Source: a virus
Length of the DNA stretch: 64,000 nt
IMG/VR virus record: IMGVR_UViG_3300007734_000761
Coordinates: 112,312-176,311 of that record
Reading direction: 5' to 3' (one strand)
Numbering within the stretch: position 1 is the first letter of the stretch; every line of letters begins with the position of its first letter. Positions 1 through 64,000 of the stretch are shown piece after piece. Both the position numbers and the translations under genes were made by a program. The notes under the pieces are model-generated. The model ran no database searches. It had not been told where the DNA came from and saw only the letters and a list, made by a program, of their open reading frames with translations.

Positions 1-3000
1 ATGAACCAGATGTGCCTGATGAACCTGAACTTCCACTTGTACCAGAAGATCCACTAGATCCTGAGGTGCCAGATGAACCTGAAGTGCCAGAAGAACCACT
101 AGTACCTGATGTACCATTTACTCCGCTTATACCTGATGTTCCTGATGAACCTGATGTTCCTGATGAACCTGATGTTCCTGATGAACCAGAGCTACCTGAA
201 GTTCCTGATGAACCTGATGTTCCACTAGAACCACTTGTTCCACTTGATCCTGAACTACCACTAGTACCTGAAGATCCACTTGAGCCACTAGTACCTGAAG
301 AACCTGAAGTACCTGAAGAACCACTAGTACCTGAACTACCACTTGAGCCAGATGTTCCTGAGCTACCTGATGAACCTGATGTACCTGAAGATCCACTAGT
401 ACCTGAAGAGCCTGAAGTACCTGAAGAACCAGAGCTACCTGAAGTACCTGATGAACCTGATGAACCTGAAGTACCACTTGAACCTGATGTTCCTGAACTG
501 CCAGAAGTACCTGAGCTTCCACTTGAACCTGAAGTTCCTGAACTGCCAGAAGTACCTGAGCTTCCACTTGAACCTGAAGTTCCTGAACTGCCAGAAGTAC
601 CTGAGCTTCCACTTGAACCTGACGTACCACTTGAGCCAGAAGTTCCAGAAGTTCCATTAACTCCACTTATACCTGAAGTGCCTGAAGATCCGGATGTACC
701 TGAACTGCCACTTGAGCCAGATGTACCTGAAGAGCCACTTGAACCTGATGTTCCTGATGAACCTGAAGATCCTGAAGTACCTGATGAACCGCTTGTTCCA
801 CTAGAACCAGATGATCCTGATGTACCTGAACTGCCAGAAGTACCACTTGAACCTGAAGAACCACTTGTTCCACTTGAACCACTTGAACCTGAGGTGCCAC
901 TTGATCCGCTTGTTCCGCTAGAACCCGATGTTCCTGATGAACCACTTGTTCCTGATGAACCGCTTGAACCTGAAGTACCTGATGTACCATTTACTCCGCT
1001 TATACCTGAAGTACCTGAAGATCCTGATGTACCTGAAGAACCTGATGTTCCTGAAGATCCACTTGAGCCAGATGTTCCTGATGAACCTGAGCTGCCTGAG
1101 GTTCCTGAAGAACCGCTAGTACCGCTTGAACCTGAACTTCCACTTGTTCCACTTGAACCTGATGAACCGGAAGTACCACTACTACCGCTTGTACCTGATG
1201 AACCTGATGATCCTGAAGTACCAGATGAGCCACTTGTTCCTGAAGAACCAGATGTCCCTGAACTTCCTGAAGAACCTGATGTTCCACTTGAACCACTTGT
1301 TCCTGATGAACCAGAGCTGCCTGATGTTCCTGAAGAACCTGAGGTTCCTGATGAGCCACTTGTTCCTGATGAACCTGAAGATCCTGAAGTACCTGATGAA
1401 CCGCTTGTTCCTGATGAACCACTAGTACCTGAAGTACCATCTACTCCACTTATACCTGATGTACCACTAGATCCTGAAGATCCTGAAGTACCTGATGAAC
1501 CACTTGAGCCAGATGTTCCTGATGAACCTGATGAACCGCTAGTACCACTTGAACCTGAAGTACCAGATGAACCTGATGTTCCAGAAGAACCACTAGTACC
1601 TGATGATCCACTAGATCCTGAAGTACCAGATGAACCTGATGAACCTGAGGTTCCTGAAGAACCGCTAGTTCCACTTGAACCTGAGGTTCCACTAGAACCC
1701 GATGAACCTGAAGTTCCTGAACTTCCTGATGAACCTGATGTGCCGCTTGAACCGCTAGTACCTGATGAACCTGATGTTCCTGATGAGCCACTAGTTCCTG
1801 AAGAACCGCTTGAACCTGAGGTGCCACTTGAACCACTAGATCCTGAAGTGCCAGATGAACCTGAAGAGCCTGAAGTACCAGATGAACCTGACGTTCCAGA
1901 TGAACCTGAAGTTCCAGATGTACCATTTACACCACTTATACCTGATGTACCACTAGATCCTGAAGATCCTGAAGTACCTGATGAACCTGAAGAACCTGAT
2001 GTTCCTGAAGAACCTGAGGTTCCTGAAGAACCGCTTGAGCCAGAGGAACCTGAAGATCCGCTTGTTCCACTTGAACCTGAAGACCCAGATGTTCCTGATG
2101 AACCTGAACTTCCTGAAGTGCCACTTGAACCAGATGTTCCGGATGAACCACTTGTACCACTTGAACCTGAAGAACCTGAGGTTCCAGATGAACCTGATGA
2201 TCCTGAAGTGCCACTACTTCCACTAGTTCCTGAAGAGCCTGAAGTACCAGATGATCCTGAAGATCCTGAAGTTCCACTTGAACCTGAAGAACCTGAGGTG
2301 CCACTTGAACCTGAAGAACCTGAGGTACCACTTGAACCAGAAGTTCCGCTTGAGCCACTAGTACCTGACGAACCGCTAGTGCCTGATGTACCATCCACAC
2401 CACTTATACCTGAAGTACCTGAGCTACCTGAAGTTCCGGATGAACCACTTGAACCAGAAGTTCCGGATGAACCTGAAGTACCACTAGAGCCTGATGTTCC
2501 TGATGAACCACTTGAACCACTTGTTCCGGATGATCCGGAAGTGCCTGATGAACCACTAGTACCTGACGATCCGCTTGAACCAGACGTTCCTGATGAACCA
2601 CTTGAACCAGAAGTTCCTGAAGAACCGCTAGTTCCACTTGATCCTGAAGTGCCACTTGAACCTGAAGATCCTGATGTTCCTGATGAACCATTTGTTCCAC
2701 TAGAACCAGATGATCCTGATGTGCCAGATGAACCTGAACTACCACTTGTTCCACTTGAACCTGAAGAACCTGAAGTTCCAGATGAACCTGATGAGCCACT
2801 GGTTCCTGAAGAACCAGAAGTTCCGCTTGAGCCACTAGTACCTGATGTACCGTCAACTCCACTTATACCTGAAGTACCTGAGCTACCGCTCGTACCTGAT
2901 GAACCACTTGAGCCAGATGTACCACTAGATCCTGAAGAACCTGATGTTCCACTAGAACCGCTAGTTCCAGATGAGCCTGATGTACCTGAACTTCCACTAG

Positions 3001-6000
3001 TTCCTGATGAACCACTTGAACCACTTGAACCAGAAGTTCCTGAAGAACCACTTGTTCCACTTGAACCACTTGTTCCTGATGAACCTGACGTTCCAGATGA
3101 ACCAGATGTCCCTGAACTTCCTGAAGAACCTGATGTTCCACTTGAACCTGAAGTACCAGATGAACCTGAACTTCCACTAGTTCCTGAAGAACCAGAAGAT
3201 CCTGAAGTACCTGATGAACCTGACGTTCCAGATGAACCTGACGTTCCAGATGAACCTGAGCTACCTGCGGTTCCTGAAGAACCACTTGTCCCAGATGAAC
3301 CAGAAGTACCTGACGTACCATCAACTCCACTTATACCTGAAGTGCCGCTTGAACCTGAAGTACCAGATGAACCTGAACTTCCGCTAGTTCCTGATGAACC
3401 ACTTGAGCCAGATGTACCAGAAGAACCGCTTGTTCCACTTGAACCTGATGTTCCTGAAGAACCTGATGAACCCGAGGTACCTGAACTGCCACTAGTACCT
3501 GATGAACCTGAAGTGCCAGATGAACCTGATGAACCTGAAGTTCCTGAAGAACCTGAGCTGCCTGATGTGCCAGATGAACCTGAGGTTCCTGAAGAACCAC
3601 TAGAACCAGACGTTCCTGAGCTGCCTGATGTACCACTAGAACCGCTAGTGCCTGATGAACCTGAAGATCCTGAAGTGCCTGATGAGCCACTTGAACCACT
3701 TGTACCACTTGAACCTGAAGATCCTGAAGTACCTGATGAACCAGAGGTGCCACTTGAGCCGCTAGTTCCGGATGAACCAGAAGTACCTGACGTGCCATCT
3801 ACTCCACTTATACCTGAAGTACCTGAGCTGCCTGAACTACCTGATGTGCCTGAACTACCAGAGCTGCCTGATGTGCCTGAACTGCCGCTTGAACCAGATG
3901 TACCTGATGAACCACTAGTACCTGAACTACCTGACGTACCACTTGAGCCAGAAGATCCTGAAGTACCAGAACTACCTGACGAACCACTAGTCCCACTTGA
4001 ACCTGAACTTCCACTTGTTCCTGATGAACCTGAACTTCCTGACGTACCACTTGAGCCAGAAGTGCCAGAACTACCTGATGTTCCTGATGAACCACTTGAG
4101 CCAGATGTACCTGATGTGCCATCTACTCCACTTATACCTGAAGTACCACTACTTCCTGAGGAACCAGAAGTACCTGATGAACCACTTGTTCCTGATGAAC
4201 CTGAAGTGCCACTTGATCCACTAGAACCTGATGTTCCTGAAGAACCTGACGTACCACTTGAGCCGCTTGAACCACTTGTTCCACTTGAACCTGATGAACC
4301 TGAAGTACCACTAGAACCAGATGTTCCACTACTACCACTTGTACCATCAATCCCAGAAGTACCTGATGAACCACTTGTGCCTGAACTACCTGATGTTCCT
4401 GATGTTCCGTTTATACCTGAAATTCCAGAAGTTCCTGAGCTGCCACTTGAACCTGAAGTACCACTAGAACCAGAACTACCTGATGTTCCTGAACTTCCTG
4501 AAGAACCTGAGGTTCCACTACTACCACTTGTACCTGATGATCCTGAACTACCTGATGTTCCTGAACTGCCGCTCGTTCCTGATGAACCTGATGTACCTGA
4601 AGATCCTGAAGTGCCTGATGAGCCTGAAGATCCTGAAGTACCGGAACTACCTGAAGTGCCACTTGAACCTGATGTACCACTTGAACCACTAGTGCCTGAG
4701 GATCCTGAAGTACCTGATGAGCCACTAGAACCAGAAGTTCCTGAACTACCTGAAGTTCCTGATGAACCTGATGAACCATCAACTCCACTTAAACCTGAAG
4801 TACCCGAAGTACCAGATGAGCCTGATGAGCCACTAGTACCTGATGATCCACTTGTTCCTGAAGAACCTGAACTACCTGACGTGCCACTTGAGCCAGATGT
4901 TCCCGAACTTCCACTTGAACCACTTGTACCTGATGAACCTGAGCTTCCTGAAGTACCAGACGAACCTGATGTTCCTGAACTTCCGCTAGTTCCACTTGAA
5001 CCTGAACTTCCACTAGTTCCTGAAGAACCGCTTGAGCCAGATGTTCCCGAACTTCCACTAGTTCCTGAAGAACCGCTTGAGCCAGATGTACCTGATGAAC
5101 CACTTGTTCCACTACTTCCTGAAGTGCCAGATGAGCCTGAGCTACCTGAAGTACCAGATGAACCACTTGTTCCTGAGCTTCCGCTTGTACCGGATGAACC
5201 TGATGAACCGCTAGTTCCACTTGAACCTGAACTTCCGCTAGTTCCTGAAGAACCACTTGAGCCAGATGTACCTGACGAACCGCTTGTTCCTGAAGAACCA
5301 CTTGTTCCACTTGAACCAGATGAACCAGATGTTCCTGAGCTTCCACTTGTTCCACTTGAACCTGAAGTACCTGAAGAACCACTTGAACCTGAAGTACCTG
5401 AAGAACCACTTGAGCCAGATGTGCCTGATGAACCGCTAGTTCCTGATGAACCAGATGTTCCACTTGTTCCGCTTGAACCTGATGTTCCTGAAGTGCCAGA
5501 TGAACCGCTAGTACCTGATGAACCACTAGAACCTGATGTTCCACTTGAACCACTTGTACCTGATGAACCAGATGTGCCTGATGAACCTGAGCTGCCACTT
5601 GTACCAGATGAGCCAGATGTTCCTGATGAACCTGACGTGCCTGAACTACCCGAAGTGCCAGAAGAACCAGATGTACCATTTGTACCTGAAGTACCGTTTG
5701 TGCCAGATGTTCCACTAGTTCCTGAAGTTCCTGAACTACCACTAGTTCCTGAGGTTCCTGAACTGCCACTAGTACCTGATGTTCCACTTGTGCCAGATGT
5801 ACTAAAATCAGCTATTGGAGCATATGTAAATTGTCCAGAACTAGTATCATATGTTATAAAATAACCTGATGAAGAGTTTTCACTTACTCCTAAAACTATA
5901 AAAGGATTTGAACCTGAAATTAATAATGATCCAGTAATTACAGCTGAACCTGAAAACGGAAATCCTGCTCCTCCACTACCTGAAGAAGCTATTCCATAAC

Positions 6001-6178
6001 TAACTAATCCTGTTGCTGGATCATATGTTAAATTATATGAGGCTGAAAGATCATTTTCTACTCCAATAAGTGTTAATGGGTTTGAGCCTGAAATTATTAC
6101 ACTCTCACTAATGCTACCTGTAATAGATAAATCATTAGATAAATACCACCCTAACTGTTCTGGTCTTACTCTTGCCAT
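1..6178 (-). CDS. Giant Gly-X-Ser (collagen-like/PPII) repeat protein, probable virion fibre/whisker; 3'-partial, >=2059 aa
   Basis: ATG at 6178 (MARVRPEQLGWYLSNDLSITGS...), 1 nt after the stop of 6180..7409. Frame stays open to the window edge. After ~125 aa it reads G-T-S/G-S-S triplets for ~5.8 kb. Missing from the ORF track because there is no stop in the window. Confidence 0.9.
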   Translation of the reverse strand, partial: MARVRPEQLGWYLSNDLSITGSISESVIISGSNPLTLIGVENDLSASYNLTYDPATGLVSYGIASSGSGGAGFPFSGSAVITGSLLISGSNPFIVLGVSENSSSGYFITYDTSSGQFTYAPIADFSTSGTSGTSGTSGSSGTSGTSGSSGTSGTSGTSGTNGTSGTNGTSGSSGTSGSSGTSGSSGTSGSSGTSGSSGSSGTSGSSGTSGSSGTSGSSGSSGTSGSSGTSGTSGSSGTSGTSGSSGTSGSSGTSGSSGSSGTSGSSGSSGTSGSSGTSGSSGTSGSSGSSGTSGSSGTSGSSGTSGSSGSSGTSGSSGSSGTSGSSGSSGTSGSSGTSGSSGTSGSSGSSGTSGSSGTSGSSGTSGSSGSSGTSGSSGTSGSSGSSGTSGSSGSSGTSGSSGTSGSSGTSGSSGSSGTSGSSGSSGTSGSSGTSGSSGSSGTSGSSGTSGSSGSSGTSGTSGLSGVDGSSGSSGTSGSSGTSGSSGSSGTSGSSGTSGSSGTSGSSGTSGSSGTSGSSGSSGTSGSSGTSGSSGTSGSSGTSGSSGSSGTSGSSGTSGSSGSSGTSGSSGSSGTSGSSGSSGTSGISGINGTSGTSGSSGTSGSSGTSGIDGTSGSSGTSGSSGTSGSSGSSGTSGSSGSSGTSGSSGTSGSSGSSGTSGSSGTSGSSGTSGSSGSSGTSGISGVDGTSGTSGSSGSSGTSGSSGTSGSSGTSGSSGSSGTSGSSGSSGTSGSSGSSGTSGSSGSSGTSGSSGTSGSSGTSGSSGSSGTSGSSGSSGTSGSSGSSGTSGISGVDGTSGTSGSSGTSGSSGTSGSSGTSGSSGSSGTSGSSGSSGTSGSSGSSGTSGSSGTSGSSGTSGSSGSSGTSGSSGTSGSSGSSGTSGSSGSSGTSGSSGTSGSSGTSGSSGSSGTSGSSGTSGSSGTSGSSGSSGTSGSSGSSGTSGSSGTSGISGVDGTSGTSGSSGTSGSSGTAGSSGSSGTSGSSGTSGSSGTSGSSGSSGTSGSSGSSGTSGSSGTSGSSGSSGTSGSSGTSGSSGTSGSSGTSGSSGTSGSSGSSGSSGTSGSSGTSGSSGTSGSSGTSGSSGSSGTSGSSGSSGTSGSSGTSGISGVDGTSGTSGSSGTSGSSGTSGSSGSSGTSGSSGSSGTSGSSGSSGTSGSSGSSGTNGSSGTSGSSGSSGTSGSSGTSGSSGTSGSSGSSGTSGSSGSSGTSGSSGTSGSSGTSGSSGSSGTSGSSGTSGSSGTSGSSGSSGTSGSSGTSGISGVDGTSGTSGSSGTSGSSGTSGSSGTSGSSGSSGTSGSSGSSGTSGSSGSSGTSGSSGTSGSSGTSGSSGSSGTSGSSGSSGTSGSSGTSGSSGTSGSSGSSGTSGSSGSSGTSGSSGSSGSSGSSGTSGSSGTSGSSGSSGTSGSSGSSGTSGISGVNGTSGTSGSSGTSGSSGTSGSSGSSGTSGSSGSSGTSGSSGSSGTSGSSGTSGSSGTSGSSGTSGSSGSSGTSGSSGSSGTSGSSGTSGSSGTSGSSGSSGTSGSSGSSGTSGSSGTSGSSGTSGSSGTSGSSGSSGTSGSSGSSGTSGSSGSSGTSGISGVDGTSGTSGSSGTSGSSGTSGSSGSSGTSGSSGTSGSSGTSGSSGSSGTSGSSGTSGSSGSSGTSGSSGTSGSSGTSGSSGSSGTSGSSGTSGSSGSSGTSGSSGSSGTSGSSGTSGSSGSSGTSGSSGSSGTSGSSGTSGSSGTSGISGVNGTSGTSGSSGSSGTSGSSGTSGSSGTSGSSGTSGSSGSSGTSGSSGSSGTSGSSGTSGSSGSSGTSGSSGTSGSSGSSGTSGSSGSSGTSGSSGSSGTSGSSGTSGISGVNGTSGTSGSSGTSGSSGSSGTSGSSGTSGSSGSSGTSGSSGTSGSSGSSGTSGSSGTSGSSGTSGSSGSSGTSGSSGSSGTSGSSGTSGSSGTSGSSGSSGTSGSSGSSGTSGSSGTSGSSGTSGSSGSSGTSGSSGSSGTSGSSGTSGSSGTSGSSGSSGTSGSSGTSGSSGTSGISGVNGTSGTSGSSGTSGSSGTSGSSGSSGTSGSSGSSGTSGS
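477..620. repeat. Three near-perfect 45-bp tandem copies inside the Gly-X-Ser gene
   Basis: cttgaacctga(t/a)gttcctgaactgccagaagtacctgagcttcca at 477, 522 and 567. Confidence 0.85.
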
Positions 6179-6179
6179 C

Positions 6180-7409
6180 TTATTGGAATTTTCCTATTAT
6201 TAATACAGAATCTGGGTTAGGGCTTGAAGGTGAATTTAATTCAAATCCTAAACCAGACAATGATGTGTTAAACGTAAATACTATATCATTTCCAATTTGT
6301 TGTAAATTAAAGAAATTAGGTTCTGTGTTAATTCCGTTTATTAATACAATAAATTGATTTTTTCCTGTTGGTGGTAATGGGTCAGGAGCAACCATAATTT
6401 GTTTACCATATAAAGTAGCTTGATTCGTACTAGTTACAATAGCTAAAGCTGAATTATTTGTATTTAAATATTGTGATACTGCTGCAAATGATGCTGGGGT
6501 TATTATTGGTGGACTTAGTGGATTCACATTCGTTATTTTTGGTTTTTTTACATTTACTGGAATTATTAAATCATCTACTGCATATTCGTTAAAAATTACT
6601 TGACCTTTACTTACATATGCCATATCATGTGATAAATATGCATTTATAGTGTCGGGTATTAAATAACCATGTAATTTCATTGTGATTTTACTAACAACAG
6701 TTCTTTCTTCTTCTGCTGAGTATTGAACAGATGTTGGAAAAGACTCTATATTTACTCTAAAATAATAACGATTTTTATCTCCCCAATAACTATTTTCAGC
6801 ATATTGTACAGCTTCAAGTATTCTATTGGATTGTTCTACAAAATCTGCATAAATATTTAATTCATATGTAATAGTAACATAATCTGGGTGTGCTACCACC
6901 ATCATTTCTTTTACTGGTTGGCGATTATTTAACACATTAAAATTATCATAAGCATTTTTATTGGTAAATTGTCTTTCAAAAACATGAACGTTTTGAGCTA
7001 AATTACCATCAAGATTTCTACCTACATTACGATTTTTTGTTACATCTGTTCTGTTAACTACAATAAGAGGAGCAATAATTTTACCACTTACATCACGTAA
7101 AAATCCTTCTTTTTGCATTGCTACCCATCTTTCAGGATAAGCATATATTACAGGAACATCAATAAGTTCTGTATTACTGTATACTGTAGGTTTAATGTTA
7201 TTTTTAATATGTTCTAATACAGCCGTATCAATATCAATTAATTTAACACTAAAATTTTTCTCTCTAGTGCCTTTTTGTGATACTTTTAAAGCTCTATTAG
7301 GTTTACTAACCATAGGCTCTTTACCATAACTAGCAAGTTCATAAGGTACAATTTTATCTTGTACTTCTTGTGCGGGAGTTTTAGGTATAGGTTTTCTTAC
7401 TTGAGCCAT
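6180..7409 (-). CDS. Tail terminator/sheath stabilizer (T4 gp15-like) with C-terminal extension
   Basis: VPVIYAYPERW and HPDYVTITYELNIY motifs; follows the neck genes. Confidence 0.65.
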   Translation of the reverse strand: MAQVRKPIPKTPAQEVQDKIVPYELASYGKEPMVSKPNRALKVSQKGTREKNFSVKLIDIDTAVLEHIKNNIKPTVYSNTELIDVPVIYAYPERWVAMQKEGFLRDVSGKIIAPLIVVNRTDVTKNRNVGRNLDGNLAQNVHVFERQFTNKNAYDNFNVLNNRQPVKEMMVVAHPDYVTITYELNIYADFVEQSNRILEAVQYAENSYWGDKNRYYFRVNIESFPTSVQYSAEEERTVVSKITMKLHGYLIPDTINAYLSHDMAYVSKGQVIFNEYAVDDLIIPVNVKKPKITNVNPLSPPIITPASFAAVSQYLNTNNSALAIVTSTNQATLYGKQIMVAPDPLPPTGKNQFIVLINGINTEPNFFNLQQIGNDIVFTFNTSLSGLGFELNSPSSPNPDSVLIIGKFQ

Positions 7410-8023
7410 TATTGTATTTTATAAGGTAAAATATTAAGTTTAATAGGTCTAGTCATTATTGTATCTAATTCAAATACTAAACTTTGACCTCTTTTATTTA
7501 AACTACTACTTTCAAAATTAGAAGCACCATAGATATATTGATCATCATTACCGAAATCAATCCAGTTTTCGTTTACATTATAAACTTCATAGTATCTTTC
7601 TCTATCTAAAATAATGTCTCCTACTTCAGGCATTACTCCAATTTTAAGCATCATTTCATGTACAAACCAGAATTGAGATTTTTGTGTATTACTTACACCA
7701 TAATCTTCTACTATTTGAAGTTCATCACCTCTATCAATATAACATTTAATAAGAACAGGTTGATAGTACCATTTTGAAGTACTTTCACCATAGATATTTG
7801 TAGATGAATTAGTAGCACTTATTTTATAATAAGGCACTTGCATTGACATTAATCTTTTATAAGCTTCTGTAATAGAAGTTACTTGAAAATCAATGTCATT
7901 ACCTGGAGCAAAGGGCATAGGTCTAGCTAATCCATCTGGTTGAGATGGTAAAGCTTCATAATCACCGGGGGTGGTAACTTTTTGGCCTGGTACTCTGAAA
8001 AATGCTCCTGGTTTGTTAGTCAT
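7409..8023 (-). CDS. Neck/head-closure protein (T4 gp14-like)
   Basis: NIYGES..K.Y, PEVGDII...RYYEV motifs; synteny. Confidence 0.65.
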   Translation of the reverse strand: MTNKPGAFFRVPGQKVTTPGDYEALPSQPDGLARPMPFAPGNDIDFQVTSITEAYKRLMSMQVPYYKISATNSSTNIYGESTSKWYYQPVLIKCYIDRGDELQIVEDYGVSNTQKSQFWFVHEMMLKIGVMPEVGDIILDRERYYEVYNVNENWIDFGNDDQYIYGASNFESSSLNKRGQSLVFELDTIMTRPIKLNILPYKIQ

Positions 8024-9624
8024 TATAGAATGTAAATAGGTGAAGGTAAAGGTATATTATTCATAATAGCATTGTTAGCATCATCTTCAGCTTTTTGTCT
8101 TTCTAACTGTTTTTGTTTTGAAGTTTCATCTAATAAAACTCTAAGTTCTTCTAATAATGCTGCTTTATCTGCTTGAGATTGACTCATCAAATCACTACTA
8201 GACATAGCTCCTACTTTTGGAACTTCTGCTGCAGGATATTTACCTCTTGAATAACCTAAAATCTCTTTACAAATTGCTAATACATACCTCATAATCCATG
8301 ATTTACCTATTGAATTAATTCTAGAATATGTTGGGTTTGCATAAGGTACATTAGATACATCTGTTATGATAGGTTTATCATACGGAGGAACGTTACTATT
8401 TTGATTTTGGTTTTGTTGTAAAACATCACTTTCTTTAGCAAACTCAAGCCATAATTTATTTCCATTTCCTGGAGGAATAGGGAATATAGTAAGTATATTA
8501 TTATTTACACTAAAACTATATCCATTGTATCTTACATCCATCTGCATATTCCATTCTTGTATTCTTTGTATGTCAAAATACACAGGCCACTGAATGTATG
8601 AATTATATCCATATCCACCATAAAATCCAAACATATCAGCGGTAGCACCTACACCTCCTAAACCAGGGTATGGGCTTGTCATCCATGCTTGAGCAGGAGG
8701 AGCTTGATAAAATACTCTAACTACTACAGGATTATCTTTTAAACTAATAAGACTTTCACTAACAAACAATGTTTTTAAGTCATACGTTTGTTGACCATCT
8801 ATTAGGTCAATACTCGCGCTATATACTGGAATATCGCGTATGAAAGCTTGGTCCGCATAATTATTGGCGATTCTTATAGTTCCACCTAAAGTTCGGTCAA
8901 TAAGTCGAGTATTCATATTATAATCTGACTTATAAGCTATATATTGTACTACTTGAGTTGTAGGTGTTATACTAGCATTAGGATCTACATCTAAAATATA
9001 ATTATTATTTACATAACTAGCAGATACATAAAAATAATCTGCAGAATTAATAAAAGGAAGAGGATTTTTTACAACAAAATAAACATTTCCACCTTTCATG
9101 TAAGTATATTGGGGTAAAAAATTACCACACTGATTTTCAATGCCAAAAGATTGTACTAAACTGAAGTCAGCTCTAGACATTGATGGAATAACACTAGCAG
9201 AAACTACATAAAATATACTTCCACTATTAATAGCCCATTGCATTTCTGGGGCCGATGTAAAATCTGAAGCTACAGCTACTTCTGGTGGGCTAAACGATAA
9301 AGAAGCATTAAAGTAACTTACATTATATTCACATAAAAAACTATCTGTGTAACTACCTTCTATTGATAAGTAGTTTTCTCTTACTTTATAAAGATAAACT
9401 TCATTACCATAAGTAGTTACTGCTTCTTCCATAGCAGCATATATTTGAAAATCTACAAGTTCAACGTCAACTACACCAAAACCTAAACGTCGGGTTACAT
9501 AAAAACAAGCACGTTGTGCATCGTTTTGAAACGTTGGATCATTATCATAGTAACCGAAAGGAGTATTACCAGGAACTGGTAATAGATCGGATGTGGATAG
9601 GGCGTAATTGTAATCTTGAGACAT
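8023..9624 (-). CDS. Neck/head-tail adaptor protein (T4 gp13-like)
   Basis: RRLGFGVVDVEL...QI and WIMRYVLAICKEILGYSRGKY motifs. Confidence 0.75.
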   Translation of the reverse strand: MSQDYNYALSTSDLLPVPGNTPFGYYDNDPTFQNDAQRACFYVTRRLGFGVVDVELVDFQIYAAMEEAVTTYGNEVYLYKVRENYLSIEGSYTDSFLCEYNVSYFNASLSFSPPEVAVASDFTSAPEMQWAINSGSIFYVVSASVIPSMSRADFSLVQSFGIENQCGNFLPQYTYMKGGNVYFVVKNPLPFINSADYFYVSASYVNNNYILDVDPNASITPTTQVVQYIAYKSDYNMNTRLIDRTLGGTIRIANNYADQAFIRDIPVYSASIDLIDGQQTYDLKTLFVSESLISLKDNPVVVRVFYQAPPAQAWMTSPYPGLGGVGATADMFGFYGGYGYNSYIQWPVYFDIQRIQEWNMQMDVRYNGYSFSVNNNILTIFPIPPGNGNKLWLEFAKESDVLQQNQNQNSNVPPYDKPIITDVSNVPYANPTYSRINSIGKSWIMRYVLAICKEILGYSRGKYPAAEVPKVGAMSSSDLMSQSQADKAALLEELRVLLDETSKQKQLERQKAEDDANNAIMNNIPLPSPIYIL

Positions 9625-9639
9625 AGTCGATGATAAATA

Positions 9640-10353
9640 TTAATCTCTTAATGTTTTATAAATTTCTAAGATTGGTTCTACTATTGGATGGCGATGATTT
9701 GTTTTAAGATGAAAATGACTAACACCATCAATAGCAGCTACTGCTTTACTTACAAAATATAATCCTGAGTCTTTTTTGAATTTTAAGTCAATTTGTCCAA
9801 CATCACCAACAATACACATTTTTGATCCTTCACATAAACGAGTAATAGCAAGTTCCATTTGTGAATCGGTAATGTTTTGAGCTTCATCTAAAATAATAAA
9901 GCTATTACTAAAATTTCGACCTCTCATAAAAGCAAATGGAATAATTTCTATTCTTCCTTCAGCAAACTCTTTATCGATTTTTTCTTTATTGTATAATCGA
10001 TACATGTTATCATAGATAGGGGCAATAAATGGATCTAATTTATCTTTTAATCCACCTGGAAGAAAACCAATGTCTTCTTTAGCTGTTACTACAGGTCTAG
10101 CTACAATAATCTTTTCTATTTCTTTGTTAAACAATAAATCTAAAGCTGCTTGACAAGCTACTAATGTTTTACCACTACCTGCAGCACCTGTTAATACTGA
10201 AATTGTGTTGTCGTAAATAATTCCTTTTGCTTGTTTTTGTTCTTGATTTAAAGATACATTAAATTTGATTGGATTTTTTGGTTTACGTTTTTCTTTAAAT
10301 TTGTCGTGGTGAGTTGCTACTGCATTTACCACACTTTCTACATTATTGTCCAT
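9640..10353 (-). CDS. phoH: PhoH-family ATPase
   Basis: GAAGSGKT, AFMRGRNF, ILDEAQN, GDVGQID, RHPIV; probable start is the ATG at 10353. Confidence 0.93.
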   Translation of the reverse strand: MDNNVESVVNAVATHHDKFKEKRKPKNPIKFNVSLNQEQKQAKGIIYDNTISVLTGAAGSGKTLVACQAALDLLFNKEIEKIIVARPVVTAKEDIGFLPGGLKDKLDPFIAPIYDNMYRLYNKEKIDKEFAEGRIEIIPFAFMRGRNFSNSFIILDEAQNITDSQMELAITRLCEGSKMCIVGDVGQIDLKFKKDSGLYFVSKAVAAIDGVSHFHLKTNHRHPIVEPILEIYKTLRD

Positions 10354-10376
10354 AACTTTGTGTGGCAATAAATATG

Positions 10377-10403
10377 AAAAAAAGACCCGCCGAAGCGGGT
10401 CTT
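10377..10403 (-). terminator. Intrinsic terminator after the major capsid gene
   Basis: AAGACCCGC-TTCG-GCGGGTCTT followed by a T-run on the minus strand. Confidence 0.9.
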
Positions 10404-10426
10404 AATTAATTTAGATCAGACTATGA

Positions 10427-12163
10427 TTAAACTACTTGCAAGTCAGCAACTTCGATCTTACCGTAGTAATCAGGACGGAGCATTTTCTTAGCGTAGCGAG
10501 TCATTACACCTTTACGTGGTGTGAATGTTGTAGGATCATAGATCAATGGAGTCATGATCAATGGAACATAAGGAGCATAAACGGCACCAGTTTCCAAGAA
10601 CTGAGTTCCTTTGTAACCCAACAAGATAGTATTCCACTTCATGTAAGGGTTTTTGTACACCTTGTAACGACCATTGATTGAACCGATTTTCTGAACACCA
10701 AATGCATATTTCATTGTTTCTGCATCTGCGTTATCAGCAGCGAATCCAGGGATTGATTCCAAAATAGTAGCAACTGAAGGAGAAATTACCATAAAGTTAG
10801 CACCACCACGTAATGTTTTCTGGTGGATCAAGTTAGAAACTTTTTGTAATTTAATTCCTAAAGTTTGGAACCAAGACATTTGGTTGTAGTAAACACCAGC
10901 TGTATTGCTTGTGAAAGCAGTACCGTTTGAGTTGATTTGATTACCAACTTGAGCACTCCAGTATTGAGTGTTAGAAGCAGCAGCACCTGTGATCAACATA
11001 CCTAAAATTTCAAGGTCAATTTCCATTGAAATTTGCTCAGATAACATTGAAGTCAATTCAGCTTCAGCGTCTAAGTTTTGGTATGCATTCAAGTCTTGAG
11101 CGAATTCAGGAGTCCACTGAGCTTTCAATTTACGAGTTTCAGCAGTAATACTATCAGAAACTAACTTAATGTTTAATTCAGGGAATTCGATGTCGCTATA
11201 TGACTGTACGTTAGGAGATGCTAATGGGTTTCCACCGGCTTCGTAATCACCAACGTTGAATGGGTTCATAGAACCTTGTTTCAAGAAAGTTACTGTTGTA
11301 GCAACGTTAACTGTACTTCCGCTTAACAAACGATTTGCAAGAGCTGCGCTAGAAGCAGATACGTAGAAAGTAGTAGCAGTATTAGTAATTGTAGTGTAAT
11401 CAGCCAAAATACTATTAGCATTAATAGAAGCTGTAGGAGCAACTAAGTAGAAAGCTTGAACACCAAATACGTCTACAGAAGCTGTAGTATAACCGCTAGC
11501 AATACCTTGAGCAATAGCTTGAGCGTTAATTTGAACGTTAGGAATAACTACTTGATAAATTTGACCAGCATTACAAGAGTTAATGTAATTAGAATCGAAA
11601 TTGATTAAGTAGAAGTTTGAACCAGTTGTAATTTGAGTTACAGCAGAAGCAGATACACCAGAAGCTGAGAATTCGTTACGAGAGTATCCAAATCTACCAG
11701 CACCATAGTAACCACCTTCAGCTAAGTTGTCGAAGTTACTGTTACCAAATCCTGGAGCTGGAGTACCATAAAGTGAATCACCAGAAGTAAATGGAGTTTT
11801 AGTAGTACCATACTGGAAGTCCAAGTAGAAAATAAGACCAGTTGGCATTTGCATTGGCTGAACAGAAACGAATTCTTTAGCCACTACTTGTCCAAAAATC
11901 TTACGTACCATTGGAAGAGCAACACCAGCCCATTGGTAACCTTGACCAGTTGTAAAACCAGAAGTAGCACCAGCAGTAGTGTTTGTTTCAACGATAAGTT
12001 CCTTGGCTTGGTTTTCGAGCAACATCGACATGTTTGTTTTGTCGTATCCGCTCAAACCTTCCAATAAACCAGATTTAGCCCATTTGTTTGCTAAACGAGT
12101 CGCGTCGCCTTGCAAAGACTGCCATGGGTTAGCAGATTCGAGAAGTTGATTAATTGTTGACAT
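10427..12163 (-). CDS. Major capsid protein (T4 gp23-like) with Ser/Thr/Ala-rich insertion
   Basis: VSVQPMQMPTGLIFYL, TRKLKAQWTPEFAQDL, YAPYVPL, FTPRKGVMTRY. Confidence 0.95.
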   Translation of the reverse strand: MSTINQLLESANPWQSLQGDATRLANKWAKSGLLEGLSGYDKTNMSMLLENQAKELIVETNTTAGATSGFTTGQGYQWAGVALPMVRKIFGQVVAKEFVSVQPMQMPTGLIFYLDFQYGTTKTPFTSGDSLYGTPAPGFGNSNFDNLAEGGYYGAGRFGYSRNEFSASGVSASAVTQITTGSNFYLINFDSNYINSCNAGQIYQVVIPNVQINAQAIAQGIASGYTTASVDVFGVQAFYLVAPTASINANSILADYTTITNTATTFYVSASSAALANRLLSGSTVNVATTVTFLKQGSMNPFNVGDYEAGGNPLASPNVQSYSDIEFPELNIKLVSDSITAETRKLKAQWTPEFAQDLNAYQNLDAEAELTSMLSEQISMEIDLEILGMLITGAAASNTQYWSAQVGNQINSNGTAFTSNTAGVYYNQMSWFQTLGIKLQKVSNLIHQKTLRGGANFMVISPSVATILESIPGFAADNADAETMKYAFGVQKIGSINGRYKVYKNPYMKWNTILLGYKGTQFLETGAVYAPYVPLIMTPLIYDPTTFTPRKGVMTRYAKKMLRPDYYGKIEVADLQVV

Positions 12164-12182
12164 TTTATTTTAATGTGTTTTT

Positions 12183-13583
12183 TTATTTTGTAATAATACC
12201 AGCTAATTGTTGCATTCTTGTAATTTGATCATCTGTACTGATAATAGGTGACTTAGCTGTTGTACCACCTACGATACTAGAAGCAAATGATTTGTGTTCT
12301 TTCAAAGTAGTTTTAGAACTTACTTTAGAAGTTTTTACTGTGTTTTTCAATACTTCGTAAATGTTTTTAGCTTCAGTTAAAGTTTGTGCTTTATCAAAGC
12401 TATTAACAACATTTACTTTTTGGTTTTCAGTTAAGTTGCTTGCTTTAAACAATTTATTTACATAAATCAATTTAGCATTTAACAAATTAACTTCATTTAA
12501 TTGGCTACGAAGACTCTTAATTACATTGATTGCTTCTTCTAATTCTTTTTCTTTTTCTTTCTTTTTAGCTTCATCTACTTCTTTAACTTTTTCGTTGAGC
12601 TTCATAGAAAGTTTATTTTTGTAAGCACCATTTAAACCAGATTTCTTGTCACCAGCTGCACCATATGGTGCACCGATTTTGTTTTTAGATTTACCTAAAC
12701 CAAAAGGAGCATTAGCTTTCTTATCGTAAGCTTCGTCTAATTCTTTTTCTTTCTTACCACCTTTGTACTTAGCACGCTCATCAAGCTCTTCTTTTTCTTT
12801 TTTCTTTCTTTCGTAAAGAGCAAATAATTCGTCTAATTCTTCTTCTTTTGACTTTTTCTTTTTAGGTTTTTCTTCAGTCTCTTCTTCGGTTTCGTCTTCG
12901 ATGTCTAAGTCGAATTCATCGTCACCTCCAGCGTCCATGTCCGTCATGTCCATGTCTGTCTCTTCGTCTCCAGCAGCACCAGCTTCACCACCCATGACAG
13001 CTCTAATAGCGTCTTGGATCATGTCGCGAAGTTCGTCTACTGTTACTTCGTCGATGCTCTCACCTCCACTAGCTTTTTCAAACATAGTGTTTTCTTCGAG
13101 TTCTTCTTTACCTTCTTCCATTTCATCATCGCCTTCATAAATTTCATTGGCTTCTTCTTCAAGCTCACGTAAGATTTCTTCAAGATCGTAATCTTCTTCT
13201 AAATCTTCTTCGCTCATTTCAGAATTCATTTCCATCATGTCGTCGTCTTCTTCAGAAAGAGAATTGAAAAGTTCTTCAAGATCGAGTTCTTCCATGTTGT
13301 CATAGTCTTCTTCAAGTTCGTCTTTTCCTTCTTCCATTTCTTCAGTTTCATCTAATGAATCAATGAGATTGTCTTTGTCTACGATGTACGTAGCTTTTTC
13401 TTTAAGCTCTTCCTCTTTCTTTTCTTCTAATTCGTCAGCTTCCATTACACGTCTTTCAAACATGCTCTGAATGCGAGGCATAAAAGATTCTTCAAGGGCG
13501 GCTTTTGCGTTAGCGACGGCAACTTCACGTAAAGTTTTGGCGTCAGCAATTGCGTCTTTAAATAATTGTTGGTTGTTTGACAT
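12183..13583 (-). CDS. Prohead scaffold/core protein (gp22-like)
   Basis: Very acidic coiled coil with many LxE sites, between protease and MCP; ends RMQQLAGIITK. Confidence 0.8.
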   Translation of the reverse strand: MSNNQQLFKDAIADAKTLREVAVANAKAALEESFMPRIQSMFERRVMEADELEEKKEEELKEKATYIVDKDNLIDSLDETEEMEEGKDELEEDYDNMEELDLEELFNSLSEEDDDMMEMNSEMSEEDLEEDYDLEEILRELEEEANEIYEGDDEMEEGKEELEENTMFEKASGGESIDEVTVDELRDMIQDAIRAVMGGEAGAAGDEETDMDMTDMDAGGDDEFDLDIEDETEEETEEKPKKKKSKEEELDELFALYERKKKEKEELDERAKYKGGKKEKELDEAYDKKANAPFGLGKSKNKIGAPYGAAGDKKSGLNGAYKNKLSMKLNEKVKEVDEAKKKEKEKELEEAINVIKSLRSQLNEVNLLNAKLIYVNKLFKASNLTENQKVNVVNSFDKAQTLTEAKNIYEVLKNTVKTSKVSSKTTLKEHKSFASSIVGGTTAKSPIISTDDQITRMQQLAGIITK

Positions 13584-13597
13584 TTGTTTTTTTTGTT

Positions 13598-13695
13598 TCG
13601 CACTGTCTATTAGAGAGACAATATAAGATTTTTAATTTGTGCGACAGAATATTAAAGATTCTGTATGGATACCCATAAATATATAGGGCTATCCA
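13598..13695 (-). promoter_or_regulatory. Structured leader and promoter of the scaffold-MCP operon
   Basis: ATATTTAT at 13675-13682 inside an imperfect inverted repeat; two hairpins with CUYUAAU loops; TCGCAC/GTGCGA stem. Confidence 0.55.
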
Positions 13696-13722
13696 GAAAC
13701 ATGCAAAACTAGCAAAAAGCTT

Positions 13723-14352
13723 TTATTTTATGCAACAAACTCCCGTTTGATTACAAATAATATCTGTAATCAGTGAGTTAATTTTTGAGTATTGGTTAGA
13801 TATTTGTTGAGTGTATTGTTTACCTTCAGCTAAACTTACTGGTTTCATGTAAGCTCCATGTGTACTTGGTGTACTTACAAAATCCCAACATACTAAATCA
13901 AAATCATCTTGTACTTCTACAGTATTTTCGCCTAATTGTTTAACACTACCCATTCCTCTTGAACTAATTCCTACAGTAATGTTATTTAACAATAAATCTT
14001 TTAAAATATTTCCACTAGGTGTATTAAGAATTTCAATACGGCCAAATAAATCATCACCTTCCCATCGTAATTGTTTAATATTGTGACAAACATTTTTTAA
14101 ACTAATAACAGAAGACTCTGGGTGATCTAATTCACCCAAAGCTCTGTTTTGGGCAATCGGGCCTGCAATGTATTTTTCTACTTCTCTATGGAGAATTGCT
14201 TTAGGATAAACACGACCGTTTTCATTTTTGGCATCTGCACGCTGTACAATACCTTCTACCACTAAATTTTTATTAGGGCTCATTTTAGCCTCATTAAGAG
14301 ACTGAGGTGTTGGCTTGAATGCCAAATATTCTATTAAAACTTGTTTAGTCAT
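13723..14352 (-). CDS. Prohead protease (T4 gp21-like)
   Basis: NENGRVYP, ALGELDHP, GISSRGMGS, WDFVSTPS; probable start MTKQVLIE at 14352. Confidence 0.93.
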   Translation of the reverse strand: MTKQVLIEYLAFKPTPQSLNEAKMSPNKNLVVEGIVQRADAKNENGRVYPKAILHREVEKYIAGPIAQNRALGELDHPESSVISLKNVCHNIKQLRWEGDDLFGRIEILNTPSGNILKDLLLNNITVGISSRGMGSVKQLGENTVEVQDDFDLVCWDFVSTPSTHGAYMKPVSLAEGKQYTQQISNQYSKINSLITDIICNQTGVCCIK

Positions 14353-15394
14353 TTGGATCGTTTGGGTTATCAAACTTAGCATTAAAACCTTGATCTGTTA
14401 ATTTTTTAAGTGTACTCATATCTCCAGGTTTTACAGATACTATTCCTCTAGCCATTTCATGTACTAAAGTTAAAATTTGATTTTTAGTAGTAGGAGTTAA
14501 CTTAATTTTTCTAGAGTCTTTTACGTTTACATCTTCGTTTATGTCTTCTTCAAAACCACTTAATGTTCCTCTATTGTAAAATCCTGGGCCGGGTTTATCT
14601 GCTGTTTCTTGATTACTAATTGTGTAATCCATTCCTTCTTCTACACCCTTACTAAGAAGTCTTTCTAAAGCACTAGCTAAATCTTTTTTACCTTCTTCTT
14701 TTAACTTAGCTACTAACTGTTTTAATTTTGCTAATTGTTGTGCAGGAATGCCTTTAGACTCACTCATTGGAGCATCATTAATATTTTTAATAGCTTTCTT
14801 TACTTTATCTTGAATTTCTTCGTCTTTATCGCGTTTTTCAGCGTATTGTCTTAGTAATTTAATGACTTGATTTTTCTTAGCTGTATCTCCTTTAATAGCA
14901 TCTCTAACACTTTTAATAAGTTCTCCGTTATTATCCATAGCGGCTAAATAAGATGCTGGATTAAGTGTATAAACATCATATCCTTCATTTAATTTAGCTG
15001 GTTCCATTCCAGAAGACTTATATTTACCTTTAACTTCGTCTTTAAGACCATATGGAGCGTCTTGTTTATCAGCTTTAGGCATTTTACCATCTTTTTTTAT
15101 GGCTTCAGCACTTTTAGCAGTATTTTTTACTCCAGGTTTTTTACCAGATCCATATTCACCCACCATTTTAATGGTTTCGTTTACTAACATGTTAGTGTAA
15201 AAATTAGGATCTTTTTTAAGATTTTTCAAAACTTTACTTTGGGCTTCTTTGATAGTATCAACGTTAATGGTTTTACCAGAAGTTGTTAATTCATAATCCA
15301 TCCCATTTTCAAATTCGTAAATATTGACTTTGTCTATTTCACGAACTACAGGAGTGATGTATTTATCAAAGTAAGATTTATTAGGATTACTCAT
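14345..15394 (-). CDS. Head-cluster protein, probable prohead core component
   Basis: Lys/Glu-rich with several xxE sites (VNE, LNE, MSE, INE); lies between portal and protease. Confidence 0.5.
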   Translation of the reverse strand: MSNPNKSYFDKYITPVVREIDKVNIYEFENGMDYELTTSGKTINVDTIKEAQSKVLKNLKKDPNFYTNMLVNETIKMVGEYGSGKKPGVKNTAKSAEAIKKDGKMPKADKQDAPYGLKDEVKGKYKSSGMEPAKLNEGYDVYTLNPASYLAAMDNNGELIKSVRDAIKGDTAKKNQVIKLLRQYAEKRDKDEEIQDKVKKAIKNINDAPMSESKGIPAQQLAKLKQLVAKLKEEGKKDLASALERLLSKGVEEGMDYTISNQETADKPGPGFYNRGTLSGFEEDINEDVNVKDSRKIKLTPTTKNQILTLVHEMARGIVSVKPGDMSTLKKLTDQGFNAKFDNPNDPND

Positions 15395-15409
15395 GGTAAT
15401 AAATATGTA

Positions 15410-15556
15410 TTATCCTTGTCCTACGTATCTTTTTACGTAATTTTTACTAGATTTTGATTTACTTGCTTTTGTTTTAGCATGAATACCAGGGCGTCTACGT
15501 TTAGGTTTTACTTGAAAAACTTTAACTGACGATGTTTTTGTCTTTACCTTTGCCAT
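15410..15556 (-). CDS. Small very basic protein, 48 aa (not in the ORF track)
   Basis: MAKVKTKTSSVKVFQVKPKRRRPGIHAKTKASKSKSSKNYVKRYVGQG; fills the gap and overlaps the end of 15522..16313. Confidence 0.75.
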   Translation of the reverse strand: MAKVKTKTSSVKVFQVKPKRRRPGIHAKTKASKSKSSKNYVKRYVGQG

Positions 15557-16313
15557 TTTCCTTTATTTGTTTTAAATTTTGATACAACGTTGCTGTTTCT
15601 TTCATTAATTGATTTAAATAAGCTTCAGTACGCTTATTGTAAGAAACATTGTTAGTTTCACTTAACTCAGTTTTTAATTGTTTTGTGTAACTAGCGATTT
15701 TGTTTACTTCTTGTAAACGTTTTTTAATTTCTCTAATCGCAACGTGCATCTGTGTAGATGGCTTAACTACTTCAGTTTGTTTTTTAAACTGACTATAACG
15801 TGATTCGTTTAATTCTTGTTTTTTTACTATAGCATCATAATTAGCCATAGTAAGAGTATTTCCTGTACCGCTTAACTTAATAATATTTTCAGTAACATTA
15901 TGAAGATCCATGTCTGTTTTAGCATCTTCACGAGCATATTCTAATAAACGAATAAATAAGGGAACATCAGTTTTAATTGTATCTTTAGGATTAGTAGCTT
16001 CTTTTAAACCACCTTTACCAGCCCAAAGATACTTAGCATCAATCATTTCACTAGGTTTTACTTCTCTATATCCAATACTTGTATATGCACTTAAATCTTT
16101 AGCACCTGGTGTGAATACAGAAGGAATTCCTTTACCATCTTTAGGTGGTTTTTGAAATACTTTTTGTTTAGTTTCGTTTTTTGGTTTTTTACCTTGATGT
16201 TGATAACCAGTACCTGTTTGAAATCCACTTGTAGCACCAGCTCCAGTAGACATTTCCTTTAAGCGATTTTCAGCAAACTTTTTAATTCTTTCTTTAAGTC
16301 GTTTTTTGTCCAT
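15522..16313 (-). CDS. Head-cluster hypothetical protein, probable core/internal protein
   Basis: Segments separated by LKE/LKE/LNE; C-terminal coiled coil. Confidence 0.5.
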   Translation of the reverse strand: MDKKRLKERIKKFAENRLKEMSTGAGATSGFQTGTGYQHQGKKPKNETKQKVFQKPPKDGKGIPSVFTPGAKDLSAYTSIGYREVKPSEMIDAKYLWAGKGGLKEATNPKDTIKTDVPLFIRLLEYAREDAKTDMDLHNVTENIIKLSGTGNTLTMANYDAIVKKQELNESRYSQFKKQTEVVKPSTQMHVAIREIKKRLQEVNKIASYTKQLKTELSETNNVSYNKRTEAYLNQLMKETATLYQNLKQIKENGKGKDKNIVS

Positions 16314-17164
16314 TAAATTACTTTTTTAATTTCGCTTAACAACTCATAATATTGTAATAAATTAATTAAATGTTCTTCCTTAGGAGCTTCATTTTTCTGG
16401 ATAGGTTTGATCAATTTAATACCTTCGTTTATTTTAATTTTTGTAACAGGTTCTTGAATTTTTTCTACAAAACTACTTAAAGTAAGTTTCAAATAATTAT
16501 AATGATCGTTTACTACTTTTTTTAATTTAGCTGAATCATTAATGTTATTGATGTATTCTTTTAATATAACTTTTTGTTGAGGAGTAAAATTATTATATTT
16601 GTCGTTAAATTTTTCTATTAACATTCTATAAGTTAAAATACGAATATCTTTACTTTCTTGTAAAAATTCTTTTATTTCCTCATTTTCTTTGTTAATAATT
16701 TCTTTTTGAGTCAAATGCTCTAAAAGAGTAATTTTACTATTTACTACTTGTTTAGGATCTGTAAAGTAAGGTAAACGATATGATTCTAATAACGTATAAA
16801 TACTAGCACTAGTTTTATAATTATTTATTTTATTTTTAAAAAAATTATTTAAATCGTAATATTTTTTAATTTCTTTAATTAAATTATATTTTTCTTTATT
16901 TAACTTTTGTAAATCAAACTTTAAAGCAGATTCAGCTATAGTTTGTAAAATAGTTTCTGCTTTTCCTTCTGTAAATCTTTCTTGTGTATTTACTAAGTTA
17001 TAAAGTCTTTGTTCTTTAGCTAATTCAGTGTTTGAAAAATATTTTTTTAAAATCTTTACTGAAGGAGAATCTCCAGTAGCCAAGACGTCATTAGTTACCT
17101 GGCGAACTAATAGTTCAAAGATAATTCCAGTATTTTTATACTTTGAATGTTTAATTTGATTCAT
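16313..17164 (-). CDS. Helical hypothetical protein downstream of portal
   Basis: Probable start MNQIKHSKYKNTG at 17164, 14 nt below an ATATTTAT motif. Confidence 0.6.
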   Translation of the reverse strand: MNQIKHSKYKNTGIIFELLVRQVTNDVLATGDSPSVKILKKYFSNTELAKEQRLYNLVNTQERFTEGKAETILQTIAESALKFDLQKLNKEKYNLIKEIKKYYDLNNFFKNKINNYKTSASIYTLLESYRLPYFTDPKQVVNSKITLLEHLTQKEIINKENEEIKEFLQESKDIRILTYRMLIEKFNDKYNNFTPQQKVILKEYINNINDSAKLKKVVNDHYNYLKLTLSSFVEKIQEPVTKIKINEGIKLIKPIQKNEAPKEEHLINLLQYYELLSEIKKVI

Positions 17165-17195
17165 GTGAAGCTCTAATAATAAATATGTACTAAAA

Positions 17196-19130
17196 TTATA
17201 AAGGCATAATATTGTCTTCACTCAATATACCATCGTCGTTTTTACTTTCAAACAAATGGATTTTTCTACTTTCAGGTTTAGGCATCATATCAAACATAAA
17301 CTTATTTTTATAGTATTGAGCTTTACTTTCTAAGGCTAAAGGACTACCTCCTTTATGATTTGTTTTACCATACTTATCTTCTCCATCATCAGATGATGAA
17401 TACTCTTTACGACCTAAAGCATCTTTACCAAATGGACTTTGTTGAGTGTCTTTAATACTAGTTTTATCTTGAGGTCTACCAGGTAATCTTACAATATTAG
17501 GTTCGTTTTCATCGTAACCCATAGGAACATCAGTTGGAGCATTCGGTACTTGGGTATATCTTCCTTTACCATAAATTGTAGCTAATTGATGTGGTGTTCC
17601 ATATGCCTGTCCAGTTTCTGCTGGGTCATTTCCTTCTTCTTCTACTTGTTTATATCTAAACTGGCGTTTTTTATCTTCAATAACTAAATCTCTATACTCA
17701 TCAATTTCATCTTCACTAAAGTGGAATACATTATCATAAATCCAATCTGTAGGCATTAATCCTGATTCTTGAATTGATTTAGCTAATTCAACTTTTTCTT
17801 TTAGTAACGCAATTCTTTCTTGATCGTAAATAATTGATGGAGTAGTTAAACTAAGCTCAAAATTTGTCATAGCTTCACCATCATAACCTTGAGTATATAA
17901 ATGAACTAATGCAATTTTTGTTAACTCACTTACTAAAATTCTTTGAATTCTTTCAATTGTGCGAGCAAAACGAATGTCTTCAGCTGCTAATGTTGCTTTA
18001 CCAGTTAAGTCTTTTTCATAACCCATAAACGCTTTAGGTACTTTAAGAGCAGCAAATAATTTTTCTCTTAAGTATTCTACGTCTTTAATACCATCGTATT
18101 CTAAACCTTTTACAGAGTCAATTTTAGTTGTAGTATCATTACCTCTTACAGGAATATAATAGTCTTCCAACATATTCATTACGTTGTATTTTAAATTATA
18201 TTGACCTGTTTTTTCATCCATAAATGGAGTCTTTTTAAGTTTAGACACCATTTTTTGCATATAATTTTCTACTTCTGCTGGAGGAATAGAACCAATATTA
18301 ATGTAAAATAATCGTCTATCTGGAGCTCTGGTGATACGGTGAATTAACATCGCATCTTCCATTAAAATATATTGTTTAAACAATTTACGAGCTGGTTCTA
18401 GGTAGCTTCTACCGTATGGAAGATAATTAAGATCACTTAGTAATCTAAAGTGAGCCATTTCATAGTTTTCAAAATAAAATGCGTCTTCATCTTTTTGTCC
18501 TCCACCATAGCTTGCCCATCCTCCAGCTGATGTTCCATAACCAGCAGCAGCGGCGGCATCATATCTAAATCTTACATAAGATGGATTTTTAGGATCCATT
18601 CCTTCTTCTCTTAAAATATTAAAAGCAGAGAATGGAATAACTTGATATACTCCAAACTTTTCAGCAATTTCTAACTTAAGAAAAAAATCACCGTATTTAC
18701 ACATATTTCTTGTCCATGACCATAAATTAAACTCAATGTTTAATACATCATAAAACAAGTTATATAATATTTTTTGAATATTTTCGTCAGAACTACGAAT
18801 ATGAAGCATTTCTCCAGATTCATTTCTCAAAGTACATTCATCTGCTATAATATCTAAAGCACTACTTACAATAGCATCTGTATCCATTGATTCGTAATCA
18901 CTGTAAAGTTGAGGACGAAGAGATGGATAGTTAATAGCCATCTGTCCAGCATATGCTGATATTCCTGATGTTGTATAAACTCTACTAAATCTATCTACAA
19001 CAGAATTTGTTGCCAATACCCCTGTTGTTTGAATATTGTTTGTATCTAGTATTTTTAGTTCATCTCCCCCTACATTTCTAATAATTACATCAGAACTAAA
19101 GAGTCGTTTTAAGTTGTCAAATATAGCCAT
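17196..19130 (-). CDS. Portal protein (T4 gp20-like)
   Basis: SYLEPARK..KQ..LMEDAMLIHRITRAPDRRLFYI, MLEDYYIP, FAALKVP. Confidence 0.95.
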   Translation of the reverse strand: MAIFDNLKRLFSSDVIIRNVGGDELKILDTNNIQTTGVLATNSVVDRFSRVYTTSGISAYAGQMAINYPSLRPQLYSDYESMDTDAIVSSALDIIADECTLRNESGEMLHIRSSDENIQKILYNLFYDVLNIEFNLWSWTRNMCKYGDFFLKLEIAEKFGVYQVIPFSAFNILREEGMDPKNPSYVRFRYDAAAAAGYGTSAGGWASYGGGQKDEDAFYFENYEMAHFRLLSDLNYLPYGRSYLEPARKLFKQYILMEDAMLIHRITRAPDRRLFYINIGSIPPAEVENYMQKMVSKLKKTPFMDEKTGQYNLKYNVMNMLEDYYIPVRGNDTTTKIDSVKGLEYDGIKDVEYLREKLFAALKVPKAFMGYEKDLTGKATLAAEDIRFARTIERIQRILVSELTKIALVHLYTQGYDGEAMTNFELSLTTPSIIYDQERIALLKEKVELAKSIQESGLMPTDWIYDNVFHFSEDEIDEYRDLVIEDKKRQFRYKQVEEEGNDPAETGQAYGTPHQLATIYGKGRYTQVPNAPTDVPMGYDENEPNIVRLPGRPQDKTSIKDTQQSPFGKDALGRKEYSSSDDGEDKYGKTNHKGGSPLALESKAQYYKNKFMFDMMPKPESRKIHLFESKNDDGILSEDNIMPL

Positions 19131-19154
19131 TCTTATATATGATAATAAATATTA

Positions 19155-20783
19155 TTAAATTAGCCAAGTTAAATCCATCATTTGTCCGTTACCAATATCC
19201 ATACTCCATTGATTGGGAACTCCATTTCCTCCGCCTATTCCTCGGTAACTTCCACCTTGATAAACACCAGGTCCTACAGATGTTGTTGATTTTCCAAAAT
19301 TTTCTAAACTTGCTATAGTTAATTGATCTCCTGTTTGTTTGTATTTAAGACTTGTGTCTCTTAAAAACATACAAATACCTAAAGCCATTACTAAGTCATC
19401 ATGATAACCATCTTGTGCTTGAGCTTTACCATGTTTCCAAATAAATGTTCTTAATTCTTCTAAAGTACGTTTACTTTGAATAGTTACACTTTTTTCATGT
19501 AAATAACTAATCATTTTTCCAATAACTAATGGACGAGTACGTAAAGTTGTACTAAAACCCGGTACCATTCCTTGTCCTGAGTCAAATTTATTTAAGTACA
19601 TTTCTACATTAGTAAGAGCTGCATCTTGTCTTGGACTATAGTACATGTTTGGGTAACCTCTTTCAATTGCTGTTTGAACTACGTCCCATCCTACGTTAGC
19701 ATTTTCAATAACTAATAAAGCATTGTTGTATTCACTAGCTATACCAACTAAAAAATGACCATAATCACGAGTTCCTATTTGTCCTTTATATTCTGCTACT
19801 TGAGTATTAGTTTCTATGTCAAAAACATGAAAAGCGCTGTAATCTTTTCCATCTCCTCGAGCACAGTCAGCAACGACAGCATACATTTTTGAATAATCAG
19901 GTCTTTCAAATACCCAAAGATTACCATCTAAACCTCTACGCTCTAAAGGTTCTTTTGCTTGTATTAAATACCAGTTTAAAATAGCAGGATCAATAGCTGT
20001 GTCACCAGATGTTGTAAAATCACAATCACATTCTTGTGCTGCCATTCTAGGTCCTAAATCTACATCTTGTTGGTCTCTCCAGCTTTGATCTCGCTCAGGG
20101 TGAACATCCCATGGTAATCTTATTGGTAAAAAACTATTTTGACCTTCTTCTGCTTTCACCCAAGTTCTGTGGAACCAGTTTCCTGTGCCGTATGGTGTAG
20201 ACATAGCGATACATCCACCACCCGTCGCCAAGGTTTGTTGGGCAGATACGAATACTTCTTCAATATTATCGATAAATGCAGCCTCGTCAATAAGTAATAA
20301 TGATACGGCTTCACTTCGCGCACTATCACCCGCAGCAGATACAGCTTTCATTTGACTACCGTTTGATAATCGTATACTAAGCTTATTATTTTCTAAAGAT
20401 TTAATTTTCATCCAACTAGGTAAATTATCATATCCAAATTTTACCTTAGTTACCATATTTTTTGCTGTTTCTGTTTTAGTAGCAATACATAACACGTTTT
20501 TATCAGTATGATAAAGCATAAGCCATAAAGCATATGCTGAGCTTAATGTACTGATGCCTAATTGTCTTGATTTATTTACTATATTAAATTTATTTTTTAA
20601 AAATAATCGTAATACGCTTTCTTGAAACGGGTATAAATTAAAATGAACTCTACCTTTAGTAGGGTGCTGAATCATGTAGTATTTTTTACAAAAATAAACA
20701 GGATCTTGCTTACATTTAAGAAGTTCTTGTTGAATTGCTTCTTTTATAGAAAGCTGTTTTGGGATATCATTCAATTCGCTCAT
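19155..20783 (-). CDS. Terminase large subunit (T4 gp17-like)
   Basis: KSRQLGIST Walker A, LLIDEAAF Walker B, STPYG, DYSAF and HDDLVMA nuclease motifs. Confidence 0.95.
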   Translation of the reverse strand: MSELNDIPKQLSIKEAIQQELLKCKQDPVYFCKKYYMIQHPTKGRVHFNLYPFQESVLRLFLKNKFNIVNKSRQLGISTLSSAYALWLMLYHTDKNVLCIATKTETAKNMVTKVKFGYDNLPSWMKIKSLENNKLSIRLSNGSQMKAVSAAGDSARSEAVSLLLIDEAAFIDNIEEVFVSAQQTLATGGGCIAMSTPYGTGNWFHRTWVKAEEGQNSFLPIRLPWDVHPERDQSWRDQQDVDLGPRMAAQECDCDFTTSGDTAIDPAILNWYLIQAKEPLERRGLDGNLWVFERPDYSKMYAVVADCARGDGKDYSAFHVFDIETNTQVAEYKGQIGTRDYGHFLVGIASEYNNALLVIENANVGWDVVQTAIERGYPNMYYSPRQDAALTNVEMYLNKFDSGQGMVPGFSTTLRTRPLVIGKMISYLHEKSVTIQSKRTLEELRTFIWKHGKAQAQDGYHDDLVMALGICMFLRDTSLKYKQTGDQLTIASLENFGKSTTSVGPGVYQGGSYRGIGGGNGVPNQWSMDIGNGQMMDLTWLI

Positions 20784-21193
20784 AACAATACTATTAAAAA
20801 TATACTAATCGCTGCTACTATACCAGTAATTACATAAGATTTACTTAATTTAGTTTGTAAATCACTTATTTGATTTTCTTTTTCTTTTATTACTCCTTTA
20901 TAACTAGTAACTACACTATCATGTCTAGTTTCATTTTTCTTATATAAAGCTATCTGAATATCACCAATTTTTATTGTAGAGTCTTGTGATTTAATTATTT
21001 TATTTTGTGATTTAATAGTATCCCTACAAACAATAAGTTGTTTTTGTAAATAGTCTCGTTCTACTTTTACCTCTAATGCTTTTCTTAAAGCAGAAACTGG
21101 TACTACTACACTAGTATCACTTAAAAGTTTTTGTGAACTTACTGGCAATGTCAGCATTAGACATACCATTAAGACGCTTACGTTCTTCTTCAT
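20780..21193 (-). CDS. Exported coiled-coil protein with C-terminal TM helix (spanin-like?)
   Basis: Signal peptide ending VSS|Q, coiled coil, C-terminal hydrophobic VITGIVAAISIFLIVLL. Confidence 0.5.
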   Translation of the reverse strand: MKKNVSVLMVCLMLTLPVSSQKLLSDTSVVVPVSALRKALEVKVERDYLQKQLIVCRDTIKSQNKIIKSQDSTIKIGDIQIALYKKNETRHDSVVTSYKGVIKEKENQISDLQTKLSKSYVITGIVAAISIFLIVLL

Positions 21194-21458
21194 ATTGTTC
21201 TTTAAATTCTGCGGCTCTTTTAGCTGCTGCTTCTAAATCTTTTTTATCTTTTGCAATTTGAGCAGCTAAAATATTTTTTACTGAGTCTAGGCTAGCTATT
21301 TTTTGTTTATCTTTAGCTATTTCTTTATTCAAGCTATCTATGGTATTATAATATTGTTGTTCTTTATTATTAGAATAACGTGGGGTTGGTTTATGAAACC
21401 AAAAATATAACACAACTATTATAACAACTAAAATCAAAACACTTGATATATTTTTCAT
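21117..21458 (-). CDS. N-anchored coiled-coil membrane protein (i-spanin-like?)
   Basis: N-terminal TM helix followed by a coiled coil; overlaps the next gene by 77 nt. Confidence 0.5.
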   Translation of the reverse strand: MKNISSVLILVVIIVVLYFWFHKPTPRYSNNKEQQYYNTIDSLNKEIAKDKQKIASLDSVKNILAAQIAKDKKDLEAAAKRAAEFKEQYEEERKRLNGMSNADIASKFTKTFK

Positions 21459-21459
21459 A

Positions 21460-21945
21460 TTATAATCCTAAATCAGACATTGTCTTAAGATCATCATTAA
21501 CGTCAAAATCTTCTTCTTCTAATGATGTTCTCCACATGTCAAATTCACTTCTCATAGATTCTTCAGGACTTTTAAATCTTGACATAACATCATTATCAGC
21601 AAATACGCCTGACGTTCCTTTACCATCATCAAATAAATGATATGTCATTCCTTTAATATCTTTAGCAATACCTTTATATTTCATGTATGTTCTTCCTGGT
21701 TCTCCTGAACCTGGCATTCCACCTATATAAACATATTCTTTACCTATTGTTAAATTTTTAGGATCTACTTCATTTAAAGTTTCTTCTTTAAGTTTAACAT
21801 CAGTGTCTTTTAGTTTCATTTCACCAAAAGCATGTTTTTTAAAAGGTACGGCTTCTTGTACATCTTCTACCTCATTTATTGGTAAAGGTTTAAAAGCTTG
21901 TACCATTCTTCTAAATAAATCGTTTGAAAAGTCTATATTGTCCAT
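21460..21945 (-). CDS. Hypothetical protein, probable internal head protein
   Basis: ORF with INE/LNE/LEE sites; ATATTTAT upstream. Confidence 0.5.
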   Translation of the reverse strand: MDNIDFSNDLFRRMVQAFKPLPINEVEDVQEAVPFKKHAFGEMKLKDTDVKLKEETLNEVDPKNLTIGKEYVYIGGMPGSGEPGRTYMKYKGIAKDIKGMTYHLFDDGKGTSGVFADNDVMSRFKSPEESMRSEFDMWRTSLEEEDFDVNDDLKTMSDLGL

Positions 21946-21947
21946 AT

Positions 21948-22478
21948 TTACATTTTAGTATAAATATGTTCAAATATAGCTTTCACACGTTCTTCTGTAG
22001 AACCACTTACTACTAGTAAATTTTTAGGTGGATATGTTTCTAAAAGATTTTGAATTTGATAATCAATTTGATCTCTATATTCTCTATTAGTTTCACGAAC
22101 TCCGTTATCTTCTATTTCTACTCCATCAGGTTTTACATAAATTACTAAATCATACTCATTTCTAAGATTCATTGCGGCATGTTCAAAGTCATATTTTTGA
22201 CTATTATTAATACTTTTAGATAAAGCTGTAAAACTACAAACATCCCATATAGTTCTATCTGTAATGATATTATCAAACATTAACTCAGTACTTCTTTCTG
22301 CTAAGAATATAAATTGACCTTTTAAAGTACTATCAGTATTAAGAGGAATACCTAAACCCATTAAATATTTACTTCGTTCAGTAGCAGTTTCGTAATTTTT
22401 AAAAAAATCATGTGCTCTTAAAGCATTTACTAATGTAGTTTTACCTACACTCATTGTACCTGTTAAACCTATTTTCAT
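21948..22478 (-). CDS. P-loop kinase/ATPase (NadR C-terminal/AAA_28-like)
   Basis: GTMSVGKTTL, ITDRT..D, EDNGVR. Confidence 0.75.
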   Translation of the reverse strand: MKIGLTGTMSVGKTTLVNALRAHDFFKNYETATERSKYLMGLGIPLNTDSTLKGQFIFLAERSTELMFDNIITDRTIWDVCSFTALSKSINNSQKYDFEHAAMNLRNEYDLVIYVKPDGVEIEDNGVRETNREYRDQIDYQIQNLLETYPPKNLLVVSGSTEERVKAIFEHIYTKM

Positions 22479-22479
22479 A

Positions 22480-22722
22480 TTACTTCATTGATTGTTCGTA
22501 ACGTGGATCTTTTGATGGAGGAATACCGTTAAAATCTCTTTTAGCTTCTTCCCACTGTTCTTTAGTTTTTTGTTCTCCAAAAATATAGTATTCTGGTTTT
22601 TGTTTTTGGTCTTTTGAATGAATTAATGCGGGACCATCCCAATTGTGTAGTACTCTACGTTCATCATTGTTGAAGTAATAAATAGTTTTACCATCAACGG
22701 TTTTCATTTTAATTGTTTGCAT
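22480..22722 (-). CDS. Small protein with LHxxDGPA motif
   Basis: LHNWDGPALI...EYYIFG. Confidence 0.6.
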   Translation of the reverse strand: MQTIKMKTVDGKTIYYFNNDERRVLHNWDGPALIHSKDQKQKPEYYIFGEQKTKEQWEEAKRDFNGIPPSKDPRYEQSMK

Positions 22723-22739
22723 AACTTATTGTATATAGT

Positions 22740-24089
22740 TTAAATAAAAAGTGTTAAATCTCCATCATACCACACGTCTTCTAGATGGTATTTATCATTA
22801 AGTAAAGACTCAGCAACATATATCCCATGAGCTCCACTTACTGTAATTCCTCTTGCACTTAGTGCATCTCCTACAAAATAAACATTTGGATATTTAGTAA
22901 GACTTAAATTTTTGTAATTAACTAATGGTTCGGGTGAAAGATATTTTACTTCAGGTACATAAACTCCCCAATCATCACCAAAATCAAATACTTTATTCAT
23001 ATCATCAATAAAGTTTTTAATGTAAGTCCAATATTCACCCATAGCTTCTTCAATTTGAGATGTTTCTGCAACAGGATGACTGCTAACCATTTCACCTTCT
23101 GATGTAATACCTGCTACTCTTGATGGGCTATAGTACAATCCCGTTCCATCTTTTTGTAATTTAGACACAACATTACGACTCCATTCAAATGGATTTTCAA
23201 TGCCTTTGATTTCCATAATAATGCCAAAATTAGTCATATCATTTCTGTATTCTTCGCCTTTCTTTGCATGGCCATTATAAGTAACATCACCATAAGTTTC
23301 TTCTACTGCAACATAAGCAGCATTATTGTTAGTACAAAATGAACGTAAACTAACATCATCAAATTTTTGGTACAATTTAAAATCATAACTTACATCAATT
23401 AATTTCTGAAAGTAATGTTGTGGTGCTTCAAATCGAACTCCAATTTGAACTGATTTAGGTTCATCTGGTAATTGATATTGATTAGCTAATTGTTGAGCAA
23501 AATCAATTCCTGACTTGCCTACTGCAAATATAAGTTCTTCATAATCTATTTCTAGATTTAACTCACTGTTTAAAATATCACAAACTATAAGTTCTTGAGT
23601 AAAATCAATACTAGTTACTTTAGTTTCCCAATAAAAGTTTACACCTTTATTAACTAAATATTGATACCAGTTTTTAGCAATTTCATGAAGATAATTACTT
23701 CCAATGTGATATACAGGAAACATTCTTAAACCAAAATATGGTTTAATAAATTCAGGTTCTTCTTGAGGATTTGACAAGTAAATTTCTGATTCTTTAGGAT
23801 GAAAACGTCTAAAGTTTTCTATTACTTGATCCATTAATTCCATTGCTTTTTTCTCACCACAGTATTTTGATAATTGACCACCAATTGCTGTGTGGTAAGT
23901 TAATTTACCATCACTCCATCCTCCTGCTCCTAACATTCCTTCCATTACTTCTTCAGGAAGTCTGTTATGGGGATCTTTACCCATATCAATAATAGTAATA
24001 TCTTTTCCAGGATAACCATTATCTACTAATTTAGTTGCTGCATTGATGCCTGCAACACCTGCTCCTACAATAACTATTTTCATGCTCAT
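22740..24089 (-). CDS. FAD/NAD(P)-dependent oxidoreductase
   Basis: IVIVGAGVAG Rossmann motif, GAGGWSDGKL, VYFVGD. Confidence 0.85.
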   Translation of the reverse strand: MSMKIVIVGAGVAGINAATKLVDNGYPGKDITIIDMGKDPHNRLPEEVMEGMLGAGGWSDGKLTYHTAIGGQLSKYCGEKKAMELMDQVIENFRRFHPKESEIYLSNPQEEPEFIKPYFGLRMFPVYHIGSNYLHEIAKNWYQYLVNKGVNFYWETKVTSIDFTQELIVCDILNSELNLEIDYEELIFAVGKSGIDFAQQLANQYQLPDEPKSVQIGVRFEAPQHYFQKLIDVSYDFKLYQKFDDVSLRSFCTNNNAAYVAVEETYGDVTYNGHAKKGEEYRNDMTNFGIIMEIKGIENPFEWSRNVVSKLQKDGTGLYYSPSRVAGITSEGEMVSSHPVAETSQIEEAMGEYWTYIKNFIDDMNKVFDFGDDWGVYVPEVKYLSPEPLVNYKNLSLTKYPNVYFVGDALSARGITVSGAHGIYVAESLLNDKYHLEDVWYDGDLTLFI

Positions 24090-24098
24090 AACTAAAAT

Positions 24099-24127
24099 AT
24101 TATAATAAATTATTCATATTAAACCAA
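24099..24127 (-). promoter_or_regulatory. Sigma70-like promoter TTGGTT-N17-TATAAT
   Basis: Exact 17-nt spacing; -10 box lies 9 nt above the ATG at 24089. Confidence 0.6.
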
Positions 24128-24382
24128 ATAAATTTTTAATTTAAGTTTACCATTTCCTTTAATAGCTCTATGCCATTTGTGTTTAGGAATGTAAATTGGT
24201 TTATTTAATGAAGTTGGTAATTCGTTGTCTAATTGAATTTTCCAATTTGTTTCACCAATTATTTCAATTGTTCTGTCTTCATTATCACGATGCCACATCA
24301 ATTCTATAGGATCAATGTTTTCATCAAATTCCCTAATAATATATTTGTCAGTAATTTCTAAATCTTTATACGGCTTTATCAT
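24119..24382 (-). CDS. Small cupin-like protein
   Basis: WHRD.EDR and IYIPKHKWHRAIKG. Confidence 0.6.
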   Translation of the reverse strand: MIKPYKDLEITDKYIIREFDENIDPIELMWHRDNEDRTIEIIGETNWKIQLDNELPTSLNKPIYIPKHKWHRAIKGNGKLKLKIYLV

Positions 24383-24791
24383 CTGTAAGAGGACCGCCTA
24401 CAACCCAAGCATTACAAGTTCGAGCTGCAGCACATTTAAACTTTAAAAACCTACAGTATCCTAATTGACCTGCTTTAATAACATCAAATGGATCTTCTGT
24501 ACCTTCATCACTACCTATTCCTTTAGCTATGCAATCTAATGTTTTTGTTGTAATATCAAATGCAGCACAGTTACCACAACGAGAAGATTTAGCTTCTTCT
24601 ATAGAATCAAGTTTCCACATGTCTACTTTATCCTGCCAAAATTTATCGTTTGGTTCATTTGGGTTTAGAGGACCATATCCATACTCATTAATTGCTTTTT
24701 GTCTGTTTTGAAGATTTAATTCAATATTTTGAGTGGGGGCAGGACATTTACTTATTTCTGCTTCGTTTAATATATTAATTAGTTTTATCAT
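24366..24791 (-). CDS. Cys-rich putative internal head protein
   Basis: Leader MIKLINILNE; CGNC...C..C...C. Confidence 0.6.
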   Translation of the reverse strand: MIKLINILNEAEISKCPAPTQNIELNLQNRQKAINEYGYGPLNPNEPNDKFWQDKVDMWKLDSIEEAKSSRCGNCAAFDITTKTLDCIAKGIGSDEGTEDPFDVIKAGQLGYCRFLKFKCAAARTCNAWVVGGPLTDDKAV

Positions 24792-25108
24792 TTTTTATCT
24801 TTAATTAACAATTCACCTAAAACTTCTAAACGACCAACTTCTCTTTGAAATTCAATTTGAGACATGTCTAAAGAGATTTTTTTATAAGTTTCCTCGTATT
24901 CTTTTTTTGCTTTTTCTAAATCTAATTTACCTTCACTTGCCTTTTTGTAATAGGGTAATTTAACTTTAAAGTGGTGCCAAGTTAAAAGCGCTAAACCTCC
25001 TTTTTTGTGAGCATTATCAGCAATTTTTTTAGCTCCACTCATACGAGTTTGACTAAAATCTTCAAATTGGTTTTTTGCTTCTACTAGTATGTCTTTAAAT
25101 TTAATCAT
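24788..25108 (-). CDS. Putative internal head protein
   Basis: Leader MIKFKDILVE. Confidence 0.6.
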   Translation of the reverse strand: MIKFKDILVEAKNQFEDFSQTRMSGAKKIADNAHKKGGLALLTWHHFKVKLPYYKKASEGKLDLEKAKKEYEETYKKISLDMSQIEFQREVGRLEVLGELLIKDKK

Positions 25109-25464
25109 TTTTTTAATCGTTGAGTTTTTCTTTTAGATGCTTCTTTTCTGGCAGTGATGTATGTTAGTCCTTTTTTTAAACGAGCTTTTACTTCAGGATT
25201 TTTGGCTTTACTATATGCTGCTCTTACACGTTGATGAATTAAGTTAATAATCTGTGATTGGCGAGCATGGCTTTTTGCTTTAAAAGATGATTTAGACAAT
25301 GTATTTTTAATGTCTTGAACAGTTTTAAATTTAACACCTACAGTATCTGTTGGATCTTCATCTGTGTATAAACGGCGACTTGATCCTTTTGGCTTTTTAC
25401 CTGTGCCTACTTTAGGATCAGCCTCATTTAAAGATTCTTTTAGAAGATCTACTAGTTTAATCAT
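25105..25464 (-). CDS. Basic putative internal head protein
   Basis: Leader MIKLVDLLKE-SLNE; highly Lys/Arg-rich. Confidence 0.6.
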   Translation of the reverse strand: MIKLVDLLKESLNEADPKVGTGKKPKGSSRRLYTDEDPTDTVGVKFKTVQDIKNTLSKSSFKAKSHARQSQIINLIHQRVRAAYSKAKNPEVKARLKKGLTYITARKEASKRKTQRLKK

Positions 25465-26189
25465 TTTGTTTTACCCCATGTTTTACCTTTACCTGGTCTT
25501 TTACATTGAGAAGGTGTAGGTCTACATGATGGATATTTTGATCTTACCTCACCTTTTTTACGGCCACAAGGTTTACATTTTCCATCACGACAAGTATTAC
25601 AATCTACCCATCCTCCTGTTTTACCTGGTGCTCCTTTACGTTTAAACCAAGTTCTTAATGTTTCTTTTTTAGCTTCATCTAATTCAGATTTTCTATTATT
25701 AATATAAGTTTCAATATCTTCGGCTTTATAGCCTAATAGTTGACCTATTCTTCTAGCATCTTCATCAGTAGCTTTATATGACAAATAACCATTGTATTTT
25801 TCTGCTATGTCTTTTAACTCATTAGCTTCATTTTCTGCTCCTTTTACATAAAAAACATAAGCTCTATGGGGATTTGAAGGAACTTTAATAGTACCTAAAT
25901 CAAACTTTTTTACAATATCCCAAAAATTTTTTTCAGGAAAATCCATGCCATCTAAAACCATAAAACCTAATTTTCGTTTTCCATCTAAAACAGTTTTTAT
26001 AGAACCTTTATCCTCGTATGCTTCTTCAGCACTAATTTCTTCTTTTAGTCCCTTCCAAATATTTCCTTTACGACATCTAACAATAGCACCAGACTTATAT
26101 GCTGAAGGTTTACTGTAACGACGATCTGCTATGCGTTTACAGCGATCTTCAGTAAGTACTTCAAGTAATATGTTAGTAAGTTTAATCAT
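25461..26189 (-). CDS. Multi-segment putative internal head protein
   Basis: Leader MIKLTNILLE; three segments split by LKE and LDE; basic Cys-rich C-terminus. Confidence 0.6.
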   Translation of the reverse strand: MIKLTNILLEVLTEDRCKRIADRRYSKPSAYKSGAIVRCRKGNIWKGLKEEISAEEAYEDKGSIKTVLDGKRKLGFMVLDGMDFPEKNFWDIVKKFDLGTIKVPSNPHRAYVFYVKGAENEANELKDIAEKYNGYLSYKATDEDARRIGQLLGYKAEDIETYINNRKSELDEAKKETLRTWFKRKGAPGKTGGWVDCNTCRDGKCKPCGRKKGEVRSKYPSCRPTPSQCKRPGKGKTWGKTK

Positions 26190-27064
26190 ACAGAAATTGA
26201 AGTTGATATGTCACCTGTAGGTATTAACTTACCACCCATATTTTCTATTTTTTGTTTCATTTCTTCAAAGTTTTTTGGTATTACACTTACTTTAAAACTT
26301 TTTGGGTTTTCTTGAACAAATTTAAAAAAATCATTTAATGTAGGAAATAAACCTGTTATATTAGGACGATTTTTATAATCATATTTTTTTAGTTCAACAG
26401 CTTCTCCGGGTATTTTTAAGTACTGTTTTTTTTCTAAAAATGGTTTTAAAAATCCATATTTAGTTGCTCTAAATACTGTTATTTTTTTTAATTTACCATT
26501 AAAATAAAAAATTCCTAATTCCTTTTTTATTCCATTTTCTACACTTCCATATTGTACTGCTAGTCTTCTTTGTGCTTCTCTAGGTAATTCTATAGTAAAA
26601 TTTTCTGTTACCGAAAAATCTATTTTATTTACGTTTTTATCTATTTTTATTTTTCTTAAGGCTTTAGATAAATCAATGCCTTGAGTCAAATCAGAAGTAG
26701 GAGCTGATGAAACTGTAAACTCATCATCTATGTCTACTCCTAAGTCTTTTGCTTTAATAGCTGCACCTTCTACAGGCATTATAATGCCATTCTGCAATAA
26801 AGCTTTTATAAACGTACTAGCGTTACCTGTTCCTTTAATGTTGAATACTTTTTTAACATCATCTACATTGAAATGATTTATGTCTTCTAAAGATTCCATT
26901 TTCAAAACAATGTCTTGAAATCTAGGTCCTGAGCCTCTAACATTAGATATTTTACTTTCCCAGTCATCTGTTAAAGTGTAGAACTTCTTTATCTGTGGCA
27001 TTTCAGCCAAATGTCTTTTTACAGCTTCTACTAGTATTGCTTTTATTAAATTTCTTTTTTCCAT
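26186..27064 (-). CDS. Hypothetical protein, probable internal head protein
   Basis: N-terminal ILVE/LAE; internal DDEFTVSSAP resembles the polyprotein tag. Confidence 0.5.
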   Translation of the reverse strand: MEKRNLIKAILVEAVKRHLAEMPQIKKFYTLTDDWESKISNVRGSGPRFQDIVLKMESLEDINHFNVDDVKKVFNIKGTGNASTFIKALLQNGIIMPVEGAAIKAKDLGVDIDDEFTVSSAPTSDLTQGIDLSKALRKIKIDKNVNKIDFSVTENFTIELPREAQRRLAVQYGSVENGIKKELGIFYFNGKLKKITVFRATKYGFLKPFLEKKQYLKIPGEAVELKKYDYKNRPNITGLFPTLNDFFKFVQENPKSFKVSVIPKNFEEMKQKIENMGGKLIPTGDISTSISV

Positions 27065-27065
27065 A

Positions 27066-27698
27066 TTACCAAAATCCTGAGTATGATGATTTTAATCCTA
27101 ATAATTTAGCGTAGCGAGGTAAACGACAACTCCAGTAACTTGCTTTTGTTCTGTCTTTTTTATTAGGACAATCGTGACGTTTTGAAAAAGCAGCTCTTGC
27201 TTTAGAGTTATTAATTTTAGCTGACAAACCAGTAGTGTCACCAAATGATACTTTTTTAACTCCACCACCTGGTTTTCTTACATAAACATAGAATTTTTTA
27301 GATCCACCACGTTTTGGTTTACCAATTGGAGGTATTTTTTTCTTTTTATCTGCTTCTTCTAAGTCTACTTCTTCTAATAGTAAGTCTATTGGAACTAATT
27401 TACCATTGTAAAAATCAAACGTACCAATTTCTGTTTCTTCTAAAAGTTGCTTGTCAGCTCCATCGAAAGTTATTTGTTTATTTTCATGTAACCATCTAGC
27501 TTCTTGCCATAAGTCAAGAAAAGATTCACTGCCATATCTAAATGTATTTTCAGTAATAGGAAGTTTTTGATAAACATGATATAACATGTTAGGACTAATT
27601 TTTTCTGGGTTAGTCGATTCTGTTAGTAAAGGAGCTTTAGGTCTGGCGCAAGTTGGACATCCTGATCCTTCTAACAATATGTCTTTTAACTTAATCAT
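27066..27698 (-). CDS. Putative internal head protein with basic C-terminal domain
   Basis: Leader MIKLKDILLE; LTE and LEE sites; KKFYVYV...KVSFGD...RHDC...YWSC. Confidence 0.6.
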   Translation of the reverse strand: MIKLKDILLEGSGCPTCARPKAPLLTESTNPEKISPNMLYHVYQKLPITENTFRYGSESFLDLWQEARWLHENKQITFDGADKQLLEETEIGTFDFYNGKLVPIDLLLEEVDLEEADKKKKIPPIGKPKRGGSKKFYVYVRKPGGGVKKVSFGDTTGLSAKINNSKARAAFSKRHDCPNKKDRTKASYWSCRLPRYAKLLGLKSSYSGFW

Positions 27699-29449
27699 TT
27701 TGGTCTGTTCGTTGATTTTACTTTTAAACTAGGAAGTATACCTCCTGCTGAATTTCTTATATCTATTTGATAAATAGTTTCACCTCCTTCAGGACTGTTA
27801 GTAGTAACTCTTACTTCACATGACTTACTTGATATTGATGGATATTTTACTTTTACTTTAGTTACTTCTCCAATAAGTTCATCAATATCTTCCTTTTTAT
27901 TTATATCTTTTATATAAAGTTCGCCTGGTTTGATTTGTCTTACATAATAATACCCATAACCATAACTAGATCTTAAGAAAATAATGATTTTTTGTCCATC
28001 ATAATCAGTAATATCTTCCCACTGTGCCGGTACTCCTTCTTGTTTAACGTAATTTTCTAAACCCTCTGCTATTTTTTCAGGATTAACACCAGTAATTTCA
28101 ATTATTTTCTTAGTTAAACTATCATCCTTCATAAAACTATCTTCATCAAAATAAATATTTTTATCTGGGCTTTGTTTGATGAATTTTAACGTTCCTCCAT
28201 TATAAATGTAATCACCTTTTGGATCTTTTAATGAAATTTTATAATCTTGACCGTTAGCTTTAATAATAATATCAGCTATTTTTGTGCCTATATCTTCAGG
28301 TTCTTCTAAACTTGGTTGACGTTTAGTATCTATTTTACCTGTACCTTCTATATCGTCTGCTTTTATAGTTTGAGGATTAATTTCAAGATAATCAAAAAGT
28401 TGTTTTACTTCTTCATCTTCTATATCTTTTAATTCTTTACCTGCACTCTGTTTTAACTTATCTACAAATTCTTTTTCATAAGCTTCTCCTTTATTAGCCC
28501 CTGATGCTAATATTACACCAACAGGTCCAAACTCAGTTTCAAAACTATACATAGGAAATCTATTGCTACCATAAGGTTTAACATTTATACCTGTTTTAGG
28601 AGGAATTATTGTAATGTTAGCGTCTGGATATAAAGTTTGTAGTAAAGCTTCGAATTGTTCGCTAGGTATTTTATTTGGGTTTGCTACTCTTGAACTTTTG
28701 TTCATGGGTTTAAATCCAAATTCTTTATTTTCTTCAGAATTTAAAATTCTTTGAACTACTTTACCACTATTTTGACCTATAGAACCTTCCAAAAGTAAAA
28801 CTTGTCTTAATGCTATGCGAAACGCCGTTGGGTACTTTTTACCTATTTCTAAAAGCGTCTTTTTTTTTGACTCTACTAGAGGTGTAGTAGTAGTTTCTTC
28901 TGCTGTAGGTAAACTTTCATTTCCTGTTGGTGGAGCTCCCTCTCCTCCTCCTCCTGCGAATGGGTTAGATCCTTCAGAAGGTAATGGTGTTTCTGTAGAT
29001 TCATTGGCCATTGCTTCTTCACTTGGTTCAAGTCCTAACGGAGCTCCCATCATTAATAAGCGAGCTATAGCATCAATTGCTCTTCCTCGTTCTCCTACAT
29101 TTAATAAGTAGTATTTTTTACCAGCTATTTTAGCAATCCAAGTTCTTCCCATGTAAATCATGTAAAAAAACTGGTTGTTATGTAAAATTACTTTAAAAGT
29201 TGTAGGTATAGGAGCAATAACGTAAATACCTGTTATATAATCTAAAAAATCATTACTAAGTAATGTTTGGAGAGATTCTTTTAATGTAGGGTAACTATAG
29301 AGTATATAACCTATTGGATCTTCTTCAAATGTAGGAACTTTCTTAGTATCTTTGTTGAACTTTTCAATGTAAGCCTTATCCGTTTCCTTAGATGTACGGA
29401 ATTTTTGGTATTCTTCGTCGAATATTTTTTGAAAAGTTTTAATATTCAT
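27695..29449 (-). CDS. Hypothetical protein with possible C-terminal PD-(D/E)XK-like nuclease domain
   Basis: YEKEF...KIADIII....YKISLK; Pro/Gly linker then LVE/LLE/LLE sites before this domain. Confidence 0.4.
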   Translation of the reverse strand: MNIKTFQKIFDEEYQKFRTSKETDKAYIEKFNKDTKKVPTFEEDPIGYILYSYPTLKESLQTLLSNDFLDYITGIYVIAPIPTTFKVILHNNQFFYMIYMGRTWIAKIAGKKYYLLNVGERGRAIDAIARLLMMGAPLGLEPSEEAMANESTETPLPSEGSNPFAGGGGEGAPPTGNESLPTAEETTTTPLVESKKKTLLEIGKKYPTAFRIALRQVLLLEGSIGQNSGKVVQRILNSEENKEFGFKPMNKSSRVANPNKIPSEQFEALLQTLYPDANITIIPPKTGINVKPYGSNRFPMYSFETEFGPVGVILASGANKGEAYEKEFVDKLKQSAGKELKDIEDEEVKQLFDYLEINPQTIKADDIEGTGKIDTKRQPSLEEPEDIGTKIADIIIKANGQDYKISLKDPKGDYIYNGGTLKFIKQSPDKNIYFDEDSFMKDDSLTKKIIEITGVNPEKIAEGLENYVKQEGVPAQWEDITDYDGQKIIIFLRSSYGYGYYYVRQIKPGELYIKDINKKEDIDELIGEVTKVKVKYPSISSKSCEVRVTTNSPEGGETIYQIDIRNSAGGILPSLKVKSTNRPK

Positions 29450-30075
29450 TACTTACGACGTAATTTTGCTTTTTCTATTCTTTCACCTTTAGCAACACCG
29501 GCACCAAAAGTATTTTTTTCACCTTTTTTACCAAAACGTTTTGCGTCTCTAGCACGTTTATAATCAGTATCGCCTCTTCCTTCATAGAATTGAGCACCTA
29601 AAATAACATCTGAGTCAGAAGAACGCATAGATGGCATATCATCCATTTCTTCACTTTCTTCTCCAGCTAAATAATTATAAACTGAGTTTAGATAGTCCTC
29701 TGCTATAGTAAGTTTTGACTGTACCCATGCATCTAACTGTTCTCCATCGTCAATCATATTACACAACTTATCAGTTAAACTTTTAATAGAACGAAGCTGA
29801 CCATGAGCCATATCTGATTCATCATCTGGCTGCTTCCAATCATCTTCTTCTAAATCCTCAGCATCAAAAGACATATTTGGTCCTGTTGGATTTGGAACTA
29901 ATGGTTGTTCTTTCATATTTTTAGCAGCACGTAATGCTTTAAAATCAGCACCTGTAATTTTATCTTTAGGTTCAGCTGCAGATGCTATTTTCATTTGTTT
30001 ATCAGACAATTCATTAAGCTCTTTTAAAGCTTGCTGCATGCGCCATTCGTGGATGTCAAAATTATTGTTAGTCAT
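29449..30075 (-). CDS. Hypothetical acidic protein, probable internal head protein
   Basis: LNE, MKE, LEE, FYE sites separating short segments. Confidence 0.5.
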   Translation of the reverse strand: MTNNNFDIHEWRMQQALKELNELSDKQMKIASAAEPKDKITGADFKALRAAKNMKEQPLVPNPTGPNMSFDAEDLEEDDWKQPDDESDMAHGQLRSIKSLTDKLCNMIDDGEQLDAWVQSKLTIAEDYLNSVYNYLAGEESEEMDDMPSMRSSDSDVILGAQFYEGRGDTDYKRARDAKRFGKKGEKNTFGAGVAKGERIEKAKLRRK

Positions 30076-30415
30076 TTTTATATTCTGTTACTTCGGCGCC
30101 TAATACATTAGGCATTTTTTTACGGATATTTTCTAAAATCTTTTTAAGTCTTTCAGAAGTTACTTTACCTTCTTTAGCACTTACCTTTATTCCTGTTGAG
30201 TCTTTAATCTCAAATTTAAAAGGTGGTTCAGACATTTTTGATTCTTTAGCTAATTTAGAATAGTTACTAGGATTGCTTAACCATTTCATAGCACTATTTC
30301 TTAAACCTTCTGATTTAAATACAAAACCTGGTGTTAGTACCTCTACTACTTCCTTTTCTTCAGAAATAATACCAGCTAACGCCTGCATTCTTTTTATTTC
30401 AACTGCTGATTGCAT
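30068..30415 (-). CDS. Hypothetical protein with N-terminal RMQALAGI motif
   Basis: EIKRMQALAGIISE matches the scaffold C-terminus. Confidence 0.55.
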   Translation of the reverse strand: MQSAVEIKRMQALAGIISEEKEVVEVLTPGFVFKSEGLRNSAMKWLSNPSNYSKLAKESKMSEPPFKFEIKDSTGIKVSAKEGKVTSERLKKILENIRKKMPNVLGAEVTEYKND

Positions 30416-30416
30416 A

Positions 30417-30761
30417 TTATTTTTCTAACTTTGCCATTTCAGCATAAAGTCTTTTCATTTCGTTATGCATCTTTTCTATTTCACTCATTGAATTTTCATA
30501 TCCTTCGTGTGTCATAGTTTCATACATACCTTTTACATTATTATGCATTTCACCCATTTCAGCCATTAATTCTTCTTTTTTCTTTCCTACATTAAAGGCT
30601 TCAACGATTTCTTTTAATTCGTCTTTAGCAGCTTTAGGATCGTTGGCATAAAGAGCTTTTAAATATTGTTTTACATCTCCTTTAGTGCAACCAACTTTTG
30701 CACCCATTTTTCCGTCTTTAGTTTTTTTATAGACACATTTTCCTTTGGCTTTGTATGGCAT
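30417..30761 (-). CDS. Hypothetical protein
   Basis: Basic N-terminal domain and Met/Glu-rich coiled coil; ATATTTAT upstream. Confidence 0.55.
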   Translation of the reverse strand: MPYKAKGKCVYKKTKDGKMGAKVGCTKGDVKQYLKALYANDPKAAKDELKEIVEAFNVGKKKEELMAEMGEMHNNVKGMYETMTHEGYENSMSEIEKMHNEMKRLYAEMAKLEK

Positions 30762-30776
30762 AATTATAATATTAGT

Positions 30777-31367
30777 TTATGATAAATATGTATCAATCTT
30801 AGCTCTTTGGTCAGCAATCCATTGTTTAGTTTCTTTTATTTGTTCTGGAGTTAAACCTCTACCATCCCAACTTTCTACTTCTCCAGTTTCACTCATAACT
30901 TTTTCAAAACCATTAGAAACAAAATCATCAAATTCTTTTTCGGTTTGATCTAAAATGTGTAAATGATTTTTAAAATACATATTCTTCGCGTATTCATCAA
31001 AGATACCGGCCAGTTTCATGTTAGTTTCTTCTTTAGTCACGCACTTTGGACATTTATGCGCAAGCTTATAAATATGTTTTACATACTCACTTTGTCTAGC
31101 TAAAGGTTCACTACATTGAGGACAAGTAAGAGGCATAATATTTGTGTCTTTAAACTTAGCTAACTTACTTACAGTACGTTTTACACCATTTTTAATAGTC
31201 CACGTTTTACCATTTTCATCCCAAACGTCTCCTTCTTGTCTTTTTACTTGAGATTCATAACCTGCCTGAATTGTAGTTCTATCTCCAGTTTTTTTCGTAA
31301 TAATATTACGCATTCGCTGAACTTCACGTTCAGTAAACTGTCTATTTAGTAAAGTTTCTTTACTCAT
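30777..31367 (-). CDS. Zn-finger hypothetical protein
   Basis: CPQC...CPKC. Confidence 0.55.
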   Translation of the reverse strand: MSKETLLNRQFTEREVQRMRNIITKKTGDRTTIQAGYESQVKRQEGDVWDENGKTWTIKNGVKRTVSKLAKFKDTNIMPLTCPQCSEPLARQSEYVKHIYKLAHKCPKCVTKEETNMKLAGIFDEYAKNMYFKNHLHILDQTEKEFDDFVSNGFEKVMSETGEVESWDGRGLTPEQIKETKQWIADQRAKIDTYLS

Positions 31368-33666
31368 ATTTAAATTTATATAACTTTTTTATTGATTCTC
31401 TTGAGTCTTCTGGATTGTTTTTTATTCCTGTTCCACCAGCTTGAATAAACTGACTAACGTTTGAACCCACATCATCAATCAACATATAACCTGGTTTTGC
31501 TTCTGTGTGTTTGTCTTTAGCTTGTTTGTATACTCTTCTGTCTTGAGGAATATTTAAATGTTTGTCTACCCATTCATTTTTTCCCTTTTTAGCATCTCCG
31601 TTTGGATCTAAACCTGGTGATGATAATATCCATACTTCTATACCTTTTTCATCAGCTATTTTCATAACGGCCTTATAAAGTTCTTCTCCACCTGGATTCC
31701 AAGGCATTGTTGACCAAAACTTTACTTTGCCTTTATTAATTATATCCCAAGCTTTATTAGCACCATATTTTCCAATGTATGATTTAAAATCTAAATTTTC
31801 TTTGTTGTATTTTTTAAATTGATCATCAAAACCAGCTAATACTCCATCTAAATCAAAGTAGATTCTTGTAATAGGAGGATTTGTTTCTTTAGATTCATTT
31901 AACATTCCAATATTATAAATGCTAGGATTTTGTTTTCCATAGTCTCTCATTAATATACCGGCAATAGCATTGGCATCATTTTCATGTTCACTACCAGTTT
32001 CGCCTGAATCTGGTTGTAATAAGCCCATTTCGTTTTGTTTAGCATGAACTAACTCATGAGCTAACGTGCGAAGAACATCAACTATATTTCTGTTACTAGG
32101 ATTGACAAATATATGATGTTTTGATGGAACATATGCTCCAAAACTTGGTTGATCTTCACCATATTCATATCTAATTTCAAACGAAGGAGGATTATGAATT
32201 TGAAGTTCGTTGCAAGCATAAGTCATGAATTTTTCAAAAAGTGAATTTTTATCAACAGACTCATTTAAAGATAAAGTTTTATCTATAAAAGAATTTTTTA
32301 GATTATTAAGTTTTTCTAAATAACCTGTGTTTCTTAAATTTTTAAATGCTAAGTTTTCTAATGAATATTCACCATCTTCATCTAATCCTGTTTGTCTAAA
32401 GTTTTTAAGACGTTCTTTAATTTTATTTGTAAGTTCTATCGCTTTTTCAGGATTATTTTTACCTATTTTTTCTAATTTATCTATTTGTTGTTTAAATAAC
32501 TTTGCTTTCTTTTCAATTTCTTCGTCAGGAATATTTATTTCTACAAAAGACGGTTTACGTAACCATTTATCATTCATTAAGCTGTATTCACCTCTATATT
32601 CAGGATGGTCTTTATTATCTTGAATGTAAACTTCAATATTTTGTTTGCCTAATTTTAAATCATGAACCCTATTCCAGTTAACCTTTGCTTCATCAAAGTA
32701 TTTTTTTAACAATTCAGGATTTTCAAATTTGTCAAAATCAACAACAATGTGTAAATCTATGTCAGATGTTGGAGTATAATTATAATTTACACTACTTCCT
32801 GTTAAAAGAATATCTTCAAACGGTTCAGGTATTTCTAATCCTTCCCAAAAATAATTAGCTACTTTTAATAATAACTCTTTTACTTTTGGGTCTACTTTAT
32901 CATCAGTATCAAAAATTAAAGGATTTAATTTATTTTGACTCTTATATTCTAACCAAACCCACTGAGGTTGTTTTTTAGGGTTTGGTTGAGTTCCTTCTTG
33001 TAAACTAGCTGGTTCAGGAAAATTAATTCCTAAAACTCTCTGAATGTCATCTAAGTATCCTTTTTGTATTACTGCTTCAGGAAATAAACTTTTAAAGTAG
33101 TTATATGTAGTATTATAATCGTTTAATGCTTTTTTATCTCCAGGATTATTTTTTACTTGAAGATATCTTTGTCTTAATTCAGCTATTGTAGCTCTAAAGT
33201 CAGTTCCACTAACTCTATCACCATCACTATCTACAAATTGATCATCTACAATTTCTTCTTGAACTCTATCACCAAAAGCCTCTTTTAAACCTTTAAAATA
33301 TTCTAAATCATCTGCTTCTTTACCAGCAGCAGCAACATAAGCTTCTCTATTTAAGTCATCTCCAAACCATCTATAAAGATCTCTAATAGGAGATTTAGTC
33401 TTAGCAATTTCAACTTTAATTTTTGGATTTGGTTGGGCTTTTAAATAAATGTCCCAAATTGCTTTACTTTGTTCTGCTGTAATTCCACCTCTTTTACCGT
33501 GACCTATTAATACATTTACTTGAGTAATATAAGGTTTTGCTGCTAATTGTTGAGCAGCGGCAAGATGACCTTTATGTGGTGGTTTAAAACCTCCAGGATA
33601 CCAACAAATTTCAGGTTTTTTGGCTACTTCTTCTCCTATTAATTTTCCTATTTCTGCTACGTTCAT
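31360..33666 (-). CDS. Four-domain enzyme: HxGH nucleotidyltransferase, Pol-beta-like nucleotidyltransferase, HExxH metalloprotein, HAD 5'(3')-nucleotidase-like
   Basis: PGGFKPPHKGH...VSGT; TGSSVNYNY...SDIDLH; TLAHELVH..Q...E; IYFDLDGVL...LSS...LIDD. Confidence 0.8.
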   Translation of the reverse strand: MNVAEIGKLIGEEVAKKPEICWYPGGFKPPHKGHLAAAQQLAAKPYITQVNVLIGHGKRGGITAEQSKAIWDIYLKAQPNPKIKVEIAKTKSPIRDLYRWFGDDLNREAYVAAAGKEADDLEYFKGLKEAFGDRVQEEIVDDQFVDSDGDRVSGTDFRATIAELRQRYLQVKNNPGDKKALNDYNTTYNYFKSLFPEAVIQKGYLDDIQRVLGINFPEPASLQEGTQPNPKKQPQWVWLEYKSQNKLNPLIFDTDDKVDPKVKELLLKVANYFWEGLEIPEPFEDILLTGSSVNYNYTPTSDIDLHIVVDFDKFENPELLKKYFDEAKVNWNRVHDLKLGKQNIEVYIQDNKDHPEYRGEYSLMNDKWLRKPSFVEINIPDEEIEKKAKLFKQQIDKLEKIGKNNPEKAIELTNKIKERLKNFRQTGLDEDGEYSLENLAFKNLRNTGYLEKLNNLKNSFIDKTLSLNESVDKNSLFEKFMTYACNELQIHNPPSFEIRYEYGEDQPSFGAYVPSKHHIFVNPSNRNIVDVLRTLAHELVHAKQNEMGLLQPDSGETGSEHENDANAIAGILMRDYGKQNPSIYNIGMLNESKETNPPITRIYFDLDGVLAGFDDQFKKYNKENLDFKSYIGKYGANKAWDIINKGKVKFWSTMPWNPGGEELYKAVMKIADEKGIEVWILSSPGLDPNGDAKKGKNEWVDKHLNIPQDRRVYKQAKDKHTEAKPGYMLIDDVGSNVSQFIQAGGTGIKNNPEDSRESIKKLYKFKYE

Positions 33667-34505
33667 GGTTTAGCAAATGTTTTTACTGCTCCTACTGCTT
33701 CTCTATAATTTAGAGGTTTAATAATTTTTAAAAACTTTTCAACAGTTTTAAATTGATCCTTAATATTTTTAACAGCATCACTAAATTTCTTCTCTGCTGC
33801 TTTTTTCTTTTCTTCTTTTGCCTTTAAAGTTTCAGGATCTGGTAAGTCTTTTGATGTTTTTACATCAGAAGGTTGGGGTTTACTGAAACTAGATCTGTAT
33901 TTTTCTGGATCTGTTTGTATTAACTGTTTAAAGTAATCTTCTAATTCACCTGACTTTAGTACTTTTTCAAATTTATTAACATTTGCTTTTTCAGCAGGTG
34001 ATAATTCTGTTTGAACAACTAAATACTCAATACCAGGAATGCTTTTATAGCTACTTATTTGGTTATATACTTTAGCCCAATTATTTAACACAACTTCTTT
34101 AGGTAATTTTCTACTTCTATTAAAATTTCTTAAAAAGCTAACAATAGGACTTCCGTAAAGTGTAATAACCATTACTTTATAACCATTTTGTTGTGCGTTA
34201 CTCACAATTTCTGCTGTTTCTTTAAAATTTTGTCCTGTAGTATCATAAATAAAATTTTGTTTTTTACTAATAGCATCAGGAATAGCCTTAGTTCTTATAA
34301 TAATATTATTTTTACTTATGTTAGGTCTATCAGGATCATCTTCTGGATTAAAAGTATCAGGATTGAATACTCTAAAATCTGAAGGTATATTTCTTACTAA
34401 ATCATTTATTAAAGTTGATTTACCCATTCCTGCTGCTCCTGATAGAATTATTGCTTTTGGTTGTGTGCCAAAAACTTCTAATAACAAAGACTGCAGATTA
34501 ATCAT
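33663..34505 (-). CDS. P-loop kinase (zeta toxin/AAA_33-like) with leader MINLQSLLLE
   Basis: GAAGMGKST, NPD, IYDTTG, RNFNRSR. Confidence 0.7.
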   Translation of the reverse strand: MINLQSLLLEVFGTQPKAIILSGAAGMGKSTLINDLVRNIPSDFRVFNPDTFNPEDDPDRPNISKNNIIIRTKAIPDAISKKQNFIYDTTGQNFKETAEIVSNAQQNGYKVMVITLYGSPIVSFLRNFNRSRKLPKEVVLNNWAKVYNQISSYKSIPGIEYLVVQTELSPAEKANVNKFEKVLKSGELEDYFKQLIQTDPEKYRSSFSKPQPSDVKTSKDLPDPETLKAKEEKKKAAEKKFSDAVKNIKDQFKTVEKFLKIIKPLNYREAVGAVKTFAKP

Positions 34506-34518
34506 ACATATAAATATG

Positions 34519-35301
34519 TTACATTTCTAGTTTTACTGATGTAGGTAATTTTTCAAATAAAGGTTTTTGATCTGGGTTTTCTAATATATAAATGTCGTAA
34601 ATATTTTTAAACATAGTAAAGTAGTCTTCTAATGGTTTTTCAGGTTGAACAATTTCCCAACCATTGCCTTGCAATTTACCTTCTTTACCTTTTCGCTTAC
34701 TACTTTTTAACCATAAAATCCCACTTTCTTCAATTTTTACATCGCTGTGTTCATTCCAAGCATTAGCATAAGCTGATAACTGGAGATTGTGACTAGTATG
34801 TAAACTATTACTTGTTTTAGTATCTAATAACCAAACTTTATCGTTCATTTTTACTACTAAGTCACAAGTTCCAGCATATTTGTGTTCATGACTCAATAAA
34901 TGTATTTCACTAGCTATTAATTCTGGTTTGCAAGTATTCCAAAAATCACTAAATTTCAAAATCATTTTCCAAACTTCTAAACTATAATTAGCTCGTTTGT
35001 TTTCATCTACCCAAACAATTTCTTCACCTTTTAAAAATCTTTCAATAGCATCATGAACTTGAGTTCCTTCTTCACTAGCTCTTCTAACAATAATATCACT
35101 GTTATGACCTACATCTTTCAACCAACTTTCAAAAAATTTATTTTTAGGATAAAAACCTAAAACTGTAGTTACAGAAGGATAATAGTCTCCATTTTCTGTT
35201 TTGTAAAATCGAGAATCTAAAAAGTTAATTTGTTCTCCTTCGTGTTCAACAATCCTTTTTAAATAAGGATGTTTCTCAATGTTGTGGCCTTTTTCTATCA
35301 T
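34519..35301 (-). CDS. PD-(D/E)XK exonuclease
   Basis: YPSVTTVL, GTQVH..IE, AGTCD....LLDTKTS, QLSAY. Confidence 0.85.
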   Translation of the reverse strand: MIEKGHNIEKHPYLKRIVEHEGEQINFLDSRFYKTENGDYYPSVTTVLGFYPKNKFFESWLKDVGHNSDIIVRRASEEGTQVHDAIERFLKGEEIVWVDENKRANYSLEVWKMILKFSDFWNTCKPELIASEIHLLSHEHKYAGTCDLVVKMNDKVWLLDTKTSNSLHTSHNLQLSAYANAWNEHSDVKIEESGILWLKSSKRKGKEGKLQGNGWEIVQPEKPLEDYFTMFKNIYDIYILENPDQKPLFEKLPTSVKLEM

Positions 35302-36224
35302 ATATTCATTTTAAGTAACATAATGTCACTAAAAGTTAGTGGATTAGCATTATGTAATTTTTTTGTAAAAGTTTCAAAACCCATTTCACTTGGATCTTTA
35401 TCATCCATATCAACCCAATATACTTCTTTACCGTAATTCGTTAAGGTAAGCGCGTGATCTAACGCGTCTTTTTTAGCATCGCGATCTAATGCGATATAAA
35501 TAGTTTTTACCGAAGATTCAACGAGTTTCTTCATAAGAGCATTAGAAATACTTTTACCAAAGAGAGGAATAGCGTTACGGCGCACAGAAATAGCATCAAA
35601 TGCTCCTTCAACAAGAATAATCGGCATCTCCCAAGATATGAGTGCCTCAAAACCAATAATCTCATTTTTGTTACATTTGGGTGTATCATACTTTCTACTA
35701 GCATTCGGATCCATAGTTCGAGCCACGAAATAGTTGATACTATAATTGTTATCATAAGAGGGAATAATGATGCTATTAGCATAAGGTCCAGTAGATGCAT
35801 ATCCTATGTTGTATTTTATAAGTTCAGTTTCAGTAATGCCTCGTTTTTTTAAATAAACTTTAGCTCTTCTTGCTTCTAAACTTGTGTCTGCTATTAAGTG
35901 TTTAAAATCTTTAGGTAATTGAACTTCTGTGTGTTCTACTTTTAAGTCTTCTTTAGGACTAACACCTAAAATACTTCTTAATTCAAGAGTTTTTTCTCTA
36001 GGTGTTTTTATTTTTTTAAATAAAGTCGGAAGTTTAAGTCCTTTAACGTTACAAACCCAACAGTGATAAGGATTTTCACCTTTTAAATTAGTTTGTAGTT
36101 TTACTTCTAATTTAGGTTTATGATGGTTACAAAAAGGACAATTAAAGGCATAATTACCACTACTAGACTTTTTGCCTTTACCTAATACGCTTTCAAGACA
36201 GTTTAATAATAGTATGTTATCCAT
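35298..36224 (-). CDS. DNA primase (Zn finger + TOPRIM)
   Basis: CPFC...HCWVC, LVEGAFDA, ALDRD, KDPSE; probable start at 36224. Confidence 0.9.
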   Translation of the reverse strand: MDNILLLNCLESVLGKGKKSSSGNYAFNCPFCNHHKPKLEVKLQTNLKGENPYHCWVCNVKGLKLPTLFKKIKTPREKTLELRSILGVSPKEDLKVEHTEVQLPKDFKHLIADTSLEARRAKVYLKKRGITETELIKYNIGYASTGPYANSIIIPSYDNNYSINYFVARTMDPNASRKYDTPKCNKNEIIGFEALISWEMPIILVEGAFDAISVRRNAIPLFGKSISNALMKKLVESSVKTIYIALDRDAKKDALDHALTLTNYGKEVYWVDMDDKDPSEMGFETFTKKLHNANPLTFSDIMLLKMNI

Positions 36225-36231
36225 TATTAAT

Positions 36232-36260
36232 ACTATAATAAAAAAGGCTTGGAAAACCAA
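36232..36260 (-). promoter_or_regulatory. Promoter TTGGTT-N17-TATAGT overlapping a terminator
   Basis: Same architecture as 24099-24127. Confidence 0.5.
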
Positions 36261-36263
36261 GCC
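36240..36263 (-). terminator. Intrinsic terminator
   Basis: GGCTTGG-TTTT-CCAAGCC followed by TTTTTT on the minus strand. Confidence 0.75.
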
Positions 36264-36293
36264 CTTAATCTTATTTATTTTAATATTTAATGT

Positions 36294-36779
36294 TTATAAA
36301 TCAATTATATGAATTAAACCACTTTTTGGATAAGTATGTTCTTTACCATCATTTTTTTTCATTATAATATTATCTCCATCAATTTTGGTAATTCTACCTA
36401 CTTGTTGTCTAACACTATTCATATCTTTATATGACATTTTAGGTAAAACATTTAAACCTACTTTTAAATCTGCCATTTGGTTTGATTTTGGTTGGTCCAT
36501 TCCAAAGGGTTTTGTTACATCTTTAAGATAAAAGAATGGTATTTTTTCTTCTTTTAATCCTATTTTTTTATCTCCAAAAGCATCATTAATTGCATCCCAA
36601 TCATCATGACTTACAGAAATTTTCTTTTTAGAACCATCTTCAAACTCAACATTATATGATTTGTCACCATTTTGTGTAGCATTTTTAATTGTTTTTCCTT
36701 CACATTTAACTTCACTTAGTTGAGATTGTGGAGTTAATTTGTTTTCAATTAAAAACTTTTTTAAGTCAAAATTATCCAT
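36294..36779 (-). CDS. Hypothetical two-segment protein, probable internal head protein
   Basis: MDNFDLKKFLIE leader; LSE and LKE separate two small beta-rich segments. Confidence 0.5.
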   Translation of the reverse strand: MDNFDLKKFLIENKLTPQSQLSEVKCEGKTIKNATQNGDKSYNVEFEDGSKKKISVSHDDWDAINDAFGDKKIGLKEEKIPFFYLKDVTKPFGMDQPKSNQMADLKVGLNVLPKMSYKDMNSVRQQVGRITKIDGDNIIMKKNDGKEHTYPKSGLIHIIDL

Positions 36780-36790
36780 AGTAATAAATA

Positions 36791-37255
36791 TTATTCAAAG
36801 TCTCTTCGGTAGAATTTTCCTAAAATGTTATCGCAATAACATAGATTATCTTGTAAACAGCCGTTTTCCATTTGGGCTTTTACTTCATAATATGTTAAAA
36901 GTTTTTTATTAGAAACAATGTAAAGTATTTCTCTAGAAAATTCAGTGTCTAATTTACCTTTTTTAAATTCTAAAAAATCTTTACTTGAACCCCAATATTC
37001 TAACCAGTCACTTTCTTTTTGAACTACTTTTGTAGTTGATCTTCTACCAGGGCCAGTTTGTTCTAATATTTCTTTTTTAGTAAGTTTTTTCTTTATGTTG
37101 TGGAAAAGAACTTTTTTACCAACATAATATCGTTTTGTTTCTTTATGGATTATTTTATAAATAAACCCATAAGTGTTTTCAGGAAAATCTGAAAGTTCGT
37201 TGAAATATTTAATATCTCCTTTTTTAAAAGTAAACCACATGCTATGAGCGTTCAT
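36791..37255 (-). CDS. GIY-YIG (Seg-like) nuclease-family protein
   Basis: YGFIYKI......YYVGKK, YWGSS, FSREIL, E, N. Confidence 0.7.
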   Translation of the reverse strand: MNAHSMWFTFKKGDIKYFNELSDFPENTYGFIYKIIHKETKRYYVGKKVLFHNIKKKLTKKEILEQTGPGRRSTTKVVQKESDWLEYWGSSKDFLEFKKGKLDTEFSREILYIVSNKKLLTYYEVKAQMENGCLQDNLCYCDNILGKFYRRDFE

Positions 37256-37256
37256 T

Positions 37257-38213
37257 TTACCAATCTAATTTTACCAAAAATGTCAAGTCTGTTGCGTTTG
37301 AAAGCGGAACAGGTTGTGACATTTTTGCTACGGCCAATAATTGATTTGAGTCATTGTAAAAACCTAATGATCCTACGTAAGGACTGAAATAACTAGCTGT
37401 TGCAAAATCTTTTAATTGATTGTCTGGGTATGTATAGTAAGTGCCTGAGTAATTGTAAGGTATTGTACTAGAAGTAATCCACACAGATGCTGATTCATAA
37501 ATAAATCCGAAAGATCCGGTTGTTAATGTTGGATTATAACTTGTATTGAATTCATAATCTTTTACTCTACAAACCATATTTTGTTCGTAAAGTATATAGC
37601 TATTTTGAAATTGTATATTATTAAAAGAAGCTGACATTTTAGTCAATACTCCTAATCCTTGTTCGTAGAATATATTTCCTACACAACTACTTTGTGAAAC
37701 TATTATTCCTACTGAGCCAGTAAAACTAGATCCTGACCATCTTAAATTATATTCTCCATCATCATAAATAAATCCTCCACCACTTACTGCTGCTTGAAAA
37801 GTTGTAGGAATTATTTTATTAGAATATAATGTATTAGGAATATTAATTGTTTGAATACTACTTGTGTAAAAATTCTTTTCTATTGAATATAAATTTCCTA
37901 ATCTTAAAGCACCACTAACTGCATAATCTGTTGAAGTTAAATTTACTGTGTAATTTACAGTTTGATAATATGAAGATGTAGATAAAGAATTTACTGGGTA
38001 ATATTCAGGGTAGTAATTAACTAATACTGATTTATAAATTAAATTACTATAATTATAATCTAATTTATTTATAGAACTAGTATAACTTCCTGTTTGAAAA
38101 AAGATACCGTATTCTGTAAAATCAGATGCAGTGACAGACCATAACTTATTAGCTTCATAAGGTATAGTAAAGACGTCACTTACATTTAATCTTTTTAATA
38201 CGGTATCAGACAT
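37257..38213 (-). CDS. Baseplate/tail structural protein
   Basis: C-terminal GFYNDSNQLLAVAKMSQP...VKLDW, paralogous to the neighbouring gene. Confidence 0.55.
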   Translation of the reverse strand: MSDTVLKRLNVSDVFTIPYEANKLWSVTASDFTEYGIFFQTGSYTSSINKLDYNYSNLIYKSVLVNYYPEYYPVNSLSTSSYYQTVNYTVNLTSTDYAVSGALRLGNLYSIEKNFYTSSIQTINIPNTLYSNKIIPTTFQAAVSGGGFIYDDGEYNLRWSGSSFTGSVGIIVSQSSCVGNIFYEQGLGVLTKMSASFNNIQFQNSYILYEQNMVCRVKDYEFNTSYNPTLTTGSFGFIYESASVWITSSTIPYNYSGTYYTYPDNQLKDFATASYFSPYVGSLGFYNDSNQLLAVAKMSQPVPLSNATDLTFLVKLDW

Positions 38214-39238
38214 TAATAATCAAGTTTTACTCTAACTAAAGTTTCTTTAGTAAAGTCTTTTTGTAAAGGTTTACTTAATTTAGCAACTGCTAATAACTCA
38301 TTACTGTCATTGTATAAGCCAATAGCAGTAATATAAGTTACAGGACTATAAATTAATTGATTGTAAATTAAGTTTCCATCACTATCAATAATAGTAGGAT
38401 TTGCTGTATAGTTGTATTCAGCATTTTTAGCTCTACAGAAAATAAAATTACTACTTAATACTTCAGCAGCTTGTAAACTAAAAGCTCCACTACTACTAAT
38501 TAACTGGTAAACAGTTCTGTTATTTGGATTATAAAAAGGACTTGGAGGAGTTGTACTAGCAGGAGTTCTATTCCACCCAATTTCCAATCCAGCACTACCT
38601 GTAGGACACTGTAAAGCCATTGGATTTAACATAATAAGACCCATATCTGGGAATACATAACCATAACTTCCTGATACTGTTCCAGCTGAGCTAAATACAC
38701 TTCCTTGACTACCACTTACTAAAGTATAATATTGAGTATTATTAATAAAAGTAGCAGTAGATTGAATTTGACTATTATCTGTTAAAGTAATTTGATTTGA
38801 ACCTGTTTTTAAAGTTAATGTTAAACTTCCTGGATTAAAACTTTGTTTATATCTTCCTCGTGCTACTGTTATTACAATAATATCGTCTGAGCCTGATACT
38901 GTATCAAACATAAACTTGCTGTTTTCATCTCCTAAAATTAAAGCTCTATATTGTCCATATATGTCTTTAGTAGGTGTATAAGTAGGAGCAGCAGCATTAA
39001 AGTAATAACTTCCAGATCCTAAAATATTACCATAAGCAATAGCAAATTGATTTTCTGCTGTATTTAAAGTAGATGCTGTTTGATATACATTTAAGTAAAA
39101 AGCTCCAGTTGAACCCGTTGATTGAGCTGAACTTGTAAAAAATTGGGTTAGAGTATATTGATTGTTGGTCCAAGCAGCTGAAACTACTACTTCGCTACTT
39201 ACTACTTGATCGTCTAACGTTAATACAGAATATGACAT
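38213..39238 (-). CDS. Baseplate/tail structural protein
   Basis: C-terminal IGLYNDSNELLAVAKLSKP...VKLDY (tail-collar-like). Confidence 0.55.
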   Translation of the reverse strand: MSYSVLTLDDQVVSSEVVVSAAWTNNQYTLTQFFTSSAQSTGSTGAFYLNVYQTASTLNTAENQFAIAYGNILGSGSYYFNAAAPTYTPTKDIYGQYRALILGDENSKFMFDTVSGSDDIIVITVARGRYKQSFNPGSLTLTLKTGSNQITLTDNSQIQSTATFINNTQYYTLVSGSQGSVFSSAGTVSGSYGYVFPDMGLIMLNPMALQCPTGSAGLEIGWNRTPASTTPPSPFYNPNNRTVYQLISSSGAFSLQAAEVLSSNFIFCRAKNAEYNYTANPTIIDSDGNLIYNQLIYSPVTYITAIGLYNDSNELLAVAKLSKPLQKDFTKETLVRVKLDY

Positions 39239-39240
39239 TA

Positions 39241-39906
39241 TTATTGTTTTTTATTAACTGTGAATGGAATACTAACTCTTGCTCCTGAATTTCTACCAAC
39301 AAAAGTAATTGTTGTAGTTACAATAGTTGTTCCTGAAGGGAAAATATCGTTTAAACTAGTAGCTGTTAATGTAAATGAAGTTCCAATTTGTGAAATACTT
39401 AAAGGAGCACCAGATGTTGTTGGGGTTGGTGTTAAACTTGGTAAGGCTGTTGTATTAACTCCAGTACCTGTAAAACTTCCTACTAAGTTTTGGTTTGAGA
39501 TTGTTGCTAAATAACCTAAAGGTTCAACACTTTCAATAGTACCTAAATAGTTTAATGTAGTAGGATTAATGACAATTGTAGCTCCTTGTTGTAAACTAAT
39601 ACTTGCTCTACCTCCAATATTCAATACCGGTAATTTAGCAGTACCACGAGGTAAAGTTACTAATTGATATTTCATATCTTGAGTATTATCTACAAAAGCC
39701 TGTAATAAAGGCATAGCTTCAATAGCTTCTCCATAATATGCTGATCCAGAAGGATGATTTGGATTATAAAGTGTATAATCAATTTCATCATCTGATAATG
39801 AAAATTGAGTAATTCTGAATGAACCATCATTGCGAGCTAAAAGCTCTCTGCCTTTTGTTGTTAGAACCGCATCTACGGTTACATATTCATTATTTAAGTA
39901 TGCCAT
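39241..39906 (-). CDS. Baseplate/tail structural protein
   Basis: VLTTKGRELLAR....ITQFSLSD resembles the N-terminus of tail-collar domains. Confidence 0.5.
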   Translation of the reverse strand: MAYLNNEYVTVDAVLTTKGRELLARNDGSFRITQFSLSDDEIDYTLYNPNHPSGSAYYGEAIEAMPLLQAFVDNTQDMKYQLVTLPRGTAKLPVLNIGGRASISLQQGATIVINPTTLNYLGTIESVEPLGYLATISNQNLVGSFTGTGVNTTALPSLTPTPTTSGAPLSISQIGTSFTLTATSLNDIFPSGTTIVTTTITFVGRNSGARVSIPFTVNKKQ

Positions 39907-39923
39907 ATTGTGTTATATAAATA

Positions 39924-42900
39924 TTATGGGATTAAAAGTTTTGATGATAGACTTGATATTATGTTTGGTAAATTATTTTTTAGTGTAGAGCTCATGTATT
40001 TAGGTAATATAAATGATGGTGCTAAACCTGGTTGAGATTTAACGGGGTTATTATTTAATATAATATAACCTGGGTCAGAAACCAAACGTCTTATAGCAAA
40101 ATAATCTAAATTTTGTCCTTGTGGAGTTCTATCTAAATATAAGAATAAAGGTGAAGCATAAGATATACTTGTAGCTCCGCTAAAATTATATGTAACACTC
40201 GCTGATACAAATGTATAACTATTTAATGTATCAGCGTTATATGGATCTCCTACATAACCTGCTTTAAGAATTAAAACATCAGCTGAGTTTGAGGCTGTTA
40301 TTCCAGCAAAAGTACTAGAATAAAGTGCTGCAGATTTACTAACATTAAAAACAGCAGAAGCAGAAAATGCAAATCCTGTTGGTGTTTTAGTAGTAAATGA
40401 TGAAGTTACTATATAAATGTTAGTTAATGTATTACCTCCAAGAGGAGCAGAAGAAGTGAAATTAAAAGTAACTCCATTAACACCAAAAGAACCTATACCA
40501 GTTGAAGTAGCACTAGCAGAAGCATATGTTAGGCTTCCACTTACTGATCCTGTTGTTATTAACTGGTTTATAGAATTTATTGATGAAGATAAAATTGTAT
40601 AAACTTGATTTTCATTTCCACCAAATCTTATTTGATCATAAGATTCTATAGTAAAAGGTAAAGGATTATTAAATCCACTTCCTGTTCCGTTTGTTACAAC
40701 AGGAATCTGAGCATAACCAGGTCCGTAGTAATAACTTAATGCTGTTGAAGCTGTTAAAACTGTTCCTTCAAAACTACTTGTAAAATAATAACTACTTGTT
40801 ACTACTGGTGCTGTATTTGATGCTCCTGCAGTTATTATAAAATAAGTATCTGTAGGAGATGTTCCATTTACTATATGTAAATTATTTCTTTTACCTGGAG
40901 TGTCATTACACTCGTATGTTACATAAAATTGGTCTCCTTGTAAATATGTAGTTGTTGTTTTTAATTGAACTAAAGCATATTGATTTCCACCTATATTTGT
41001 TGTATCTGATGATAATATAGTTCCATTTTTGTATAATTTAGTAGTTATTCCTGTTATTTGTCCTGCATTATCATTATAATAATATACAGATCCAGTAAGT
41101 TGTACTTGATTATTGAAATTTCCAGGAGCTGTATAAGTATATGGAGACCATCCTCCAGCATCATCTTTAATAATTGTAGTATATTTTATTCCTTCAAAAT
41201 TTACAGGAACATAATCTCCATTAGGAACGTTTTTAATATATGTTTCTATATTTGTTAAAAACCCATCAATACTAGCGAAAGACATTGTAGGACGGAATCC
41301 GGGTTGTAAATAAGAAGTATTCCATGATCCCGTATCTGAATATATTACGGTTTCAAGTCGTTTTAATGGTTGATAAACAGTTGTATCAAAATCTTGGTTA
41401 ATACTTCCACTACCATTATATATAGCAACAGCTACTGGTGAATTACTTCCAAAATTTTGGTCTGTATTATACCAATAAGAAGAACTTTGTTCTGGTTTGA
41501 ATATACTTCCTGTATTATCTATTAAATATTTTACGTGATATTCAGTACTACCGTATCTATTAGCTAAAGTATTTTGAGCAGTATCTACGAAAAGAATATA
41601 TTCTTGAGTTTGTTCAACGTTTGGAAGAGAATTATTTCCTAAAAATGTTGTATCATAAGTAATAATACTAGAAGTAGTAGAAAAAGTTTGGTTAAAATCT
41701 AAAGCCGTTGTTGAACTACCTATTTCTCTACTTTTAACATATCCAGCATCACTTAAATTAGTATCTTGCCATTCAATAGAAGATGAAAATTGAGTAAATA
41801 CTCTATTATCTACTTGTCTTATAAAACCATTAAAATCTACTTGAAAATTATTTGCTGGTGCTGAAGTAGCGCAAAATCCTAAAGTATCATATCCTAAAGA
41901 ATTTTCTATAGCTTCTACATAAATAAAGTTAGGACCATAATTTGGAAAAGGAGTTGAATTAATAACATCACATAATACTGGTGTTCCACTACAATTTACA
42001 TAATTAAAGTAAATAGGATTATTAGCTTGAGAGGGTGTTCCACCTTGAGTTCCTAAATTCCATACTTTATATCTAACACAATTACCTAAAGCATTTGTAT
42101 TAATAGATTGTGATGTTGGTAATTTTTTAAATTTAAATTGAGATTGAGTGTTTGGAACAACATTATTATCTAAAGCATCCCATCCTTCATATTGTTCTAC
42201 AAAAGCTTGTCCTTCATTAAATCTTCCTAAGTCTTGTAAATAAAAATTTGTACTACCTATTGTAGTTACTTTGTCTTTACATGCTGTTAATTGTACTACT
42301 CTTTGTGTAATTCCAGAGTCTACTTTAGTTTCTCCATTACAGTCAACCCAAACAATTTGTCCATCTGTAGTAACTTGATATTGATGACAATCACAAATAG
42401 CTCTAGTAAATGGGTTATTTTGGTCATAGGCACTCCAAATTTCAATAAAACTTCCACTTAATTCACCATCAAAAAACGCTTCATTTATAGCTGAATTTCT
42501 CGAACAGCAATAATCTCCTGAATTAGATCCTACAATAGCTACTGTTTCTGTTTGACCATCATAAGAAGCTGTGTTAATTGTAGGTTCATATCTTCTTGTT
42601 TTACTTCTTTCAAGAATATGGGGTTTAATTACAACACCAGAAGCATTATTTGCTCTACCAGGGATATAAGTTTCTAAATATCTAAATAAAGATTTATGAT
42701 AAGTTTCAATTAATTGAATAAAATCTTTATAATTGTAAGGACTAATATATTTTTCAAAGTAATCCTCTTGTAGTGTTTCTAAACCAGGATAATAATTTAA
42801 ATCACTGTATCTTGGGTCCCCTATTATTTGATCTAAATTATATGTAGTACCTAATTGAGCTATAATATCATTATTTATTTGATCTTGTGGACTAAAACCA

Positions 42901-45515
42901 ACTTGAGTTAAATGAATGTCATTAGTTCTACTACTTGTAGGATTATTATAAACTACTGATTTAAGAGGTTGTAATCTATTAGTTGCTAGTGTTTGACTTT
43001 CTATTCTTATTTTATCTGTATTTGGAACTGAATATCCACCTACTGCTGGTTGAGTATAATACTGTTCTGTAAAGTAAACATAATCACTTGGTTGCCAAGT
43101 TCCATTAAAATATAAAAAATAATTAGGAGTTAAATTTGGTTGACTTCCTGTTACAACACCAAAATTAGTATATAAATCATTTCCTAAAGGAAATCTAAAT
43201 ATTAAATTATCATAAGCATCATTTGTAGTATTACCTACGTAAGATTCGGGGTTAAGAGTATGAGAATTTAGGACAGATTCACTTAAAGATATTGCCCATC
43301 CTCTTAATTCTTGTAATTGAGAATAACAATTACCTAATGATAAACTTGAAGGAAGAGTAGTAGAAAACAATGGATTTACGTTTCCTAATTCAATTCTAGT
43401 AGTAATATCATCATAAACAGGAATAGAATATGATGTAGAAACATTATATCCTATTTCACCATTTAATTCGTTTTTTACATATAGTTTAGATCCAGTTCCT
43501 TCATTTTGCCAAACTACATTCCACCAATTATATTCTTTATTACTACCTGTTACAAATGCTGGTATAGAAACACTTTGAGTTTGATTTGTTGTATTAGTCC
43601 AAAGAACTACATTAGCATAATCATAACCATTTACACTAGTTGGTTGTAAATAAATTACCCAATTAGCTGTTGAAGGATTAAAATGATCTGATCCTATTAA
43701 TAAAGTTTGATTATTTGATGTATTTAAATCAGTTGGTTTAAATCTAAATTCTATATTTTGTATACCATAAGAACTTGTAGTTAAATTATCTACAAAACTA
43801 TATTTAAATGGTTGGAATTGTAGTGCTGAGGTAAATCTAGAATAATTATATTCTACTGTATTGCTTGTTTTATCTATACCACCAAATTCCATAGGGAATA
43901 AAATAGTATCGGGAATACCATAAAGTGTATTTAAATAATTAACAAATCTGTCTGTTCCTTTACTTTTTAATAGTGTAGGTAAGTTGGCATATATTCTTTT
44001 AAATATACTTTTTGCTTCATCTTGACCTGATAAAGTATATTGTGATGCTGTAATCCCTGTTTGCCAACTTTGTGTTACAAAAGTTTGTGTTCCTGATTGA
44101 TTAGATCCATATAGCCAATCGTATATATTATCTTGATCTCCATCTGTATATAATGCAATTCCTAAACTTTGTAATGCATCTCCTACTATATCTTTACTAA
44201 TACCCTGATTTAAACCATTTTCAGCTTTCCATAAATCAGTCATTGCTTTAATATAGATCCAAATGTCATCAAACATCTGTCCCATAGAATAAACAAAAGG
44301 AGCTACTTTATTAAAAGTAGGACTTTCTTGTAAATAAGTAGGTAATCCATATATTAAATTATTATTATTAAATTCATCATAATAACTAGCTGATGTGTAA
44401 TTTAAATTATACCATGCAATTCCTTGAGAACTTGTTACTGAATAATTTATATATGGTTTATTTCCTGGGTATTTAGGCCAAGATTTACTTCCAGATTCAA
44501 AATATAAAAAGTTTTCATAAGCATCAAAACCTTTAATAACACTGTCTAATTGTTGTTGATAAACAATAGCATCAGGACTAGTAGCAAAACTAACTATATT
44601 AGCATTATATGCTTCAATTTGGGTTAATTTATATTGAAATGTTTCAAGTTGTTGAGTTGCTGATCCAAAATGTATAAAATTTTCATAATCGTTGTAATCA
44701 ACATTTATAGTAGGATTACTACTACTAATAAAAGTAAGTAAGTTTTGAAACTCAGAACTAGTATAATTTAAAATTTGATCATAATTATAATAATTGCTTG
44801 AACCAATTCTAAAACTATCTACATCTAAACTAAAATTAGCTTCTCTAAGTGAAGGTAAATTATTTTGTGATGTGATTATATCACTAGTAAGAACGGCTTG
44901 ATATTCTTGAGTATTTACTATTTTTTCTACAACATTTAACGGAGAATTAACAACAAATGTTTCTGGAAGTGGGTTTTGTAATTTAATTATTACAGTAACA
45001 TTTTCATTAATATCTTTTTCTGCTGCCATAGATAAGGCAGGATATATTATATTATTACCAAAATCTAAATAATATTCAATAAAATAATTTCTATTTTGAA
45101 TAAGATCAATATATGCTATAGCGTTACTAAAGAAAATATTTTGATCTGTAGTAGTAGCAATTTTAATCTCTTTTCTATCACTAGATATGGATTTAATAAA
45201 TAAATCTAAATTTGGATTTTGGGTAAGTAATGGTCTAAGAAAATTATAAACCATTCTATATGTACCTAATCTGAAGCCTAATCGCTCAATATCTTCAGCT
45301 GGATCGAAATTTATTTCTTTGTTTTCAGTTACACTATAAAAATCAAAAGTAGGATCATTTCCTACTAAAGTATTTATATTATTGTAAATAAACAATTGTA
45401 CAAAATCTTCAGAAAGACCAAAAAATCTAGTCATCTCCTTAGAAGCTACAAGATTTTGCTCTTGCGGAGTTAAAATACTAGGGTTGTCATATAAAGGGTT
45501 TATAACAATTGACAT
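39924..45515 (-). CDS. Large baseplate wedge-type structural protein (gp7-like), 1863 aa
   Basis: NLPTLLKSKGT....YGIP motif, LamG-like central segment, position next to gp6. Confidence 0.55.
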   Translation of the reverse strand: MSIVINPLYDNPSILTPQEQNLVASKEMTRFFGLSEDFVQLFIYNNINTLVGNDPTFDFYSVTENKEINFDPAEDIERLGFRLGTYRMVYNFLRPLLTQNPNLDLFIKSISSDRKEIKIATTTDQNIFFSNAIAYIDLIQNRNYFIEYYLDFGNNIIYPALSMAAEKDINENVTVIIKLQNPLPETFVVNSPLNVVEKIVNTQEYQAVLTSDIITSQNNLPSLREANFSLDVDSFRIGSSNYYNYDQILNYTSSEFQNLLTFISSSNPTINVDYNDYENFIHFGSATQQLETFQYKLTQIEAYNANIVSFATSPDAIVYQQQLDSVIKGFDAYENFLYFESGSKSWPKYPGNKPYINYSVTSSQGIAWYNLNYTSASYYDEFNNNNLIYGLPTYLQESPTFNKVAPFVYSMGQMFDDIWIYIKAMTDLWKAENGLNQGISKDIVGDALQSLGIALYTDGDQDNIYDWLYGSNQSGTQTFVTQSWQTGITASQYTLSGQDEAKSIFKRIYANLPTLLKSKGTDRFVNYLNTLYGIPDTILFPMEFGGIDKTSNTVEYNYSRFTSALQFQPFKYSFVDNLTTSSYGIQNIEFRFKPTDLNTSNNQTLLIGSDHFNPSTANWVIYLQPTSVNGYDYANVVLWTNTTNQTQSVSIPAFVTGSNKEYNWWNVVWQNEGTGSKLYVKNELNGEIGYNVSTSYSIPVYDDITTRIELGNVNPLFSTTLPSSLSLGNCYSQLQELRGWAISLSESVLNSHTLNPESYVGNTTNDAYDNLIFRFPLGNDLYTNFGVVTGSQPNLTPNYFLYFNGTWQPSDYVYFTEQYYTQPAVGGYSVPNTDKIRIESQTLATNRLQPLKSVVYNNPTSSRTNDIHLTQVGFSPQDQINNDIIAQLGTTYNLDQIIGDPRYSDLNYYPGLETLQEDYFEKYISPYNYKDFIQLIETYHKSLFRYLETYIPGRANNASGVVIKPHILERSKTRRYEPTINTASYDGQTETVAIVGSNSGDYCCSRNSAINEAFFDGELSGSFIEIWSAYDQNNPFTRAICDCHQYQVTTDGQIVWVDCNGETKVDSGITQRVVQLTACKDKVTTIGSTNFYLQDLGRFNEGQAFVEQYEGWDALDNNVVPNTQSQFKFKKLPTSQSINTNALGNCVRYKVWNLGTQGGTPSQANNPIYFNYVNCSGTPVLCDVINSTPFPNYGPNFIYVEAIENSLGYDTLGFCATSAPANNFQVDFNGFIRQVDNRVFTQFSSSIEWQDTNLSDAGYVKSREIGSSTTALDFNQTFSTTSSIITYDTTFLGNNSLPNVEQTQEYILFVDTAQNTLANRYGSTEYHVKYLIDNTGSIFKPEQSSSYWYNTDQNFGSNSPVAVAIYNGSGSINQDFDTTVYQPLKRLETVIYSDTGSWNTSYLQPGFRPTMSFASIDGFLTNIETYIKNVPNGDYVPVNFEGIKYTTIIKDDAGGWSPYTYTAPGNFNNQVQLTGSVYYYNDNAGQITGITTKLYKNGTILSSDTTNIGGNQYALVQLKTTTTYLQGDQFYVTYECNDTPGKRNNLHIVNGTSPTDTYFIITAGASNTAPVVTSSYYFTSSFEGTVLTASTALSYYYGPGYAQIPVVTNGTGSGFNNPLPFTIESYDQIRFGGNENQVYTILSSSINSINQLITTGSVSGSLTYASASATSTGIGSFGVNGVTFNFTSSAPLGGNTLTNIYIVTSSFTTKTPTGFAFSASAVFNVSKSAALYSSTFAGITASNSADVLILKAGYVGDPYNADTLNSYTFVSASVTYNFSGATSISYASPLFLYLDRTPQGQNLDYFAIRRLVSDPGYIILNNNPVKSQPGLAPSFILPKYMSSTLKNNLPNIISSLSSKLLIP

Positions 45516-45844
45516 TATATATTTGTATTAAATTCGTTTATTTGTTCTTGTAATAGTTTATTTTGTTCTTGTAAAAAATTTAACTGTTCTAATAGTAAAT
45601 TTAGATCTAAACCTAAATATTCACTACTTCTCTCTACAAGAGTAGTATGAGAATTACTACCAGTTAAAGGAATTTCATAAAATAAAATATCATAATTTTC
45701 AAAAAATCCATCTACGGTAGGTATAGCTTCAACAGTTTGTTCAATAGGAGAAGGAGTAACAAAATTACTAAATTGTGTATCAGTAACTATATTAATATCT
45801 TTACTATAGACTAATTTTTGAGTTGGAATTGTTATTTTACTCAT
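45515..45844 (-). CDS. Hypothetical baseplate-cluster protein
   Basis: Translationally coupled ORF with C-terminal coiled coil. Confidence 0.5.
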   Translation of the reverse strand: MSKITIPTQKLVYSKDINIVTDTQFSNFVTPSPIEQTVEAIPTVDGFFENYDILFYEIPLTGSNSHTTLVERSSEYLGLDLNLLLEQLNFLQEQNKLLQEQINEFNTNI

Positions 45845-46983
45845 GGGAATATAGTTTGAGAAACTTTAAACTTCATATCACTATCATCTTTTATATAAGT
45901 ACTTCCATCAATATTTACTTTAATTTGTATTGTGTAAAATCTTTCTGGTTCTAGTGTACTCATATCTACGTTAAAATATGAACCAGTTCCATTAGCACTT
46001 ATTAATGTACCTGGGTCATTGAAAGGTATTATAGTTTCGTTAGTATCTACGTCAATAATTTGATAAAAACTTTGTGAAGGTAAAGTCTTATTAAATTCAT
46101 ATAGTGAAGAAGTTACAAACTGTCTTTGAGGATATTTGTCTCTTGATGCTACTGTAAATCTAACGTTACTTTCAGCATAATAAATTCCATCATTATTTCC
46201 AATAGATACGTCAAAAACTTGATTTGTTTGAAGTTTAGTTATATCAGGATTAAAGACTTGATTTTTCCAATAAAAGAATAAAGAAGGAGGATAAATAGTA
46301 TTTGTATCTCTACTAAAATAATCTAAAATATATTGATAATTCGGATTATTTTCTACAGATTCACTAACTCTTAAAATAAAACCATTATTAGGTATTAAAG
46401 AAGATGACCATTGATTTATAATAGAAGTTACATTTATATATAAATCTTGTGGAGTATATTGCGATATTGTTGTAGTTGCATAACTACTAGTATACCAAGC
46501 TCCTCCTCCTACTGATCCTGATAGATATGATCCTGTTATAGGTACTCCTGTTACATATCCACTTAAAGCATAATCATTTACATAATAAAGTGAAGAAGTA
46601 TTATTTATTATCCAAAAACTACCAGTTTTAGGTCCTAACCAACTAGCTCCATTTACTGTAGTAGGTGAATTTGCTAATCGACCTGTTCCTTGATCCCATT
46701 CTTGAGAAACTGGATTAACTACTATTGGAACTACTGTAGGTAAACTTTCTACTTGTGAGGCATATATTCTTAAATAAGCTTCCCAACTACCTGATGATGT
46801 TGATGTTTCACTAATCTTACTTAAAGTATTCATTATTTCAGTTTGATCAAACTGAATAAGTATTCTAGAAGCATTATATGGGTCAGGTTTAGTAAATTCT
46901 AATATAGGATCTAAACCAGTATTAGTTTCTGGGTATAGTGAATATAATGTTGCGTCTTTAGAAGGAAATAATTGAGAAAACAT
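45841..46983 (-). CDS. Structural protein with DNRLRE/CBM96-like domain
   Basis: KDATLY....NTG....RILIQFD, AYLRIY, WDQG, INVTSII.QW, NNGFIL. Confidence 0.55.
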   Translation of the reverse strand: MFSQLFPSKDATLYSLYPETNTGLDPILEFTKPDPYNASRILIQFDQTEIMNTLSKISETSTSSGSWEAYLRIYASQVESLPTVVPIVVNPVSQEWDQGTGRLANSPTTVNGASWLGPKTGSFWIINNTSSLYYVNDYALSGYVTGVPITGSYLSGSVGGGAWYTSSYATTTISQYTPQDLYINVTSIINQWSSSLIPNNGFILRVSESVENNPNYQYILDYFSRDTNTIYPPSLFFYWKNQVFNPDITKLQTNQVFDVSIGNNDGIYYAESNVRFTVASRDKYPQRQFVTSSLYEFNKTLPSQSFYQIIDVDTNETIIPFNDPGTLISANGTGSYFNVDMSTLEPERFYTIQIKVNIDGSTYIKDDSDMKFKVSQTIFP

Positions 46984-46995
46984 ATATTATAAATA

Positions 46996-48864
46996 TTAAG
47001 CCCCAACAACTCGTCCTAAAATATCACTATCGGGGTATCTAATTTCAAAAATCATAGGATCTAAACTAGGGTAAATAATACCTCCTAAAGTAGCTCCTTG
47101 TAAATCATATGTATAAGGACTATAAATTCCACCAGCTTTATTAGTAAATTCTATATTTTTTACAGCAGCTACACCATTTACATTAGCGCAACTAATACAG
47201 TTTTCTACCTGACTTAGTATAATAGGTTGATTTATAGACCATTTATTTGTATCAAAAAATACTTTTAAAGCTTCAATACAACCAATTAAAACTTGTTGTG
47301 CATTAAAACCTTGTAATACTTGTATTTCAAAATTAATTCCTACATTAACATAAAAAGCATCTTTAATTGTAACAGCATCTGTTAACATTTTATATTGACT
47401 CAAATATGTTTTTAAATTTTGTTTTACTGCCAAATTAGCTGTGGTTAATTTACCATCTGTATTTGTACTTAAAACATAAGCACTTAAAGCTAATGGATTC
47501 ATATTAACTAAGCTTTGAGTGTTATCTCTATCAGCATTTAAATTTAAATCTTGAACAACATATGCTTTACTTATGTAACCAAATTCACTAGGCATACTAA
47601 GAATTCTTACTAAATAATCGCTTTTAGTAACATTTCTTAATTGAGTAGGAAAATTAGCTAAAGCATTTAATCTTATTTCTTCAACTGAGTCTCCAGGTCC
47701 TCCTCCCGTTGCTCCAACATTATTATTAAATTTAACAGATTGTAATACTGTTTGAACAACACTATCACTTAATCCATAAGTATCTATTTGAGGATTAACT
47801 ACTTTATTTTGACTAATATCATTAGCAGGAACATTGCTTTGAGCTCCACCACCAACAAGATACGTAAAAGTAATAGTTGTATTTGTAGGTGATTGACCAT
47901 ACTCGTTTGTAAAGAAGAAATTAGATGGATCAAAAGCTGTGTTAAAAGCACTAATTCCATCTTGTATTCCTAAACCAACATTATCAGGATTAGGAATGAT
48001 TAATTCACTATCTTTTCCAGTTGTACCTGCTCCAAAACTTATTTGTAAATTAGATTCGTCTAAAAATTGAGCTGTAAATCTTTTATTTACCTTTTTTAAT
48101 CTCAACATAAATGGAGCTTGATCGTTGTATTGAGAGTAATTAGGTTCAAAAACACTAATATTATAAGTTTTATCTATAATAGTATCTTGAGCTAAGTAAG
48201 GTACTTCATACCATGTATTTCCATCACTATCTACAGCTTCAATAATCTGAATTATGTTGCTATCACTTAATACAATTTGTTGGAATTGTTGGGCATTACT
48301 AAAAGTAAAATTTTGTGTTTTAACTTGTCCGCTAACAGCTTCAACCTGTTTTTTTAAAATGTAAAACATTGGGTTACTAGTGCTTGAATAATAGCTATAA
48401 ACACTAATTTCTGTAGGATCAAAACTACTACTATAACTAAAATCTACTAAATTTTGAGTTAAGAATGTAATGTCGGGTTGAGATGTGCTCGATATTTGCG
48501 AATTTTCGGGTATTTGTACCGTATATCTCCAGTCAGGCACGTACCCCGATGAAGCATCAGAAGGTATTAGTTGATATACGTCAAGAACTGCCGTAGATGG
48601 TTTTGTTACTTTAGGTGAATACCCCAAACTATAAGCAATAGGAAGTATATTTTTAAATTCTTTTGCTTCTAATAATAAAGTTTCTTGTACTTGAGTATCG
48701 GTATAAAAACTTAAAATATCACCCACATATGCTGACAAATCTGTAAACATATTTCCTGGTGAACTCGGTCCAAAATCTGTGTAATTTTGGTAATTATTCT
48801 TTATATAGTTAACTAAAGCTTGCTTTAGTTGATTAAAATCTTTATTTAAATATTGTATGGCCAT
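46996..48864 (-). CDS. Baseplate wedge subunit (T4 gp6-like)
   Basis: DFNQLK..L, YTDF, LSFYTD, AYSLGY.P, GGGPGDSVEEIR, TQLRNVTKSDY. Confidence 0.9.
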   Translation of the reverse strand: MAIQYLNKDFNQLKQALVNYIKNNYQNYTDFGPSSPGNMFTDLSAYVGDILSFYTDTQVQETLLLEAKEFKNILPIAYSLGYSPKVTKPSTAVLDVYQLIPSDASSGYVPDWRYTVQIPENSQISSTSQPDITFLTQNLVDFSYSSSFDPTEISVYSYYSSTSNPMFYILKKQVEAVSGQVKTQNFTFSNAQQFQQIVLSDSNIIQIIEAVDSDGNTWYEVPYLAQDTIIDKTYNISVFEPNYSQYNDQAPFMLRLKKVNKRFTAQFLDESNLQISFGAGTTGKDSELIIPNPDNVGLGIQDGISAFNTAFDPSNFFFTNEYGQSPTNTTITFTYLVGGGAQSNVPANDISQNKVVNPQIDTYGLSDSVVQTVLQSVKFNNNVGATGGGPGDSVEEIRLNALANFPTQLRNVTKSDYLVRILSMPSEFGYISKAYVVQDLNLNADRDNTQSLVNMNPLALSAYVLSTNTDGKLTTANLAVKQNLKTYLSQYKMLTDAVTIKDAFYVNVGINFEIQVLQGFNAQQVLIGCIEALKVFFDTNKWSINQPIILSQVENCISCANVNGVAAVKNIEFTNKAGGIYSPYTYDLQGATLGGIIYPSLDPMIFEIRYPDSDILGRVVGA

Positions 48865-49292
48865 TATATAAGTTCTCCAGATAATTCATTATTTACTTGT
48901 ATACTAAGTTCATCAGACATATTATTAATAGAATAAAATATATTAATACTTATTGTGTTGCTGTTACTAGGAGTAATAGTTAATTCTTTTATTATTATAT
49001 TTTGAACATAACGCTCAATTAAATCTTTTAAACTTTCTTCTAAACTAGTAAAATCGGTATTTTGTTCAAAAAGTAAATTTCGTATCCCTGCTCCAAAAGC
49101 AGGATCAAAAAATCTTTCTCCAGGATTTGTAAGAATAAAATTTATTAATTGATTTTTGGTTTGTTGTTTTGTAGTATATGTACTTGTAAAAACTCCAGGT
49201 GTTATGAATTCCAAACTTATTCCTATTTCTCGTTGACGAGAATATGATGATGTAAGTTCATTATAGGAATATATAGGTCTATTTGGAATCAT
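48864..49292 (-). CDS. Baseplate/sheath initiator (gp25-like)
   Basis: ILTNPGERFFDPAFGAGIRNLLFE. Confidence 0.9.
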   Translation of the reverse strand: MIPNRPIYSYNELTSSYSRQREIGISLEFITPGVFTSTYTTKQQTKNQLINFILTNPGERFFDPAFGAGIRNLLFEQNTDFTSLEESLKDLIERYVQNIIIKELTITPSNSNTISINIFYSINNMSDELSIQVNNELSGELI

Positions 49293-49726
49293 TATAATAA
49301 TCCTTTATTTTTCATTGTAGTCATCATAGCACTAAAATCAGGTACACTATTTACTTGTACTTGTCTAATATCTTGTGCTCCGTTATTATTTTGTTGAATA
49401 AAACCTTCAATTCCTTTAGTTACAGGAGTTGCTCCTTCTCCATATTCATTCATTAACTGTTGTTGAAAACCAAAATTTTGAGCTTGATGAGAATCAAAAG
49501 TACCTCCTCCTAACGTTCTCCATTCACCTTCATAAGCTGTTTCATTTAGAAGATCTTGAATTGAATTTCCTGTTGATTTTGGTTTAGGAGCTCTTTTAAT
49601 GTTTTCTATTGTTGGATTGTAATTTTCTTTAATAGAGGATGTACCTAATTCTTCTTTAAGAGCCGCTCTAACTTCTTTACGAACTACTTCTTGTATTAAC
49701 TTTAATAATTTTTCTGTACTGTTCAT
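49292..49726 (-). CDS. Hypothetical protein
   Basis: ORF; helical N-terminus LIQEVVRKEV; ATATTTAT upstream. Confidence 0.55.
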   Translation of the reverse strand: MNSTEKLLKLIQEVVRKEVRAALKEELGTSSIKENYNPTIENIKRAPKPKSTGNSIQDLLNETAYEGEWRTLGGGTFDSHQAQNFGFQQQLMNEYGEGATPVTKGIEGFIQQNNNGAQDIRQVQVNSVPDFSAMMTTMKNKGLL

Positions 49727-49759
49727 ATTGGTATAAATATTAAATTGTAAAATTTTATG

Positions 49760-50827
49760 TTATGTTGTTGTGCTTCCTGTTATATTACTAATTCTTGTTA
49801 CTACAGATCCAGTTAGTTGGTTATAAGATCCAGTTAGTTGATTATTTACTTGAGTTAAAGCTTTATTAAATATTTGAGACTGGAAGTCATTTATAGTTTG
49901 TTGAATATTTAAAAGTTGATTTTTAGTTTTTTCGTATTTGTCACCATAAAATACTATTTGTTTTTTTATATTTTCAAATTCTTTATAAGCTTCAGCTAAG
50001 TCTTCTAAACTATTTAATTCATTAGCAGTATATTGAGTTGCTCTTTGAGCATATTCTGTTGCTAAAGCAATATTAGGAACAGGTACTTGAGAAGCAGCAT
50101 TAGTAGCTATTATTAAATCTTGAGCTTTTCTTCTTTTAATTTGTATTTGTAATATTTCTAATTTTACAGCTAATATTTTATCGTAAAGAGGAATTAATTT
50201 ATTTAAACTTAAATTTTTTCTTAATTGATCAACGGTTCTAATTTCATCTGTATTATAAACACGTCGAGCATATTTGTCTACTGCTAACACATAAGTATCT
50301 ATTGTTTTTTGTATATTTTGAATAGCCTGAGTTGTTTGTTGGCTTTGAATTGGTTGAGCTACTATCTGGCCATTTTCTGTACTTACAAAATTTACATTAC
50401 TTTGGGTTAATATTTTATCTACATTTTTTTCTAAAATACTTAATAGTCTACCTGATCTAACATAGTTTTGAGCAATATTATCTATTAATTTTTTAGTAGT
50501 TTGTTTGATTCTTCTTGTAATAGGTTTACTATCTGTTACTTTTCCTGTAGTGGATTCTTCTTGTTCTTGCTGTTGAGATTTAAAAATAAATTCACGAGCA
50601 AATTTTGATATATTAAAAGGTTGATTACCCCCATCAATACTAGCATCATTTATAAAACTTGTTATTTCATTAGATTTACTACTTAGTTGACTAATACTCT
50701 GAATAGTTTTTTGTAAACTACTAGAACCCGTAATTGGACTAATTCCAGGAACTACGGTCGTAGTACTTTGGATAATAGTTTTATTACCTACTTGAAAACT
50801 TTTTATTTGTTCTATATCTAAAGCCAT
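49760..50827 (-). CDS. Hypothetical Gln/Ile/Thr-rich coiled-coil protein in the baseplate cluster
   Basis: ORF coupled to the upstream spike-like genes. Confidence 0.5.
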   Translation of the reverse strand: MALDIEQIKSFQVGNKTIIQSTTTVVPGISPITGSSSLQKTIQSISQLSSKSNEITSFINDASIDGGNQPFNISKFAREFIFKSQQQEQEESTTGKVTDSKPITRRIKQTTKKLIDNIAQNYVRSGRLLSILEKNVDKILTQSNVNFVSTENGQIVAQPIQSQQTTQAIQNIQKTIDTYVLAVDKYARRVYNTDEIRTVDQLRKNLSLNKLIPLYDKILAVKLEILQIQIKRRKAQDLIIATNAASQVPVPNIALATEYAQRATQYTANELNSLEDLAEAYKEFENIKKQIVFYGDKYEKTKNQLLNIQQTINDFQSQIFNKALTQVNNQLTGSYNQLTGSVVTRISNITGSTTT

Positions 50828-51207
50828 TAGTAAGTTTTCGTTATTTTTGATTTAATATTAATTAATTTAGTTTTTAATAATGTAATATCTCCTACTAATG
50901 CTGCTTCTGCTCCATCAGGAGTTGTTACTATTTGGTTCATTATATCTAACATTTCAGATAAAATTTTTATTAGTTCATCTGATTTTGGGACTGCTTCTAA
51001 TTTTACAGCATTATTTGATTTTAATCCTAAAATTATATTTTGAGAATTTATAATATAAGAATTTTTTTTATTTTTAGGGTCTCCAGTTTGATATATTATA
51101 GAACCACCAGAATAAGTATTTATATTCTTATTAGACTTTATATCAATATTATCTATAGATGATGATATAAAAACATATTCAGATGATATATTTAATTGCT
51201 GTTTCAT
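50827..51207 (-). CDS. Possible gp5-like spike beta-helix C-terminal part
   Basis: Short beta repeats (INSQNIILG...AVPKSDEL), ends IKSKITKT. Confidence 0.4.
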   Translation of the reverse strand: MKQQLNISSEYVFISSSIDNIDIKSNKNINTYSGGSIIYQTGDPKNKKNSYIINSQNIILGLKSNNAVKLEAVPKSDELIKILSEMLDIMNQIVTTPDGAEAALVGDITLLKTKLINIKSKITKTY

Positions 51208-52218
51208 TTATATAGGAAATCCTTGAATTTGATAATATTTTTTTAACTTAGCTATAGTTAAAGGTTCTTTTTTAGGTCTTTGTAATATTCTATTAAAAGC
51301 TGGATTTTGATCCGCTACTGTCTCTGCTGATAATCGTTTTGTTTTTAATACATAACTATCTGGTTTGCCTACAGCTGCTGGGAAGAATGTTACTATGTAT
51401 ATGTCTACTAATTTAGGATTAGAAATATTTAAAGCTTTAAACCAATATCTATAAAATTCATAAACTAAATCCATTTGTTGAACTCTAGTTTGTTTAGCTA
51501 AATCTTCTCTAGTAAATGGACCTTTATTTCCTATTTTTATAGTTTTTGCTTTACCAAAGAAAAATTGAATTAGACCTCTTGTTACATTTTTAGGAGCTGA
51601 TATTGATGTGCTAAATCCTGATTCATGTTTCATTGTAGCTAATAAAGCATCTACTAGATTTTCATTTCCTAATTTTTTAGCTGTTTCAACAACTTTATTA
51701 TAAAAAGCTAAATCTAATTTTTTTACAGATTCTCTTAAATTTTTAAAACCAGAGCTTGTTTTTAAACTTTTAGATGTAGAAACGGTTTCAATGATTTGAT
51801 TATCTTCAGTATATGTTTTTATTTCATCCAATGAATCAAATACTTGTATTGATGTAATATCAATGCTATCATATAAAGAAAAAAATGTTTCTTCTTCATC
51901 TGGTACTTCTATAGCAAATATTTGTTCATAAGTTAATGAAGATGTTGGTTCTATATTTAATTCTACTTGATTTTTAATTGATGTAGAACTAGTAATAGGT
52001 ATAATATCTGTTATTGTTTCAAAACTTCCTGTTGTTTTATTTAAATTAGGAACAATAATAGTACTAGGAGTTGAAGGAGTAACTACAGGAGCTGTTGAAA
52101 CATTATCAGTATTTATCTGAATACTAGTATTACCAGATGAAATAATAGTACTTCCATCTGGATTAAGATCCATGTAGTTACTATTTCTTCCTTGTAGTCT
52201 ATTTACTCCTGATTTCAT
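51208..52218 (-). CDS. Tail-associated lysozyme-like/transglycosylase protein
   Basis: ATMKHESGF...GLIQF...QQMDLV..Y. Confidence 0.65.
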   Translation of the reverse strand: MKSGVNRLQGRNSNYMDLNPDGSTIISSGNTSIQINTDNVSTAPVVTPSTPSTIIVPNLNKTTGSFETITDIIPITSSTSIKNQVELNIEPTSSLTYEQIFAIEVPDEEETFFSLYDSIDITSIQVFDSLDEIKTYTEDNQIIETVSTSKSLKTSSGFKNLRESVKKLDLAFYNKVVETAKKLGNENLVDALLATMKHESGFSTSISAPKNVTRGLIQFFFGKAKTIKIGNKGPFTREDLAKQTRVQQMDLVYEFYRYWFKALNISNPKLVDIYIVTFFPAAVGKPDSYVLKTKRLSAETVADQNPAFNRILQRPKKEPLTIAKLKKYYQIQGFPI

Positions 52219-52715
52219 ATAAATCCGTTTAATGAATTAGTATAATTTATTGGATTTAAATTAGTCATTTTATTATTTTGTACTTGGTTTGGTACAGTAG
52301 GATCTAAATTCTTTTGAGAGCCTGTTAATTCATTCCAAATATTTAAAGGTCCTTTAACGCTATCCCAATAAACAATAGTTGTTGGATTTGCTTTATTTTG
52401 ACTAGAGGCTATTGGATCATAACTAGAATATATTTCTACATATTCACCTACCTCAGGCATGTTTATACTAGTAGGAGTACTAGGGATTGCTACTTTAGTT
52501 AAATCAGGACTGCCCAAAGAAGATTTTCCGTAATTATTTTTTACAAACTCATAAGAAATCATTCCATTAATACCTGTTATTCCGGTTACTCTAACTGTTG
52601 TTCTCTGACTAGTATTTCCAGTAAAACCTGTAAAACCACTAGCCCCTGCCACATTACCTATTGTAGTAGGAGCAGTTGTAAATCCAGCAGTATTAAATAA
52701 CTGATTATCCGGCAT
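52215..52715 (-). CDS. Possible gp5-like OB-fold N-terminal protein
   Basis: MPEVGEYVEI motif; position in the baseplate cluster. Confidence 0.45.
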   Translation of the reverse strand: MPDNQLFNTAGFTTAPTTIGNVAGASGFTGFTGNTSQRTTVRVTGITGINGMISYEFVKNNYGKSSLGSPDLTKVAIPSTPTSINMPEVGEYVEIYSSYDPIASSQNKANPTTIVYWDSVKGPLNIWNELTGSQKNLDPTVPNQVQNNKMTNLNPINYTNSLNGFI

Positions 52716-53052
52716 TGCTTATTCCTAAATCTTCTAAACTGGCGAATAAAAGTTCTTTATCTTTATCAGACATCATTCCACCATTTTCTTCTTGAGCTCT
52801 TAAACTTACAGCTTCTATTTTTTGAATAATAGTAAGTATTTTGATAATGGTATCATCATTTTTAATGAGTAAATCCATATATTCTTTAATTAATGGAACC
52901 ATCATTACAGCATCTCCACCATCATTAATTAAATCTTTTAATTGATTAATCATTGATCTAAGTTGACTGCTTTTATCGTTTTTATCTTTATAAGCTTCTT
53001 CCATCAACTTAGCTATAGTTTTACCTTTAAATATTTCTTTATTATAGTCCAT
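52705..53052 (-). CDS. Helical hypothetical protein (small-terminase-like fold possible)
   Basis: Helical hairpin pattern only; ATATTTAT upstream. Confidence 0.4.
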   Translation of the reverse strand: MDYNKEIFKGKTIAKLMEEAYKDKNDKSSQLRSMINQLKDLINDGGDAVMMVPLIKEYMDLLIKNDDTIIKILTIIQKIEAVSLRAQEENGGMMSDKDKELLFASLEDLGISNAG

Positions 53053-53072
53053 ATTGTATAAATATGGTTTTA

Positions 53073-53828
53073 TTAAAGTTTTTGGACTACTCCATCTCTA
53101 ACATAGTCGTTATAAAGTTTAACATATAAAATTTTCATCTTTTTAATAACTTTTGTTATAAGAGTAGTATCAGCGTCTACCATTTCTCTTATGAATATGT
53201 AAAAGGCTTTTTTATTGAATATATCTAAATTTTCTCTTGTTTTAAAAATTTGTAATACCGCGTTAGCTACTTGTTGTTCTTTATATTTAACATATAACTT
53301 TTCTAAATATTCTTCGTTATATTTAATATAAACATCAAAAAACATACTTAAAGTATTTTCTTGAAAACTATCAACTATTAATTCTTTTTTTACTACTTCT
53401 TCATCATTAACTATAGTTTCAGTAATATCTTGGTGAGTTTGAAGTTTTTTATAGTTATTCTGGTTATTAAATATAAAATATCTTTTAGCTATTGTGCCAA
53501 AATAGCTATATGCTTTACCTTTATTTGGTTTAAATTTTTCTAAACGTTCAAGTAAAAATATAATAGCGTTATGTTGTAATTCTTCTATTGTATGATTATC
53601 AGTGTAATAGTATTTATAAGTATGAATTAAATTTTCTGTTAGCTTAAAAAAAGCATAGTGAATTTTTTCTTTATAAATTTTATTTCTTTTTTGAACATCA
53701 GTACAACTTACAAACTCAACAATAGCTTCTTCAGTTTCTTGAGTAAAATAGTTACGGTCTTTTTTAGGTTTTCTTTTCCTAAGAGTTCCTTTTTTCGTGT
53801 AAACATTAGGATCTAAAGTAGTACTCAT
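53073..53828 (-). CDS. Phage sigma factor (T4 gp55-like late sigma)
   Basis: NYF....EAI..., KLTENLI, KFKPNKGKAYSYFGTIAKRYFI resembles sigma region 2 of gp55 homologues. Confidence 0.65.
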   Translation of the reverse strand: MSTTLDPNVYTKKGTLRKRKPKKDRNYFTQETEEAIVEFVSCTDVQKRNKIYKEKIHYAFFKLTENLIHTYKYYYTDNHTIEELQHNAIIFLLERLEKFKPNKGKAYSYFGTIAKRYFIFNNQNNYKKLQTHQDITETIVNDEEVVKKELIVDSFQENTLSMFFDVYIKYNEEYLEKLYVKYKEQQVANAVLQIFKTRENLDIFNKKAFYIFIREMVDADTTLITKVIKKMKILYVKLYNDYVRDGVVQKL

Positions 53829-54094
53829 TCTTTATATTGTTTTAAAGATTCATTGAGGTTTTTTAGTTCTAACCACATTTGACCTACATAATCATTACTT
53901 CTAAATGTTTGTTCTTCGTCTATTTTATCAAAACTATAAGTAATATTATTAACGGCTTGTTTTGTTTCGGCAATACGTTGAGATTGTTTTTCAATAATTT
54001 TTTCTAATTTATTAATTCTTTGCCAAAGATTATTAAAAATAAATCCTACTACTGTTATTACCCAAAGTAATATTGCAATTATTCCTGTACTCAT
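53825..54094 (-). CDS. Small membrane protein
   Basis: N-terminal TM helix plus coiled coil. Confidence 0.6.
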   Translation of the reverse strand: MSTGIIAILLWVITVVGFIFNNLWQRINKLEKIIEKQSQRIAETKQAVNNITYSFDKIDEEQTFRSNDYVGQMWLELKNLNESLKQYKE

Positions 54095-54095
54095 A

Positions 54096-54866
54096 TTATA
54101 GATTTTTTAACATGTCAGCAAAAGCTGTATTTTTATTTCCTATTTGTCTAATAGCTTTTTCTTGAGATTTTTGTTTTGATTGAAAATTATTTACTAAAGG
54201 TTTTTTAACTGGTTCTTTATAAAAATTATCTAAACATTCATGTTCCCATTCAACTCTAGCTGCTAATAAGTCGGCTTGATGTAAAATATAAACCATACTA
54301 GTTCTAGGTCTAGTCTCTGGCATGTATGATTTTAAGTAAGGTTCATTTGCTTGATCATAAAGTCCATCATGTAATTTAATAGTTAAATATTCATTTTGAG
54401 ATACTTTAATACCTAATTCAGCTAATAACCATAATCCACGATCAGGTACTGACATGTAAGTAAGTTTAGTATTAAATTGGTACATCTCACCTAATTTTGT
54501 TTTTCGCCATTCGTCGGTTTGTTCAATAACTGCTTCATGTTCAAGATCTCCAAATTTACCTAAATCATGGTTAATTGCACTAAATACTAACTCTTCAGTA
54601 GTATAGTTATCTTTACAATCAAATTTTTTCCATACTTTATCTAATTCAAGAGATGCATCTATTACTCTTAATACGTGATCAATATAGCCCCCTGGAAAAG
54701 AATTATGATAACCACTTTTATGGCTTGCTGGCATTAAACTAAAACGTTCCTCATATTTTTGATAAAACTCTAATAACTGTTCTTTTCTAGGGGACTCGAT
54801 ATATTGATCTATAACAGAGAGGAAACGATTCCAATTTTCTAAAATTTGTTCTGGTGTTAAATTCAT
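54096..54866 (-). CDS. HD-domain phosphohydrolase
   Basis: PASH...H...GGYIDHVL, NHDLGK, LHDG, HQAD. Confidence 0.85.
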   Translation of the reverse strand: MNLTPEQILENWNRFLSVIDQYIESPRKEQLLEFYQKYEERFSLMPASHKSGYHNSFPGGYIDHVLRVIDASLELDKVWKKFDCKDNYTTEELVFSAINHDLGKFGDLEHEAVIEQTDEWRKTKLGEMYQFNTKLTYMSVPDRGLWLLAELGIKVSQNEYLTIKLHDGLYDQANEPYLKSYMPETRPRTSMVYILHQADLLAARVEWEHECLDNFYKEPVKKPLVNNFQSKQKSQEKAIRQIGNKNTAFADMLKNL

Positions 54867-54867
54867 A

Positions 54868-55122
54868 TTAAAACCTTCCTGATTGAATTCCGTAATCGAT
54901 ATTCTTTTGTGGATTTGGGAATGATGCTGTGTTGTATTGTTCTTCTTCTTGATTCAAATACGTTCTAATCTGTTCAAATGCTTGTTTACTAACTTCAATT
55001 TGTTTTTCTAAAAATACTCGTTCACCTTCTGCAAGACTGGTATTGCGAATGAATTGAATAAAACTTTGTTGAACTGCCTCAATTTGGCCTAAAGTTAACT
55101 GTACGTGTCTTTTGTTTCTCAT
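54868..55122 (-). CDS. Hypothetical protein
   Basis: ORF with ATGA coupling. Confidence 0.5.
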   Translation of the reverse strand: MRNKRHVQLTLGQIEAVQQSFIQFIRNTSLAEGERVFLEKQIEVSKQAFEQIRTYLNQEEEQYNTASFPNPQKNIDYGIQSGRF

Positions 55123-55475
55123 GATAAATGTGGGGTTAATTGTTTATATATTGTTATTTGTGGATTTAAATTTGAAATTAATTTACTGTGTCTAATAGGA
55201 CTATCTGTATGTAATACTTTAGTTTCTGGGTAATTGATAAATATAACTGGATAGCTATTACTTTGAAGAATACCTTCAATTTCATCGGCTATTAATTCAT
55301 GTTTAGTATCCATGCAATCAAAACTTTCATAACTCCATCCATCAATCATTAATTCAGATTCTAATGACTTACAAACTTTACACCCATGTAATTTAAATAC
55401 AATAATTTGAGGTTCAAATTCAGTTCCGTTATTTTTTTGGTACATTTGAACTTTTTCTATCAGTTTTTCTACCAT
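55119..55475 (-). CDS. Thioredoxin/glutaredoxin-like protein
   Basis: GCKVC and SYPVIFI; probable start at 55475. Confidence 0.65.
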   Translation of the reverse strand: MVEKLIEKVQMYQKNNGTEFEPQIIVFKLHGCKVCKSLESELMIDGWSYESFDCMDTKHELIADEIEGILQSNSYPVIFINYPETKVLHTDSPIRHSKLISNLNPQITIYKQLTPHLS

Positions 55476-55482
55476 ACCTCTT

Positions 55483-55511
55483 ATTATAACATAATGAATT
55501 GTAAAGGCCAA
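55483..55511 (-). promoter_or_regulatory. Promoter TTGGCC-N17-TATAAT with extended TG
   Basis: -10 box lies 7 nt above the ATG at 55475. Confidence 0.55.
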
Positions 55512-55592
55512 ACTTAGATTTATTTTTCTCCCCCCGCCCCATATCTTAGGAAAAAAAACTAATTAATAAAAACTAAGCATAAAGTATTTGAT

Positions 55593-55676
55593 TTAAGGAA
55601 AATCATACCATTTAGAGCCGACCGTTGGTTTTCTGTATGTAGTTTTAGACTTACTAGTCTGTGTTTCCACAAACAT
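55593..55676 (-). CDS. Possible 27-aa microprotein
   Basis: MFVETQTSKSKTTYRKPTVGSKWYDFP; preceded by TTGGTT-N17-TAATAC. Confidence 0.35.
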   Translation of the reverse strand: MFVETQTSKSKTTYRKPTVGSKWYDFP

Positions 55677-55707
55677 AGTATTAATAAAAATACTCTTAAA
55701 AACCAAA

Positions 55708-56997
55708 TTACAAACCAGCTAATCTTTGAAGTCTTTCAAGTAAAGCATTATCTGCGTCATCTGCTGTTTTATCTTGACGCATTTGTTTAAACATGCCTTT
55801 TAATTGATTTAATTGTTGACTAGTAACATTATTATTAATTACATTAGTCATTAATTGAATAAATTCTTTATTTTCTAACTTATAAATATCTTGTAAGAAA
55901 TCATCTCTTTCCTCAGGTGTAACGTTAACTTCTAATTTATTAATTAAGTCTTGTAAGTTTTTAGCAATTAACTGACCATAAGCAATGTCTTCAGGTTCAT
56001 TAGTAATTTTATCAGTAAATTTAACTACTTTTTCTCCTCTTTCTAAATCACTAAATCCAAATAAACCAATAATTTCATACATTCCTTTTACAATTTCTAA
56101 TATAAGAACAGGAAAAACAATAGCTCTTGCTTTAATAATCCATTTTTCTTTTTCAAAATCATAAAATACTGACTCAGCTCCAGTAGCACTAGATTCTAAA
56201 TCAGCTCCACCCATACGCATACCAGCTGCTCCTACTGAAAAATCAATTAAATCAAGAGCAGCCTGCATTAAATCTCTGTATTTATCACTTGTTCCTTGTC
56301 CACCAATAATATCAATGTATTCTTGTTGAATGTAATGAGCTGATTTACTAAATGTAGAAGCGCCTTGCGTAACAGCGTTAATTAATCTTCTTTTTTTTAA
56401 ATCCTCAGCAATGTCATCCATCATTTCTTGTTCTTCTTCTACACTTAATTCATCAATGTCTTCTTCTTGTGGTGAATTTGGTTGTAAAGCTTCTTTAACT
56501 TGTGGTTGAGGAACAATTTTAGCATCAATTTCAATTACATCTTCATTTGACTTTAAATAAGGATAGGCTTCGTATATAACATCGTAGGCTAACTGTTCAA
56601 GTAAATCTTGATTTCCTTGTTCTAACTGCATTACTTGTTGAGCTAACTGCATTAGATTACCCATAATCTGCATTGGGTTTTTACCTTGTATCCTTTGTTT
56701 TACACTACCTTTTAATTTACCTAATGTTTCTGGGTCAAAAACCTTATCATAGTCGGCCTCACTTAATTTATTAAAAGCAGACATGTATCTATCTACAATT
56801 TTTTTCATAACTTCACTTTCTTCTCCCATTAAAGTTTTAGCTTTTGGAGCAGGAGTTGGTGAAGTACTAGGACTAGGAACACTTCTTCTACGAGGAGTAG
56901 GTTTAGTAGGTGTATCTGTATCGGGTTTAGTAACCGGTTTAGTAGGAGCTGGTGCAGTTTGAGGTTCCTCTAACAATAAAGATTTTAACTTGATCAT
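55708..56997 (-). CDS. Putative head-associated protein
   Basis: Leader MIKLKSLLLE, Pro/Thr linker, helical body, C-terminal RLQRLAGL. Confidence 0.6.
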   Translation of the reverse strand: MIKLKSLLLEEPQTAPAPTKPVTKPDTDTPTKPTPRRRSVPSPSTSPTPAPKAKTLMGEESEVMKKIVDRYMSAFNKLSEADYDKVFDPETLGKLKGSVKQRIQGKNPMQIMGNLMQLAQQVMQLEQGNQDLLEQLAYDVIYEAYPYLKSNEDVIEIDAKIVPQPQVKEALQPNSPQEEDIDELSVEEEQEMMDDIAEDLKKRRLINAVTQGASTFSKSAHYIQQEYIDIIGGQGTSDKYRDLMQAALDLIDFSVGAAGMRMGGADLESSATGAESVFYDFEKEKWIIKARAIVFPVLILEIVKGMYEIIGLFGFSDLERGEKVVKFTDKITNEPEDIAYGQLIAKNLQDLINKLEVNVTPEERDDFLQDIYKLENKEFIQLMTNVINNNVTSQQLNQLKGMFKQMRQDKTADDADNALLERLQRLAGL

Positions 56998-57011
56998 ATA
57001 TTATAAATATG

Positions 57012-57728
57012 TTATTCTTCTACAAGTAGTAACTCATTAACAGGTTTTAGTGTTTCTAAGAAATTACTAACTAATTCTTCACTACTAAAATCACTGTCAA
57101 ATTTATTTTTATCGTAAATCCAATTTAAATCAAGAGAAATATTAAAAACAGGAATGTCTACCATAAATTTAATTCTTGGTTGATCTTGAGTATTATCGTC
57201 TAAAATTTCAAAATCTCTTAAAAAACCAACAAAAACTCTATGATCTTTAAAATCAGCTTCTAAAACATAACTAACATCAGTTACAATTAGTATTCTTTTA
57301 TTTTTTAATGAATTTAATTTTTCAAAAAATATATCTAAGTTAGTTTCTCTATAAAGTTCTAAACCTATATTTTTCCAACTATAGTTACGAATTTCTTTTT
57401 CTAAAGTTTCATCAACTTGAGTTTCTTGTTCTATTTCAATTTTACTACTTTCTTCTGGTATACTTTCTACTATTTCATTTAATACTTGATCTAATGTATG
57501 TTCTTCATCCCACTCTACTTCTTCTTCTAATAAAGGTGCTTCTAACCATTCTTTATCTTCTTCTGTTAATTCATATTGTTGAATATTAGAAGTTTCAAAT
57601 AATTTTTTTGGTTCTTTTTCTTGAATTTGAAAAAAATTTGTTGTATTACCTTGATAAGGAGAAATATAACCTAACAGTAAAAATCCTAACAATAATAAAC
57701 CTAAAGATATTAATATAACAATCCACAT
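57012..57728 (-). CDS. Acidic membrane-anchored hypothetical protein
   Basis: N-terminal TM helix; ATATTTAT upstream. Confidence 0.6.
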   Translation of the reverse strand: MWIVILISLGLLLLGFLLLGYISPYQGNTTNFFQIQEKEPKKLFETSNIQQYELTEEDKEWLEAPLLEEEVEWDEEHTLDQVLNEIVESIPEESSKIEIEQETQVDETLEKEIRNYSWKNIGLELYRETNLDIFFEKLNSLKNKRILIVTDVSYVLEADFKDHRVFVGFLRDFEILDDNTQDQPRIKFMVDIPVFNISLDLNWIYDKNKFDSDFSSEELVSNFLETLKPVNELLLVEE

Positions 57729-57745
57729 AACATTTACAATAAATA

Positions 57746-60700
57746 TTATTTAGAAAATGCTTCTATATCAAAACCAGGTTTTAACTTAGCTTTAACAATT
57801 CCCTTACGAGTTTTCATAAATCTATCAAATTGAGGTTCAAATCCACTTCCACGATTTATGTATTTTTTTACTTCAATTTCCCCATCGCTAGTTATGTTAC
57901 CAATTTCATATTTAACATTTGGATCGTTAAATGTTGAGTTAGTATTATCAAGAAAATCTCCTTTATTTAAATAAACAATGTCCCATTTTTGAGGTGCTTT
58001 TACTGTAAACTCGTCATCTGCTTCTTTTAAAGTAGAAACAGCTCTAATTTTAAACCCAGTTCTGTCCATATCTATATTTTCAGCAGTCGACCAGTCAAAA
58101 TCTTCTTCTACCTCAAAGAGACTATCATCAAAGTCAAACATTTCAACTAAGTCTGTGTCCCAATTAATTGAATAATACCATTTAGTAAGATTTTCAGAAG
58201 TAGGATTTCCAGTAAATGGTTTCCAATCAGAATAAGAATATTGTTCTAAATCATTTATATTGACTATTCCTCCTCCATCTCTTTCTACAATAGCTTCTTT
58301 ACCATTTTCATCTTCATACCAGTAAGTATCTTGAAACATAAGTTCAACATCACCATCATATTCCCACCAATCTTTAGGAGCATCAACACTAAAATCTTCT
58401 TCCTCATTCATGTCATCATACCATTCACTAGTTTCATCTTGAGCTCTAATCCATTGTTGAAAATCTTCATATAAATCTCCACTACTTATTCCTTCATAAT
58501 TTCCAAAATCCCCAAAATTAAAAACTTCATCTAAATACACTTCAATAAATTCATCTTCAACCCCATATTTTCTTAAAATACGCGTAACAAATTCATCAAA
58601 ACTTTTATAATATTCATCCTCTCTCATACCTTTAGTAGGTTCCCAATAGTCATAGTTCCATTCTTCAGGTGCATTAACACTAAATTCGTCATCTGATTCT
58701 TCCAAATTATAAGGAACAATTTTATATTGAGGTTTTAAAAACTCATTAACTTCGTCTAAATCAAATGGAGCTTCATTACGTCCTAATTGAACCCACCATC
58801 CACCATCATCTTCTCCTATGTCTTCAATATTTAATGGTTTAGAAATATCAAACCAACTATTAATTTGCTCATATCCCCACATTTCAGGAGTAACTGTATC
58901 TCCAACAGTTAATAATTCAACGTTCCATTCATCTGGAGCGTTAACATTAAAGTCTTCTTCGTTTTCTAATAACTTACTTAATTCAAATACAGGTTTTTGT
59001 ATTTGATATTGAGGTTTTAAAGTATTTTCATTGAAACCATCTAAGCTAAAACCTAATCCTAATTTTATGTCTTTACTTTGTGGTAAGTATTTTCTCCAAC
59101 CTATATCTTGAAATTTAATTCGTACACCCCAAAACTTAGCATCATCTGTAGGCCCAGCTAGATAAATTTTTGTTATTACACCGGGAAAGTCCATTCTAAA
59201 ATCCTCGTCCATTTGCTCTAAAAATATAGGATTTTTAATCATATCTCTAGTGATTTTATCTCCTACTCCTAATTCAATAACGTCCCATTTTTGAGGTGCT
59301 TTAACATCAAATTCATCGTCTATTTCTAATAATTCATTTAAAGAAGTCATTATTCTGTATTTATCATTTAATACGTCTTCATTTATGTAATCAATGCAGA
59401 ATGGTGTATGGTAACCTGATTCAACATGGAGAAGATTAACAGTCCAACATTCATCAAAATAAATGTCTTCTATAAATAATTTTCTTCTTGAAAACCATGT
59501 ATAATCATTACCTTTAGGATTTAACATATTAGAATTAATATAATCTCCTACTCTTAATTCAATAACATCCCACTCAGGTAAAGCATCAACATTGAAGTTT
59601 TCTTCACTTTCTTGTAAATTAGATAAACTAATTCTATATTCAGGTTTTAATAAATCATGAATATCTTCTACAGCGTATGTAACTAAGTCTGATTCTTCAA
59701 ATACTATAAAATTCTCAATTCCATCACTTCCTATCCAATTTATTTTTAAAGGTTTATTAAAAGAAAAATCAAACGTTGATTGTTTAGTTTCTCTTTTATT
59801 CCACATATTAGGTGTAATTGTATCACCTACATTTAAATAATTAATATTCCATGATTTAGGTGCATCAACATTGAAGTTTTCTTCATCTTCATTTAAATTA
59901 AAACGATTAGGCAAGTTAATGTAAGCATTTAATTTAGGACCCCTAGTATTATTAAAATGTTCAACAGTAAATGAATATATTTGGTTTTTGTTGGATACAC
60001 GTCTAAAAGCAATTATATTATGGTCATAATAAGCCGATTTACGGTATTCACCTTCATTAGATCCTATGTATATTATTTCATACGTGAATCCTCTACTATC
60101 TTTAGGAATGTCTTCTTCACGAGTATAAACTTCTCCAATATAATCATCAAAATAGTCTCCAACTTTTAATTCATGTCGGTTCCACTCAGCAGGTGCGTCA
60201 ACATTAAAATCTTCCTCTTCAGTTAAATTTTTATTTTGAACTACTTTAAATTCAGGTTTTAATAAATAGTTAACAAAATCTATATCATACTCTGTAGTAG
60301 TATCACCTAAATCTAAACCAACTAAAGGTTCTTCTTCTTCATTATCAAATTCATTGTAACCAATAGAATCTATTTTTATAGGTTTACTAAAAAAATCCTT
60401 TCTTCTTCCAATTTTATTTTGATCCCACATGTCAGGAGTAATAGTATCTCCAGTTGTTAAGTATTCAACATTCCATTCTTGTGGTGCGTCAACACTAAAT
60501 TCATTTTCACTTTCACGTAATGAAGGTGTAATTATAAAATTATCTTTTAAACGATCATTTAAAGTTTCAATATCAACAAAAATATTTCTTATGTATTTCC
60601 ATTGTCTAGTTGTTCTGTTAGTTCCAGGTATTGGTTCGTCTTTTAATTGAAATACTTTAAGTACTGCTTCATTATGACCCCAAGGAAACAAGGATACCTT

Positions 60701-62359
60701 AAAATCTACAATTTCGAATTTTTTCATCCAATTAATAAGATCATCTTTCCACATGTCAGGAGTAATAATGTCACCTTTACTCAATTCAGTAACATCCCAT
60801 TCTGATGGTGCATCAACATTAAACTCATCCTCATTTGATTCATACATGCCAAAATCTCCAACTACTTTATATTGAGGTAAAAGAAAATCATTAGTAAGTA
60901 TAAAATACAAACCTGCTACTTCAAAATACAACTCATCACCCCTCATCACCCCAGTTATTTTAATAGGTTTACTTGTTAGTTGTTTAAACAAATATTTAGA
61001 TTCGGATTGACCAGTAAAAAAATCATCAATGTCTTTAACCCACATGTCAGGCATAATGTAGTCTCCCTTTTTCAATTCAGTAATATCCCACTCAGCAGGA
61101 GCATCAACATTAAAATCTTCGTCTGACTCTATTAAGTTTTGTTCTATTTTATATTGTGGTTTTAACAAATCATTAATAACATCTATGTCATAATCAAGCG
61201 ACCAATATGGATTATTATGAGCCAACACAACATACGGTCCTTTATCATCTACACCAATGTCAGTTATTTCAGCTGTTTTACCTTGAATGTTAAGATCATA
61301 TTGTTTACTTTGCCACATGTCAGGAGTGATTTGGTCACCAACTCCTAATTCAATGATATTCCAGTCTTCAGGGGCGTCTACATTGAATTCATCTTCAACT
61401 TCATTTAAGTTTTTATTTTGAGTAATTTTAAAACCAGGTTTTAGTCTAGATTGAAGATTACGTAAACCAGCGTGAAAATCAATACTATGTTGTGGCATAA
61501 ATTCTCCATTATAATCTAATGTTCCTTTTCTTACATAAACACTATCACCCACAATCCTTTTTATTAAATAATAGTTTCCTGTAGTGCTATTTTCAGGGGT
61601 AATCAAGTCTCCTACACCTAATTCTTCTACATTCCACTCAGGTGGTGCTGCTACATTGAATTCATCTTCAACTTCATTTAAGTTTTTATTTTGAGTAATT
61701 TTAAACTCAGGCTTCAAACTACCCTGAAGTACAGTTAATGACTCGGTAGATATGTGTCCTACTTCATCCTCTAATTCTACAAAAATTGGATCAAAGTCCT
61801 CTTGTTCTTCATAACCATCCCATTCTTCAAAAAAGCCTATAATTTTGTAAGTCTTATTTATGTCAGTGTCAAGTAAATCCCAAATTAACTTACTTTCTTG
61901 ATTCCACATGTCAGGAGTGATTTGGTCTCCTATACTCAAATATTCAATGTTCCATTCTTCGGGTGCGTCTACATTAAACTCATCTTCACTTTCACTTAAA
62001 TCAGTAGTTACAACTTTATATTTGGGTTTTAAATACTTATTTATTTCACCAAGACCCCAGGTAAGTTGATTATCAAGATATTTTAGGTTCCCTTCGACAC
62101 TATCACCAAATTCAGTAATAACATAATAACCTGCACTTTCTGGATCATCTAAATAATTATCATCATAACCTATTTCTTTTATGTAGAGATCAAAATTATA
62201 ATATTTATATTGATTTTTAAACATATTGGGAGTAATAGTGTCTCCAACTGTTAAGGTTTCAACATTCCACTGTTTAGGTGCTGTGACCGAAAATTCTTCT
62301 TCTTCCCTAAGTATATACGCTAATTTGTTGGTATTGAAAATTTTAGACAGTAAACCCAT
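57746..62359 (-). CDS. 15-module polyprotein with (L/M)xE junctions and a conserved acidic tag
   Basis: 15 copies of (L/M)xE|x(D/E)(D/E/N)F(N/S/T/D)VxAPxxW, 13 followed by LxxGD; variable ~60-90-aa cores. Confidence 0.85.
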   Translation of the reverse strand: MGLLSKIFNTNKLAYILREEEEFSVTAPKQWNVETLTVGDTITPNMFKNQYKYYNFDLYIKEIGYDDNYLDDPESAGYYVITEFGDSVEGNLKYLDNQLTWGLGEINKYLKPKYKVVTTDLSESEDEFNVDAPEEWNIEYLSIGDQITPDMWNQESKLIWDLLDTDINKTYKIIGFFEEWDGYEEQEDFDPIFVELEDEVGHISTESLTVLQGSLKPEFKITQNKNLNEVEDEFNVAAPPEWNVEELGVGDLITPENSTTGNYYLIKRIVGDSVYVRKGTLDYNGEFMPQHSIDFHAGLRNLQSRLKPGFKITQNKNLNEVEDEFNVDAPEDWNIIELGVGDQITPDMWQSKQYDLNIQGKTAEITDIGVDDKGPYVVLAHNNPYWSLDYDIDVINDLLKPQYKIEQNLIESDEDFNVDAPAEWDITELKKGDYIMPDMWVKDIDDFFTGQSESKYLFKQLTSKPIKITGVMRGDELYFEVAGLYFILTNDFLLPQYKVVGDFGMYESNEDEFNVDAPSEWDVTELSKGDIITPDMWKDDLINWMKKFEIVDFKVSLFPWGHNEAVLKVFQLKDEPIPGTNRTTRQWKYIRNIFVDIETLNDRLKDNFIITPSLRESENEFSVDAPQEWNVEYLTTGDTITPDMWDQNKIGRRKDFFSKPIKIDSIGYNEFDNEEEEPLVGLDLGDTTTEYDIDFVNYLLKPEFKVVQNKNLTEEEDFNVDAPAEWNRHELKVGDYFDDYIGEVYTREEDIPKDSRGFTYEIIYIGSNEGEYRKSAYYDHNIIAFRRVSNKNQIYSFTVEHFNNTRGPKLNAYINLPNRFNLNEDEENFNVDAPKSWNINYLNVGDTITPNMWNKRETKQSTFDFSFNKPLKINWIGSDGIENFIVFEESDLVTYAVEDIHDLLKPEYRISLSNLQESEENFNVDALPEWDVIELRVGDYINSNMLNPKGNDYTWFSRRKLFIEDIYFDECWTVNLLHVESGYHTPFCIDYINEDVLNDKYRIMTSLNELLEIDDEFDVKAPQKWDVIELGVGDKITRDMIKNPIFLEQMDEDFRMDFPGVITKIYLAGPTDDAKFWGVRIKFQDIGWRKYLPQSKDIKLGLGFSLDGFNENTLKPQYQIQKPVFELSKLLENEEDFNVNAPDEWNVELLTVGDTVTPEMWGYEQINSWFDISKPLNIEDIGEDDGGWWVQLGRNEAPFDLDEVNEFLKPQYKIVPYNLEESDDEFSVNAPEEWNYDYWEPTKGMREDEYYKSFDEFVTRILRKYGVEDEFIEVYLDEVFNFGDFGNYEGISSGDLYEDFQQWIRAQDETSEWYDDMNEEEDFSVDAPKDWWEYDGDVELMFQDTYWYEDENGKEAIVERDGGGIVNINDLEQYSYSDWKPFTGNPTSENLTKWYYSINWDTDLVEMFDFDDSLFEVEEDFDWSTAENIDMDRTGFKIRAVSTLKEADDEFTVKAPQKWDIVYLNKGDFLDNTNSTFNDPNVKYEIGNITSDGEIEVKKYINRGSGFEPQFDRFMKTRKGIVKAKLKPGFDIEAFSK
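61378..61705. repeat. Exact 55-bp direct repeat flanking module 3 of the polyprotein
   Basis: ctacattgaattcatcttcaacttcatttaagtttttattttgagtaattttaaa at 61378-61432 and 61651-61705. Confidence 0.9.
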
Positions 62360-62431
62360 TCCACGTATAAATATTTAAAAATAGTAAAACAATGGCGCTT
62401 TTTTACTTAACTTTTAAGTACGTATATACCT

Positions 62432-63484
62432 TTAAAGTCCATAAGTTCCTTTAGTATTATTGTAATTACTCAATACTTCAACACTAGTAAGTCCTTTATT
62501 GTATACGTGTAAGGCTCCAAATCTAAAAGTACTACCCGCACCACTACCCATGTTAGTAGCAGTTGGATATCCTAAATTGTAAAATAAATTAAAACCATTA
62601 TTGCCAGGAGACTGTCTTGTCATAGTGGTTGAGCCAGCATTTTGACCATTTACGTATGCTGTCAACGTTGTGCCATTGTAAGTAAGACCTAAATAATACC
62701 AGTTATTTAACGGTGTAGCTATAGTAGATGATATGTAAGGTGAACCTAACGGCCAAACTCTAAATTTCATAGTTCCTCCAACTAATTCTATTTGAGAATC
62801 ATACCAACCAGTATCTGGAGGAGTTTGTCCTTGTTCACTCAATATAGTTCCATTTGATGTAGGATAAGCCCACACAAATACAGAAATACTAGTTCCGGTA
62901 TTAACTGGTGATAATTTACTGTTTAAACCGGTGTTTGTGTTGATGTATTCTGTTGTAGTTCCTTGTATTGTTAAGTAATTAGGAGTATCCGACGTGTAAG
63001 TAATAGTACCTGTAAGAGTACCATTTGAATTACCTTGTAAGTCTGTTATAGTAGTGCCTGATCCATTGTAAGAATTTAAGTCTTGTAAATTCCAATTTAA
63101 AATTAATCCACTTGAAGTAATACTACTTGTCCAACTTGACCAAAATCCACTTGAACTTAAGTAAGAATTAGCTTGTTGACCGGTAGTAAAACTTTGGTTG
63201 TAAAATCCATTAACCGTATTAACAAATGAATTTTCGGTTTTGAGAGGTGATCTTCTAAATCTTAAACTAGCAGAAACATTGGTAGGAGTAGGTACGTCAC
63301 CCCCAGGAACAGGAAATGCTATGACGTAGCCTAAGTCTTCGTCAGGACCATTCCACCACTGAAGTCCTCCCGGATCAAGATCTTCATAAGCTATGCTAGC
63401 TGTTCCAATGGCTAAGTTGCCAAATTGTTGAGTGCCTGTAATAGTAGAACCGGTGTTGTAAGCAAAAGGTCTTGAAGTAGCCAT
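62432..63484 (-). CDS. LamG/concanavalin A-like lectin domain virion protein
   Basis: GLILNW....SYNGSGT.ITDL, WYYLGLTYNG..LTAYVNG, VYNKGLT..EV..NY. Confidence 0.85.
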   Translation of the reverse strand: MATSRPFAYNTGSTITGTQQFGNLAIGTASIAYEDLDPGGLQWWNGPDEDLGYVIAFPVPGGDVPTPTNVSASLRFRRSPLKTENSFVNTVNGFYNQSFTTGQQANSYLSSSGFWSSWTSSITSSGLILNWNLQDLNSYNGSGTTITDLQGNSNGTLTGTITYTSDTPNYLTIQGTTTEYINTNTGLNSKLSPVNTGTSISVFVWAYPTSNGTILSEQGQTPPDTGWYDSQIELVGGTMKFRVWPLGSPYISSTIATPLNNWYYLGLTYNGTTLTAYVNGQNAGSTTMTRQSPGNNGFNLFYNLGYPTATNMGSGAGSTFRFGALHVYNKGLTSVEVLSNYNNTKGTYGL

Positions 63485-63812
63485 TTAACAATAAATATTT
63501 AAAGATTTGGCTTTTGACTTGATTTTTATTAATATATAGGTATATAAGTTCACCATTAAGCCGTTTTTGCTGTTTGGGTTTGATTGCGATCTTGATGTTC
63601 TTTGACGTAATGGATTTTTTGAAAAGTGTGTCATCTTCGTGGGATATTCGTTAGTATAGAAGTATATACGGGGCCCGTGGTGTTGAAAGGTTTCGGAGTC
63701 GTGCTTTTCGTCAAACAACCATGTACCGCTAGCCGCGCGTCGATTGACAGCGGTTCGGCGTGGGCCTAATATCATTCCAATATCATTATGCTGTCGGCTC
63801 GCCATCGGCCAC

Positions 63813-63845
63813 AAAAAAAGAAAGAGCCAAAAGGCTCCCTCTTCG
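63813..63845 (-). terminator. Intrinsic terminator
   Basis: GAAGAGGGAGCC-TTTT-GGCTCTTTCTTT followed by a T-run on the minus strand. Confidence 0.7.
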
Positions 63846-63869
63846 TTGTACTGTCTGGCTCTTTGAGCC

Positions 63870-64000
63870 TTATTCGTCTACATTGACTTTTTTCGGACGA
63901 CCTAACTTCAATGTGCCACTCGCACGTTTTTCATTCAACATAGCCAATCGTTGTTGTCTTGGACTATTTGGATTGACGGGACGACCTCTCATGCCGGTCA
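63870..64000 (-). CDS. AT-hook-like basic protein (probably 5'-partial; not in the ORF track)
   Basis: ...TGMRGRPVNPNSPRQQRLAMLNEKRASGTLKLGRPKKVNVDE*, followed by the terminator. Confidence 0.65.
   Translation of the reverse strand, partial: TGMRGRPVNPNSPRQQRLAMLNEKRASGTLKLGRPKKVNVDE

What the first reader, a model, noticed from the sequence alone, without database searches (positions are those of the whole stretch)
1..6178. Hidden giant proline-free Gly-X-Ser protein with about 640 uninterrupted triplets
Seen: a minus-strand ORF missed by the track. From ~5800 to the edge every third residue is Gly, X is almost always Thr/Ser and Y almost always Ser, with no Pro. Codons are diversified, which suggests selection on the protein. 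The N-terminal ~125 aa has two ISGSNP..(I/L)GV......Y..TYD...G repeats typical of fibre shafts. The gene directly follows the neck/tail-terminator genes. Inference: an extremely long whisker or fibre (roughly 0.5 micrometre if a collagen-type helix at ~0.29 nm per residue), or a polyproline-II bundle as in Gly-X-X springtail antifreeze proteins. Its hydroxyl-dense surface could be glycosylated.
Basis: partly seen in the sequence, partly recalled or inferred. Interest (0 to 1): 0.75.

Follow-up and report, generated by a model that had tools for sequence, protein, structure and literature searches.

The report
Giant proline-free collagen-like phage fibre
An uncultured T4-like freshwater phage encodes a 3,464-residue fibre protein whose shaft is 1,045 glycine-serine/threonine-serine collagen-type triplets with no proline and no charge pairs. 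It is probably a three-chain, sugar-coated thread nearly a micrometre long, a collagen chemistry for which I found no published study.

Summary
The minus-strand ORF is real and runs 4.2 kb beyond the window edge. The full gene (G000:C1:108095-118489) encodes 3,464 aa:
- a 128-aa N-terminal fibre-motif domain;
- 997 unbroken Gly-X-Y triplets, one Gly-to-Ser slip, then 48 more triplets (X = Ser/Thr, Y = Ser; no Pro, Lys, Arg or Glu);
- a 198-aa C-terminal domain found at the end of thousands of phage fibre proteins.

Synonymous sites between repeats are fully randomised, yet the three-residue register and a strict Thr-spacing grammar are kept, so selection acts on the protein. A related phage has an orthologue in which the same Gly-Ser-Ser shaft continues in frame into canonical Pro/Gln collagen and an S74 trimerising chaperone. 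The C-terminal 230 aa model as a homotrimer (0.84, best control 0.00). A protein-serine O-heptosyltransferase-family enzyme (TIGR04414, above cutoff) lies 8 kb downstream.

Best reading: a trimeric, probably glycosylated, collagen-like virion fibre, about 0.9 micrometre long if fully helical. Triple-helix formation and glycosylation are inferred, not shown. The total length rests on one assembly.

This scan has noted the same class on other DNA (at least 24 genomes). I found no paper on it.

The parts
5795..6178 (-). N-terminal domain, aa 1-128. It has a conserved first ~60 aa (presumed virion-docking adaptor), two ISGSNP..GV..Y..TYD..G..Y repeats and a GFPFSGSAVITGSLLISGS fibre motif.
   Evidence: Translation. 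The first 180 nt are 91% identical to the orthologue in L013. The same N-terminus heads a 186-aa protein in L012. The motif is shared with fibre proteins that carry collagen, S74 or other distal domains.
2..5794 (-). The part of the Gly-(Ser/Thr)-Ser shaft inside the window (aa 129-2059). The shaft continues outside the window to aa 3266 (G000:C1:108692-118105).
   Evidence: A 300-aa sample scores Pfam PF01391 Collagen at 152 bits, E 3e-45 (cutoff 27.2). Synonymous sites are saturated.
4775..4795 (-). First of 19 punctuation motifs G(I/L)SG(V/I)(D/N)G, here at aa 462-468. Twelve lie inside the window. Spacing is 96-210 aa, and each motif is followed by GTSGTS.
   Evidence: The same motif (GISGVDG / GISGVNG) recurs in the L013 orthologue although the repeat shows no DNA homology.
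6180..7409 (-). 409-aa upstream neighbour, 1 nt from the fibre start codon. Possibly a gp15-like tail terminator.
   Evidence: Conserved synteny neighbour -> fibre(s) -> sheath -> tube in 19 IMG/VR loci. The family profile has T4 gp15 as top PDB hit, but weakly (E 0.077). The fold model is of low confidence (pLDDT 54).
7409..8023 (-). 204-aa protein of no family, gp14-like by position only.
   Evidence: no significant family.
8023..9624 (-). 533-aa protein, probably a gp13-like neck protein.
   Evidence: phrog_211 head-tail adaptor, E 1.6e-6. T4 gp13 neck protein, E 0.003, aa 437-497.
3..5864 (+). Antisense open frame (Pro-x-x). It is a mirror artefact of the GGN-WSN-WSN codon pattern, not a gene.
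   Evidence: Both of its ends lie inside the minus-strand gene, it has a GTG start and it has no non-repeat domain.

Best explanation
The gene encodes a giant homotrimeric virion fibre of a distant T4-like phage. The phage is 176 kb, comes from fresh or estuarine water and probably infects Bacteroidota.

Proposed mechanism (inferred):
1. Three chains associate through the 198-aa C-terminal domain, which ends in a small beta-sandwich knob.
2. From there the 3,138-residue Gly-(Ser/Thr)-Ser region zips into a collagen-type triple helix, about 0.9 micrometre long at 0.286 nm per residue.
3. The shaft has no proline and no Lys-Glu/Asp pairs. The helix is therefore proposed to be stabilised and protected by dense O-glycosylation of its roughly 2,000 Ser/Thr hydroxyls. 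The candidate enzymes are the phage's own Aah/TibC-family glycosyltransferase (fused to a GT4 domain) and the neighbouring methyltransferases.
4. The conserved ~60-aa N-terminus docks the fibre on the particle. The site is probably near the neck, because the gene follows the gp13/gp15-like genes.
5. The distal knob makes first, reversible contact with the host. The thread enlarges the capture radius in dilute water.

Shown here: the sequence anatomy, selection on the register, the family context and the in-silico trimer. Inferred: the triple helix, glycosylation, the attachment site and the function.
For: 1. The gene is real and under selection.
- The ATG lies 1 nt after the upstream gene's stop, and all neighbouring genes are on the same strand.
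- Codon usage matches the genome's.
- Codon identity between repeats is at chance level, 0.377 against 0.372. Yet there is only one register fault in 1,046 triplet positions.
- GTS triplets are separated by exactly 1 or 2 GSS triplets 374 times, with 3 exceptions. Shuffles give 76 runs of 3 or more, never fewer than 60.

2. Collagen signature. PF01391 scores 152 bits against a cutoff of 27.2.

3. Orthologue L013:9286-19026 (3,246 aa).
- It has the same N-terminus, 91% nt identity over the first 180 nt.
- It has 717 unbroken Pro-free G(S/T)S triplets.
- These are joined and interleaved in the same chain with canonical GPQGAQGAV collagen blocks.
- It ends in an S74 chaperone like that of this phage's 797-aa collagen fibre.

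4. Trimer. The last 230 aa as three copies score ipSAE 0.84; the best of 3 controls scores 0.00. The mark was reached by 20 of 30 solved pairs and 1 of 23 single chains. Runs agree in at least 95% of contacts, with pLDDT of at least 86. Residues 2-32, the Gly-X-Ser part, are in the interface in all copies.

5. C-terminal domain.
- It matches phrog_17490 at E 8e-45.
- 3,743 cluster representatives carry it, and among the 150 best hits the match lies at the C-terminal end.
- The C-terminal beta-sandwich (about aa 115-190 of the 200-aa model) resembles distal domains of tailspikes and tail fibres (7eea Z 8.3, rmsd 2.0 over 66 residues; R2 pyocin fibre Z 5.9).

6. Family. Shorter relatives have the same N-terminal motif and 45-70 Pro-free triplets. 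13 of 80 loci around the glycosyltransferase carry Pro-free S/T-rich Gly-X-Y ORFs, including a third giant of 3,744 aa.

7. Glycosylation context.
- The 758-aa GT4+GT9 protein scores 214 bits on TIGR04414, above the cutoff of 200.
- FkbM-type and CmcI-like methyltransferases lie beside it.
- In L041 the enzyme gene lies right next to the giant fibre gene.

8. Phage tRNA-Ser(UGA) and tRNA-Thr(UGU) read the dominant repeat codons TCA (51%) and ACA (47%).

9. Pieces of the repeat and both gene ends recur exactly in contigs of independent runs. At least 8 studies hold 58% or more of its 31-mers.
Against: - Ser and Thr at X and Ser at Y are poor triple-helix formers in host-guest peptide studies (established knowledge: Persikov and Brodsky scales).
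- The shaft has none of the stabilisers known from bacterial collagens: no Pro and no Lys/Arg/Glu (compare PMC11923368).
- In the published case of stabilisation by glycosylated Thr, the Thr is in the Y position, while here Thr is in X (PMC11923368 cites that work).
- The glycosyltransferase is conserved in at least 142 contigs, including loci whose nearby fibres are Pro-rich or where no Gly-X-Y ORF lies within 10 kb. It is therefore not specifically tied to this fibre.
- No contig of another run spans the repeat, so the length rests on this assembly and on the similar length of L013.
- The attachment site is unknown.
- The trimer score is a model's own confidence. It was obtained with three copies, outside the calibration.
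Confidence: 0.6

Rival explanations
1. The fibre is a trimer only at its ends. The Gly-Ser/Thr-Ser region is a flexible, non-helical, mucin-like or serine-rich-repeat-type stalk. It is heavily O-glycosylated and acts as an entropic tether or as a hydrated, protease-proof coat.
For: 66% of shaft residues are Ser or Thr, with no Pro and no charges. A protein O-glycosyltransferase cassette lies nearby. The residues have low intrinsic triple-helix propensity (established knowledge).
Against: A disordered stalk does not need Gly at exactly every third residue. Here the register survives complete synonymous randomisation with one fault in 1,046 positions. The repeat is fused in frame to canonical collagen in L013. 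The model places the triplets in three-chain contact.
Confidence: 0.25
2. The shaft folds back on itself at the Asn-Gly/Asp-Gly punctuation motifs. This would give an antiparallel polyglycine-II/polyproline-II helix bundle, as in snow-flea antifreeze protein or the gp38 adhesin sandwich, and so a much shorter and thicker rod.
For: Gly-X-X periodicity with small residues. There are 19 motifs with (D/N)-G, a good turn former. PGII domains exist in phage adhesins (my own knowledge; see also bioRxiv 10.1101/2023.11.25.568672, listed).
Against: Segments between motifs are 96-210 residues long and of unequal length. Known bundles use helices of about 10-13 residues. The L013 orthologue continues into canonical collagen and an S74 trimer chaperone. 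The C-terminal model is a parallel trimer.
Confidence: 0.05
3. The length is an assembly artefact, or the region is not translated as read: a collapsed or expanded repeat, a chimera of strains, or the plus-strand frame is the true gene.
For: No contig from another run spans the whole repeat. The exact protein is absent from the 15-billion-protein collection. One 45-nt unit repeated 3.3 times is 99% identical and could vary in copy number.
Against: No exact repeat of 101 nt or more exists, so short reads can resolve the region. Exact pieces and both ends recur in independent runs. Two further giants of 3,246 and 3,744 aa were assembled independently. The frame is intact over 10.4 kb and has matched N- and C-terminal domains. 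The plus-strand frame has no start context and no domains.
Confidence: 0.05

Closest known systems
[quoted passage not shown]
   Same: Gly-X-Y stalk rich in hydroxyl residues. Thr is O-glycosylated with methylated sugars. A trimeric C-terminal beta-sandwich knob nucleates the trimer. The number of triplets varies widely between strains (established knowledge; glycan reference cited in PMC11923368).
   Different: BclA triplets are mostly Gly-Pro-Thr, with Pro in X and Thr in Y, in tens of triplets. Here there is no Pro, Thr is in X, Ser is in Y, and there are 1,045 triplets. No sequence or clear fold relation of the C-domains was found.
Phage and prophage collagen-like tail-fibre proteins (EPclA/EPclB of E. 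coli O157:H7, PMC3368898; PHROG tail-fibre families 6320 and 5073)
   Same: Phage fibre with a Gly-X-Y shaft between an N-terminal virion-binding part and a C-terminal trimerising part. The shaft scores on the same PHROG and Pfam profiles. This phage's own 797-aa neighbour is a canonical member.
   Different: Those fibres are Pro-rich and/or about 22% charged, and tens to a few hundred triplets long. This one has no Pro, no Lys/Arg/Glu and 1,045 triplets.
TibC-TibA and Aah-AIDA-I (bacterial autotransporter heptosyltransferases, PMC4358343)
   Same: The C-terminal half of the phage enzyme passes the TIGR04414 equivalog cutoff (214 bits against 200). That family hyper-glycosylates serines of a long repetitive extended adhesin in the cytoplasm.
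   Different: The known substrates are beta-helical autotransporter passengers, not Gly-X-Y repeats. Here the enzyme is fused to a GT4 domain and encoded by a phage. No substrate has been shown.
Glycosylated-threonine cuticle collagen of the vent worm Riftia (Mann et al. 1996, cited in PMC11923368)
   Same: A very long, micrometre-scale collagen that relies on glycosylated hydroxyl residues rather than hydroxyproline.
   Different: The Thr there is in the Y position and Pro is still present. It is an animal extracellular matrix protein.
T4 fibritin (wac) neck whiskers
   Same: A trimeric fibre whose gene adjoins the neck genes 13-15. It has a C-terminal trimerisation nucleus.
   Different: Fibritin is a 53-nm alpha-helical coiled coil. 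No sequence relation was found. Neck attachment of the present fibre is only a guess from gene order.

Membership tests
Collagen-like triple-helix proteins (Pfam PF01391 / IPR008160) | Gly at every third residue over many consecutive triplets | tested here: met
   997 + 48 triplets with one Gly-to-Ser fault
Collagen-like triple-helix proteins (Pfam PF01391 / IPR008160) | Score above the Pfam gathering threshold | tested here: met
   152.3 bits against 27.2 for a 300-aa sample
Collagen-like triple-helix proteins (Pfam PF01391 / IPR008160) | Sequence-encoded stabilisers: imino acids and/or Lys-Glu/Asp pairs | tested here: not met
   0 Pro, 0 Lys, 0 Arg, 0 Glu and 8 Asp in 3,138 residues. Rules as summarised in PMC11923368.
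Collagen-like triple-helix proteins (Pfam PF01391 / IPR008160) | An adjoining trimerisation domain | tested here: met
   In silico only: homotrimer ipSAE 0.84, best control 0.00. The orthologue carries an S74 chaperone.
Collagen-like triple-helix proteins (Pfam PF01391 / IPR008160) | A physical triple helix (CD maximum at 225 nm, cooperative melt, protease-resistant core) | not testable with these tools
   Needs recombinant protein
Substrate of a BAHT-type protein O-heptosyltransferase | A cognate TIGR04414-family enzyme encoded nearby | tested here: met
   214.2 bits against a cutoff of 200, about 8 kb downstream. The enzyme gene lies right next to the giant fibre gene in L041.
Substrate of a BAHT-type protein O-heptosyltransferase | Sugar attached to the Ser/Thr of this protein | not testable with these tools
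   Needs mass spectrometry. Co-occurrence is not specific: the enzyme is also present where the flanking fibres are Pro-rich.
Polyglycine-II / polyproline-II helix bundle (snow-flea antifreeze type) | Short Gly-X-X helices of about 10-13 residues joined by regular turns | tested here: not met
   Unbroken runs of 96-210 residues between motifs, at irregular spacing
Phage fibres with the phrog_17490 C-terminal domain | Significant match of the C-terminal ~150-200 aa, located at the protein's end | tested here: met
   E 8e-45. 3,743 cluster representatives at E <= 0.001; the match is C-terminal in the 150 best hits. Invariant K91, F93, H97, P98, E112, G113, E115.
T4-type neck whisker (fibritin-like attachment) | Binds the gp13/gp14 collar | not testable with these tools
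   Gene order only, next to weak gp13-like and gp15-like genes

The most novel reading that the evidence does not exclude
A proline-free, charge-free Gly-(Ser/Thr)-Ser sequence really forms a collagen triple helix about 0.9 micrometre long. It would be held together by phage-directed O-glycosylation, or by an unknown Ser/Thr hydrogen-bond code: Thr every 2 or 3 triplets, with a 10-triplet periodicity that matches the 30-residue repeat of a 10/3 helix. That would be a fourth way to stabilise collagen. It would also be, to my knowledge, among the longest fibres proposed for a phage.
Probability: 0.4. Interest if true: 0.85.

Novelty: new variant of a known kind. Interest (0 to 1): 0.7.

Why it matters
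Collagen stability is currently explained by imino acids, by Lys-Glu/Asp clamps or, in a few cases, by glycosylated threonine in the Y position. This protein has none of the first two. Yet it keeps more than 1,000 triplets in perfect register under clear purifying selection.

It therefore gives a direct, expressible test of whether glycosylation or a Ser/Thr code alone can hold a triple helix.

For phage biology it points to micrometre-scale 'fishing-line' fibres and phage-encoded virion glycosylation in abundant, uncultured freshwater T4-like phages. Both would change estimates of adsorption radius and host encounter.

A practical note: the shaft has no Lys or Arg, so tryptic proteomics would not see it. 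That may be one reason why it has gone unnoticed.

Tried and rejected
- Plus-strand ORF as the gene: rejected as a mirror frame.
- tblastn of the N-domain against 50,697 phage records: no match.
- PDB sequence search with the C-domain: nothing. Foldseek against the PDB: no hit at E <= 0.001.
- Fold of the 409-aa neighbour: pLDDT 54, too poor to search with. It shows no similarity to the immuto 'head completion protein'.
- PHROG and Pfam searches of the 409-aa and 204-aa neighbours: nothing significant.
- Orthologous alignment of the repeat with L013, for dN/dS: impossible. Every register gives about 66.5% nt identity, and codon identity is at chance level.
- RNA evidence. Metatranscriptome contigs (X15) lie on the stretch mostly at 90-95% identity. 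Many chimeric joints point to relatives or low complexity, so neither expression nor strand is shown.
- No contig in X2, X3 or X6 spans the repeat, so the length is not independently confirmed.
- Exact look-up of the protein and of its antisense frame in the protein collection: neither is present.
- Shared length idea. The three giants hold 3,138, 3,028 and 3,039 Gly-X-Y residues, which might suggest a selected length. I do not press this. The sample is three, and earlier scan notes report other lengths.
- Specific co-occurrence of the glycosyltransferase with Pro-free fibres: not shown. The enzyme is also present next to Pro-rich fibres.


Full report
1. WHAT IS THERE

The window is G000:C1:112312-176311 of a 176,311-bp IMG/VR virus record that CheckV rates complete. 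The flagged ORF starts at an ATG at window 6178, one base after the stop of the upstream gene on the same strand, and runs off the window.

In the whole record the ORF ends at base 108095 and encodes 3,464 aa. Its anatomy is as follows.
- aa 1-128: a non-repeat N-domain.
- aa 129-3266: Gly-X-Y. There are 997 unbroken triplets, one Gly-to-Ser position, then 48 more triplets. X is Ser 568, Thr 432, Ile 21, Val 18. Y is Ser 1,019, Asn 16, Asp 8. There is no Pro, Lys, Arg or Glu at all.
- aa 3267-3464: a C-terminal domain.

Nineteen punctuation motifs G(I/L)SG(V/I)(D/N)G interrupt the monotony every 96-210 residues.

GC content is 46-50% in the repeat and about 30% in the flanks. This follows from the GGN/WSN codons.

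2. IS IT A GENE, AND ON WHICH STRAND?

The minus frame has a tightly coupled start, non-repeat domains at both ends, and a C-domain that matches phrog_17490 at E 8e-45. The 3,099-codon plus-strand frame (Pro-x-x) begins and ends inside the repeat and has no domains. The variable bases sit on position 3 of the minus-frame codons.

Codon usage for Gly, Ser and Thr follows the rest of the genome, with extra TCA.

The key statistic is codon identity. Where two positions of the repeat encode the same residue, they use the same codon 37.7% of the time at any lag. The chance expectation is 37.2%. The repeat therefore carries no residual DNA-level homology, and what is conserved is the protein.

Despite that, the triplet register has one fault in 1,046 positions. 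Thr triplets also obey a grammar. GTS is almost never adjacent to GTS and is followed by exactly one or two GSS (190 and 184 times, 3 exceptions). Shuffled sequences give about 76 longer runs, never fewer than 60.

Thr placement also shows a 10-triplet periodicity beyond that grammar (z = 4.1 against shuffled spacings). The commonest spacing word is 2-2-3-3. Thirty residues is the axial repeat of a 10/3 collagen helix. I note this as a hint only, because an ancestral 90-nt unit would give the same result.

3. ASSEMBLY

No exact repeat of 101 nt or more exists in the gene, and only 80 of 10,341 55-mers are repeated. Short reads can therefore resolve it.

At least eight studies of river, lake, estuary, freshwater and sediment metagenomes hold 58% or more of the stretch's 31-mers. 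Contigs of two independent runs match pieces of the repeat and both gene ends with zero mismatches. None spans the repeat. The total length is thus unverified in this genome.

4. CONTEXT

The phage is a distant T4-like myovirus.
- Its gp23-type capsid protein is 49% identical to that of Flavobacterium phage immuto.
- It has a T4-type portal, prohead protease, terminase and PhoH.

The gene order on the minus strand is:
- capsid protein, then PhoH;
- the 533-aa protein (T4 gp13 neck protein, E 0.003);
- the 204-aa protein;
- the 409-aa protein (profile top hit T4 gp15, only E 0.077);
- the giant fibre;
- a canonical 797-aa Pro/Gln collagen tail fibre with an S74 chaperone;
- a ConA/LamG-like protein;
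- a 2OG-Fe(II) oxygenase;
- an uncharacterised 327-aa protein;
- FkbM-type and CmcI-like methyltransferases (one of the FkbM hits is weak);
- an uncharacterised 315-aa protein;
- a 758-aa GT4+GT9 fusion;
- tail sheath, tail tube and a baseplate protein.

The C-terminal half of the fusion passes NCBI's equivalog cutoff for the Aah/TibC autotransporter O-heptosyltransferase (214 bits against 200). That family hyper-glycosylates protein serines (PMC4358343).

The phage's tRNA set includes Ser(UGA) and Thr(UGU). These read the commonest Ser and Thr codons of the repeat.

5. RELATIVES

The locus after the 409-aa gene is a swap site.
- In L012 (neighbour gene 95% identical) the same N-terminus heads a 186-aa protein with no Gly-X-Y.
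- In L013 (89% identical) it heads a 3,246-aa protein. That orthologue has 717 unbroken Pro-free G(S/T)S triplets with the same GISGV(D/N)G punctuation. It then passes twice, through the same short GVS-IT-GPQ junction, into canonical GPQGAQGAVGPLG collagen blocks and back in register. It ends in an S74 trimerising chaperone.
- The first 180 nt of the two genes are 91% identical, but the repeats share only chance codon identity. The distal parts are therefore exchanged cassettes or have diverged far faster.

Other related proteins:
- Shorter proteins with the same N-terminal motif carry 45-70 Pro-free triplets.
- The glycosyltransferase has full-length homologues in at least 142 IMG/VR contigs.
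- Of 80 loci fetched, 38 have Gly-X-Y ORFs in the flanks. Of these, 13 have ORFs that are Pro-free and at least 80% Ser/Thr at X and Y.
- One locus (L041) holds a third giant of 3,744 aa with different end domains. There the glycosyltransferase gene is right next to it, with one 299-aa ORF between.

The C-domain occurs in 3,743 cluster representatives. The 150 best hits range from about 130 to 3,200 aa, the match lies at their C-terminal end, and most lack Gly-X-Y.

6. STRUCTURE

The C-domain monomer folds with pLDDT 83.
- The C-terminal beta-sandwich (about aa 115-190 of the 200-aa model) resembles distal domains of tailspikes and tail fibres: Pam1 tailspike Z 8.3, rmsd 2.0 over 66 residues; R2 pyocin fibre Z 5.9; AP22 gp53 Z 5.8. 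The tool's own note says this is borderline.
- Foldseek gave nothing at E <= 0.001.

Three copies of the last 230 aa (10 triplets plus the C-domain) gave ipSAE 0.84.
- The best of 3 controls scored 0.00.
- The mark was reached by 20 of 30 solved pairs and 1 of 23 single chains.
- Runs agree in at least 95% of contacts, with pLDDT of at least 86.
- The job used three copies and my own alignment, outside the calibration.
- The Gly-X-Ser residues 2-32 are in the interface of all three copies.

This supports a parallel trimer. It does not show one.

7. INTERPRETATION

Four points favour a trimeric collagen-type rod over a disordered stalk or a fold-back PPII bundle:
- the strict three-residue register, kept against complete synonymous drift;
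- the Pfam collagen score (152 bits);
- the in-frame fusion to canonical collagen and an S74 chaperone in an orthologue;
- the predicted C-terminal trimer.

The difficulty is chemical. Ser and Thr are weak helix formers, and the shaft lacks Pro and the Lys-Glu/Asp clamps that a recent survey finds in collagens of all domains of life and viruses (PMC11923368). The same paper notes that (Gly-Pro-Thr)10 becomes helical only when the Thr is galactosylated. A neighbouring protein-serine glycosyltransferase with methyltransferases makes glycosylation the obvious candidate stabiliser. However, the enzyme is not specific to loci with Pro-free fibres, and no chemistry has been done.

If fully helical, the shaft would be 3,138 x 0.286 nm, about 0.9 micrometre.

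My estimates are:
- about 0.9 that this is a real giant fibre gene;
- about 0.6 for the whole proposed mechanism, a trimeric collagen-type shaft that is probably glycosylated;
- about 0.25 for a non-helical glycosylated tether.

8. NOVELTY

Collagen-like phage fibres are known (PMC3368898). Prokaryotic collagen-like chains of up to about 2,000 triplets are on record (PMC11923368). Five literature searches found no paper on Pro- and charge-free Gly-Ser/Thr-Ser collagens, or on phage BAHT-type enzymes.

Earlier notes of this scan describe the same class in at least 24 other genomes, with similar readings. They are unchecked AI notes. I tested the glycosyltransferase lead myself.

I class the finding as a new variant of a known kind.

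Noticed in passing
L013:9286-19026 (+), IMGVR_UViG_3300042894_003667: Orthologous 3,246-aa fibre in which Pro-free Gly-Ser-Ser blocks and canonical GPQGAQGAV collagen blocks alternate in one chain. The junctions recur (GVS-IT-GPQ twice, GAAGTSGSS twice). The chain ends in an S74 chaperone. It looks like a fusion of this phage's two neighbouring fibre genes.
   Followed up: partly
L012:11232-11792 (+), from the same metagenome as L013: The same ~60-aa N-terminus heads a 186-aa protein with no Gly-X-Y, followed by other fibre genes. The site after the gp15-like gene is a fibre-cassette swap point, and variants co-occur in one sample.
   Followed up: partly
G001 (IMGVR_UViG_3300042564_004221) 23846-35089 (-), loci L116/L117: A third giant Pro-free fibre of 3,744 aa, with different N- and C-terminal domains and two ~83-aa non-collagen inserts. 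The GT4-GT9 glycosyltransferase gene and a 299-aa ORF lie convergently right next to its 3' end. The three giants hold 3,138, 3,028 and 3,039 Gly-X-Y residues, which may be coincidence.
   Followed up: partly
Whole shaft, window 2-5794 (-) and beyond: Thr grammar: GTS is separated by exactly 1 or 2 GSS. There is also a 10-triplet (30-residue) periodicity with z = 4.1, equal to the axial repeat of a 10/3 collagen helix. The cause could be structural or historical and is unknown.
   Followed up: partly
G000:C1:42909-44619 (outside the window): A cluster of 8-9 phage tRNAs includes Ser(UGA) and Thr(UGU). These decode TCA and ACA, the dominant Ser and Thr codons of the giant gene. TCA is 51% of Ser codons in the repeat and 27% elsewhere.
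   Followed up: partly
L010:2168-2755 (-), G000:C1:104167-104754: A 195-aa 2OG-Fe(II) oxygenase (PF13640; PKHD/YbiX-like, below NCBIfam cutoffs) lies two genes after the canonical Pro-rich collagen fibre. It might be a prolyl hydroxylase for that fibre.
   Followed up: no
L010:2795-3688 (-), G000:C1:104794-105687: A 297-aa ConA/Laminin-G-like lectin-fold protein lies directly after the collagen fibre gene. It is possibly a fibre-tip or accessory adhesin.
   Followed up: no
Window 474-622: The only recent duplication in the shaft: a 45-nt unit repeated 3.3 times at 99% identity. It is a likely site of copy-number variation.
   Followed up: no
Shaft, aa 129-3266: The shaft has no Lys or Arg, so it would stay a single tryptic fragment of about 3,100 residues or more. 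Standard virion proteomics would miss it.
   Followed up: no

Follow-up and report, generated by a model that had tools for sequence, protein, structure and literature searches.

A ten-residue N-terminal leader common to otherwise unrelated proteins of an aquatic T4-like phage is a candidate capsid-targeting propeptide

At least ten genes of a T4-like phage of aquatic Bacteroidota (source genome 176,311 bp, of which a 64,000-nucleotide stretch is the window referred to below) encode proteins that begin with a common leader, of consensus M-I-K-L-x-[DN]-[IL]-L-x-E. On sequence grounds we put at roughly 0.7 the probability that this leader is a T4-type capsid-targeting propeptide in a distant lineage, and by analogy with T4 the tagged proteins are probably packed into the virion. 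The same capsid-address reading had been offered in a first-pass annotation of the window; the present analysis supported it, and no computational test capable of refuting it succeeded in doing so.

A common leader on unrelated proteins

The seven N-termini singled out in the first-pass annotation were all exact, with minus-strand starts at 24791, 25108, 25464, 26189, 27698, 34505 and 56997, and all seven fit the pattern M-I-[KN]-[LF]-x-x-[IL]-L-x-E. The set itself proved to be larger than seven, with at least ten members genome-wide: three extra ones lie outside the window (genome starts 14924, 26608 and 42895), and at least five other genes have longer leaders that likewise end hydrophobic-hydrophobic-x-Glu. 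None of the seven ORFs has a start codon, or an in-frame Met, upstream of its leader ATG, and in the clustered leader genes this ATG overlaps the stop codon of the preceding gene as ATGA.

Amino-acid composition predicts 0.00004 leader starts among the 60 genes of the window. With the pattern relaxed to M-[IT]-x-[LF]-x-x-[IL]-L-x-E, 10 were seen in the 201 genes of the genome against 0.002 expected, which excludes chance. When the Met was dropped from the looser motif, a single internal match was found in 56,045 residues (0.6 expected), and the motif is thus specific to N-termini. It can also be seen that hydrophobic-hydrophobic-x-E has its E at position 10 in 11 genes, against about one gene for each other position. 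The proteins had been described as otherwise unrelated, and this held when their mature parts were compared all-against-all by BLASTP, the best E value being no better than 0.2. Paralogy is ruled out as the cause of the common start, as there is nothing similar past residue 10.

We pooled 235 distinct leaders from loci found with a scan that fixed ATG ATT AAA at one ORF of each. The information content was 3.7 bits at position 4, 3.1 at position 7, 3.5 at position 8 and 4.3 at position 10, and dropped to only 0.6 bits at position 11, indicating a sharp module boundary. Positions 2-7 were conserved as strongly as positions 8-10, the conservation at positions 2-3 being partly ascertainment since the scan fixes these codons; among 109 leaders that were unmatched by the DNA pattern and analysed separately, 60 still had I-K at positions 2-3. 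In the same 109 leaders the codons at Lys3, Leu4, Leu8 and Glu10 followed the background of their own genes, which indicates that it is the peptide that is constrained, rather than the initiation of translation. The translation-initiation bias that had been raised as an alternative was thus not borne out, and a signal at the mRNA level is ruled out. Nor was the motif equally common on replication enzymes, an outcome that had been named as one that would speak against the idea: none of 17 recognised replication or nucleotide-metabolism genes has the leader. Judged by these sequence patterns, the shared start is a peptide constraint, with selection acting on the protein rather than on the mRNA. 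Mature parts with a pI above 8.5 made up 55%, compared with 24% for other proteins.

The leader had been called lineage-specific, a description that has to be widened: it is not confined to this phage, and a motif search showed that many contigs of uncultured T4-like viruses bear it too, again in clustered genes. Peptidase_S77 was encoded by 21 of 28 leader contigs that were checked (3/3 complete genomes and 18/25 fragments). Flavobacterium phage immuto, which is in culture, has products that begin MIKLIDLLTE, MISIYNILKE and MRLLELLRE. In the cultured T4-like Methylophilales phage Melnitz, where one cargo domain has a homologue, the whole genome is devoid of MIKL-type starts, and a cargo domain shared with pelagiphage (HTVC008M among them) and roseophage proteins is leaderless there. 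Neither Melnitz nor HTVC008M is therefore suitable as a stand-in for experiments. A literature search on the leader strings and on immuto virion data found nothing relevant.

A promoter-like motif, ATATTTAT, was found in 58 sense and 7 antisense occurrences. Among 20 annotated genes it precedes nine structural genes and PhoH, against 0/17 replication and metabolism genes (p = 5e-4), and it stands ahead of every one of the five leader genes that are solitary (p = 8e-4). On the minus strand it occurs at 30782..30789, where it heads the gene run from 30761 to 24119 that contains the leader cluster and that we read, from gene spacing, as an operon; at 34510..34517, 4 nt ahead of the kinase ATG; and at 57003..57010, 5 nt ahead of the ATG at 56997. 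A further copy (36784-36791) lies ahead of the 161-aa gene at 36294..36779. Judged solely from the genes downstream, we infer that this motif is late.

The leader-bearing proteins and their homologues

The genes of the window whose ranges are written below with two dots (as in 24366..24791) lie on the minus strand. In the cluster, MIKLINILNE begins a 141-aa protein (24366..24791) with a Cys-rich, acidic mature part; orthologues at 76-89% identity retain the leader, and more distant ones have a MDNFDL-type leader. MIKFKDILVE begins a basic protein of 106 aa (24788..25108), whose alignment has M1, I2, K3 and E10 in every sequence and indels immediately past residue 11. The 119-aa product starting MIKLVDLLKE (25105..25464) has a mature pI of 10.6. 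MIKLTNILLE is found on a basic, Cys-rich protein of 242 aa (25461..26189) that has a weak DUF5872 match, slightly under the Pfam cut-off, and homologues with MIKL-, M[DNT]RLEKLI.E- or other leaders. MIKLKDILLE begins a 210-aa protein (27066..27698), the C-terminal domain of which, phrog_7595, is leaderless in non-T4-like phages. Two further genes carry variant leaders, one of 13 aa, MEKRNLIKAILVE, on a 292-aa protein (26186..27064) whose homologues begin MDKKILLKKILSE and MKHQKLKQVLKE, and one of 12 aa, MNIKTFQKIFDE, on a 584-aa protein (27695..29449) whose homologues begin MKNKEILKYLIKE and MTKLAILRQLIKE. Pfam and PHROGs named no small cargo protein beyond the weak DUF5872 match and phrog_7595, which is of unknown function, and a megablast search of cultured phages with the DNA of this region gave no match.

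A P-loop kinase had been listed among the leader proteins, and this assignment was upheld. The 280-aa product that starts MINLQSLLLE (33663..34505) has a Walker A sequence, GAAGMGKST, and matches Pfam Zeta_toxin at 46.2 bits (cut-off 22.3). A sequence search against solved structures gave no match; the structural model (pLDDT 79) was matched by Foldseek with probability 1.0 to PSTK, PezT/zeta and bacterial polynucleotide kinase (Pnkp). In kinase homologues at 22-36% identity the leader is invariant, equal in this to the Walker A residues. Co-transcribed with the kinase is a multi-enzyme protein of 768 aa (31360..33666) that starts MNVAEIGKLIGE and contains GMLNE591 seven residues ahead of a nucleotidase domain. 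Phage immuto encodes the nucleotidase on its own, in a gene starting MKKVMGNLADLLLE; the enzyme is fused behind GMLNE|S here and follows DLLLE|E in immuto, the register to the domain start being identical.

One member outside the window (genome positions 14193-14924) is sigma-factor-like, with Pfam Sigma70_r2 at a borderline 24.1 bits (cut-off 24.0) and further matches to phrog_351 (3.9e-7) and PDB SigB (3e-4); sigma-70 region 4 was not detected in it. Here conservation continues past Glu10, which counts against an address, as the N-terminus could be a mere part of the fold. A sigma-factor-like protein is an unexpected cargo for a capsid address, and we know of no virion-delivered sigma factor.

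Head proteins and additional tags

The window encodes a gp21-type prohead protease (13723..14352; phrog_207 4.7e-57, Pfam Peptidase_S77 5e-31) in which His77 and the serines of SSRG are invariant in an alignment with T4 gp21. Its N-terminus, given earlier as MTKQVLIE, aligns with MNEPQLLIE of T4 gp21 and holds if translation begins at 14352, the start favoured by alignments with relatives and with T4 gp21. The major capsid protein is of the gp23 type (10427..12163; Pfam Gp23 1.3e-76) and starts MSTINQLLE, as had been stated. It has candidate sites at QLLE9, GLLE35, MLLE50 and LIVE59, and LIVE59|TNTTAGATSG aligns opposite FLTE65|AEIGG..AAGQTSG of T4 gp23, with the site kept in three relatives. 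From this alignment we predict that the main maturation cut falls at E59, which is homologous to T4 E65, rather than at E9; a hydrophobic-x-Glu at the homologous maturation position is consistent with a conserved protease specificity. Between the protease and capsid genes lies the scaffold gene (12183..13583), the 466-aa product of which ends ITRMQQLAGIITK; its N- and C-terminal peptides are conserved in about 35 relatives. A complex prediction for the scaffold with the 106-aa cargo (score 0.00, mark 0.32) counts neither for nor against binding.

A second class of leader, MDNFDLKKFLIEN, begins the 161-aa product of the gene at 36294..36779 noted above; it is also found on one unrelated gene of the genome and on two immuto genes, and it stands in for MIKL on orthologues of the 141-aa cargo. 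The same cargo families bear MIKL-type, MDNFDL-type or MxRLEKLIxE-type leaders or none, and we conclude that the leaders are modular. A second type of tag is seen in a 115-aa ORF (30068..30415), whose N-terminus, EIKRMQALAGIISE, copies the C-terminal peptide of the scaffold. That peptide is also resembled by LLERLQRLAGL, the C-terminus of the 429-aa protein that starts MIKLKSLLLE (55708..56997) and has a Pro/Thr linker and an acidic helical body. Two leader proteins on other contigs likewise finish in the scaffold's conserved C-terminal peptide, so that leader and scaffold-copying tag co-occur on three proteins. A 263-aa head-module protein (15522..16313) has a 20-aa leader ending RLKE followed by MSTGAGATSGFQTGTGYQ, a stretch similar to the N-terminus predicted for the mature capsid protein. 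The longer classes, MDNFDLKKFLxEN and M-x-K-x-x-L-[IL]-K-x-[IL]-[IL]-x-E, appear to do the same job as the ten-residue leader, as does the scaffold-copying tag (RMQxLAGI). Two observations count against an address: homologues of the 429-aa protein are without the leader, and a leader-like gene (49292-49726) adjoins baseplate genes.

A capsid address and its alternatives

The T4 tag MKTYQEFIAE, cited earlier as the precedent, was confirmed as the start of T4 ipII and ipIII. In the T4 capsid-targeting sequence residues 4 and 7 serve targeting and residues 8 and 10 processing; gp21 itself has LIE-9, and the T4 internal proteins are basic (PMC9026906). The phage described here is alike in having a ten-residue N-terminal leader, hydrophobic at 4, 7 and 8 with Glu10, on otherwise unrelated and mostly basic proteins, its conserved register being that of the T4 functional positions. 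Alike too are the homologous protease with its retained N-terminal LIE motif, the hydrophobic-x-Glu at the homologous maturation position of the capsid protein, and the placing of some carriers in an adjacent gene cluster, as for ipII-ipIII. The consensus differs, however (MIKLxD[IL]LxE, sharing with T4 only Met1, Glu10 and the hydrophobic pattern), and a ten-residue sequence is too short for homology of the tags to be established. T4 has three carriers compared with at least ten per genome here, among them a P-loop kinase and the sigma-factor-like protein, and several leader classes are interchangeable here; codons here are diverse, whereas the two copies in T4 do not differ even at the DNA level. 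To our knowledge the T4 targeting principle has so far been shown in T-even phages only.

Published accounts of the giant phages phiKZ and SPN3US describe many head-internal proteins, including enzymes, that are cut after Glu and ejected into the host (PMC5694885, PMC7411985, PMC10052503). The processing protease of these giant phages is gp21-related, as here. Their cleavage motif is S/A/G-x-E and their propeptides are long and dissimilar; we know of no short common address peptide described for them. Short terminal docking peptides are familiar from the C-terminal coat-binding peptides of P22-type scaffolds and from encapsulin cargo-loading peptides, which the recurrence of the scaffold's RMQxLAGI end at the termini of unrelated proteins resembles. 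By analogy such a peptide could anchor cargo on the inner face of the shell; this comparison is limited to the second tag and does not extend to the MIKL leader.

A potential explanation that would not need to invoke targeting is that the leader is only a propeptide removed by the protease, for example to keep enzymes inactive until maturation, with encapsidation left to the scaffold-like peptide or to the mature domains. A leader that ends in L-x-E, with a sharp boundary at Glu10, does indicate a processing site more directly than targeting, and a second tag copying the scaffold C-terminus exists and accompanies the leader on three proteins. However, a cleavage site needs just L-x-E, whereas positions 2-7 are as conserved as 8-10, the equivalent T4 positions 4 and 7 carry targeting (PMC9026906), and most leader proteins share no further feature; we consider this explanation unlikely. 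A little less probable again is that the N-terminal motif mediates interactions in a process unrelated to the capsid, such as docking to the phage-encoded GroEL/GroES chaperonin, to an assembly site at the membrane, or to a factor involved in regulation or degradation. Short amphipathic helices can take part in interactions of many kinds, GroES and GroEL homologues are encoded in the genome, and the sigma-factor-like carrier is not an obvious virion protein, but such a motif would leave unexplained the invariant Glu10 in the register of a gp21 site, the association with Peptidase_S77 phages, the motif shared by the capsid-protein and protease N-termini, and the scaffold-type C-terminus on a leader protein.

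That the common start is a nucleic-acid feature (an initiation context or recombination cassette) or a remnant of gene duplication, with no function as a peptide, we regard as highly improbable. It is true that ATG ATT AAA is AT-rich, as is favoured after start codons, and that in the cluster the ATGA overlap with the upstream stop forces a second codon beginning with A. Against this, synonymous codons at the conserved positions are at background usage, similarity ends at residue 10, replication genes, which are also well expressed, are without the motif, and the 22-36% identical orthologues hold the leader as invariant as Walker A.

Under the capsid-address reading, the tagged proteins would be made late, alongside the head proteins, and the amphipathic leader, through its hydrophobic residues 4, 7 and 8, would bind the assembling scaffold core so that the cargo becomes enclosed in the prohead. 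The gp21-family protease would then cut after Glu10 of L-x-E, freeing mature, mostly basic proteins that would remain in the head with the DNA and would probably be delivered to the next host. We infer that the leader binds the core and is cut after Glu10, and that the proteins are present in virions and ejected from them. It is possible, though we hold it only tentatively, that MIKL and RMQxLAGI form a two-address system in which new cargo arises by leader swapping, and that a head-loaded toolkit (the P-loop kinase, the multi-enzyme nucleotide-metabolism protein and the sigma-like protein) is injected with the DNA and reprogrammes host transcription and nucleotide pools before phage genes are expressed. 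The capsid-address reading is directly testable, as the cultured phage immuto carries such leaders.

If the leader is an address, the motif alone would list proteins that are probably injected by a large, abundant group of uncultured aquatic T4-like phages, and these would be candidate anti-defence or host-takeover effectors that homology searches cannot name. The T4 capsid-targeting principle would then extend to distant lineages with many more types of cargo, enzymes included, and, with the leader as a ready-made tag, foreign proteins could be loaded into the capsids of phages that infect non-model hosts.

A ten-residue leader on unrelated genes

The first-pass annotation had proposed that seven ORFs in the window carry an N-terminal address label for capsid cargo resembling the T4 capsid-targeting sequence (CTS), MKTYQEFIAE. 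All seven N-termini were located where they had been placed, namely MIKLINILNE (24791), MIKFKDILVE (25108), MIKLVDLLKE (25464), MIKLTNILLE (26189), MIKLKDILLE (27698), MINLQSLLLE (34505) and MIKLKSLLLE (56997), and in each case the ATG is the earliest possible start of the ORF. Three further ORFs outside the window begin in the same manner (MTTLKQLLLE, MISLTNILNE and MITLSSLLPE), so that ten leader starts are observed among the 201 genes of the genome, compared with 0.002 expected by composition. Without its Met the motif occurs internally only once in 56,045 residues, and it is therefore an N-terminal feature. The pattern hydrophobic-hydrophobic-x-Glu with the Glu exactly at position 10 is present in 11 genes, whereas positions deeper in the proteins give about one each. 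The mature parts of the leader proteins, that is, the sequences that follow the leader, show no similarity to one another.

The Leu codons vary across the seven leader genes of the window, and in a wider sample of 109 leaders from related contigs, not picked by the DNA pattern, the codons for Lys3, Leu4, Leu8 and Glu10 are used as in the background of the same genes. We conclude from this codon use that selection acts on the amino acids. The two adjacent T4 genes headed by MKTYQEFIAE, which we checked in NC_000866, have CTS copies that are identical in DNA (ipII and ipIII, 65689-65718 and 66386-66415), whereas the leaders of this phage vary in synonymous codons.

When IMG/VR was scanned with one codon version of the leader, at least 120 loci were recovered, and among the matches listed, at least two different ORFs with the motif start were present in 63 of the 112 loci having at least one such start. 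Two complete genomes (173 and 181 kb) have four and five leader genes, most of which, as in the present window, cluster upstream of the head module, and a Peptidase_S77 protease is encoded in all three complete genomes and in 18 of 25 fragments bearing the leader. It can be seen from a logo of 235 distinct leaders that positions 4, 7, 8 and 10 carry 3.1-4.3 bits and position 11 only 0.6 bits. A literature search found no description of the MIKL leader.

Leader exchange and the nature of the putative cargo

In orthologues of the cargo (leader-bearing) proteins on other contigs, the leader is kept while the remainder diverges. Across the family of the 280-aa kinase (22-36% identity), M1, I2, L4, L8 and E10 are invariant to the same degree as the Walker A residues, and in the 106-aa family indels fall immediately after residue 11. 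Leaders are also replaced: MDNFDLRKYLAEN substitutes for MIKL in other orthologues of the 141-aa family, and other orthologues of the 210-aa and 242-aa families start M[DEN]RLEKLIxE or MLKQYIQE or are leaderless, the C-terminal domain of the 210-aa protein being leaderless in pelagiphages and roseophages. Within this genome a MDNFDLKKFLxEN leader is present on two unrelated genes. The 292-aa and 584-aa genes within the leader cluster have longer leaders with a hydrophobic-hydrophobic-x-Glu end, and with these included the region from 29449 down to 24366 comprises seven consecutive tagged genes.

A 768-aa multi-enzyme protein (window 31360-33666; nucleotidyltransferase, metallopeptidase-like domain and HAD nucleotidase) has the leader-like N-terminus MNVAEIGKLIGE, and a GMLNE site precedes its last domain. 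The HAD nucleotidase domain is here fused behind GMLNE591/SKETNPP; in Flavobacterium phage vB_FspM_immuto (immuto) a gene of its own encodes the domain behind MKKVMGNLADLLLE/ESDFMP, with the same register to the domain start. Immuto is grown in culture on Flavobacterium sp. LMO8, and among its gene products are ones beginning MIKLIDLLTE (24977), MISIYNILKE (103322), MRLLELLRE (112217) and MKKVMGNLADLLLE (109812). We also noted a 1537-aa protein (57746-62359) of about 15 tandem modules, each of which begins after an [LM]-x-E tripeptide with the common acidic tag EDEFNVDAPxEWN...LxxGD; it has the look of a polyprotein in which every junction carries a site of the protease type.

Basic mature parts (pI 9.4-10.6) occur in seven of the ten leader proteins, and in a wider sample 55% of mature parts had a pI above 8.5, compared with 24% of other proteins. 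That the leader-bearing set includes a P-loop kinase, as had been suggested, was borne out by the 280-aa protein, which has a Zeta_toxin score above the cut-off. Its model (pLDDT 79) has a helix at residues 4-12 ahead of the first strand, and in fold it resembles PSTK, PezT/zeta and bacterial polynucleotide kinase. The MTTLKQLLLE protein (243 aa; genome 14193-14924, outside the window) is sigma-factor-like, resembling sigma-70 region 2 with marginal scores; homologues at 46% identity start MILLKHLLLE, and the gene lies behind the octamer ATATTTAT.

The octamer upstream of leader and structural genes

This octamer has 58 sense and 7 antisense occurrences in the genome, and its usual position is 4-25 nt ahead of a start codon. 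Relative to the sense strand of the genes, the window contains 24 sense and 2 antisense copies (examples of the 24 are at 9633, 13675, 15399, 17179, 19145, 30782, 34510, 36784, 46989, 57003, 62367 and 63491), usually ahead of structural or leader genes. With genes labelled by homology to annotated immuto genes, ATATTTAT was found ahead of the portal, neck, sheath, tube, hub, tape measure and other structural genes and of PhoH, and ahead of none of 17 replication, recombination, queuosine or chaperonin genes (Fisher p = 5e-4). It is directly upstream of all five solitary MIKL-type genes (p = 8e-4), and also of the MRLLDLLAE gene and both MDNFDL genes. The leader cluster falls within the gene run behind the copy at 30782, an operon as read from gene spacing, and a further copy precedes the kinase gene, despite the primase and exonuclease genes just upstream of that gene. 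We infer that ATATTTAT may be a late promoter. The T4 late promoter, TATAAATA, has TATTTATA as its reverse complement.

Head module, protease and scaffold compared with T4

The virus record is one contig of 176,311 bp, and the window makes up its final 64 kb; the minus strand carries almost all genes. Judged by its sequence, this is a distant myovirus of the T4 type: the major capsid protein is in the Gp23 family (Pfam 1.3e-76), its nearest cultured match is that of immuto (49% identity), and the head module is in T4 order, with large terminase, portal, three small head-module proteins, protease, scaffold and capsid protein. Window positions 1-6178 hold the 3' part of an ORF of about 3464 aa, a repeat-rich fibre-like gene, where G+C is unusually high (0.48 vs about 0.30 elsewhere) and both strands are open over the first 6 kb.

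According to a review (PMC9026906), ten N-terminal residues of T4 IPIII suffice for loading, residues 4 and 7 of the CTS matter for targeting and residues 8 and 10 for processing, and LIE-9 is found near the N-terminus of the prohead protease gp21 itself. Positions 4, 7, 8 and 10 are exactly those at which the present leader is conserved. The protease of this phage (13723-14352) can be aligned to gp21 along its length, with the histidine and the SSRG serines invariant, and the leader-like start noticed earlier holds up in this alignment, MTKQVLIE sitting opposite gp21 MNEPQLLIE. An alignment places the first 59 residues of the capsid protein over the propeptide of T4 gp23, with LIVE59/TNTTAGATSG opposite gp23 FLTE65/AEIGG..AAGQTSG; a hydrophobic-x-Glu motif is thus kept at the gp23 cleavage position, and the protease specificity has most likely been retained along with it. 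Upstream of E59 are three more LLE sites, kept in relatives, and the main cut is predicted at E59, not E9. A 263-aa head-module protein (15522-16313) has a 20-aa leader ending RLKE and then MSTGAGATSGFQTGTGYQ, closely like the predicted mature capsid-protein N-terminus TNTTAGATSGFTTGQGYQ; relatives have GLKxE/MSTTGTGAS in common.

The extreme C-terminus of the scaffold, ..RMQQLAGIITK (12183-12230), is kept in about 35 relatives. The 429-aa MIKL protein also ends in a peptide of this type (55708-55740); a 115-aa ORF (30068-30415) has one near its N-terminus, a 577-aa protein beyond the window (genome 82464-84195) has one at either end, and two MIKL proteins on other contigs likewise end in one. 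Where the tag is N-terminal, a hydrophobic-x-x-Glu or hydrophobic-hydrophobic-x-Glu motif usually comes next. Only by analogy with the scaffold termini of other phages would this peptide link one or more leader proteins to the inside of the prohead, and such scaffold mimicry is a possible second cargo address. For the leader itself, these sequence comparisons favour, with a probability of roughly 70%, a putative T4-type capsid-targeting propeptide in a distant lineage, which would have a larger and different set of cargo and several leader classes able to stand in for one another.

Follow-up and report, generated by a model that had tools for sequence, protein, structure and literature searches.

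The locus examined here raises the question of why one phage gene should join four unrelated enzymatic domains, with the cutting motif of a head protease at each joint. The gene lies in a window of 64,000 nucleotides (the whole stretch of viral DNA analysed), where the open reading frame list and its translation give a 768-residue protein encoded at 31360–33666 on the minus strand. More than 280 metagenomic homologues of this protein were found, at 53–97% identity, and a blastn comparison of the locus with phage records gave no match at the DNA level. The answer favored here, drawn from sequence comparison, is that this polyprotein of a T4-like phage, whose hosts are aquatic bacteria, is probably a capsid-targeted precursor cut by the prohead protease. 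Because the motif cut by the phage's own head protease is present at all joints, the protein probably enters the capsid, is cleaved into its parts and reaches the host together with the DNA. The gene and its parts are:

31360–33666, minus strand: polyprotein gene (P0001), defined by the ORF list, translation and homologues
33631–33666, minus strand: candidate capsid-targeting leader of 12 residues, M-N-V-A-E-I-G-K-L-I-G-E, the last being E12
32995–33630, minus strand: module 1, residues 13–224, HxGH nucleotidyltransferase with NadD/NMNAT-like fold, C-terminal S-L-Q-E
32260–32994, minus strand: module 2, residues 225–469, Pol-beta-type nucleotidyltransferase with a helical tail, C-terminal S-L-N-E
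31894–32259, minus strand: module 3, residues 470–591, minimal HExxH zincin, C-terminal M-L-N-E
31363–31893, minus strand: module 4, residues 592–768, NT5C-type HAD 5'(3')-deoxyribonucleotidase-like domain

This four-domain layout (HxGH nucleotidyltransferase, Pol-beta nucleotidyltransferase, HExxH zincin and NT5C-type HAD nucleotidase) is confirmed. Module 1 contains a PPHKGH motif, replaced by TKGH or NKGH in some relatives, and Foldseek matched its fold to 5deo (E 1.2e-4) and 9fyb (E 5e-4), with NadD and NMNAT matches at E 1e-4 to 3e-3; both the (H/T)xGH motif and the Rossmann-like fold of NMNAT/NadD are present. Its score against Pfam CTP_transf_like (14.2 bits) falls under the cut-off of 21, a profile search against the PDB returned nothing significant (best E 0.41), and its second motif, SGTDFR, is lost in distant relatives. 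Judged from sequence, the resemblance of module 1 to NadD/NMNAT is thus one of fold only, with no significant family-level match from which a substrate could be read; NAD manipulation, the alternative role offered by the earlier note, may apply on the strength of that fold. Module 2 matches phrog_36119 (7e-43) and Pfam NTP_transf_2 (22.5 bits, cut-off 21), and its residues G290-S291, D302, D304 and E345 are invariant among the aligned homologues. When modules 2 and 3 were searched together, profiles against PDB sequences gave nothing significant and Foldseek gave weak rows only (E >0.007). The zincin assignment of module 3 is based on VIA-align (SPRTN, Z 8.8; AQ_1354, Z 8.7; selecase, Z 7.6; abylysin, Z 7.5) and on the HExxH motif, of which H537-E538-x-x-H541, together with E562, is invariant in the aligned homologues. 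Module 4 matches phrog_2643 (6e-20) and, by Foldseek, 2jao, 4yih and 3bwv (E ~1e-5). It scores 18.3 bits against Pfam NT5C, under the cut-off of 24.8; its DxDxV motif I and NT5C fold are present, and D605, D607, D731 and D732 are invariant.

The modules are bounded by [LI]-x-E motifs ending at E12, E224, E469 and E591. The earlier note, made from the letters of the sequence, had read SLQE, SLNE and MLNE at the joints of four domains, and all three were found where it placed them, at 32995–33003 (to E224), 32260–32268 (to E469) and 31894–31902 (to E591). It had also staked its proposal on the coincidence of LxE sites with domain boundaries, which is borne out: the low-confidence inter-domain linkers of the AlphaFold model (224–245, 462–474 and 587–595) each contain one [LI]xE site and match E224, E469 and E591. 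Such an arrangement, with one of the ten [LI]xE sites in each of three linkers, arises in 0.26–0.48% of random placements or shuffles. Conservation was counted in 37–41 aligned homologues chosen from the >280, where the sites at E12, E224, E469 and E591 are kept in 39/39, 40/40, 40/40 and 33/37, respectively. The E12 site reads I-[GA]-E in all 39 and the E224 site SLQE in all 40; across the joints, L and E are essentially invariant and the middle residue varies (LNE/LVE/LTE; LNE/LKE). Only one of the six internal [LI]xE sites is conserved and five drift (joints versus internal sites, Fisher p = 0.024). Two observations count against reading the protein as a cut precursor: the conserved internal site, I/L-K-E at 416–418, is as well kept as the joints, and the polyprotein as a whole has no enrichment in the motif (10 sites, 9.4 expected).

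Whether relatives shuffle domains at the LxE sites, a check that the earlier note had proposed, can be answered: modules are inserted, deleted and stacked exactly there. In ~120 homologues among the matches listed, E224 and E591 account for all 53 indels of at least 25 residues, and every module inserted there brings its own terminal [LI]-x-E. The additions include a Zn ribbon, DUF5661, a ParB-like module, a second HExxH module and others, for at least 9 or 10 optional modules; DUF5661 alone was matched when these were searched against Pfam. Modules 1–3 occur in every full-length homologue aligned, and module 4 (NT5C) is optional, being absent in the relative L009. A swap of the C-terminal domain was considered for homologues with 77% coverage and rejected, as NT5C is kept there and extra modules are inserted before it. 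Where nothing follows the zincin, the joint Glu is missing and the chain ends ...MKF, ...LNK or ...LN; in P0119, from which NT5C is deleted, the joint reads DLND, and Asp at P1 is known to block processing in T4 (PMC9026906). The loss of Glu only where no module follows points to use of the internal sites. The [LI]-x-E joints would thereby double as standard connectors, at which relatives add, drop and stack modules.

A protease of matching specificity is encoded in the window, together with a scaffold-like gene:

13723–14382, minus strand: T4 gp21-type prohead protease (Peptidase_S77; PF03420, 107.8 bits, above cut-off; phrog_207, 4.7e-57), which would carry out the processing
12183–13583, minus strand: scaffold-like acidic protein, rich in [LI]xE, between the protease and capsid genes

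Gene order here (portal, core, protease, scaffold-like gene, MCP) is the same as in T4. The scaffold-like protein contains 26 [LI]xE sites against 11.3 expected from its composition, and the capsid propeptide contains four. Across the genome, 28 genes have an [LI]xE ending at residue 9–13, compared with 13 ± 2.8 in internal control windows. A group of ~15 proteins, arranged in a variable array and otherwise mostly unrelated, share the leader M-I-K-L-x-x-[IL]-L-x-E, which matches positions 4, 7, 8 and 10 of the T4 capsid-targeting sequence (CTS); in T4, hydrophobic positions 4, 7 and 8 are the determinants of targeting and processing (PMC9026906). Ten tagged neighbor proteins gave no Pfam match above cut-off, and a PHROG search of the neighbors found no family for most. 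The fit to a T4-type leader of ~10 residues is exact for ~14 of these proteins and for the kinase encoded upstream of the polyprotein (MINLQSLLLE). The polyprotein's own leader fits the CTS only if its positions are numbered backward from E12 (I, L, I and E at 4, 7, 8 and 10), and its departure from the genome's consensus tag, with 12 residues instead of 10, counts against the targeting reading. Two further features lie at the start of the operon:

33663–34505, minus strand: Zeta-toxin/AAA_33-type P-loop kinase with the 10-residue leader MINLQSLLLE, an optional cassette (Pfam Zeta_toxin, 4.7e-12)
34510–34517, minus strand: promoter-like motif ATATTTAT, 4 nt before the kinase ATG, the operon's first

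Of 58 coding-strand copies of ATATTTAT in the genome, 47 lie at most 45 nt upstream of start codons, including those of portal, head-core and tail genes, and the motif is a putative late promoter.

The earlier note had suggested that the enzymes are made as a precursor, split by the prohead protease and carried into the host along with the DNA. Comparative evidence argues strongly for this proposal, through the joints, the exchange of modules, the Peptidase_S77 protease and homologues detected in virions of cyanophage S-CREM2. Under this model, the polyprotein gene would be transcribed together with late genes, and its 12-residue CTS-like leader would direct the entire 88-kDa precursor to the core of the prohead. 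There, the gp21-type serine protease would cut after E12, E224, E469 and E591, freeing four separate enzymes of ~24, 28, 14 and 20 kDa (HxGH transferase, Pol-beta transferase, small zincin and NT5C-type nucleotidase). The freed enzymes would remain in the head and enter the host with the DNA; there, before phage gene expression begins, their presumed targets would be nucleotides or molecules that bear them. Targeting, cleavage, injection and the choice of substrates are all steps that we infer.

Homologues in cultured phages place the modules in two further arrangements. The closest cultured relative is Flavobacterium phage immuto (NC_055915), through gp088 and gp087, and its locus has the same plan as here: primase, exonuclease, one further gene, fusion protein and zinc-ribbon protein. 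Identity to the present polyprotein is 35% for the HxGH module, 29% for the zincin and 28% for NT5C. The immuto modules are ordered differently (Pol-beta, HxGH, zincin), and its NT5C is encoded by a gene apart, behind a leader that ends in LLEE. Its gp089, at the position equivalent to the kinase, was considered as a kinase homologue and rejected as not homologous. A literature search found no published virion proteome of immuto. For S-CREM2, ORF154, ORF155 and ORF156 were detected by mass spectrometry in CsCl-purified virions, at 3–6 peptides per protein only and with no N-terminal peptides among those reported (PMC10665884, Table 3). ORF156 shares 38.5% identity with module 2, and ORF154 is an HxGH cytidylyltransferase whose similarity to module 1 is confined to the region of the HxGH motif (E 0.044). 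In contrast to the fused form, cyanophages encode the modules one per gene, and every such gene has its leader. Homologues of module 2 that stand alone stop precisely at ...SLSL, where the joint begins, and carry short leaders of their own ending LLE, LVE or ISE.

These relatives bear on another reading, in which the protein is an uncut cytoplasmic multi-domain enzyme of nucleotide metabolism and the L-x-E joints are relics of fusion or strings that promote recombination, instead of cleavage sites. The gene's position is in its favor and counts against a packaged precursor, as it sits after primase and exonuclease genes in a replication and nucleotide-metabolism block that is syntenic with immuto, where the 907-residue fusion protein carries the plain annotation NMNAT. 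Several phages have HxGH and Pol-beta transferase genes side by side, an arrangement suggestive of a common pathway, and relatives repeat longer linker strings, LNE-[SA]-K-Q-S-N, that could be kept for homologous recombination and not for cleavage. However, a recombination linker leaves unexplained that only L and E are invariant while the residue between them varies, that Glu decays where no module follows, and that the same motif ends ~15 N-terminal leaders and fills the scaffold. The presence of the S-CREM2 homologues in virions likewise speaks against a cytoplasmic enzyme, and this reading is unlikely.

Two other readings keep the protein in the capsid and change how it is processed. Packaging could follow the manner of T4 Alt, a large enzyme delivered by the CTS/gp21 route that loses only a short propeptide: the leader alone would be removed, the internal L-x-E sites would be inaccessible to the protease and one multi-domain enzyme would be injected. 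L467 is among the last residues of a predicted helix (449–468), which fits such protection; all three internal sites, however, lie in low-confidence and presumably flexible linkers, and the pattern of Glu loss noted above points to their use, making this reading very unlikely. The embedded HExxH zincin could instead be the cutter, acting in the capsid or after injection without the prohead protease, as has been proposed for zincin domains of phage polyvalent proteins (Iyer et al. 2017; PMC5512222). Consistent with this, the zincin belongs to the family's invariant core, and its catalytic residues H537, E538, H541 and E562 do not vary. Against it, [LI]-x-E also ends the leaders of many proteins that lack a zincin and corresponds to the known cleavage specificity of T4-type proteases, one of which this phage encodes, and the fold also resembles SPRTN, YbeY and IrrE, which are non-processing enzymes. 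Self-processing by the zincin is very unlikely, and cutting by the prohead protease is the reading carried forward.

As proposed cargo of a prohead protease, the polyprotein resembles the internal proteins of T4 (IPI, IPII, IPIII and Alt), which undergo CTS targeting and gp21 processing. This phage also encodes a gp21-family protease, and its tagged proteins are diverse, mostly unrelated and set in a variable array. T4 cargo proteins are single-module, whereas one leader here would carry four or more enzymes; protease-motif sites stand at every joint, and modules are exchanged there among relatives. The leaders of ~10 residues, hydrophobic at 4 and 7 with [LI]-x-E at 8–10, likewise follow the T4 CTS (PMC9026906).

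The second comparison is with polyvalent proteins, for which delivery with DNA and proteolytic release of domains have been proposed (Iyer, Burroughs, Anand, de Souza and Aravind 2017; PMC5512222). Both place several unrelated enzymatic domains on one phage polypeptide, here four folds in variable combinations, and both draw on a set that includes zincin, nucleotidyltransferase and ParB-like modules. Unlike the polyvalent model, which relies on an embedded zincin and defines no cleavage motif, the present protein has a prohead-protease motif at each joint, and Pol-beta nucleotidyltransferases are listed only in the conjugative type of polyvalent proteins (PMC5512222). The zincin itself, with invariant HExxH and downstream Glu and a fold match at Z 8.8, is a candidate for the MPTase domain of such proteins. 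In the phiKZ-like jumbo phages 201phi2-1 and SPN3US, inner-body or ejection proteins are cut by gp175/gp245 at S/A/G-x-E. They share with the present proposal a head cargo that a T4-related protease cleaves behind Glu, in many cases more than once along the chain (PMC9026906). There, however, the P3 preference differs and the cuts mostly remove propeptides of structural inner-body proteins; release of an enzyme string is not described.

If true, this mechanism would broaden the T4 internal-protein paradigm, now one of small proteins carried singly, to include strings of enzymes freed by the head protease, and would give the polyvalent-protein idea, so far resting on embedded peptidases, a mechanism at the level of a motif. 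It would explain how several activities could be delivered at DNA entry and how they are exchanged so fast in large phages. Engineered T4 expression-packaging-processing vectors exist, and the polyprotein would be their natural counterpart; its joints and leaders could therefore serve directly to pack foreign proteins into phage heads. Tentatively, and with somewhat more doubt than confidence, aquatic Bacteroidota T4-like phages and their relatives may be seen as sharing a plug-and-play cargo system with [LI]-x-E as the universal connector, in which modules behind one leader are packed, cut free, injected and swapped as cassettes. The HxGH/Pol-beta/zincin trio would then be a conserved, injected nucleotide-modifying toolkit, shared with cyanophages as separate virion proteins and aimed at a host defence or signalling nucleotide. 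If true, the precursor model would moreover single out two widespread, uncharacterised nucleotidyltransferases as likely injected effectors; through the virion proteins of S-CREM2, it can be tested in cultured phages.

The kinase gene upstream had led the earlier note to a further suggestion, that kinase, HAD phosphatase and nucleotidyltransferase together recall RNA end healing. Its description of the genes holds: the ATG of the polyprotein overlaps the TGA of the kinase gene (33663–34505) as ATGA, and the kinase leader is real, one of the genome-wide tag set. The functional argument built on them is not supported. In the relatives L007 and L009, no kinase gene intervenes and the polyprotein directly follows the exonuclease gene, so that a functional coupling of polyprotein to kinase finds no support. 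Because the kinase is optional in relatives, the RNA-repair idea is unsupported; NT5C is optional as well, and the HAD domain is of the NT5C and not the Pnkp type. A T4 Pnkp-type system was accordingly rejected, as its obligatory kinase-phosphatase linkage is not seen here. In L007, ATATTTAT stands directly before the polyprotein.

P0001, a polyprotein of 768 residues encoded at 31360-33666 (-), is probably a capsid-targeted precursor from which the prohead protease cuts four enzymes free, to be injected with the DNA. All four domains named in the earlier note are borne out by sequence and fold searches, and the described coupling to the upstream P-loop kinase gene (33663-34505, -) is present as an ATGA overlap between the kinase stop and the polyprotein ATG.

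Domains of P0001
Residues 13-224, (-): module 1, HxGH nucleotidyltransferase with a NadD/NMNAT fold
Residues 225-469, (-): module 2, Pol-beta nucleotidyltransferase (phrog_36119)
Residues 470-591, (-): module 3, minimal HExxH zincin resembling SPRTN, AQ_1354, selecase and abylysin
Residues 592-768, (-): module 4, NT5C-type HAD nucleotidase, from sequence and fold searches

The SLQE, SLNE and MLNE motifs lie where that note had placed them, ending at E224, E469 and E591. The claim that they mark domain boundaries also holds: the AlphaFold model (pLDDT 76) has low-confidence inter-domain linkers at residues 224-245, 462-474 and 587-595, each with one of these glutamates. In random trials with ten [LI]xE sites per protein, every linker received one in 0.26-0.48%. 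More than 280 metagenomic homologues (53-97% identity) were found, of which 37-41 were chosen for alignment and ∼120 listed ones scanned for indels. Across the alignment, I-x-E (residues 10-12) is kept in 39/39, L-Q-E in 40/40, and the two L-x-E joints in 40/40 and 33/37, with a variable middle residue; of the six internal [LI]xE sites, five have drifted. Homologues show no variation at the catalytic residues of modules 2, 3 and 4.

The joints are also the points of module exchange. All 53 indels of at least 25 residues among the ∼120 homologues fall at E224 or E591, and relatives carry inserted DUF5661, a 33-residue Zn ribbon, a ParB-like DGxHR module, a second HExxH module and several unknown ones, each closed by its own [LI]xE. 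Homologues reach 1319 residues as bead-like modules closing with L-N-E, L-K-E, L-Q-E or I-E-E. Chains with nothing after the zincin end in ...MKF, ...LNK or ...LN; in the homologue P0119, from which NT5C is deleted, the joint reads DLND, and Asp at the equivalent position prevents processing in T4 (PMC9026906). Stand-alone module 2 homologues in S-CRM01, S-CREM2, Cr30 and Maribacter phage Molly terminate at ...SLSL, the start of the joint, and open with short leaders closing in ISE, LLE or LVE. Unlike P0001, Flavobacterium phage immuto has a different module order and a separate NT5C gene, whose N-terminus closes in LLEE.

The virus record is 176,311 bp long, and the window is its terminal 64 kb. 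Every gene is on the minus strand, in a T4-like order of terminase, portal, two core genes, prohead protease, acidic scaffold-like gene and major capsid gene.

13723-14382, (-): prohead protease, gp21-type (Peptidase_S77)

The closest cultured relative is immuto (49% capsid-protein identity), followed by Microcystis phage Mel-JY01. T4 gp21 cleaves after Glu in L/I-x-E; T4 internal proteins carry a capsid-targeting sequence (CTS) of 10 residues, in which positions 4 and 7 target while 8 and 10 serve processing (PMC3012670, PMC9026906). In the scaffold-like protein [LI]xE occurs 26 times versus 11.3 expected, and in the capsid propeptide four times. An [LI]xE ending at residues 9-13 occurs in 28 genes, versus 13 ± 2.8 in internal control windows; ∼15 genes share M-I-K-L-x-x-[IL]-L-x-E, which reproduces CTS positions 4, 7, 8 and 10, on proteins mostly unrelated outside this tag. 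The kinase encoded upstream of the polyprotein bears it, and the 12-residue polyprotein leader fits the CTS pattern only when counted back from E12. The internal joints hold only the processing positions, as expected of cleavage sites with no need to target.

Were P0001 a cytoplasmic enzyme that stays uncut, its joints would be recombination linkers, a reading which we consider unlikely. More improbable still is that the embedded zincin processes its own chain, as proposed for polyvalent proteins (PMC5512222); the joints carry the L/I-x-E signature of gp21. Packaging with removal of the leader alone is about equally improbable. Cleavage of a packaged chain into four enzymes is the reading we favor. 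For the cyanophage S-CREM2 (T4-like), the virion proteome of CsCl-purified particles includes the products of adjacent ORF154, ORF155 and ORF156 (PMC10665884 Table 3), with just 3-6 peptides each; ORF154 is a cytidylyltransferase (HxGH enzyme) (PMC10665884). ORF156 is a module 2 homologue (38.5% identity over residues 239-467), and ORF154 begins MKNFSSFLTE-A, close to the T4 CTS pattern, sharing with module 1 the HxGH region alone. CTS-targeted cargo and polyvalent proteins are already known; a multi-enzyme chain with a prohead-protease motif at every joint, the joints being module-exchange breakpoints, is a new variant. A literature search found no paper on a multi-enzyme chain with such a motif at every joint.

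As for function, module 1 resembles NadD/NMNAT at the fold level only, and module 2 weakly resembles CD-NTase, ANT and MNT enzymes. The RNA end healing suggested earlier is unsupported, because the kinase, like NT5C, is an optional cassette in relatives and the HAD domain is of NT5C type. A 154-residue protein (36791-37255, -), two genes upstream of the primase, matches phrog_447 (1.4e-21), annotated NAD synthetase, and may bear on an NAD reading of module 1. In the distant homologues P0110, P0111 and P0115, the first His of HxGH (P0001 residue 31) is T or N and SGTDFR (residues 153-158) is lost; in some lineages the substrate of module 1 may be a different one, or its activity may be gone.

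Genome-wide, the upstream octamer with the highest enrichment is ATATTTAT, with 47 of 58 coding-strand copies within 45 nt upstream of a start codon; the distance to these 47 start codons is 4-23 nt, often only 4-8 nt.

34510-34517, 19131-19150 and 15395-15410: example sites of ATATTTAT

It precedes portal, core and tail genes, most tagged genes and the kinase-polyprotein operon; in the relative L007, which lacks the kinase, it stands directly before the polyprotein. The octamer is a putative late promoter; were it a -10-like element, many late mRNAs would lack a leader or have almost none.

At 24366-27698 (-), each of six successive genes, most of which overlap, starts with M-I-K-[LF]-x-x-[IL]-L-x-E (extended by 3 residues in one of them); apart from this start the genes are unrelated. 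At this position L007 has a much shorter, different gene set. The array is reminiscent of the variable loci for internal proteins in T-even phages. The scaffold-like protein ends ...RMQQLAGIITK (12183-12230, -), and the N-terminal part (30359-30415) of a 115-residue protein (30068-30415, -) reads ...KRMQALAGIISE; the same motif lies inside a 198-residue protein of L007 (7282-7878). The motif common to the scaffold end and the 115-residue protein start may be a second docking motif. In Molly (L005 202-1384), a NUDIX protein contains ...KSLIE-S... past its catalytic domain and the next gene begins MKTGKIKTLIE-S, which looks like a single tag placed internally in one protein and at the N-terminus of the next.

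The major capsid protein (10427-12163, -) has 578 residues, of which the PHROG major-head match spans only 237-560; the N-terminal ∼170 residues past the propeptide have no PHROG match. A 3464-residue protein (window 1-6178, -, extending upstream to genome position 108095) is encoded at 47% GC versus ∼30% elsewhere, and long open frames on both strands suggest that its gene is highly repetitive.

Follow-up and report, generated by a model that had tools for sequence, protein, structure and literature searches.

The DNA analysed (the window) is a stretch of 64,000 nucleotides from the complete 176 kb genome of an uncultured T4-type freshwater phage. Its nearest isolate is a Flavobacterium phage, from which the polyprotein family described below is absent. 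The genome encodes a Gp23-type capsid protein (PF07068, 1.3e-76) with a propeptide site IVE|T, a portal, a terminase, a scaffold-like gene with 33 [LIM]xE sites, and a prohead protease whose N-terminus contains LIE-18 and LNE-31. Assignment of the protease to the T4 gp21 family in the earlier note is upheld by the Peptidase_S77 match; its upper coordinate is corrected, the ORF running over 13723-14382 and not 13723-14352.

Table 1. Coordinates of the polyprotein gene, its parts and associated features in the window
Feature	Coordinates	Strand	Remarks
Scaffold-like gene	12183-13583		acidic
Prohead protease, T4 gp21 family (presumed cutter)	13723..14382	-	Peptidase_S77 PF03420 5.7e-31; phrog_207 4.7e-57
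Syntenic downstream cargo-type gene	55708..56997	-	leader MIKLKSLLLE
Syntenic downstream gene	57012..57728	-	N-terminal membrane helix and acidic body
Polyprotein ORF	57746..62359	-	1537 aa, pI about 4.2
Module 15	57749..58021	-	canonical, C-terminal, pI 6.5
Module 14	58022..58402	-	non-canonical alpha+beta core, net charge -26
Module 13	58403..58696	-	non-canonical core, net charge -22, 21% aromatic
Modules 1-12	58697..62302	-	canonical; lower boundaries 61991, 61673, 61400, 61127, 60839, 60512, 60218, 59888, 59609, 59324, 58964, 58697
Leader MGLLSKIFNTNKLAYILRE	62303..62359	-	19 aa, first LxE site at its end
Promoter-like motif AATATTTATA	62366..62375	-	6 nt upstream of the polyprotein ATG

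The polyprotein ORF, whose minus-strand orientation the earlier note had not given, is the only match in the genome to a joint-profile search. Behind the 19-residue leader lie 15 modules of 89-127 amino acids (10.3-15.1 kDa), with pI values of 4.05-5.1 except for the last, at 6.5. Each follows an (L/M)xE tripeptide and opens with an acidic tag, D/E-F-x-V-x-A-P-x-x-W. The tripeptides are, in order, LRE, LSE, LNE, LNE, LIE, MYE, LRE, LTE, LNE, LQE, LLE, LLE, LEE, MNE and LKE, exactly those listed previously, and the LLE of module 11 is itself preceded by LNE. A regular expression recovers 15 copies of the shared tag, with the Phe at residues 23, 128, 234, 325, 416, 513, 621, 718, 829, 922, 1017, 1137, 1226, 1323 and 1451; its F, V, A and W do not vary from module to module. 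Thirteen modules continue with LxxGD and most end in LKPx(Y/F)x(I/V), as had been described apart from the Val found as an alternative final residue. Modules 13 and 14 lack both of these motifs and are the most acidic (28-30% D+E), in keeping with the earlier description of their cores as unrelated and very acidic. The repeated-module observation is thus confirmed. The polyprotein has no signal peptide, and neither a trimerisation motif nor a fibre motif was seen in it.

The whole polyprotein contains 33 [LIM]xE tripeptides where about 26 are expected from its composition, so that it is their fixed position at the joints, and not their number, that matters. Stronger evidence than this motif count comes from the joints of relatives, of which 273 non-redundant examples were collected by dereplication at 60% identity. 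Glu occupies P1 in 97% of these (4.06 bits, the highest of 50 columns) and L, I or M occupies P3 in 95%, while P2, P4 and P5 each carry 1.3 bits or less, the linker being otherwise variable. The earlier note had made its reading depend on conservation of the LxE sites in homologues, and the site is indeed kept at every joint across distant relatives. (L/I/M)xE is kept also in lineages with diverged tags, and between copies the joint DNA is 60-83% identical with retention of the peptide motif. The acidic tag is conserved over its 10 residues, well past the needs of an LxE site, and the joint may therefore have another purpose. The tag is retained on unrelated cores and is modelled as a flexible tail; the previous suggestion that it might be an ejection or docking signal could equally be replaced by one of recognition on the prime side of the protease site.

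The leader ends in the octapeptide KLAYILRE (residues 12-19). The pattern K[LF]..[IL]L.E occurs seven times in the 60,534 ORF residues of the genome: six times at residue 3 of MIKL-type leaders (MIKLxxILxE), and once at residue 12 of the polyprotein, where 11 extra residues precede the motif (12-19 as against 3-10). A Zeta-toxin-like kinase begins with MINLQSLLLE, a variant that makes a seventh leader of this type, from which we surmise that the tag is not part of a fibre. Three leader classes occur among the relatives, and all of them also head unrelated proteins of the present phage. An exhaustive profile search also recovered solo proteins consisting of a leader, LxE, the tag and one module. 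This pattern-level evidence supports membership of the polyprotein leader in the phage's own putative capsid-tag family.

The promoter-like motif is likewise recurrent: genome-wide, 27 coding-strand ORFs, among them structural genes and leader-bearing cargo genes, have TATTTATA ahead of their start codon at a distance of 2-26 nt (mostly 3-21); we infer that AATATTTATA/TATTTATA functions as a promoter. The T4 late promoter TATAAATA displays no coding-strand enrichment, and its reverse complement is the recurrent motif. Upstream of the polyprotein lies the gene for a ConA/Laminin_G-like structural protein. The membrane-helix gene immediately downstream has counterparts directly following the polyprotein in relatives L014-L016, L018, L024 and L026, and the product of the cargo-type gene beyond it ends in LQRLAGL, which resembles the end of the scaffold (RMQQLAGII).

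Small SH3- or YopX-like barrels had been anticipated for the modules. The model of module 12 has a core pLDDT of 79-92, and the folds closest to it are weakly matching SH3-like barrels: FeoA comes first (Z 3.8, with an rmsd of 3.1 across 60 residues), and CarD and SH3-like domains of the DtxR type come next. Module 14 was modelled with an alpha+beta core (pLDDT 72, with tag residues 1-12 below 50), for which the fold search gave no match (Z 3.6 or less). Joints and tag are modelled as low-confidence coil around a confident core, the low joint pLDDT being partly an end effect of joints that sat at the ends of the modelled constructs. Foldseek against PDB and BFVD returned nothing at E 1e-3 or better, and neither module 13 nor module 14 gave a usable ESM Atlas lead; module 13 was also without a Pfam lead. 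The models weakly suggest that the module cores are small SH3-like or Tudor-like barrels. The only Pfam signal for the polyprotein and six relatives was a weak one to YodL-like (PF14191), with no peptidase domain. The whole polyprotein scores 32.5 bits against a cut-off of 24, the best single stretch 16.4 bits, and none of the 15 modules matches alone, the matches running across joints; this lead fails at the single-module level. PHROGs gave only phrog_38432 (5e-4), to which no function is assigned there.

Metagenomes supplied at least 108 relatives, with 1-25 modules each (7-25 in those with several). Comparison of module number across relatives, which the earlier note had proposed, revealed entire modules gained, lost and swapped and a mosaic of identities. 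The polyprotein gene diverges far faster than its surroundings (44-63% identity versus 73-99% for neighbouring genes). First and last modules are conserved among relatives; in close relatives module 15 is 86-95% identical, and module 14 is among the most conserved (82-96%). An exact 55-nt repeat lies on both sides of module 3. The cassettes are of mixed kinds: alongside the SH3-like modules there are two unrelated folds that are acidic, a SprA_N-like piece and, as judged by eye, LRR-like repeats. Among 50,697 phage records, megablast and tblastn found nothing that matched the region or the protein; a whole-protein word-pattern scan of viral contigs was likewise negative, and a search with the module alignment yielded two near-identical loci only. 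Several candidates were set aside. A half-module match in P0105, a Bacteroidota surface protein of 2,395 amino acids, lies in a Thr/Ser-rich repeat and was treated as compositional; word-index "homologues" of 100-220 amino acids, considered as free modules, proved to be end fragments of polyproteins; and an in-frame TAG in L004 is missing from the near-identical L003, which points to a polymorphism or an error.

We regard it as somewhat probable (roughly 0.55) that the polyprotein is a precursor addressed to the head, where the prohead protease would divide it into about 15 small acidic proteins, on the basis of sequence, models and analogy with T4. The leader with its capsid-tag octapeptide would bring the chain into the prohead core, and the gp21-family S77 protease would cleave behind the Glu of every (L/I/M)xE joint. 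The products would be about 15 acidic proteins (10-15 kDa), each with an acidic N-terminal tail and most of them SH3-like barrels; the folded pieces would stay in the capsid and exit with the DNA. Turnover of modules between relatives suggests that the released pieces may be a varied set of binders aimed at the host. The anatomy of the chain, the conserved motif, the identity of the leader, the protease family and the turnover of modules are observed; that the modules are targeted, cut, retained and injected, and what they do, are predictions, and injection and anti-defence or DNA-mimic roles are conjectural. Points in support of the proposal are the S77 protease in a T4-type head module, the joint motif, the leader, the promoter-like motif, the turnover and the SH3-like cores. 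Counterpoints are the acidity of the modules (pI 4.0-5.1), the leader motif at 12-19, the tag conserved beyond the need of LxE, and a precursor of 180-290 kDa, far above any known CTS cargo. The interpretation in the earlier note is, as a whole, partly supported.

On this reading the system is the T4 internal-protein system in a new form, with many cargo units fused in one ORF. T4 IPI, IPII, IPIII and Alt (PMC9026906, PMC3012670, PMC5694885) likewise combine a gp21-family protease with a short leader at the N-terminus, the last residues of which are (L/I)xE. T4 gp21 cleaves after the Glu of (L/I)xE, and residues 8 and 10 of the T4 CTS control processing, Asp at position 10 blocking it (PMC9026906); in Alt the sites are ITE-6 and LTE-619 (PMC5694885). 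The present leader shares the hydrophobic spacing of the CTS (positions 4, 7, 8 and Glu 10), a likeness of pattern only, and differs in the 11 extra residues in front of its motif. In both cases the products are small (8-20 kDa in T4, 10-15 kDa here) and the cargo is varied, with little conservation from one related phage to another. T4 internal proteins, however, are encoded by one gene each, whereas 15 units with cut motifs at the joints share one ORF here; they are basic, whereas the present modules are strongly acidic, each with a conserved acidic tail; and they have no sequence homology to these modules.

Polyvalent proteins (Iyer, Burroughs, Anand, de Souza, Aravind 2017, PMC5512222) are also single polypeptides carried by mobile elements. 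They have as many as about 15 domains, and it has been proposed that they pass into the host together with the DNA and are then processed into separate units. Their signature domains (MuF, ArdC-N, methylase/helicase, MPTase and others) and a zincin-like peptidase were not found by Pfam in the polyprotein or six relatives, and that paper reports YodL domains solely in conjugative-element proteins (PMC5512222). Unlike theirs, processing here would occur in trans, with the head protease acting at a linker motif that recurs along the chain, and the units are mostly paralogous small barrels as opposed to different enzymes. The head paralogues of phiKZ, 201phi2-1 and SPN3US are many, and their number varies between related phages (PMC5694885, PMC9026906); a gp21-related protease cuts the ejection proteins after Glu, as is predicted here. 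Those paralogues are separate genes with individual propeptides, whereas the present units are joined in tandem within a single frame. T4 gp22 is an acidic prohead-core protein with many protease sites, and the scaffold-like gene of the present phage is of the same kind; gp22, however, is helical, and the short fragments into which gp21 cuts it leave the head (PMC5694885), whereas the site spacing of the polyprotein would free whole folded domains.

One alternative is an accessory prohead-core or filler protein, targeted and cut, whose acidic pieces help in assembly by way of core volume, charge balance or head size, and end up lost or inert. The composition of the polyprotein resembles that of the scaffold-like protein, conservation of the first and last modules would fit, and its acidity is unlike that of the injected T4 internal proteins. 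Such a role nevertheless seems unlikely to us given the 7-25 modules of multi-module relatives, the module swaps, the heterogeneous folds and a gene identity far below that of the neighbours; escape of folded 10-15-kDa domains from a closed shell would also be improbable.

Alternatively, the chain could remain uncleaved as a tandem-domain virion protein (decoration, whisker or adhesin) with the joint as a conserved structural linker. Most modules are homologous tandem small barrels, comparable to Hoc-like repeat proteins; the gene next upstream encodes a structural protein of ConA/Laminin_G-like type, and the tag is conserved beyond LxE. This is distinctly improbable because the leader also heads a kinase-like enzyme and further cargo candidates that are not structural, leader-bearing solo modules exist, unrelated folds are inserted behind the same joint, linker conservation is limited to P3 and P1, and signal peptide, trimerisation and fibre motifs were not seen. 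The exact repeat flanking module 3, the gain and loss of modules and the mosaic identity would suit a non-virion late protein whose joints serve mainly in recombination that shuffles the cassettes, or are the target of another protease. Such a protein is very improbable, since joint DNA is merely 60-83% identical between copies with the peptide motif kept, the motif survives in lineages with different tags, and the link of the leader to the capsid tag would be left without explanation.

Beyond the head-targeted precursor, a more specific proposal is an expandable, recombination-shuffled magazine of injected mini-binders. A single address tag would suffice to load the product of one late gene, which the head protease would divide into 7-25 small acidic SH3-like, LRR-like or other proteins, each directed against a different host defence or takeover target, with cassettes exchanged between phages at the joints. 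We hold this to be rather doubtful. No description of the general theme of such a cargo-polyprotein architecture was found in the literature searched.

Should the polyprotein really be cut and packaged, the pre-made proteins that T4-type phages can deliver would far outnumber the few internal proteins known from T4. One address tag per chain would suffice, and cargo would be gained or swapped by recombination of whole cassettes. A leader followed by repeated (L/I)xE joints would then be a sequence rule for virion cargo in uncultured phages, and also a natural design for loading phage capsids with multiple cargo. Domains of about 10 kDa would become candidate binders against the defence systems of aquatic Bacteroidota, and the magazine, if true, would give viruses something akin to a variable repertoire of binders, made in advance and delivered together with the genome.

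The polyprotein is read from the minus strand (table), and a regular expression recovers 15 copies of the acidic tag, at a spacing of 89-127 residues, in agreement with the 15 tagged modules claimed in the earlier note. When the module boundaries are set by placing a cut after the nearest (L/M)xE upstream of each tag, a 19-residue leader and 15 modules result, and the tripeptides are identical to those listed in that note. The tag residues F, V, A and W are invariant across the aligned modules (15/15). Also recovered are the LxxGD continuation (13/15 modules), the LKPx(Y/F)x(I/V) end of most modules, and the different cores and highest acidity of modules 13 and 14 (net charge -22 and -26). The pI is 4.05-5.1 for modules 1-14 and 6.5 for the last. 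The polyprotein contains 33 [LIM]xE triplets against some 26 expected from composition, and it is therefore their fixed position that counts.

Features of the virus, with coordinates in the window
Feature	Position	Remarks
Polyprotein ORF, 1,537 codons	57746-62359	minus strand
Gp23-family capsid protein	10427-12163	PF07068, 1.3e-76
Acidic scaffold-like gene	12183-13583	33 [LIM]xE sites
Peptidase_S77 (gp21-family) protease	13723-14382	Peptidase_S77 5.7e-31; phrog_207 4.7e-57
263-aa head-region protein	15522-16313	
Portal and large terminase genes		T4-type head module
Examples of (A)ATATTTATA	62366-62373, 57002-57009, 46988-46995, 39916-39923, 34509-34516	coding strand
55-nt direct repeat	61378-61432 and 61651-61705	
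Unrelated proteins with the other leaders	29449-30075, 36294-36779	
429-aa protein	55708-56997	
Highly repetitive gene	1-6178	both strands open for ~6 kb
Stretch corresponding to L025:1065-2219	20780-21945	small unrelated ORFs

A word-index search found 50 relative proteins (865-2,521 aa), every one metagenomic, in which a joint profile counts 7-25 joints each. Among 1.84 billion representatives, an exhaustive profile search yielded no more than 108 proteins with an E-value of 0.001 or better, and the family is therefore narrow. Across 273 dereplicated joints, P1 is Glu in 97% and the most informative of 50 columns (4.06 bits); P3 is Leu (77%), Ile (13%) or Met (5%), and P2, P4 and P5 reach at most 1.3 bits each. 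The (L/I/M)xE motif is kept in homologues, and [LIV]xE still precedes the diverged tags of other lineages, such as QDEDDDFNITTDSFDV, SFSLSDDDLELAKDFNV and DDFEFTDxDKDLA. The putative cut pattern matches the published specificity of gp21, the T4 prohead protease, which cuts after Glu; residues 8 and 10 of the T4 capsid targeting sequence (CTS) govern processing, and Asp at position 10 blocks it (PMC9026906). The packaged T4 protein Alt is cut at ITE-6 and LTE-619 (PMC5694885).

The virus record, rated complete, measures 176,311 bp, and the window makes up its final 64 kb. The record possesses a T4-type head module. The closest isolate is Flavobacterium phage vB_FspM_immuto (49% capsid identity), in which the module profile found no match. 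The capsid protein (…ELIVE/TNTTAGATSGF…) and the 263-aa protein (…RLKE/MSTGAGATSGF…) have in common a TxAGATSGFxTGxGYQ segment directly after (I/L)xE, a layout like that of T4 propeptide sites, and these are likely propeptide cut sites. Close to its own N-terminus the prohead protease has LIE (residues 16-18) and LNE (29-31), which recalls the LIE-9 site that has been discussed in T4 gp21.

AATATTTATA ends 6 nt before the polyprotein start codon. Genome-wide, 27 ORFs have its core, the coding-strand motif (A)ATATTTATA, at 2-26 nt (mostly 3-21) ahead of their start codons; structural genes and leader-bearing cargo-type genes are among them. The motif is the T4 late box in reverse complement and a candidate late promoter; that it is shared would fit co-expression of the polyprotein with the structural genes.

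Six proteins of the phage start with MIK(L/F)xx(I/L)LxE and a seventh with MINLQSLLLE. Among the genome's 60,534 ORF residues, K[LF]..[IL]L.E matches at seven places: six are MIK(L/F)-type leaders, and the seventh is polyprotein residues 12-19, directly before the first tag. Relatives of the polyprotein bear other leaders, MxxNFD(I/L)HxW...LxE and MxNFD(I/L)KKFL(I/V)ENK...LxE, and both classes are also found on unrelated proteins of the genome, two in the window and one encoded upstream of it. Complete small proteins consisting of leader, LxE, tag and one module exist (P0113, P0137, P0140, P0143, P0152 and others); the unit is therefore an address tag, a cut site, then a module, and the polyprotein reads as a concatenation of such units with the putative cut site retained ahead of each. 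The 429-aa protein has the leader MIKLKSLLLE, a Pro/Thr-rich stretch and the C-terminus LLERLQRLAGL, which resembles the C-terminus TRMQQLAGIITK of the scaffold-like protein.

Close relatives are collinear with the polyprotein, yet whole modules differ, and in one more distant relative the matching modules stand in another order; the comparison of module number and order proposed earlier shows turnover of whole modules. In P0002 (20 modules), modules 6-10 fall between the counterparts of polyprotein modules 5 and 6. Matched modules are 53-99% identical inside one protein pair. At four related loci (L014-L016 and L018) the polyprotein aligns at 44-63%; for the flanking genes, identity to the window is mostly 73-99%. 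The polyprotein gene is followed, in a conserved order, by those for the membrane-anchored acidic protein and the MIKL-tagged protein. Relatives also carry other cassettes: a segment like SprA_N, a Lys-rich repeat and, judged by eye, LRR-like repeats of 20 residues. In P0032 (2213 aa), three cassettes in a row behind the usual joint are made of these LRR-like repeats (…NTxITSLPDxLxVGG…), which Pfam did not call. In P0078 (614 aa), three modules and an LNE/SE joint are followed by a SprA_N match (1.7e-66), which is a cassette of host origin or else a chimera of the assembly; SprA_N belongs to the translocon for type IX secretion in Bacteroidota. In one relative, a protein of 384 aa with a single module-type joint (L025:1065-2219) is encoded two ORFs upstream of the large terminase gene. 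In the window, small unrelated ORFs occupy the corresponding stretch. An in-frame TAG (L004:8003-8005) splits the polyprotein in one assembly and is absent from L003, the two differing by 3 nt in 20 kb.

The model of module 12 included 16 flanking residues on its N-terminal side and 14 on its C-terminal side and drew on an alignment of 53 extended modules. Its core (residues 29-100) is confident, with block means of 79-92, and is predicted to form strands and one helix; the tag is coil-like (about 71). The joints score 44-53 and 60, part of this low confidence being an end effect, since they sat at the construct ends. The best structural match is FeoA (Z 3.8, weak), followed by DtxR-type SH3-like domains and CarD/Tudor barrels; Foldseek gave no significant match against PDB and BFVD. 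Module 14 is modelled as an alpha+beta domain (pLDDT 72; tag below 50) on which five models disagree, and a structure search gave no fold match. For the small SH3-like barrels expected earlier, module 12 gives weak matches and module 14 none. The YodL-like hit from Pfam sums sub-threshold matches spanning joints, and no single module matches.

The best-supported mechanism, to which we give slightly better than even odds (roughly 0.55) on the sequence evidence, is that the chain would be targeted into the head as a precursor and the S77 protease would cut it at every joint. Doubt attaches mainly to how acidic the modules are, how large the precursor would be and why the 10-residue tag is so conserved. 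The product may instead be an accessory core or filler protein. It might also be an uncleaved tandem-domain virion protein; the variant leader MINLQSLLLE heads a Zeta-toxin-like P-loop kinase, and a tag of this kind is therefore not part of a fibre or decoration protein. Under a further rival, the protein is not a virion component and the joints serve recombination. An exact 55-nt direct repeat (273-nt period) on either side of module 3 has the look of the end-point of a recent duplication or exchange; joint DNA is only 60-83% identical between copies inside the gene, and hence the peptide, not the DNA, is the conserved entity.

As a head-targeted precursor, the polyprotein would work in the same way as the T4 CTS/internal-protein system. 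T4 internal proteins are basic and encoded one per gene, whereas here the units are not basic and many share a gene. Unlike the polyvalent proteins of Iyer et al. (PMC5512222), it has neither signature domains nor an embedded peptidase, and no description of such a polyprotein was found in the full-text literature searched. We rate it as a variation on the known T4-type theme, and we infer that its modules may be retained in the capsid, injected and act in anti-defence.
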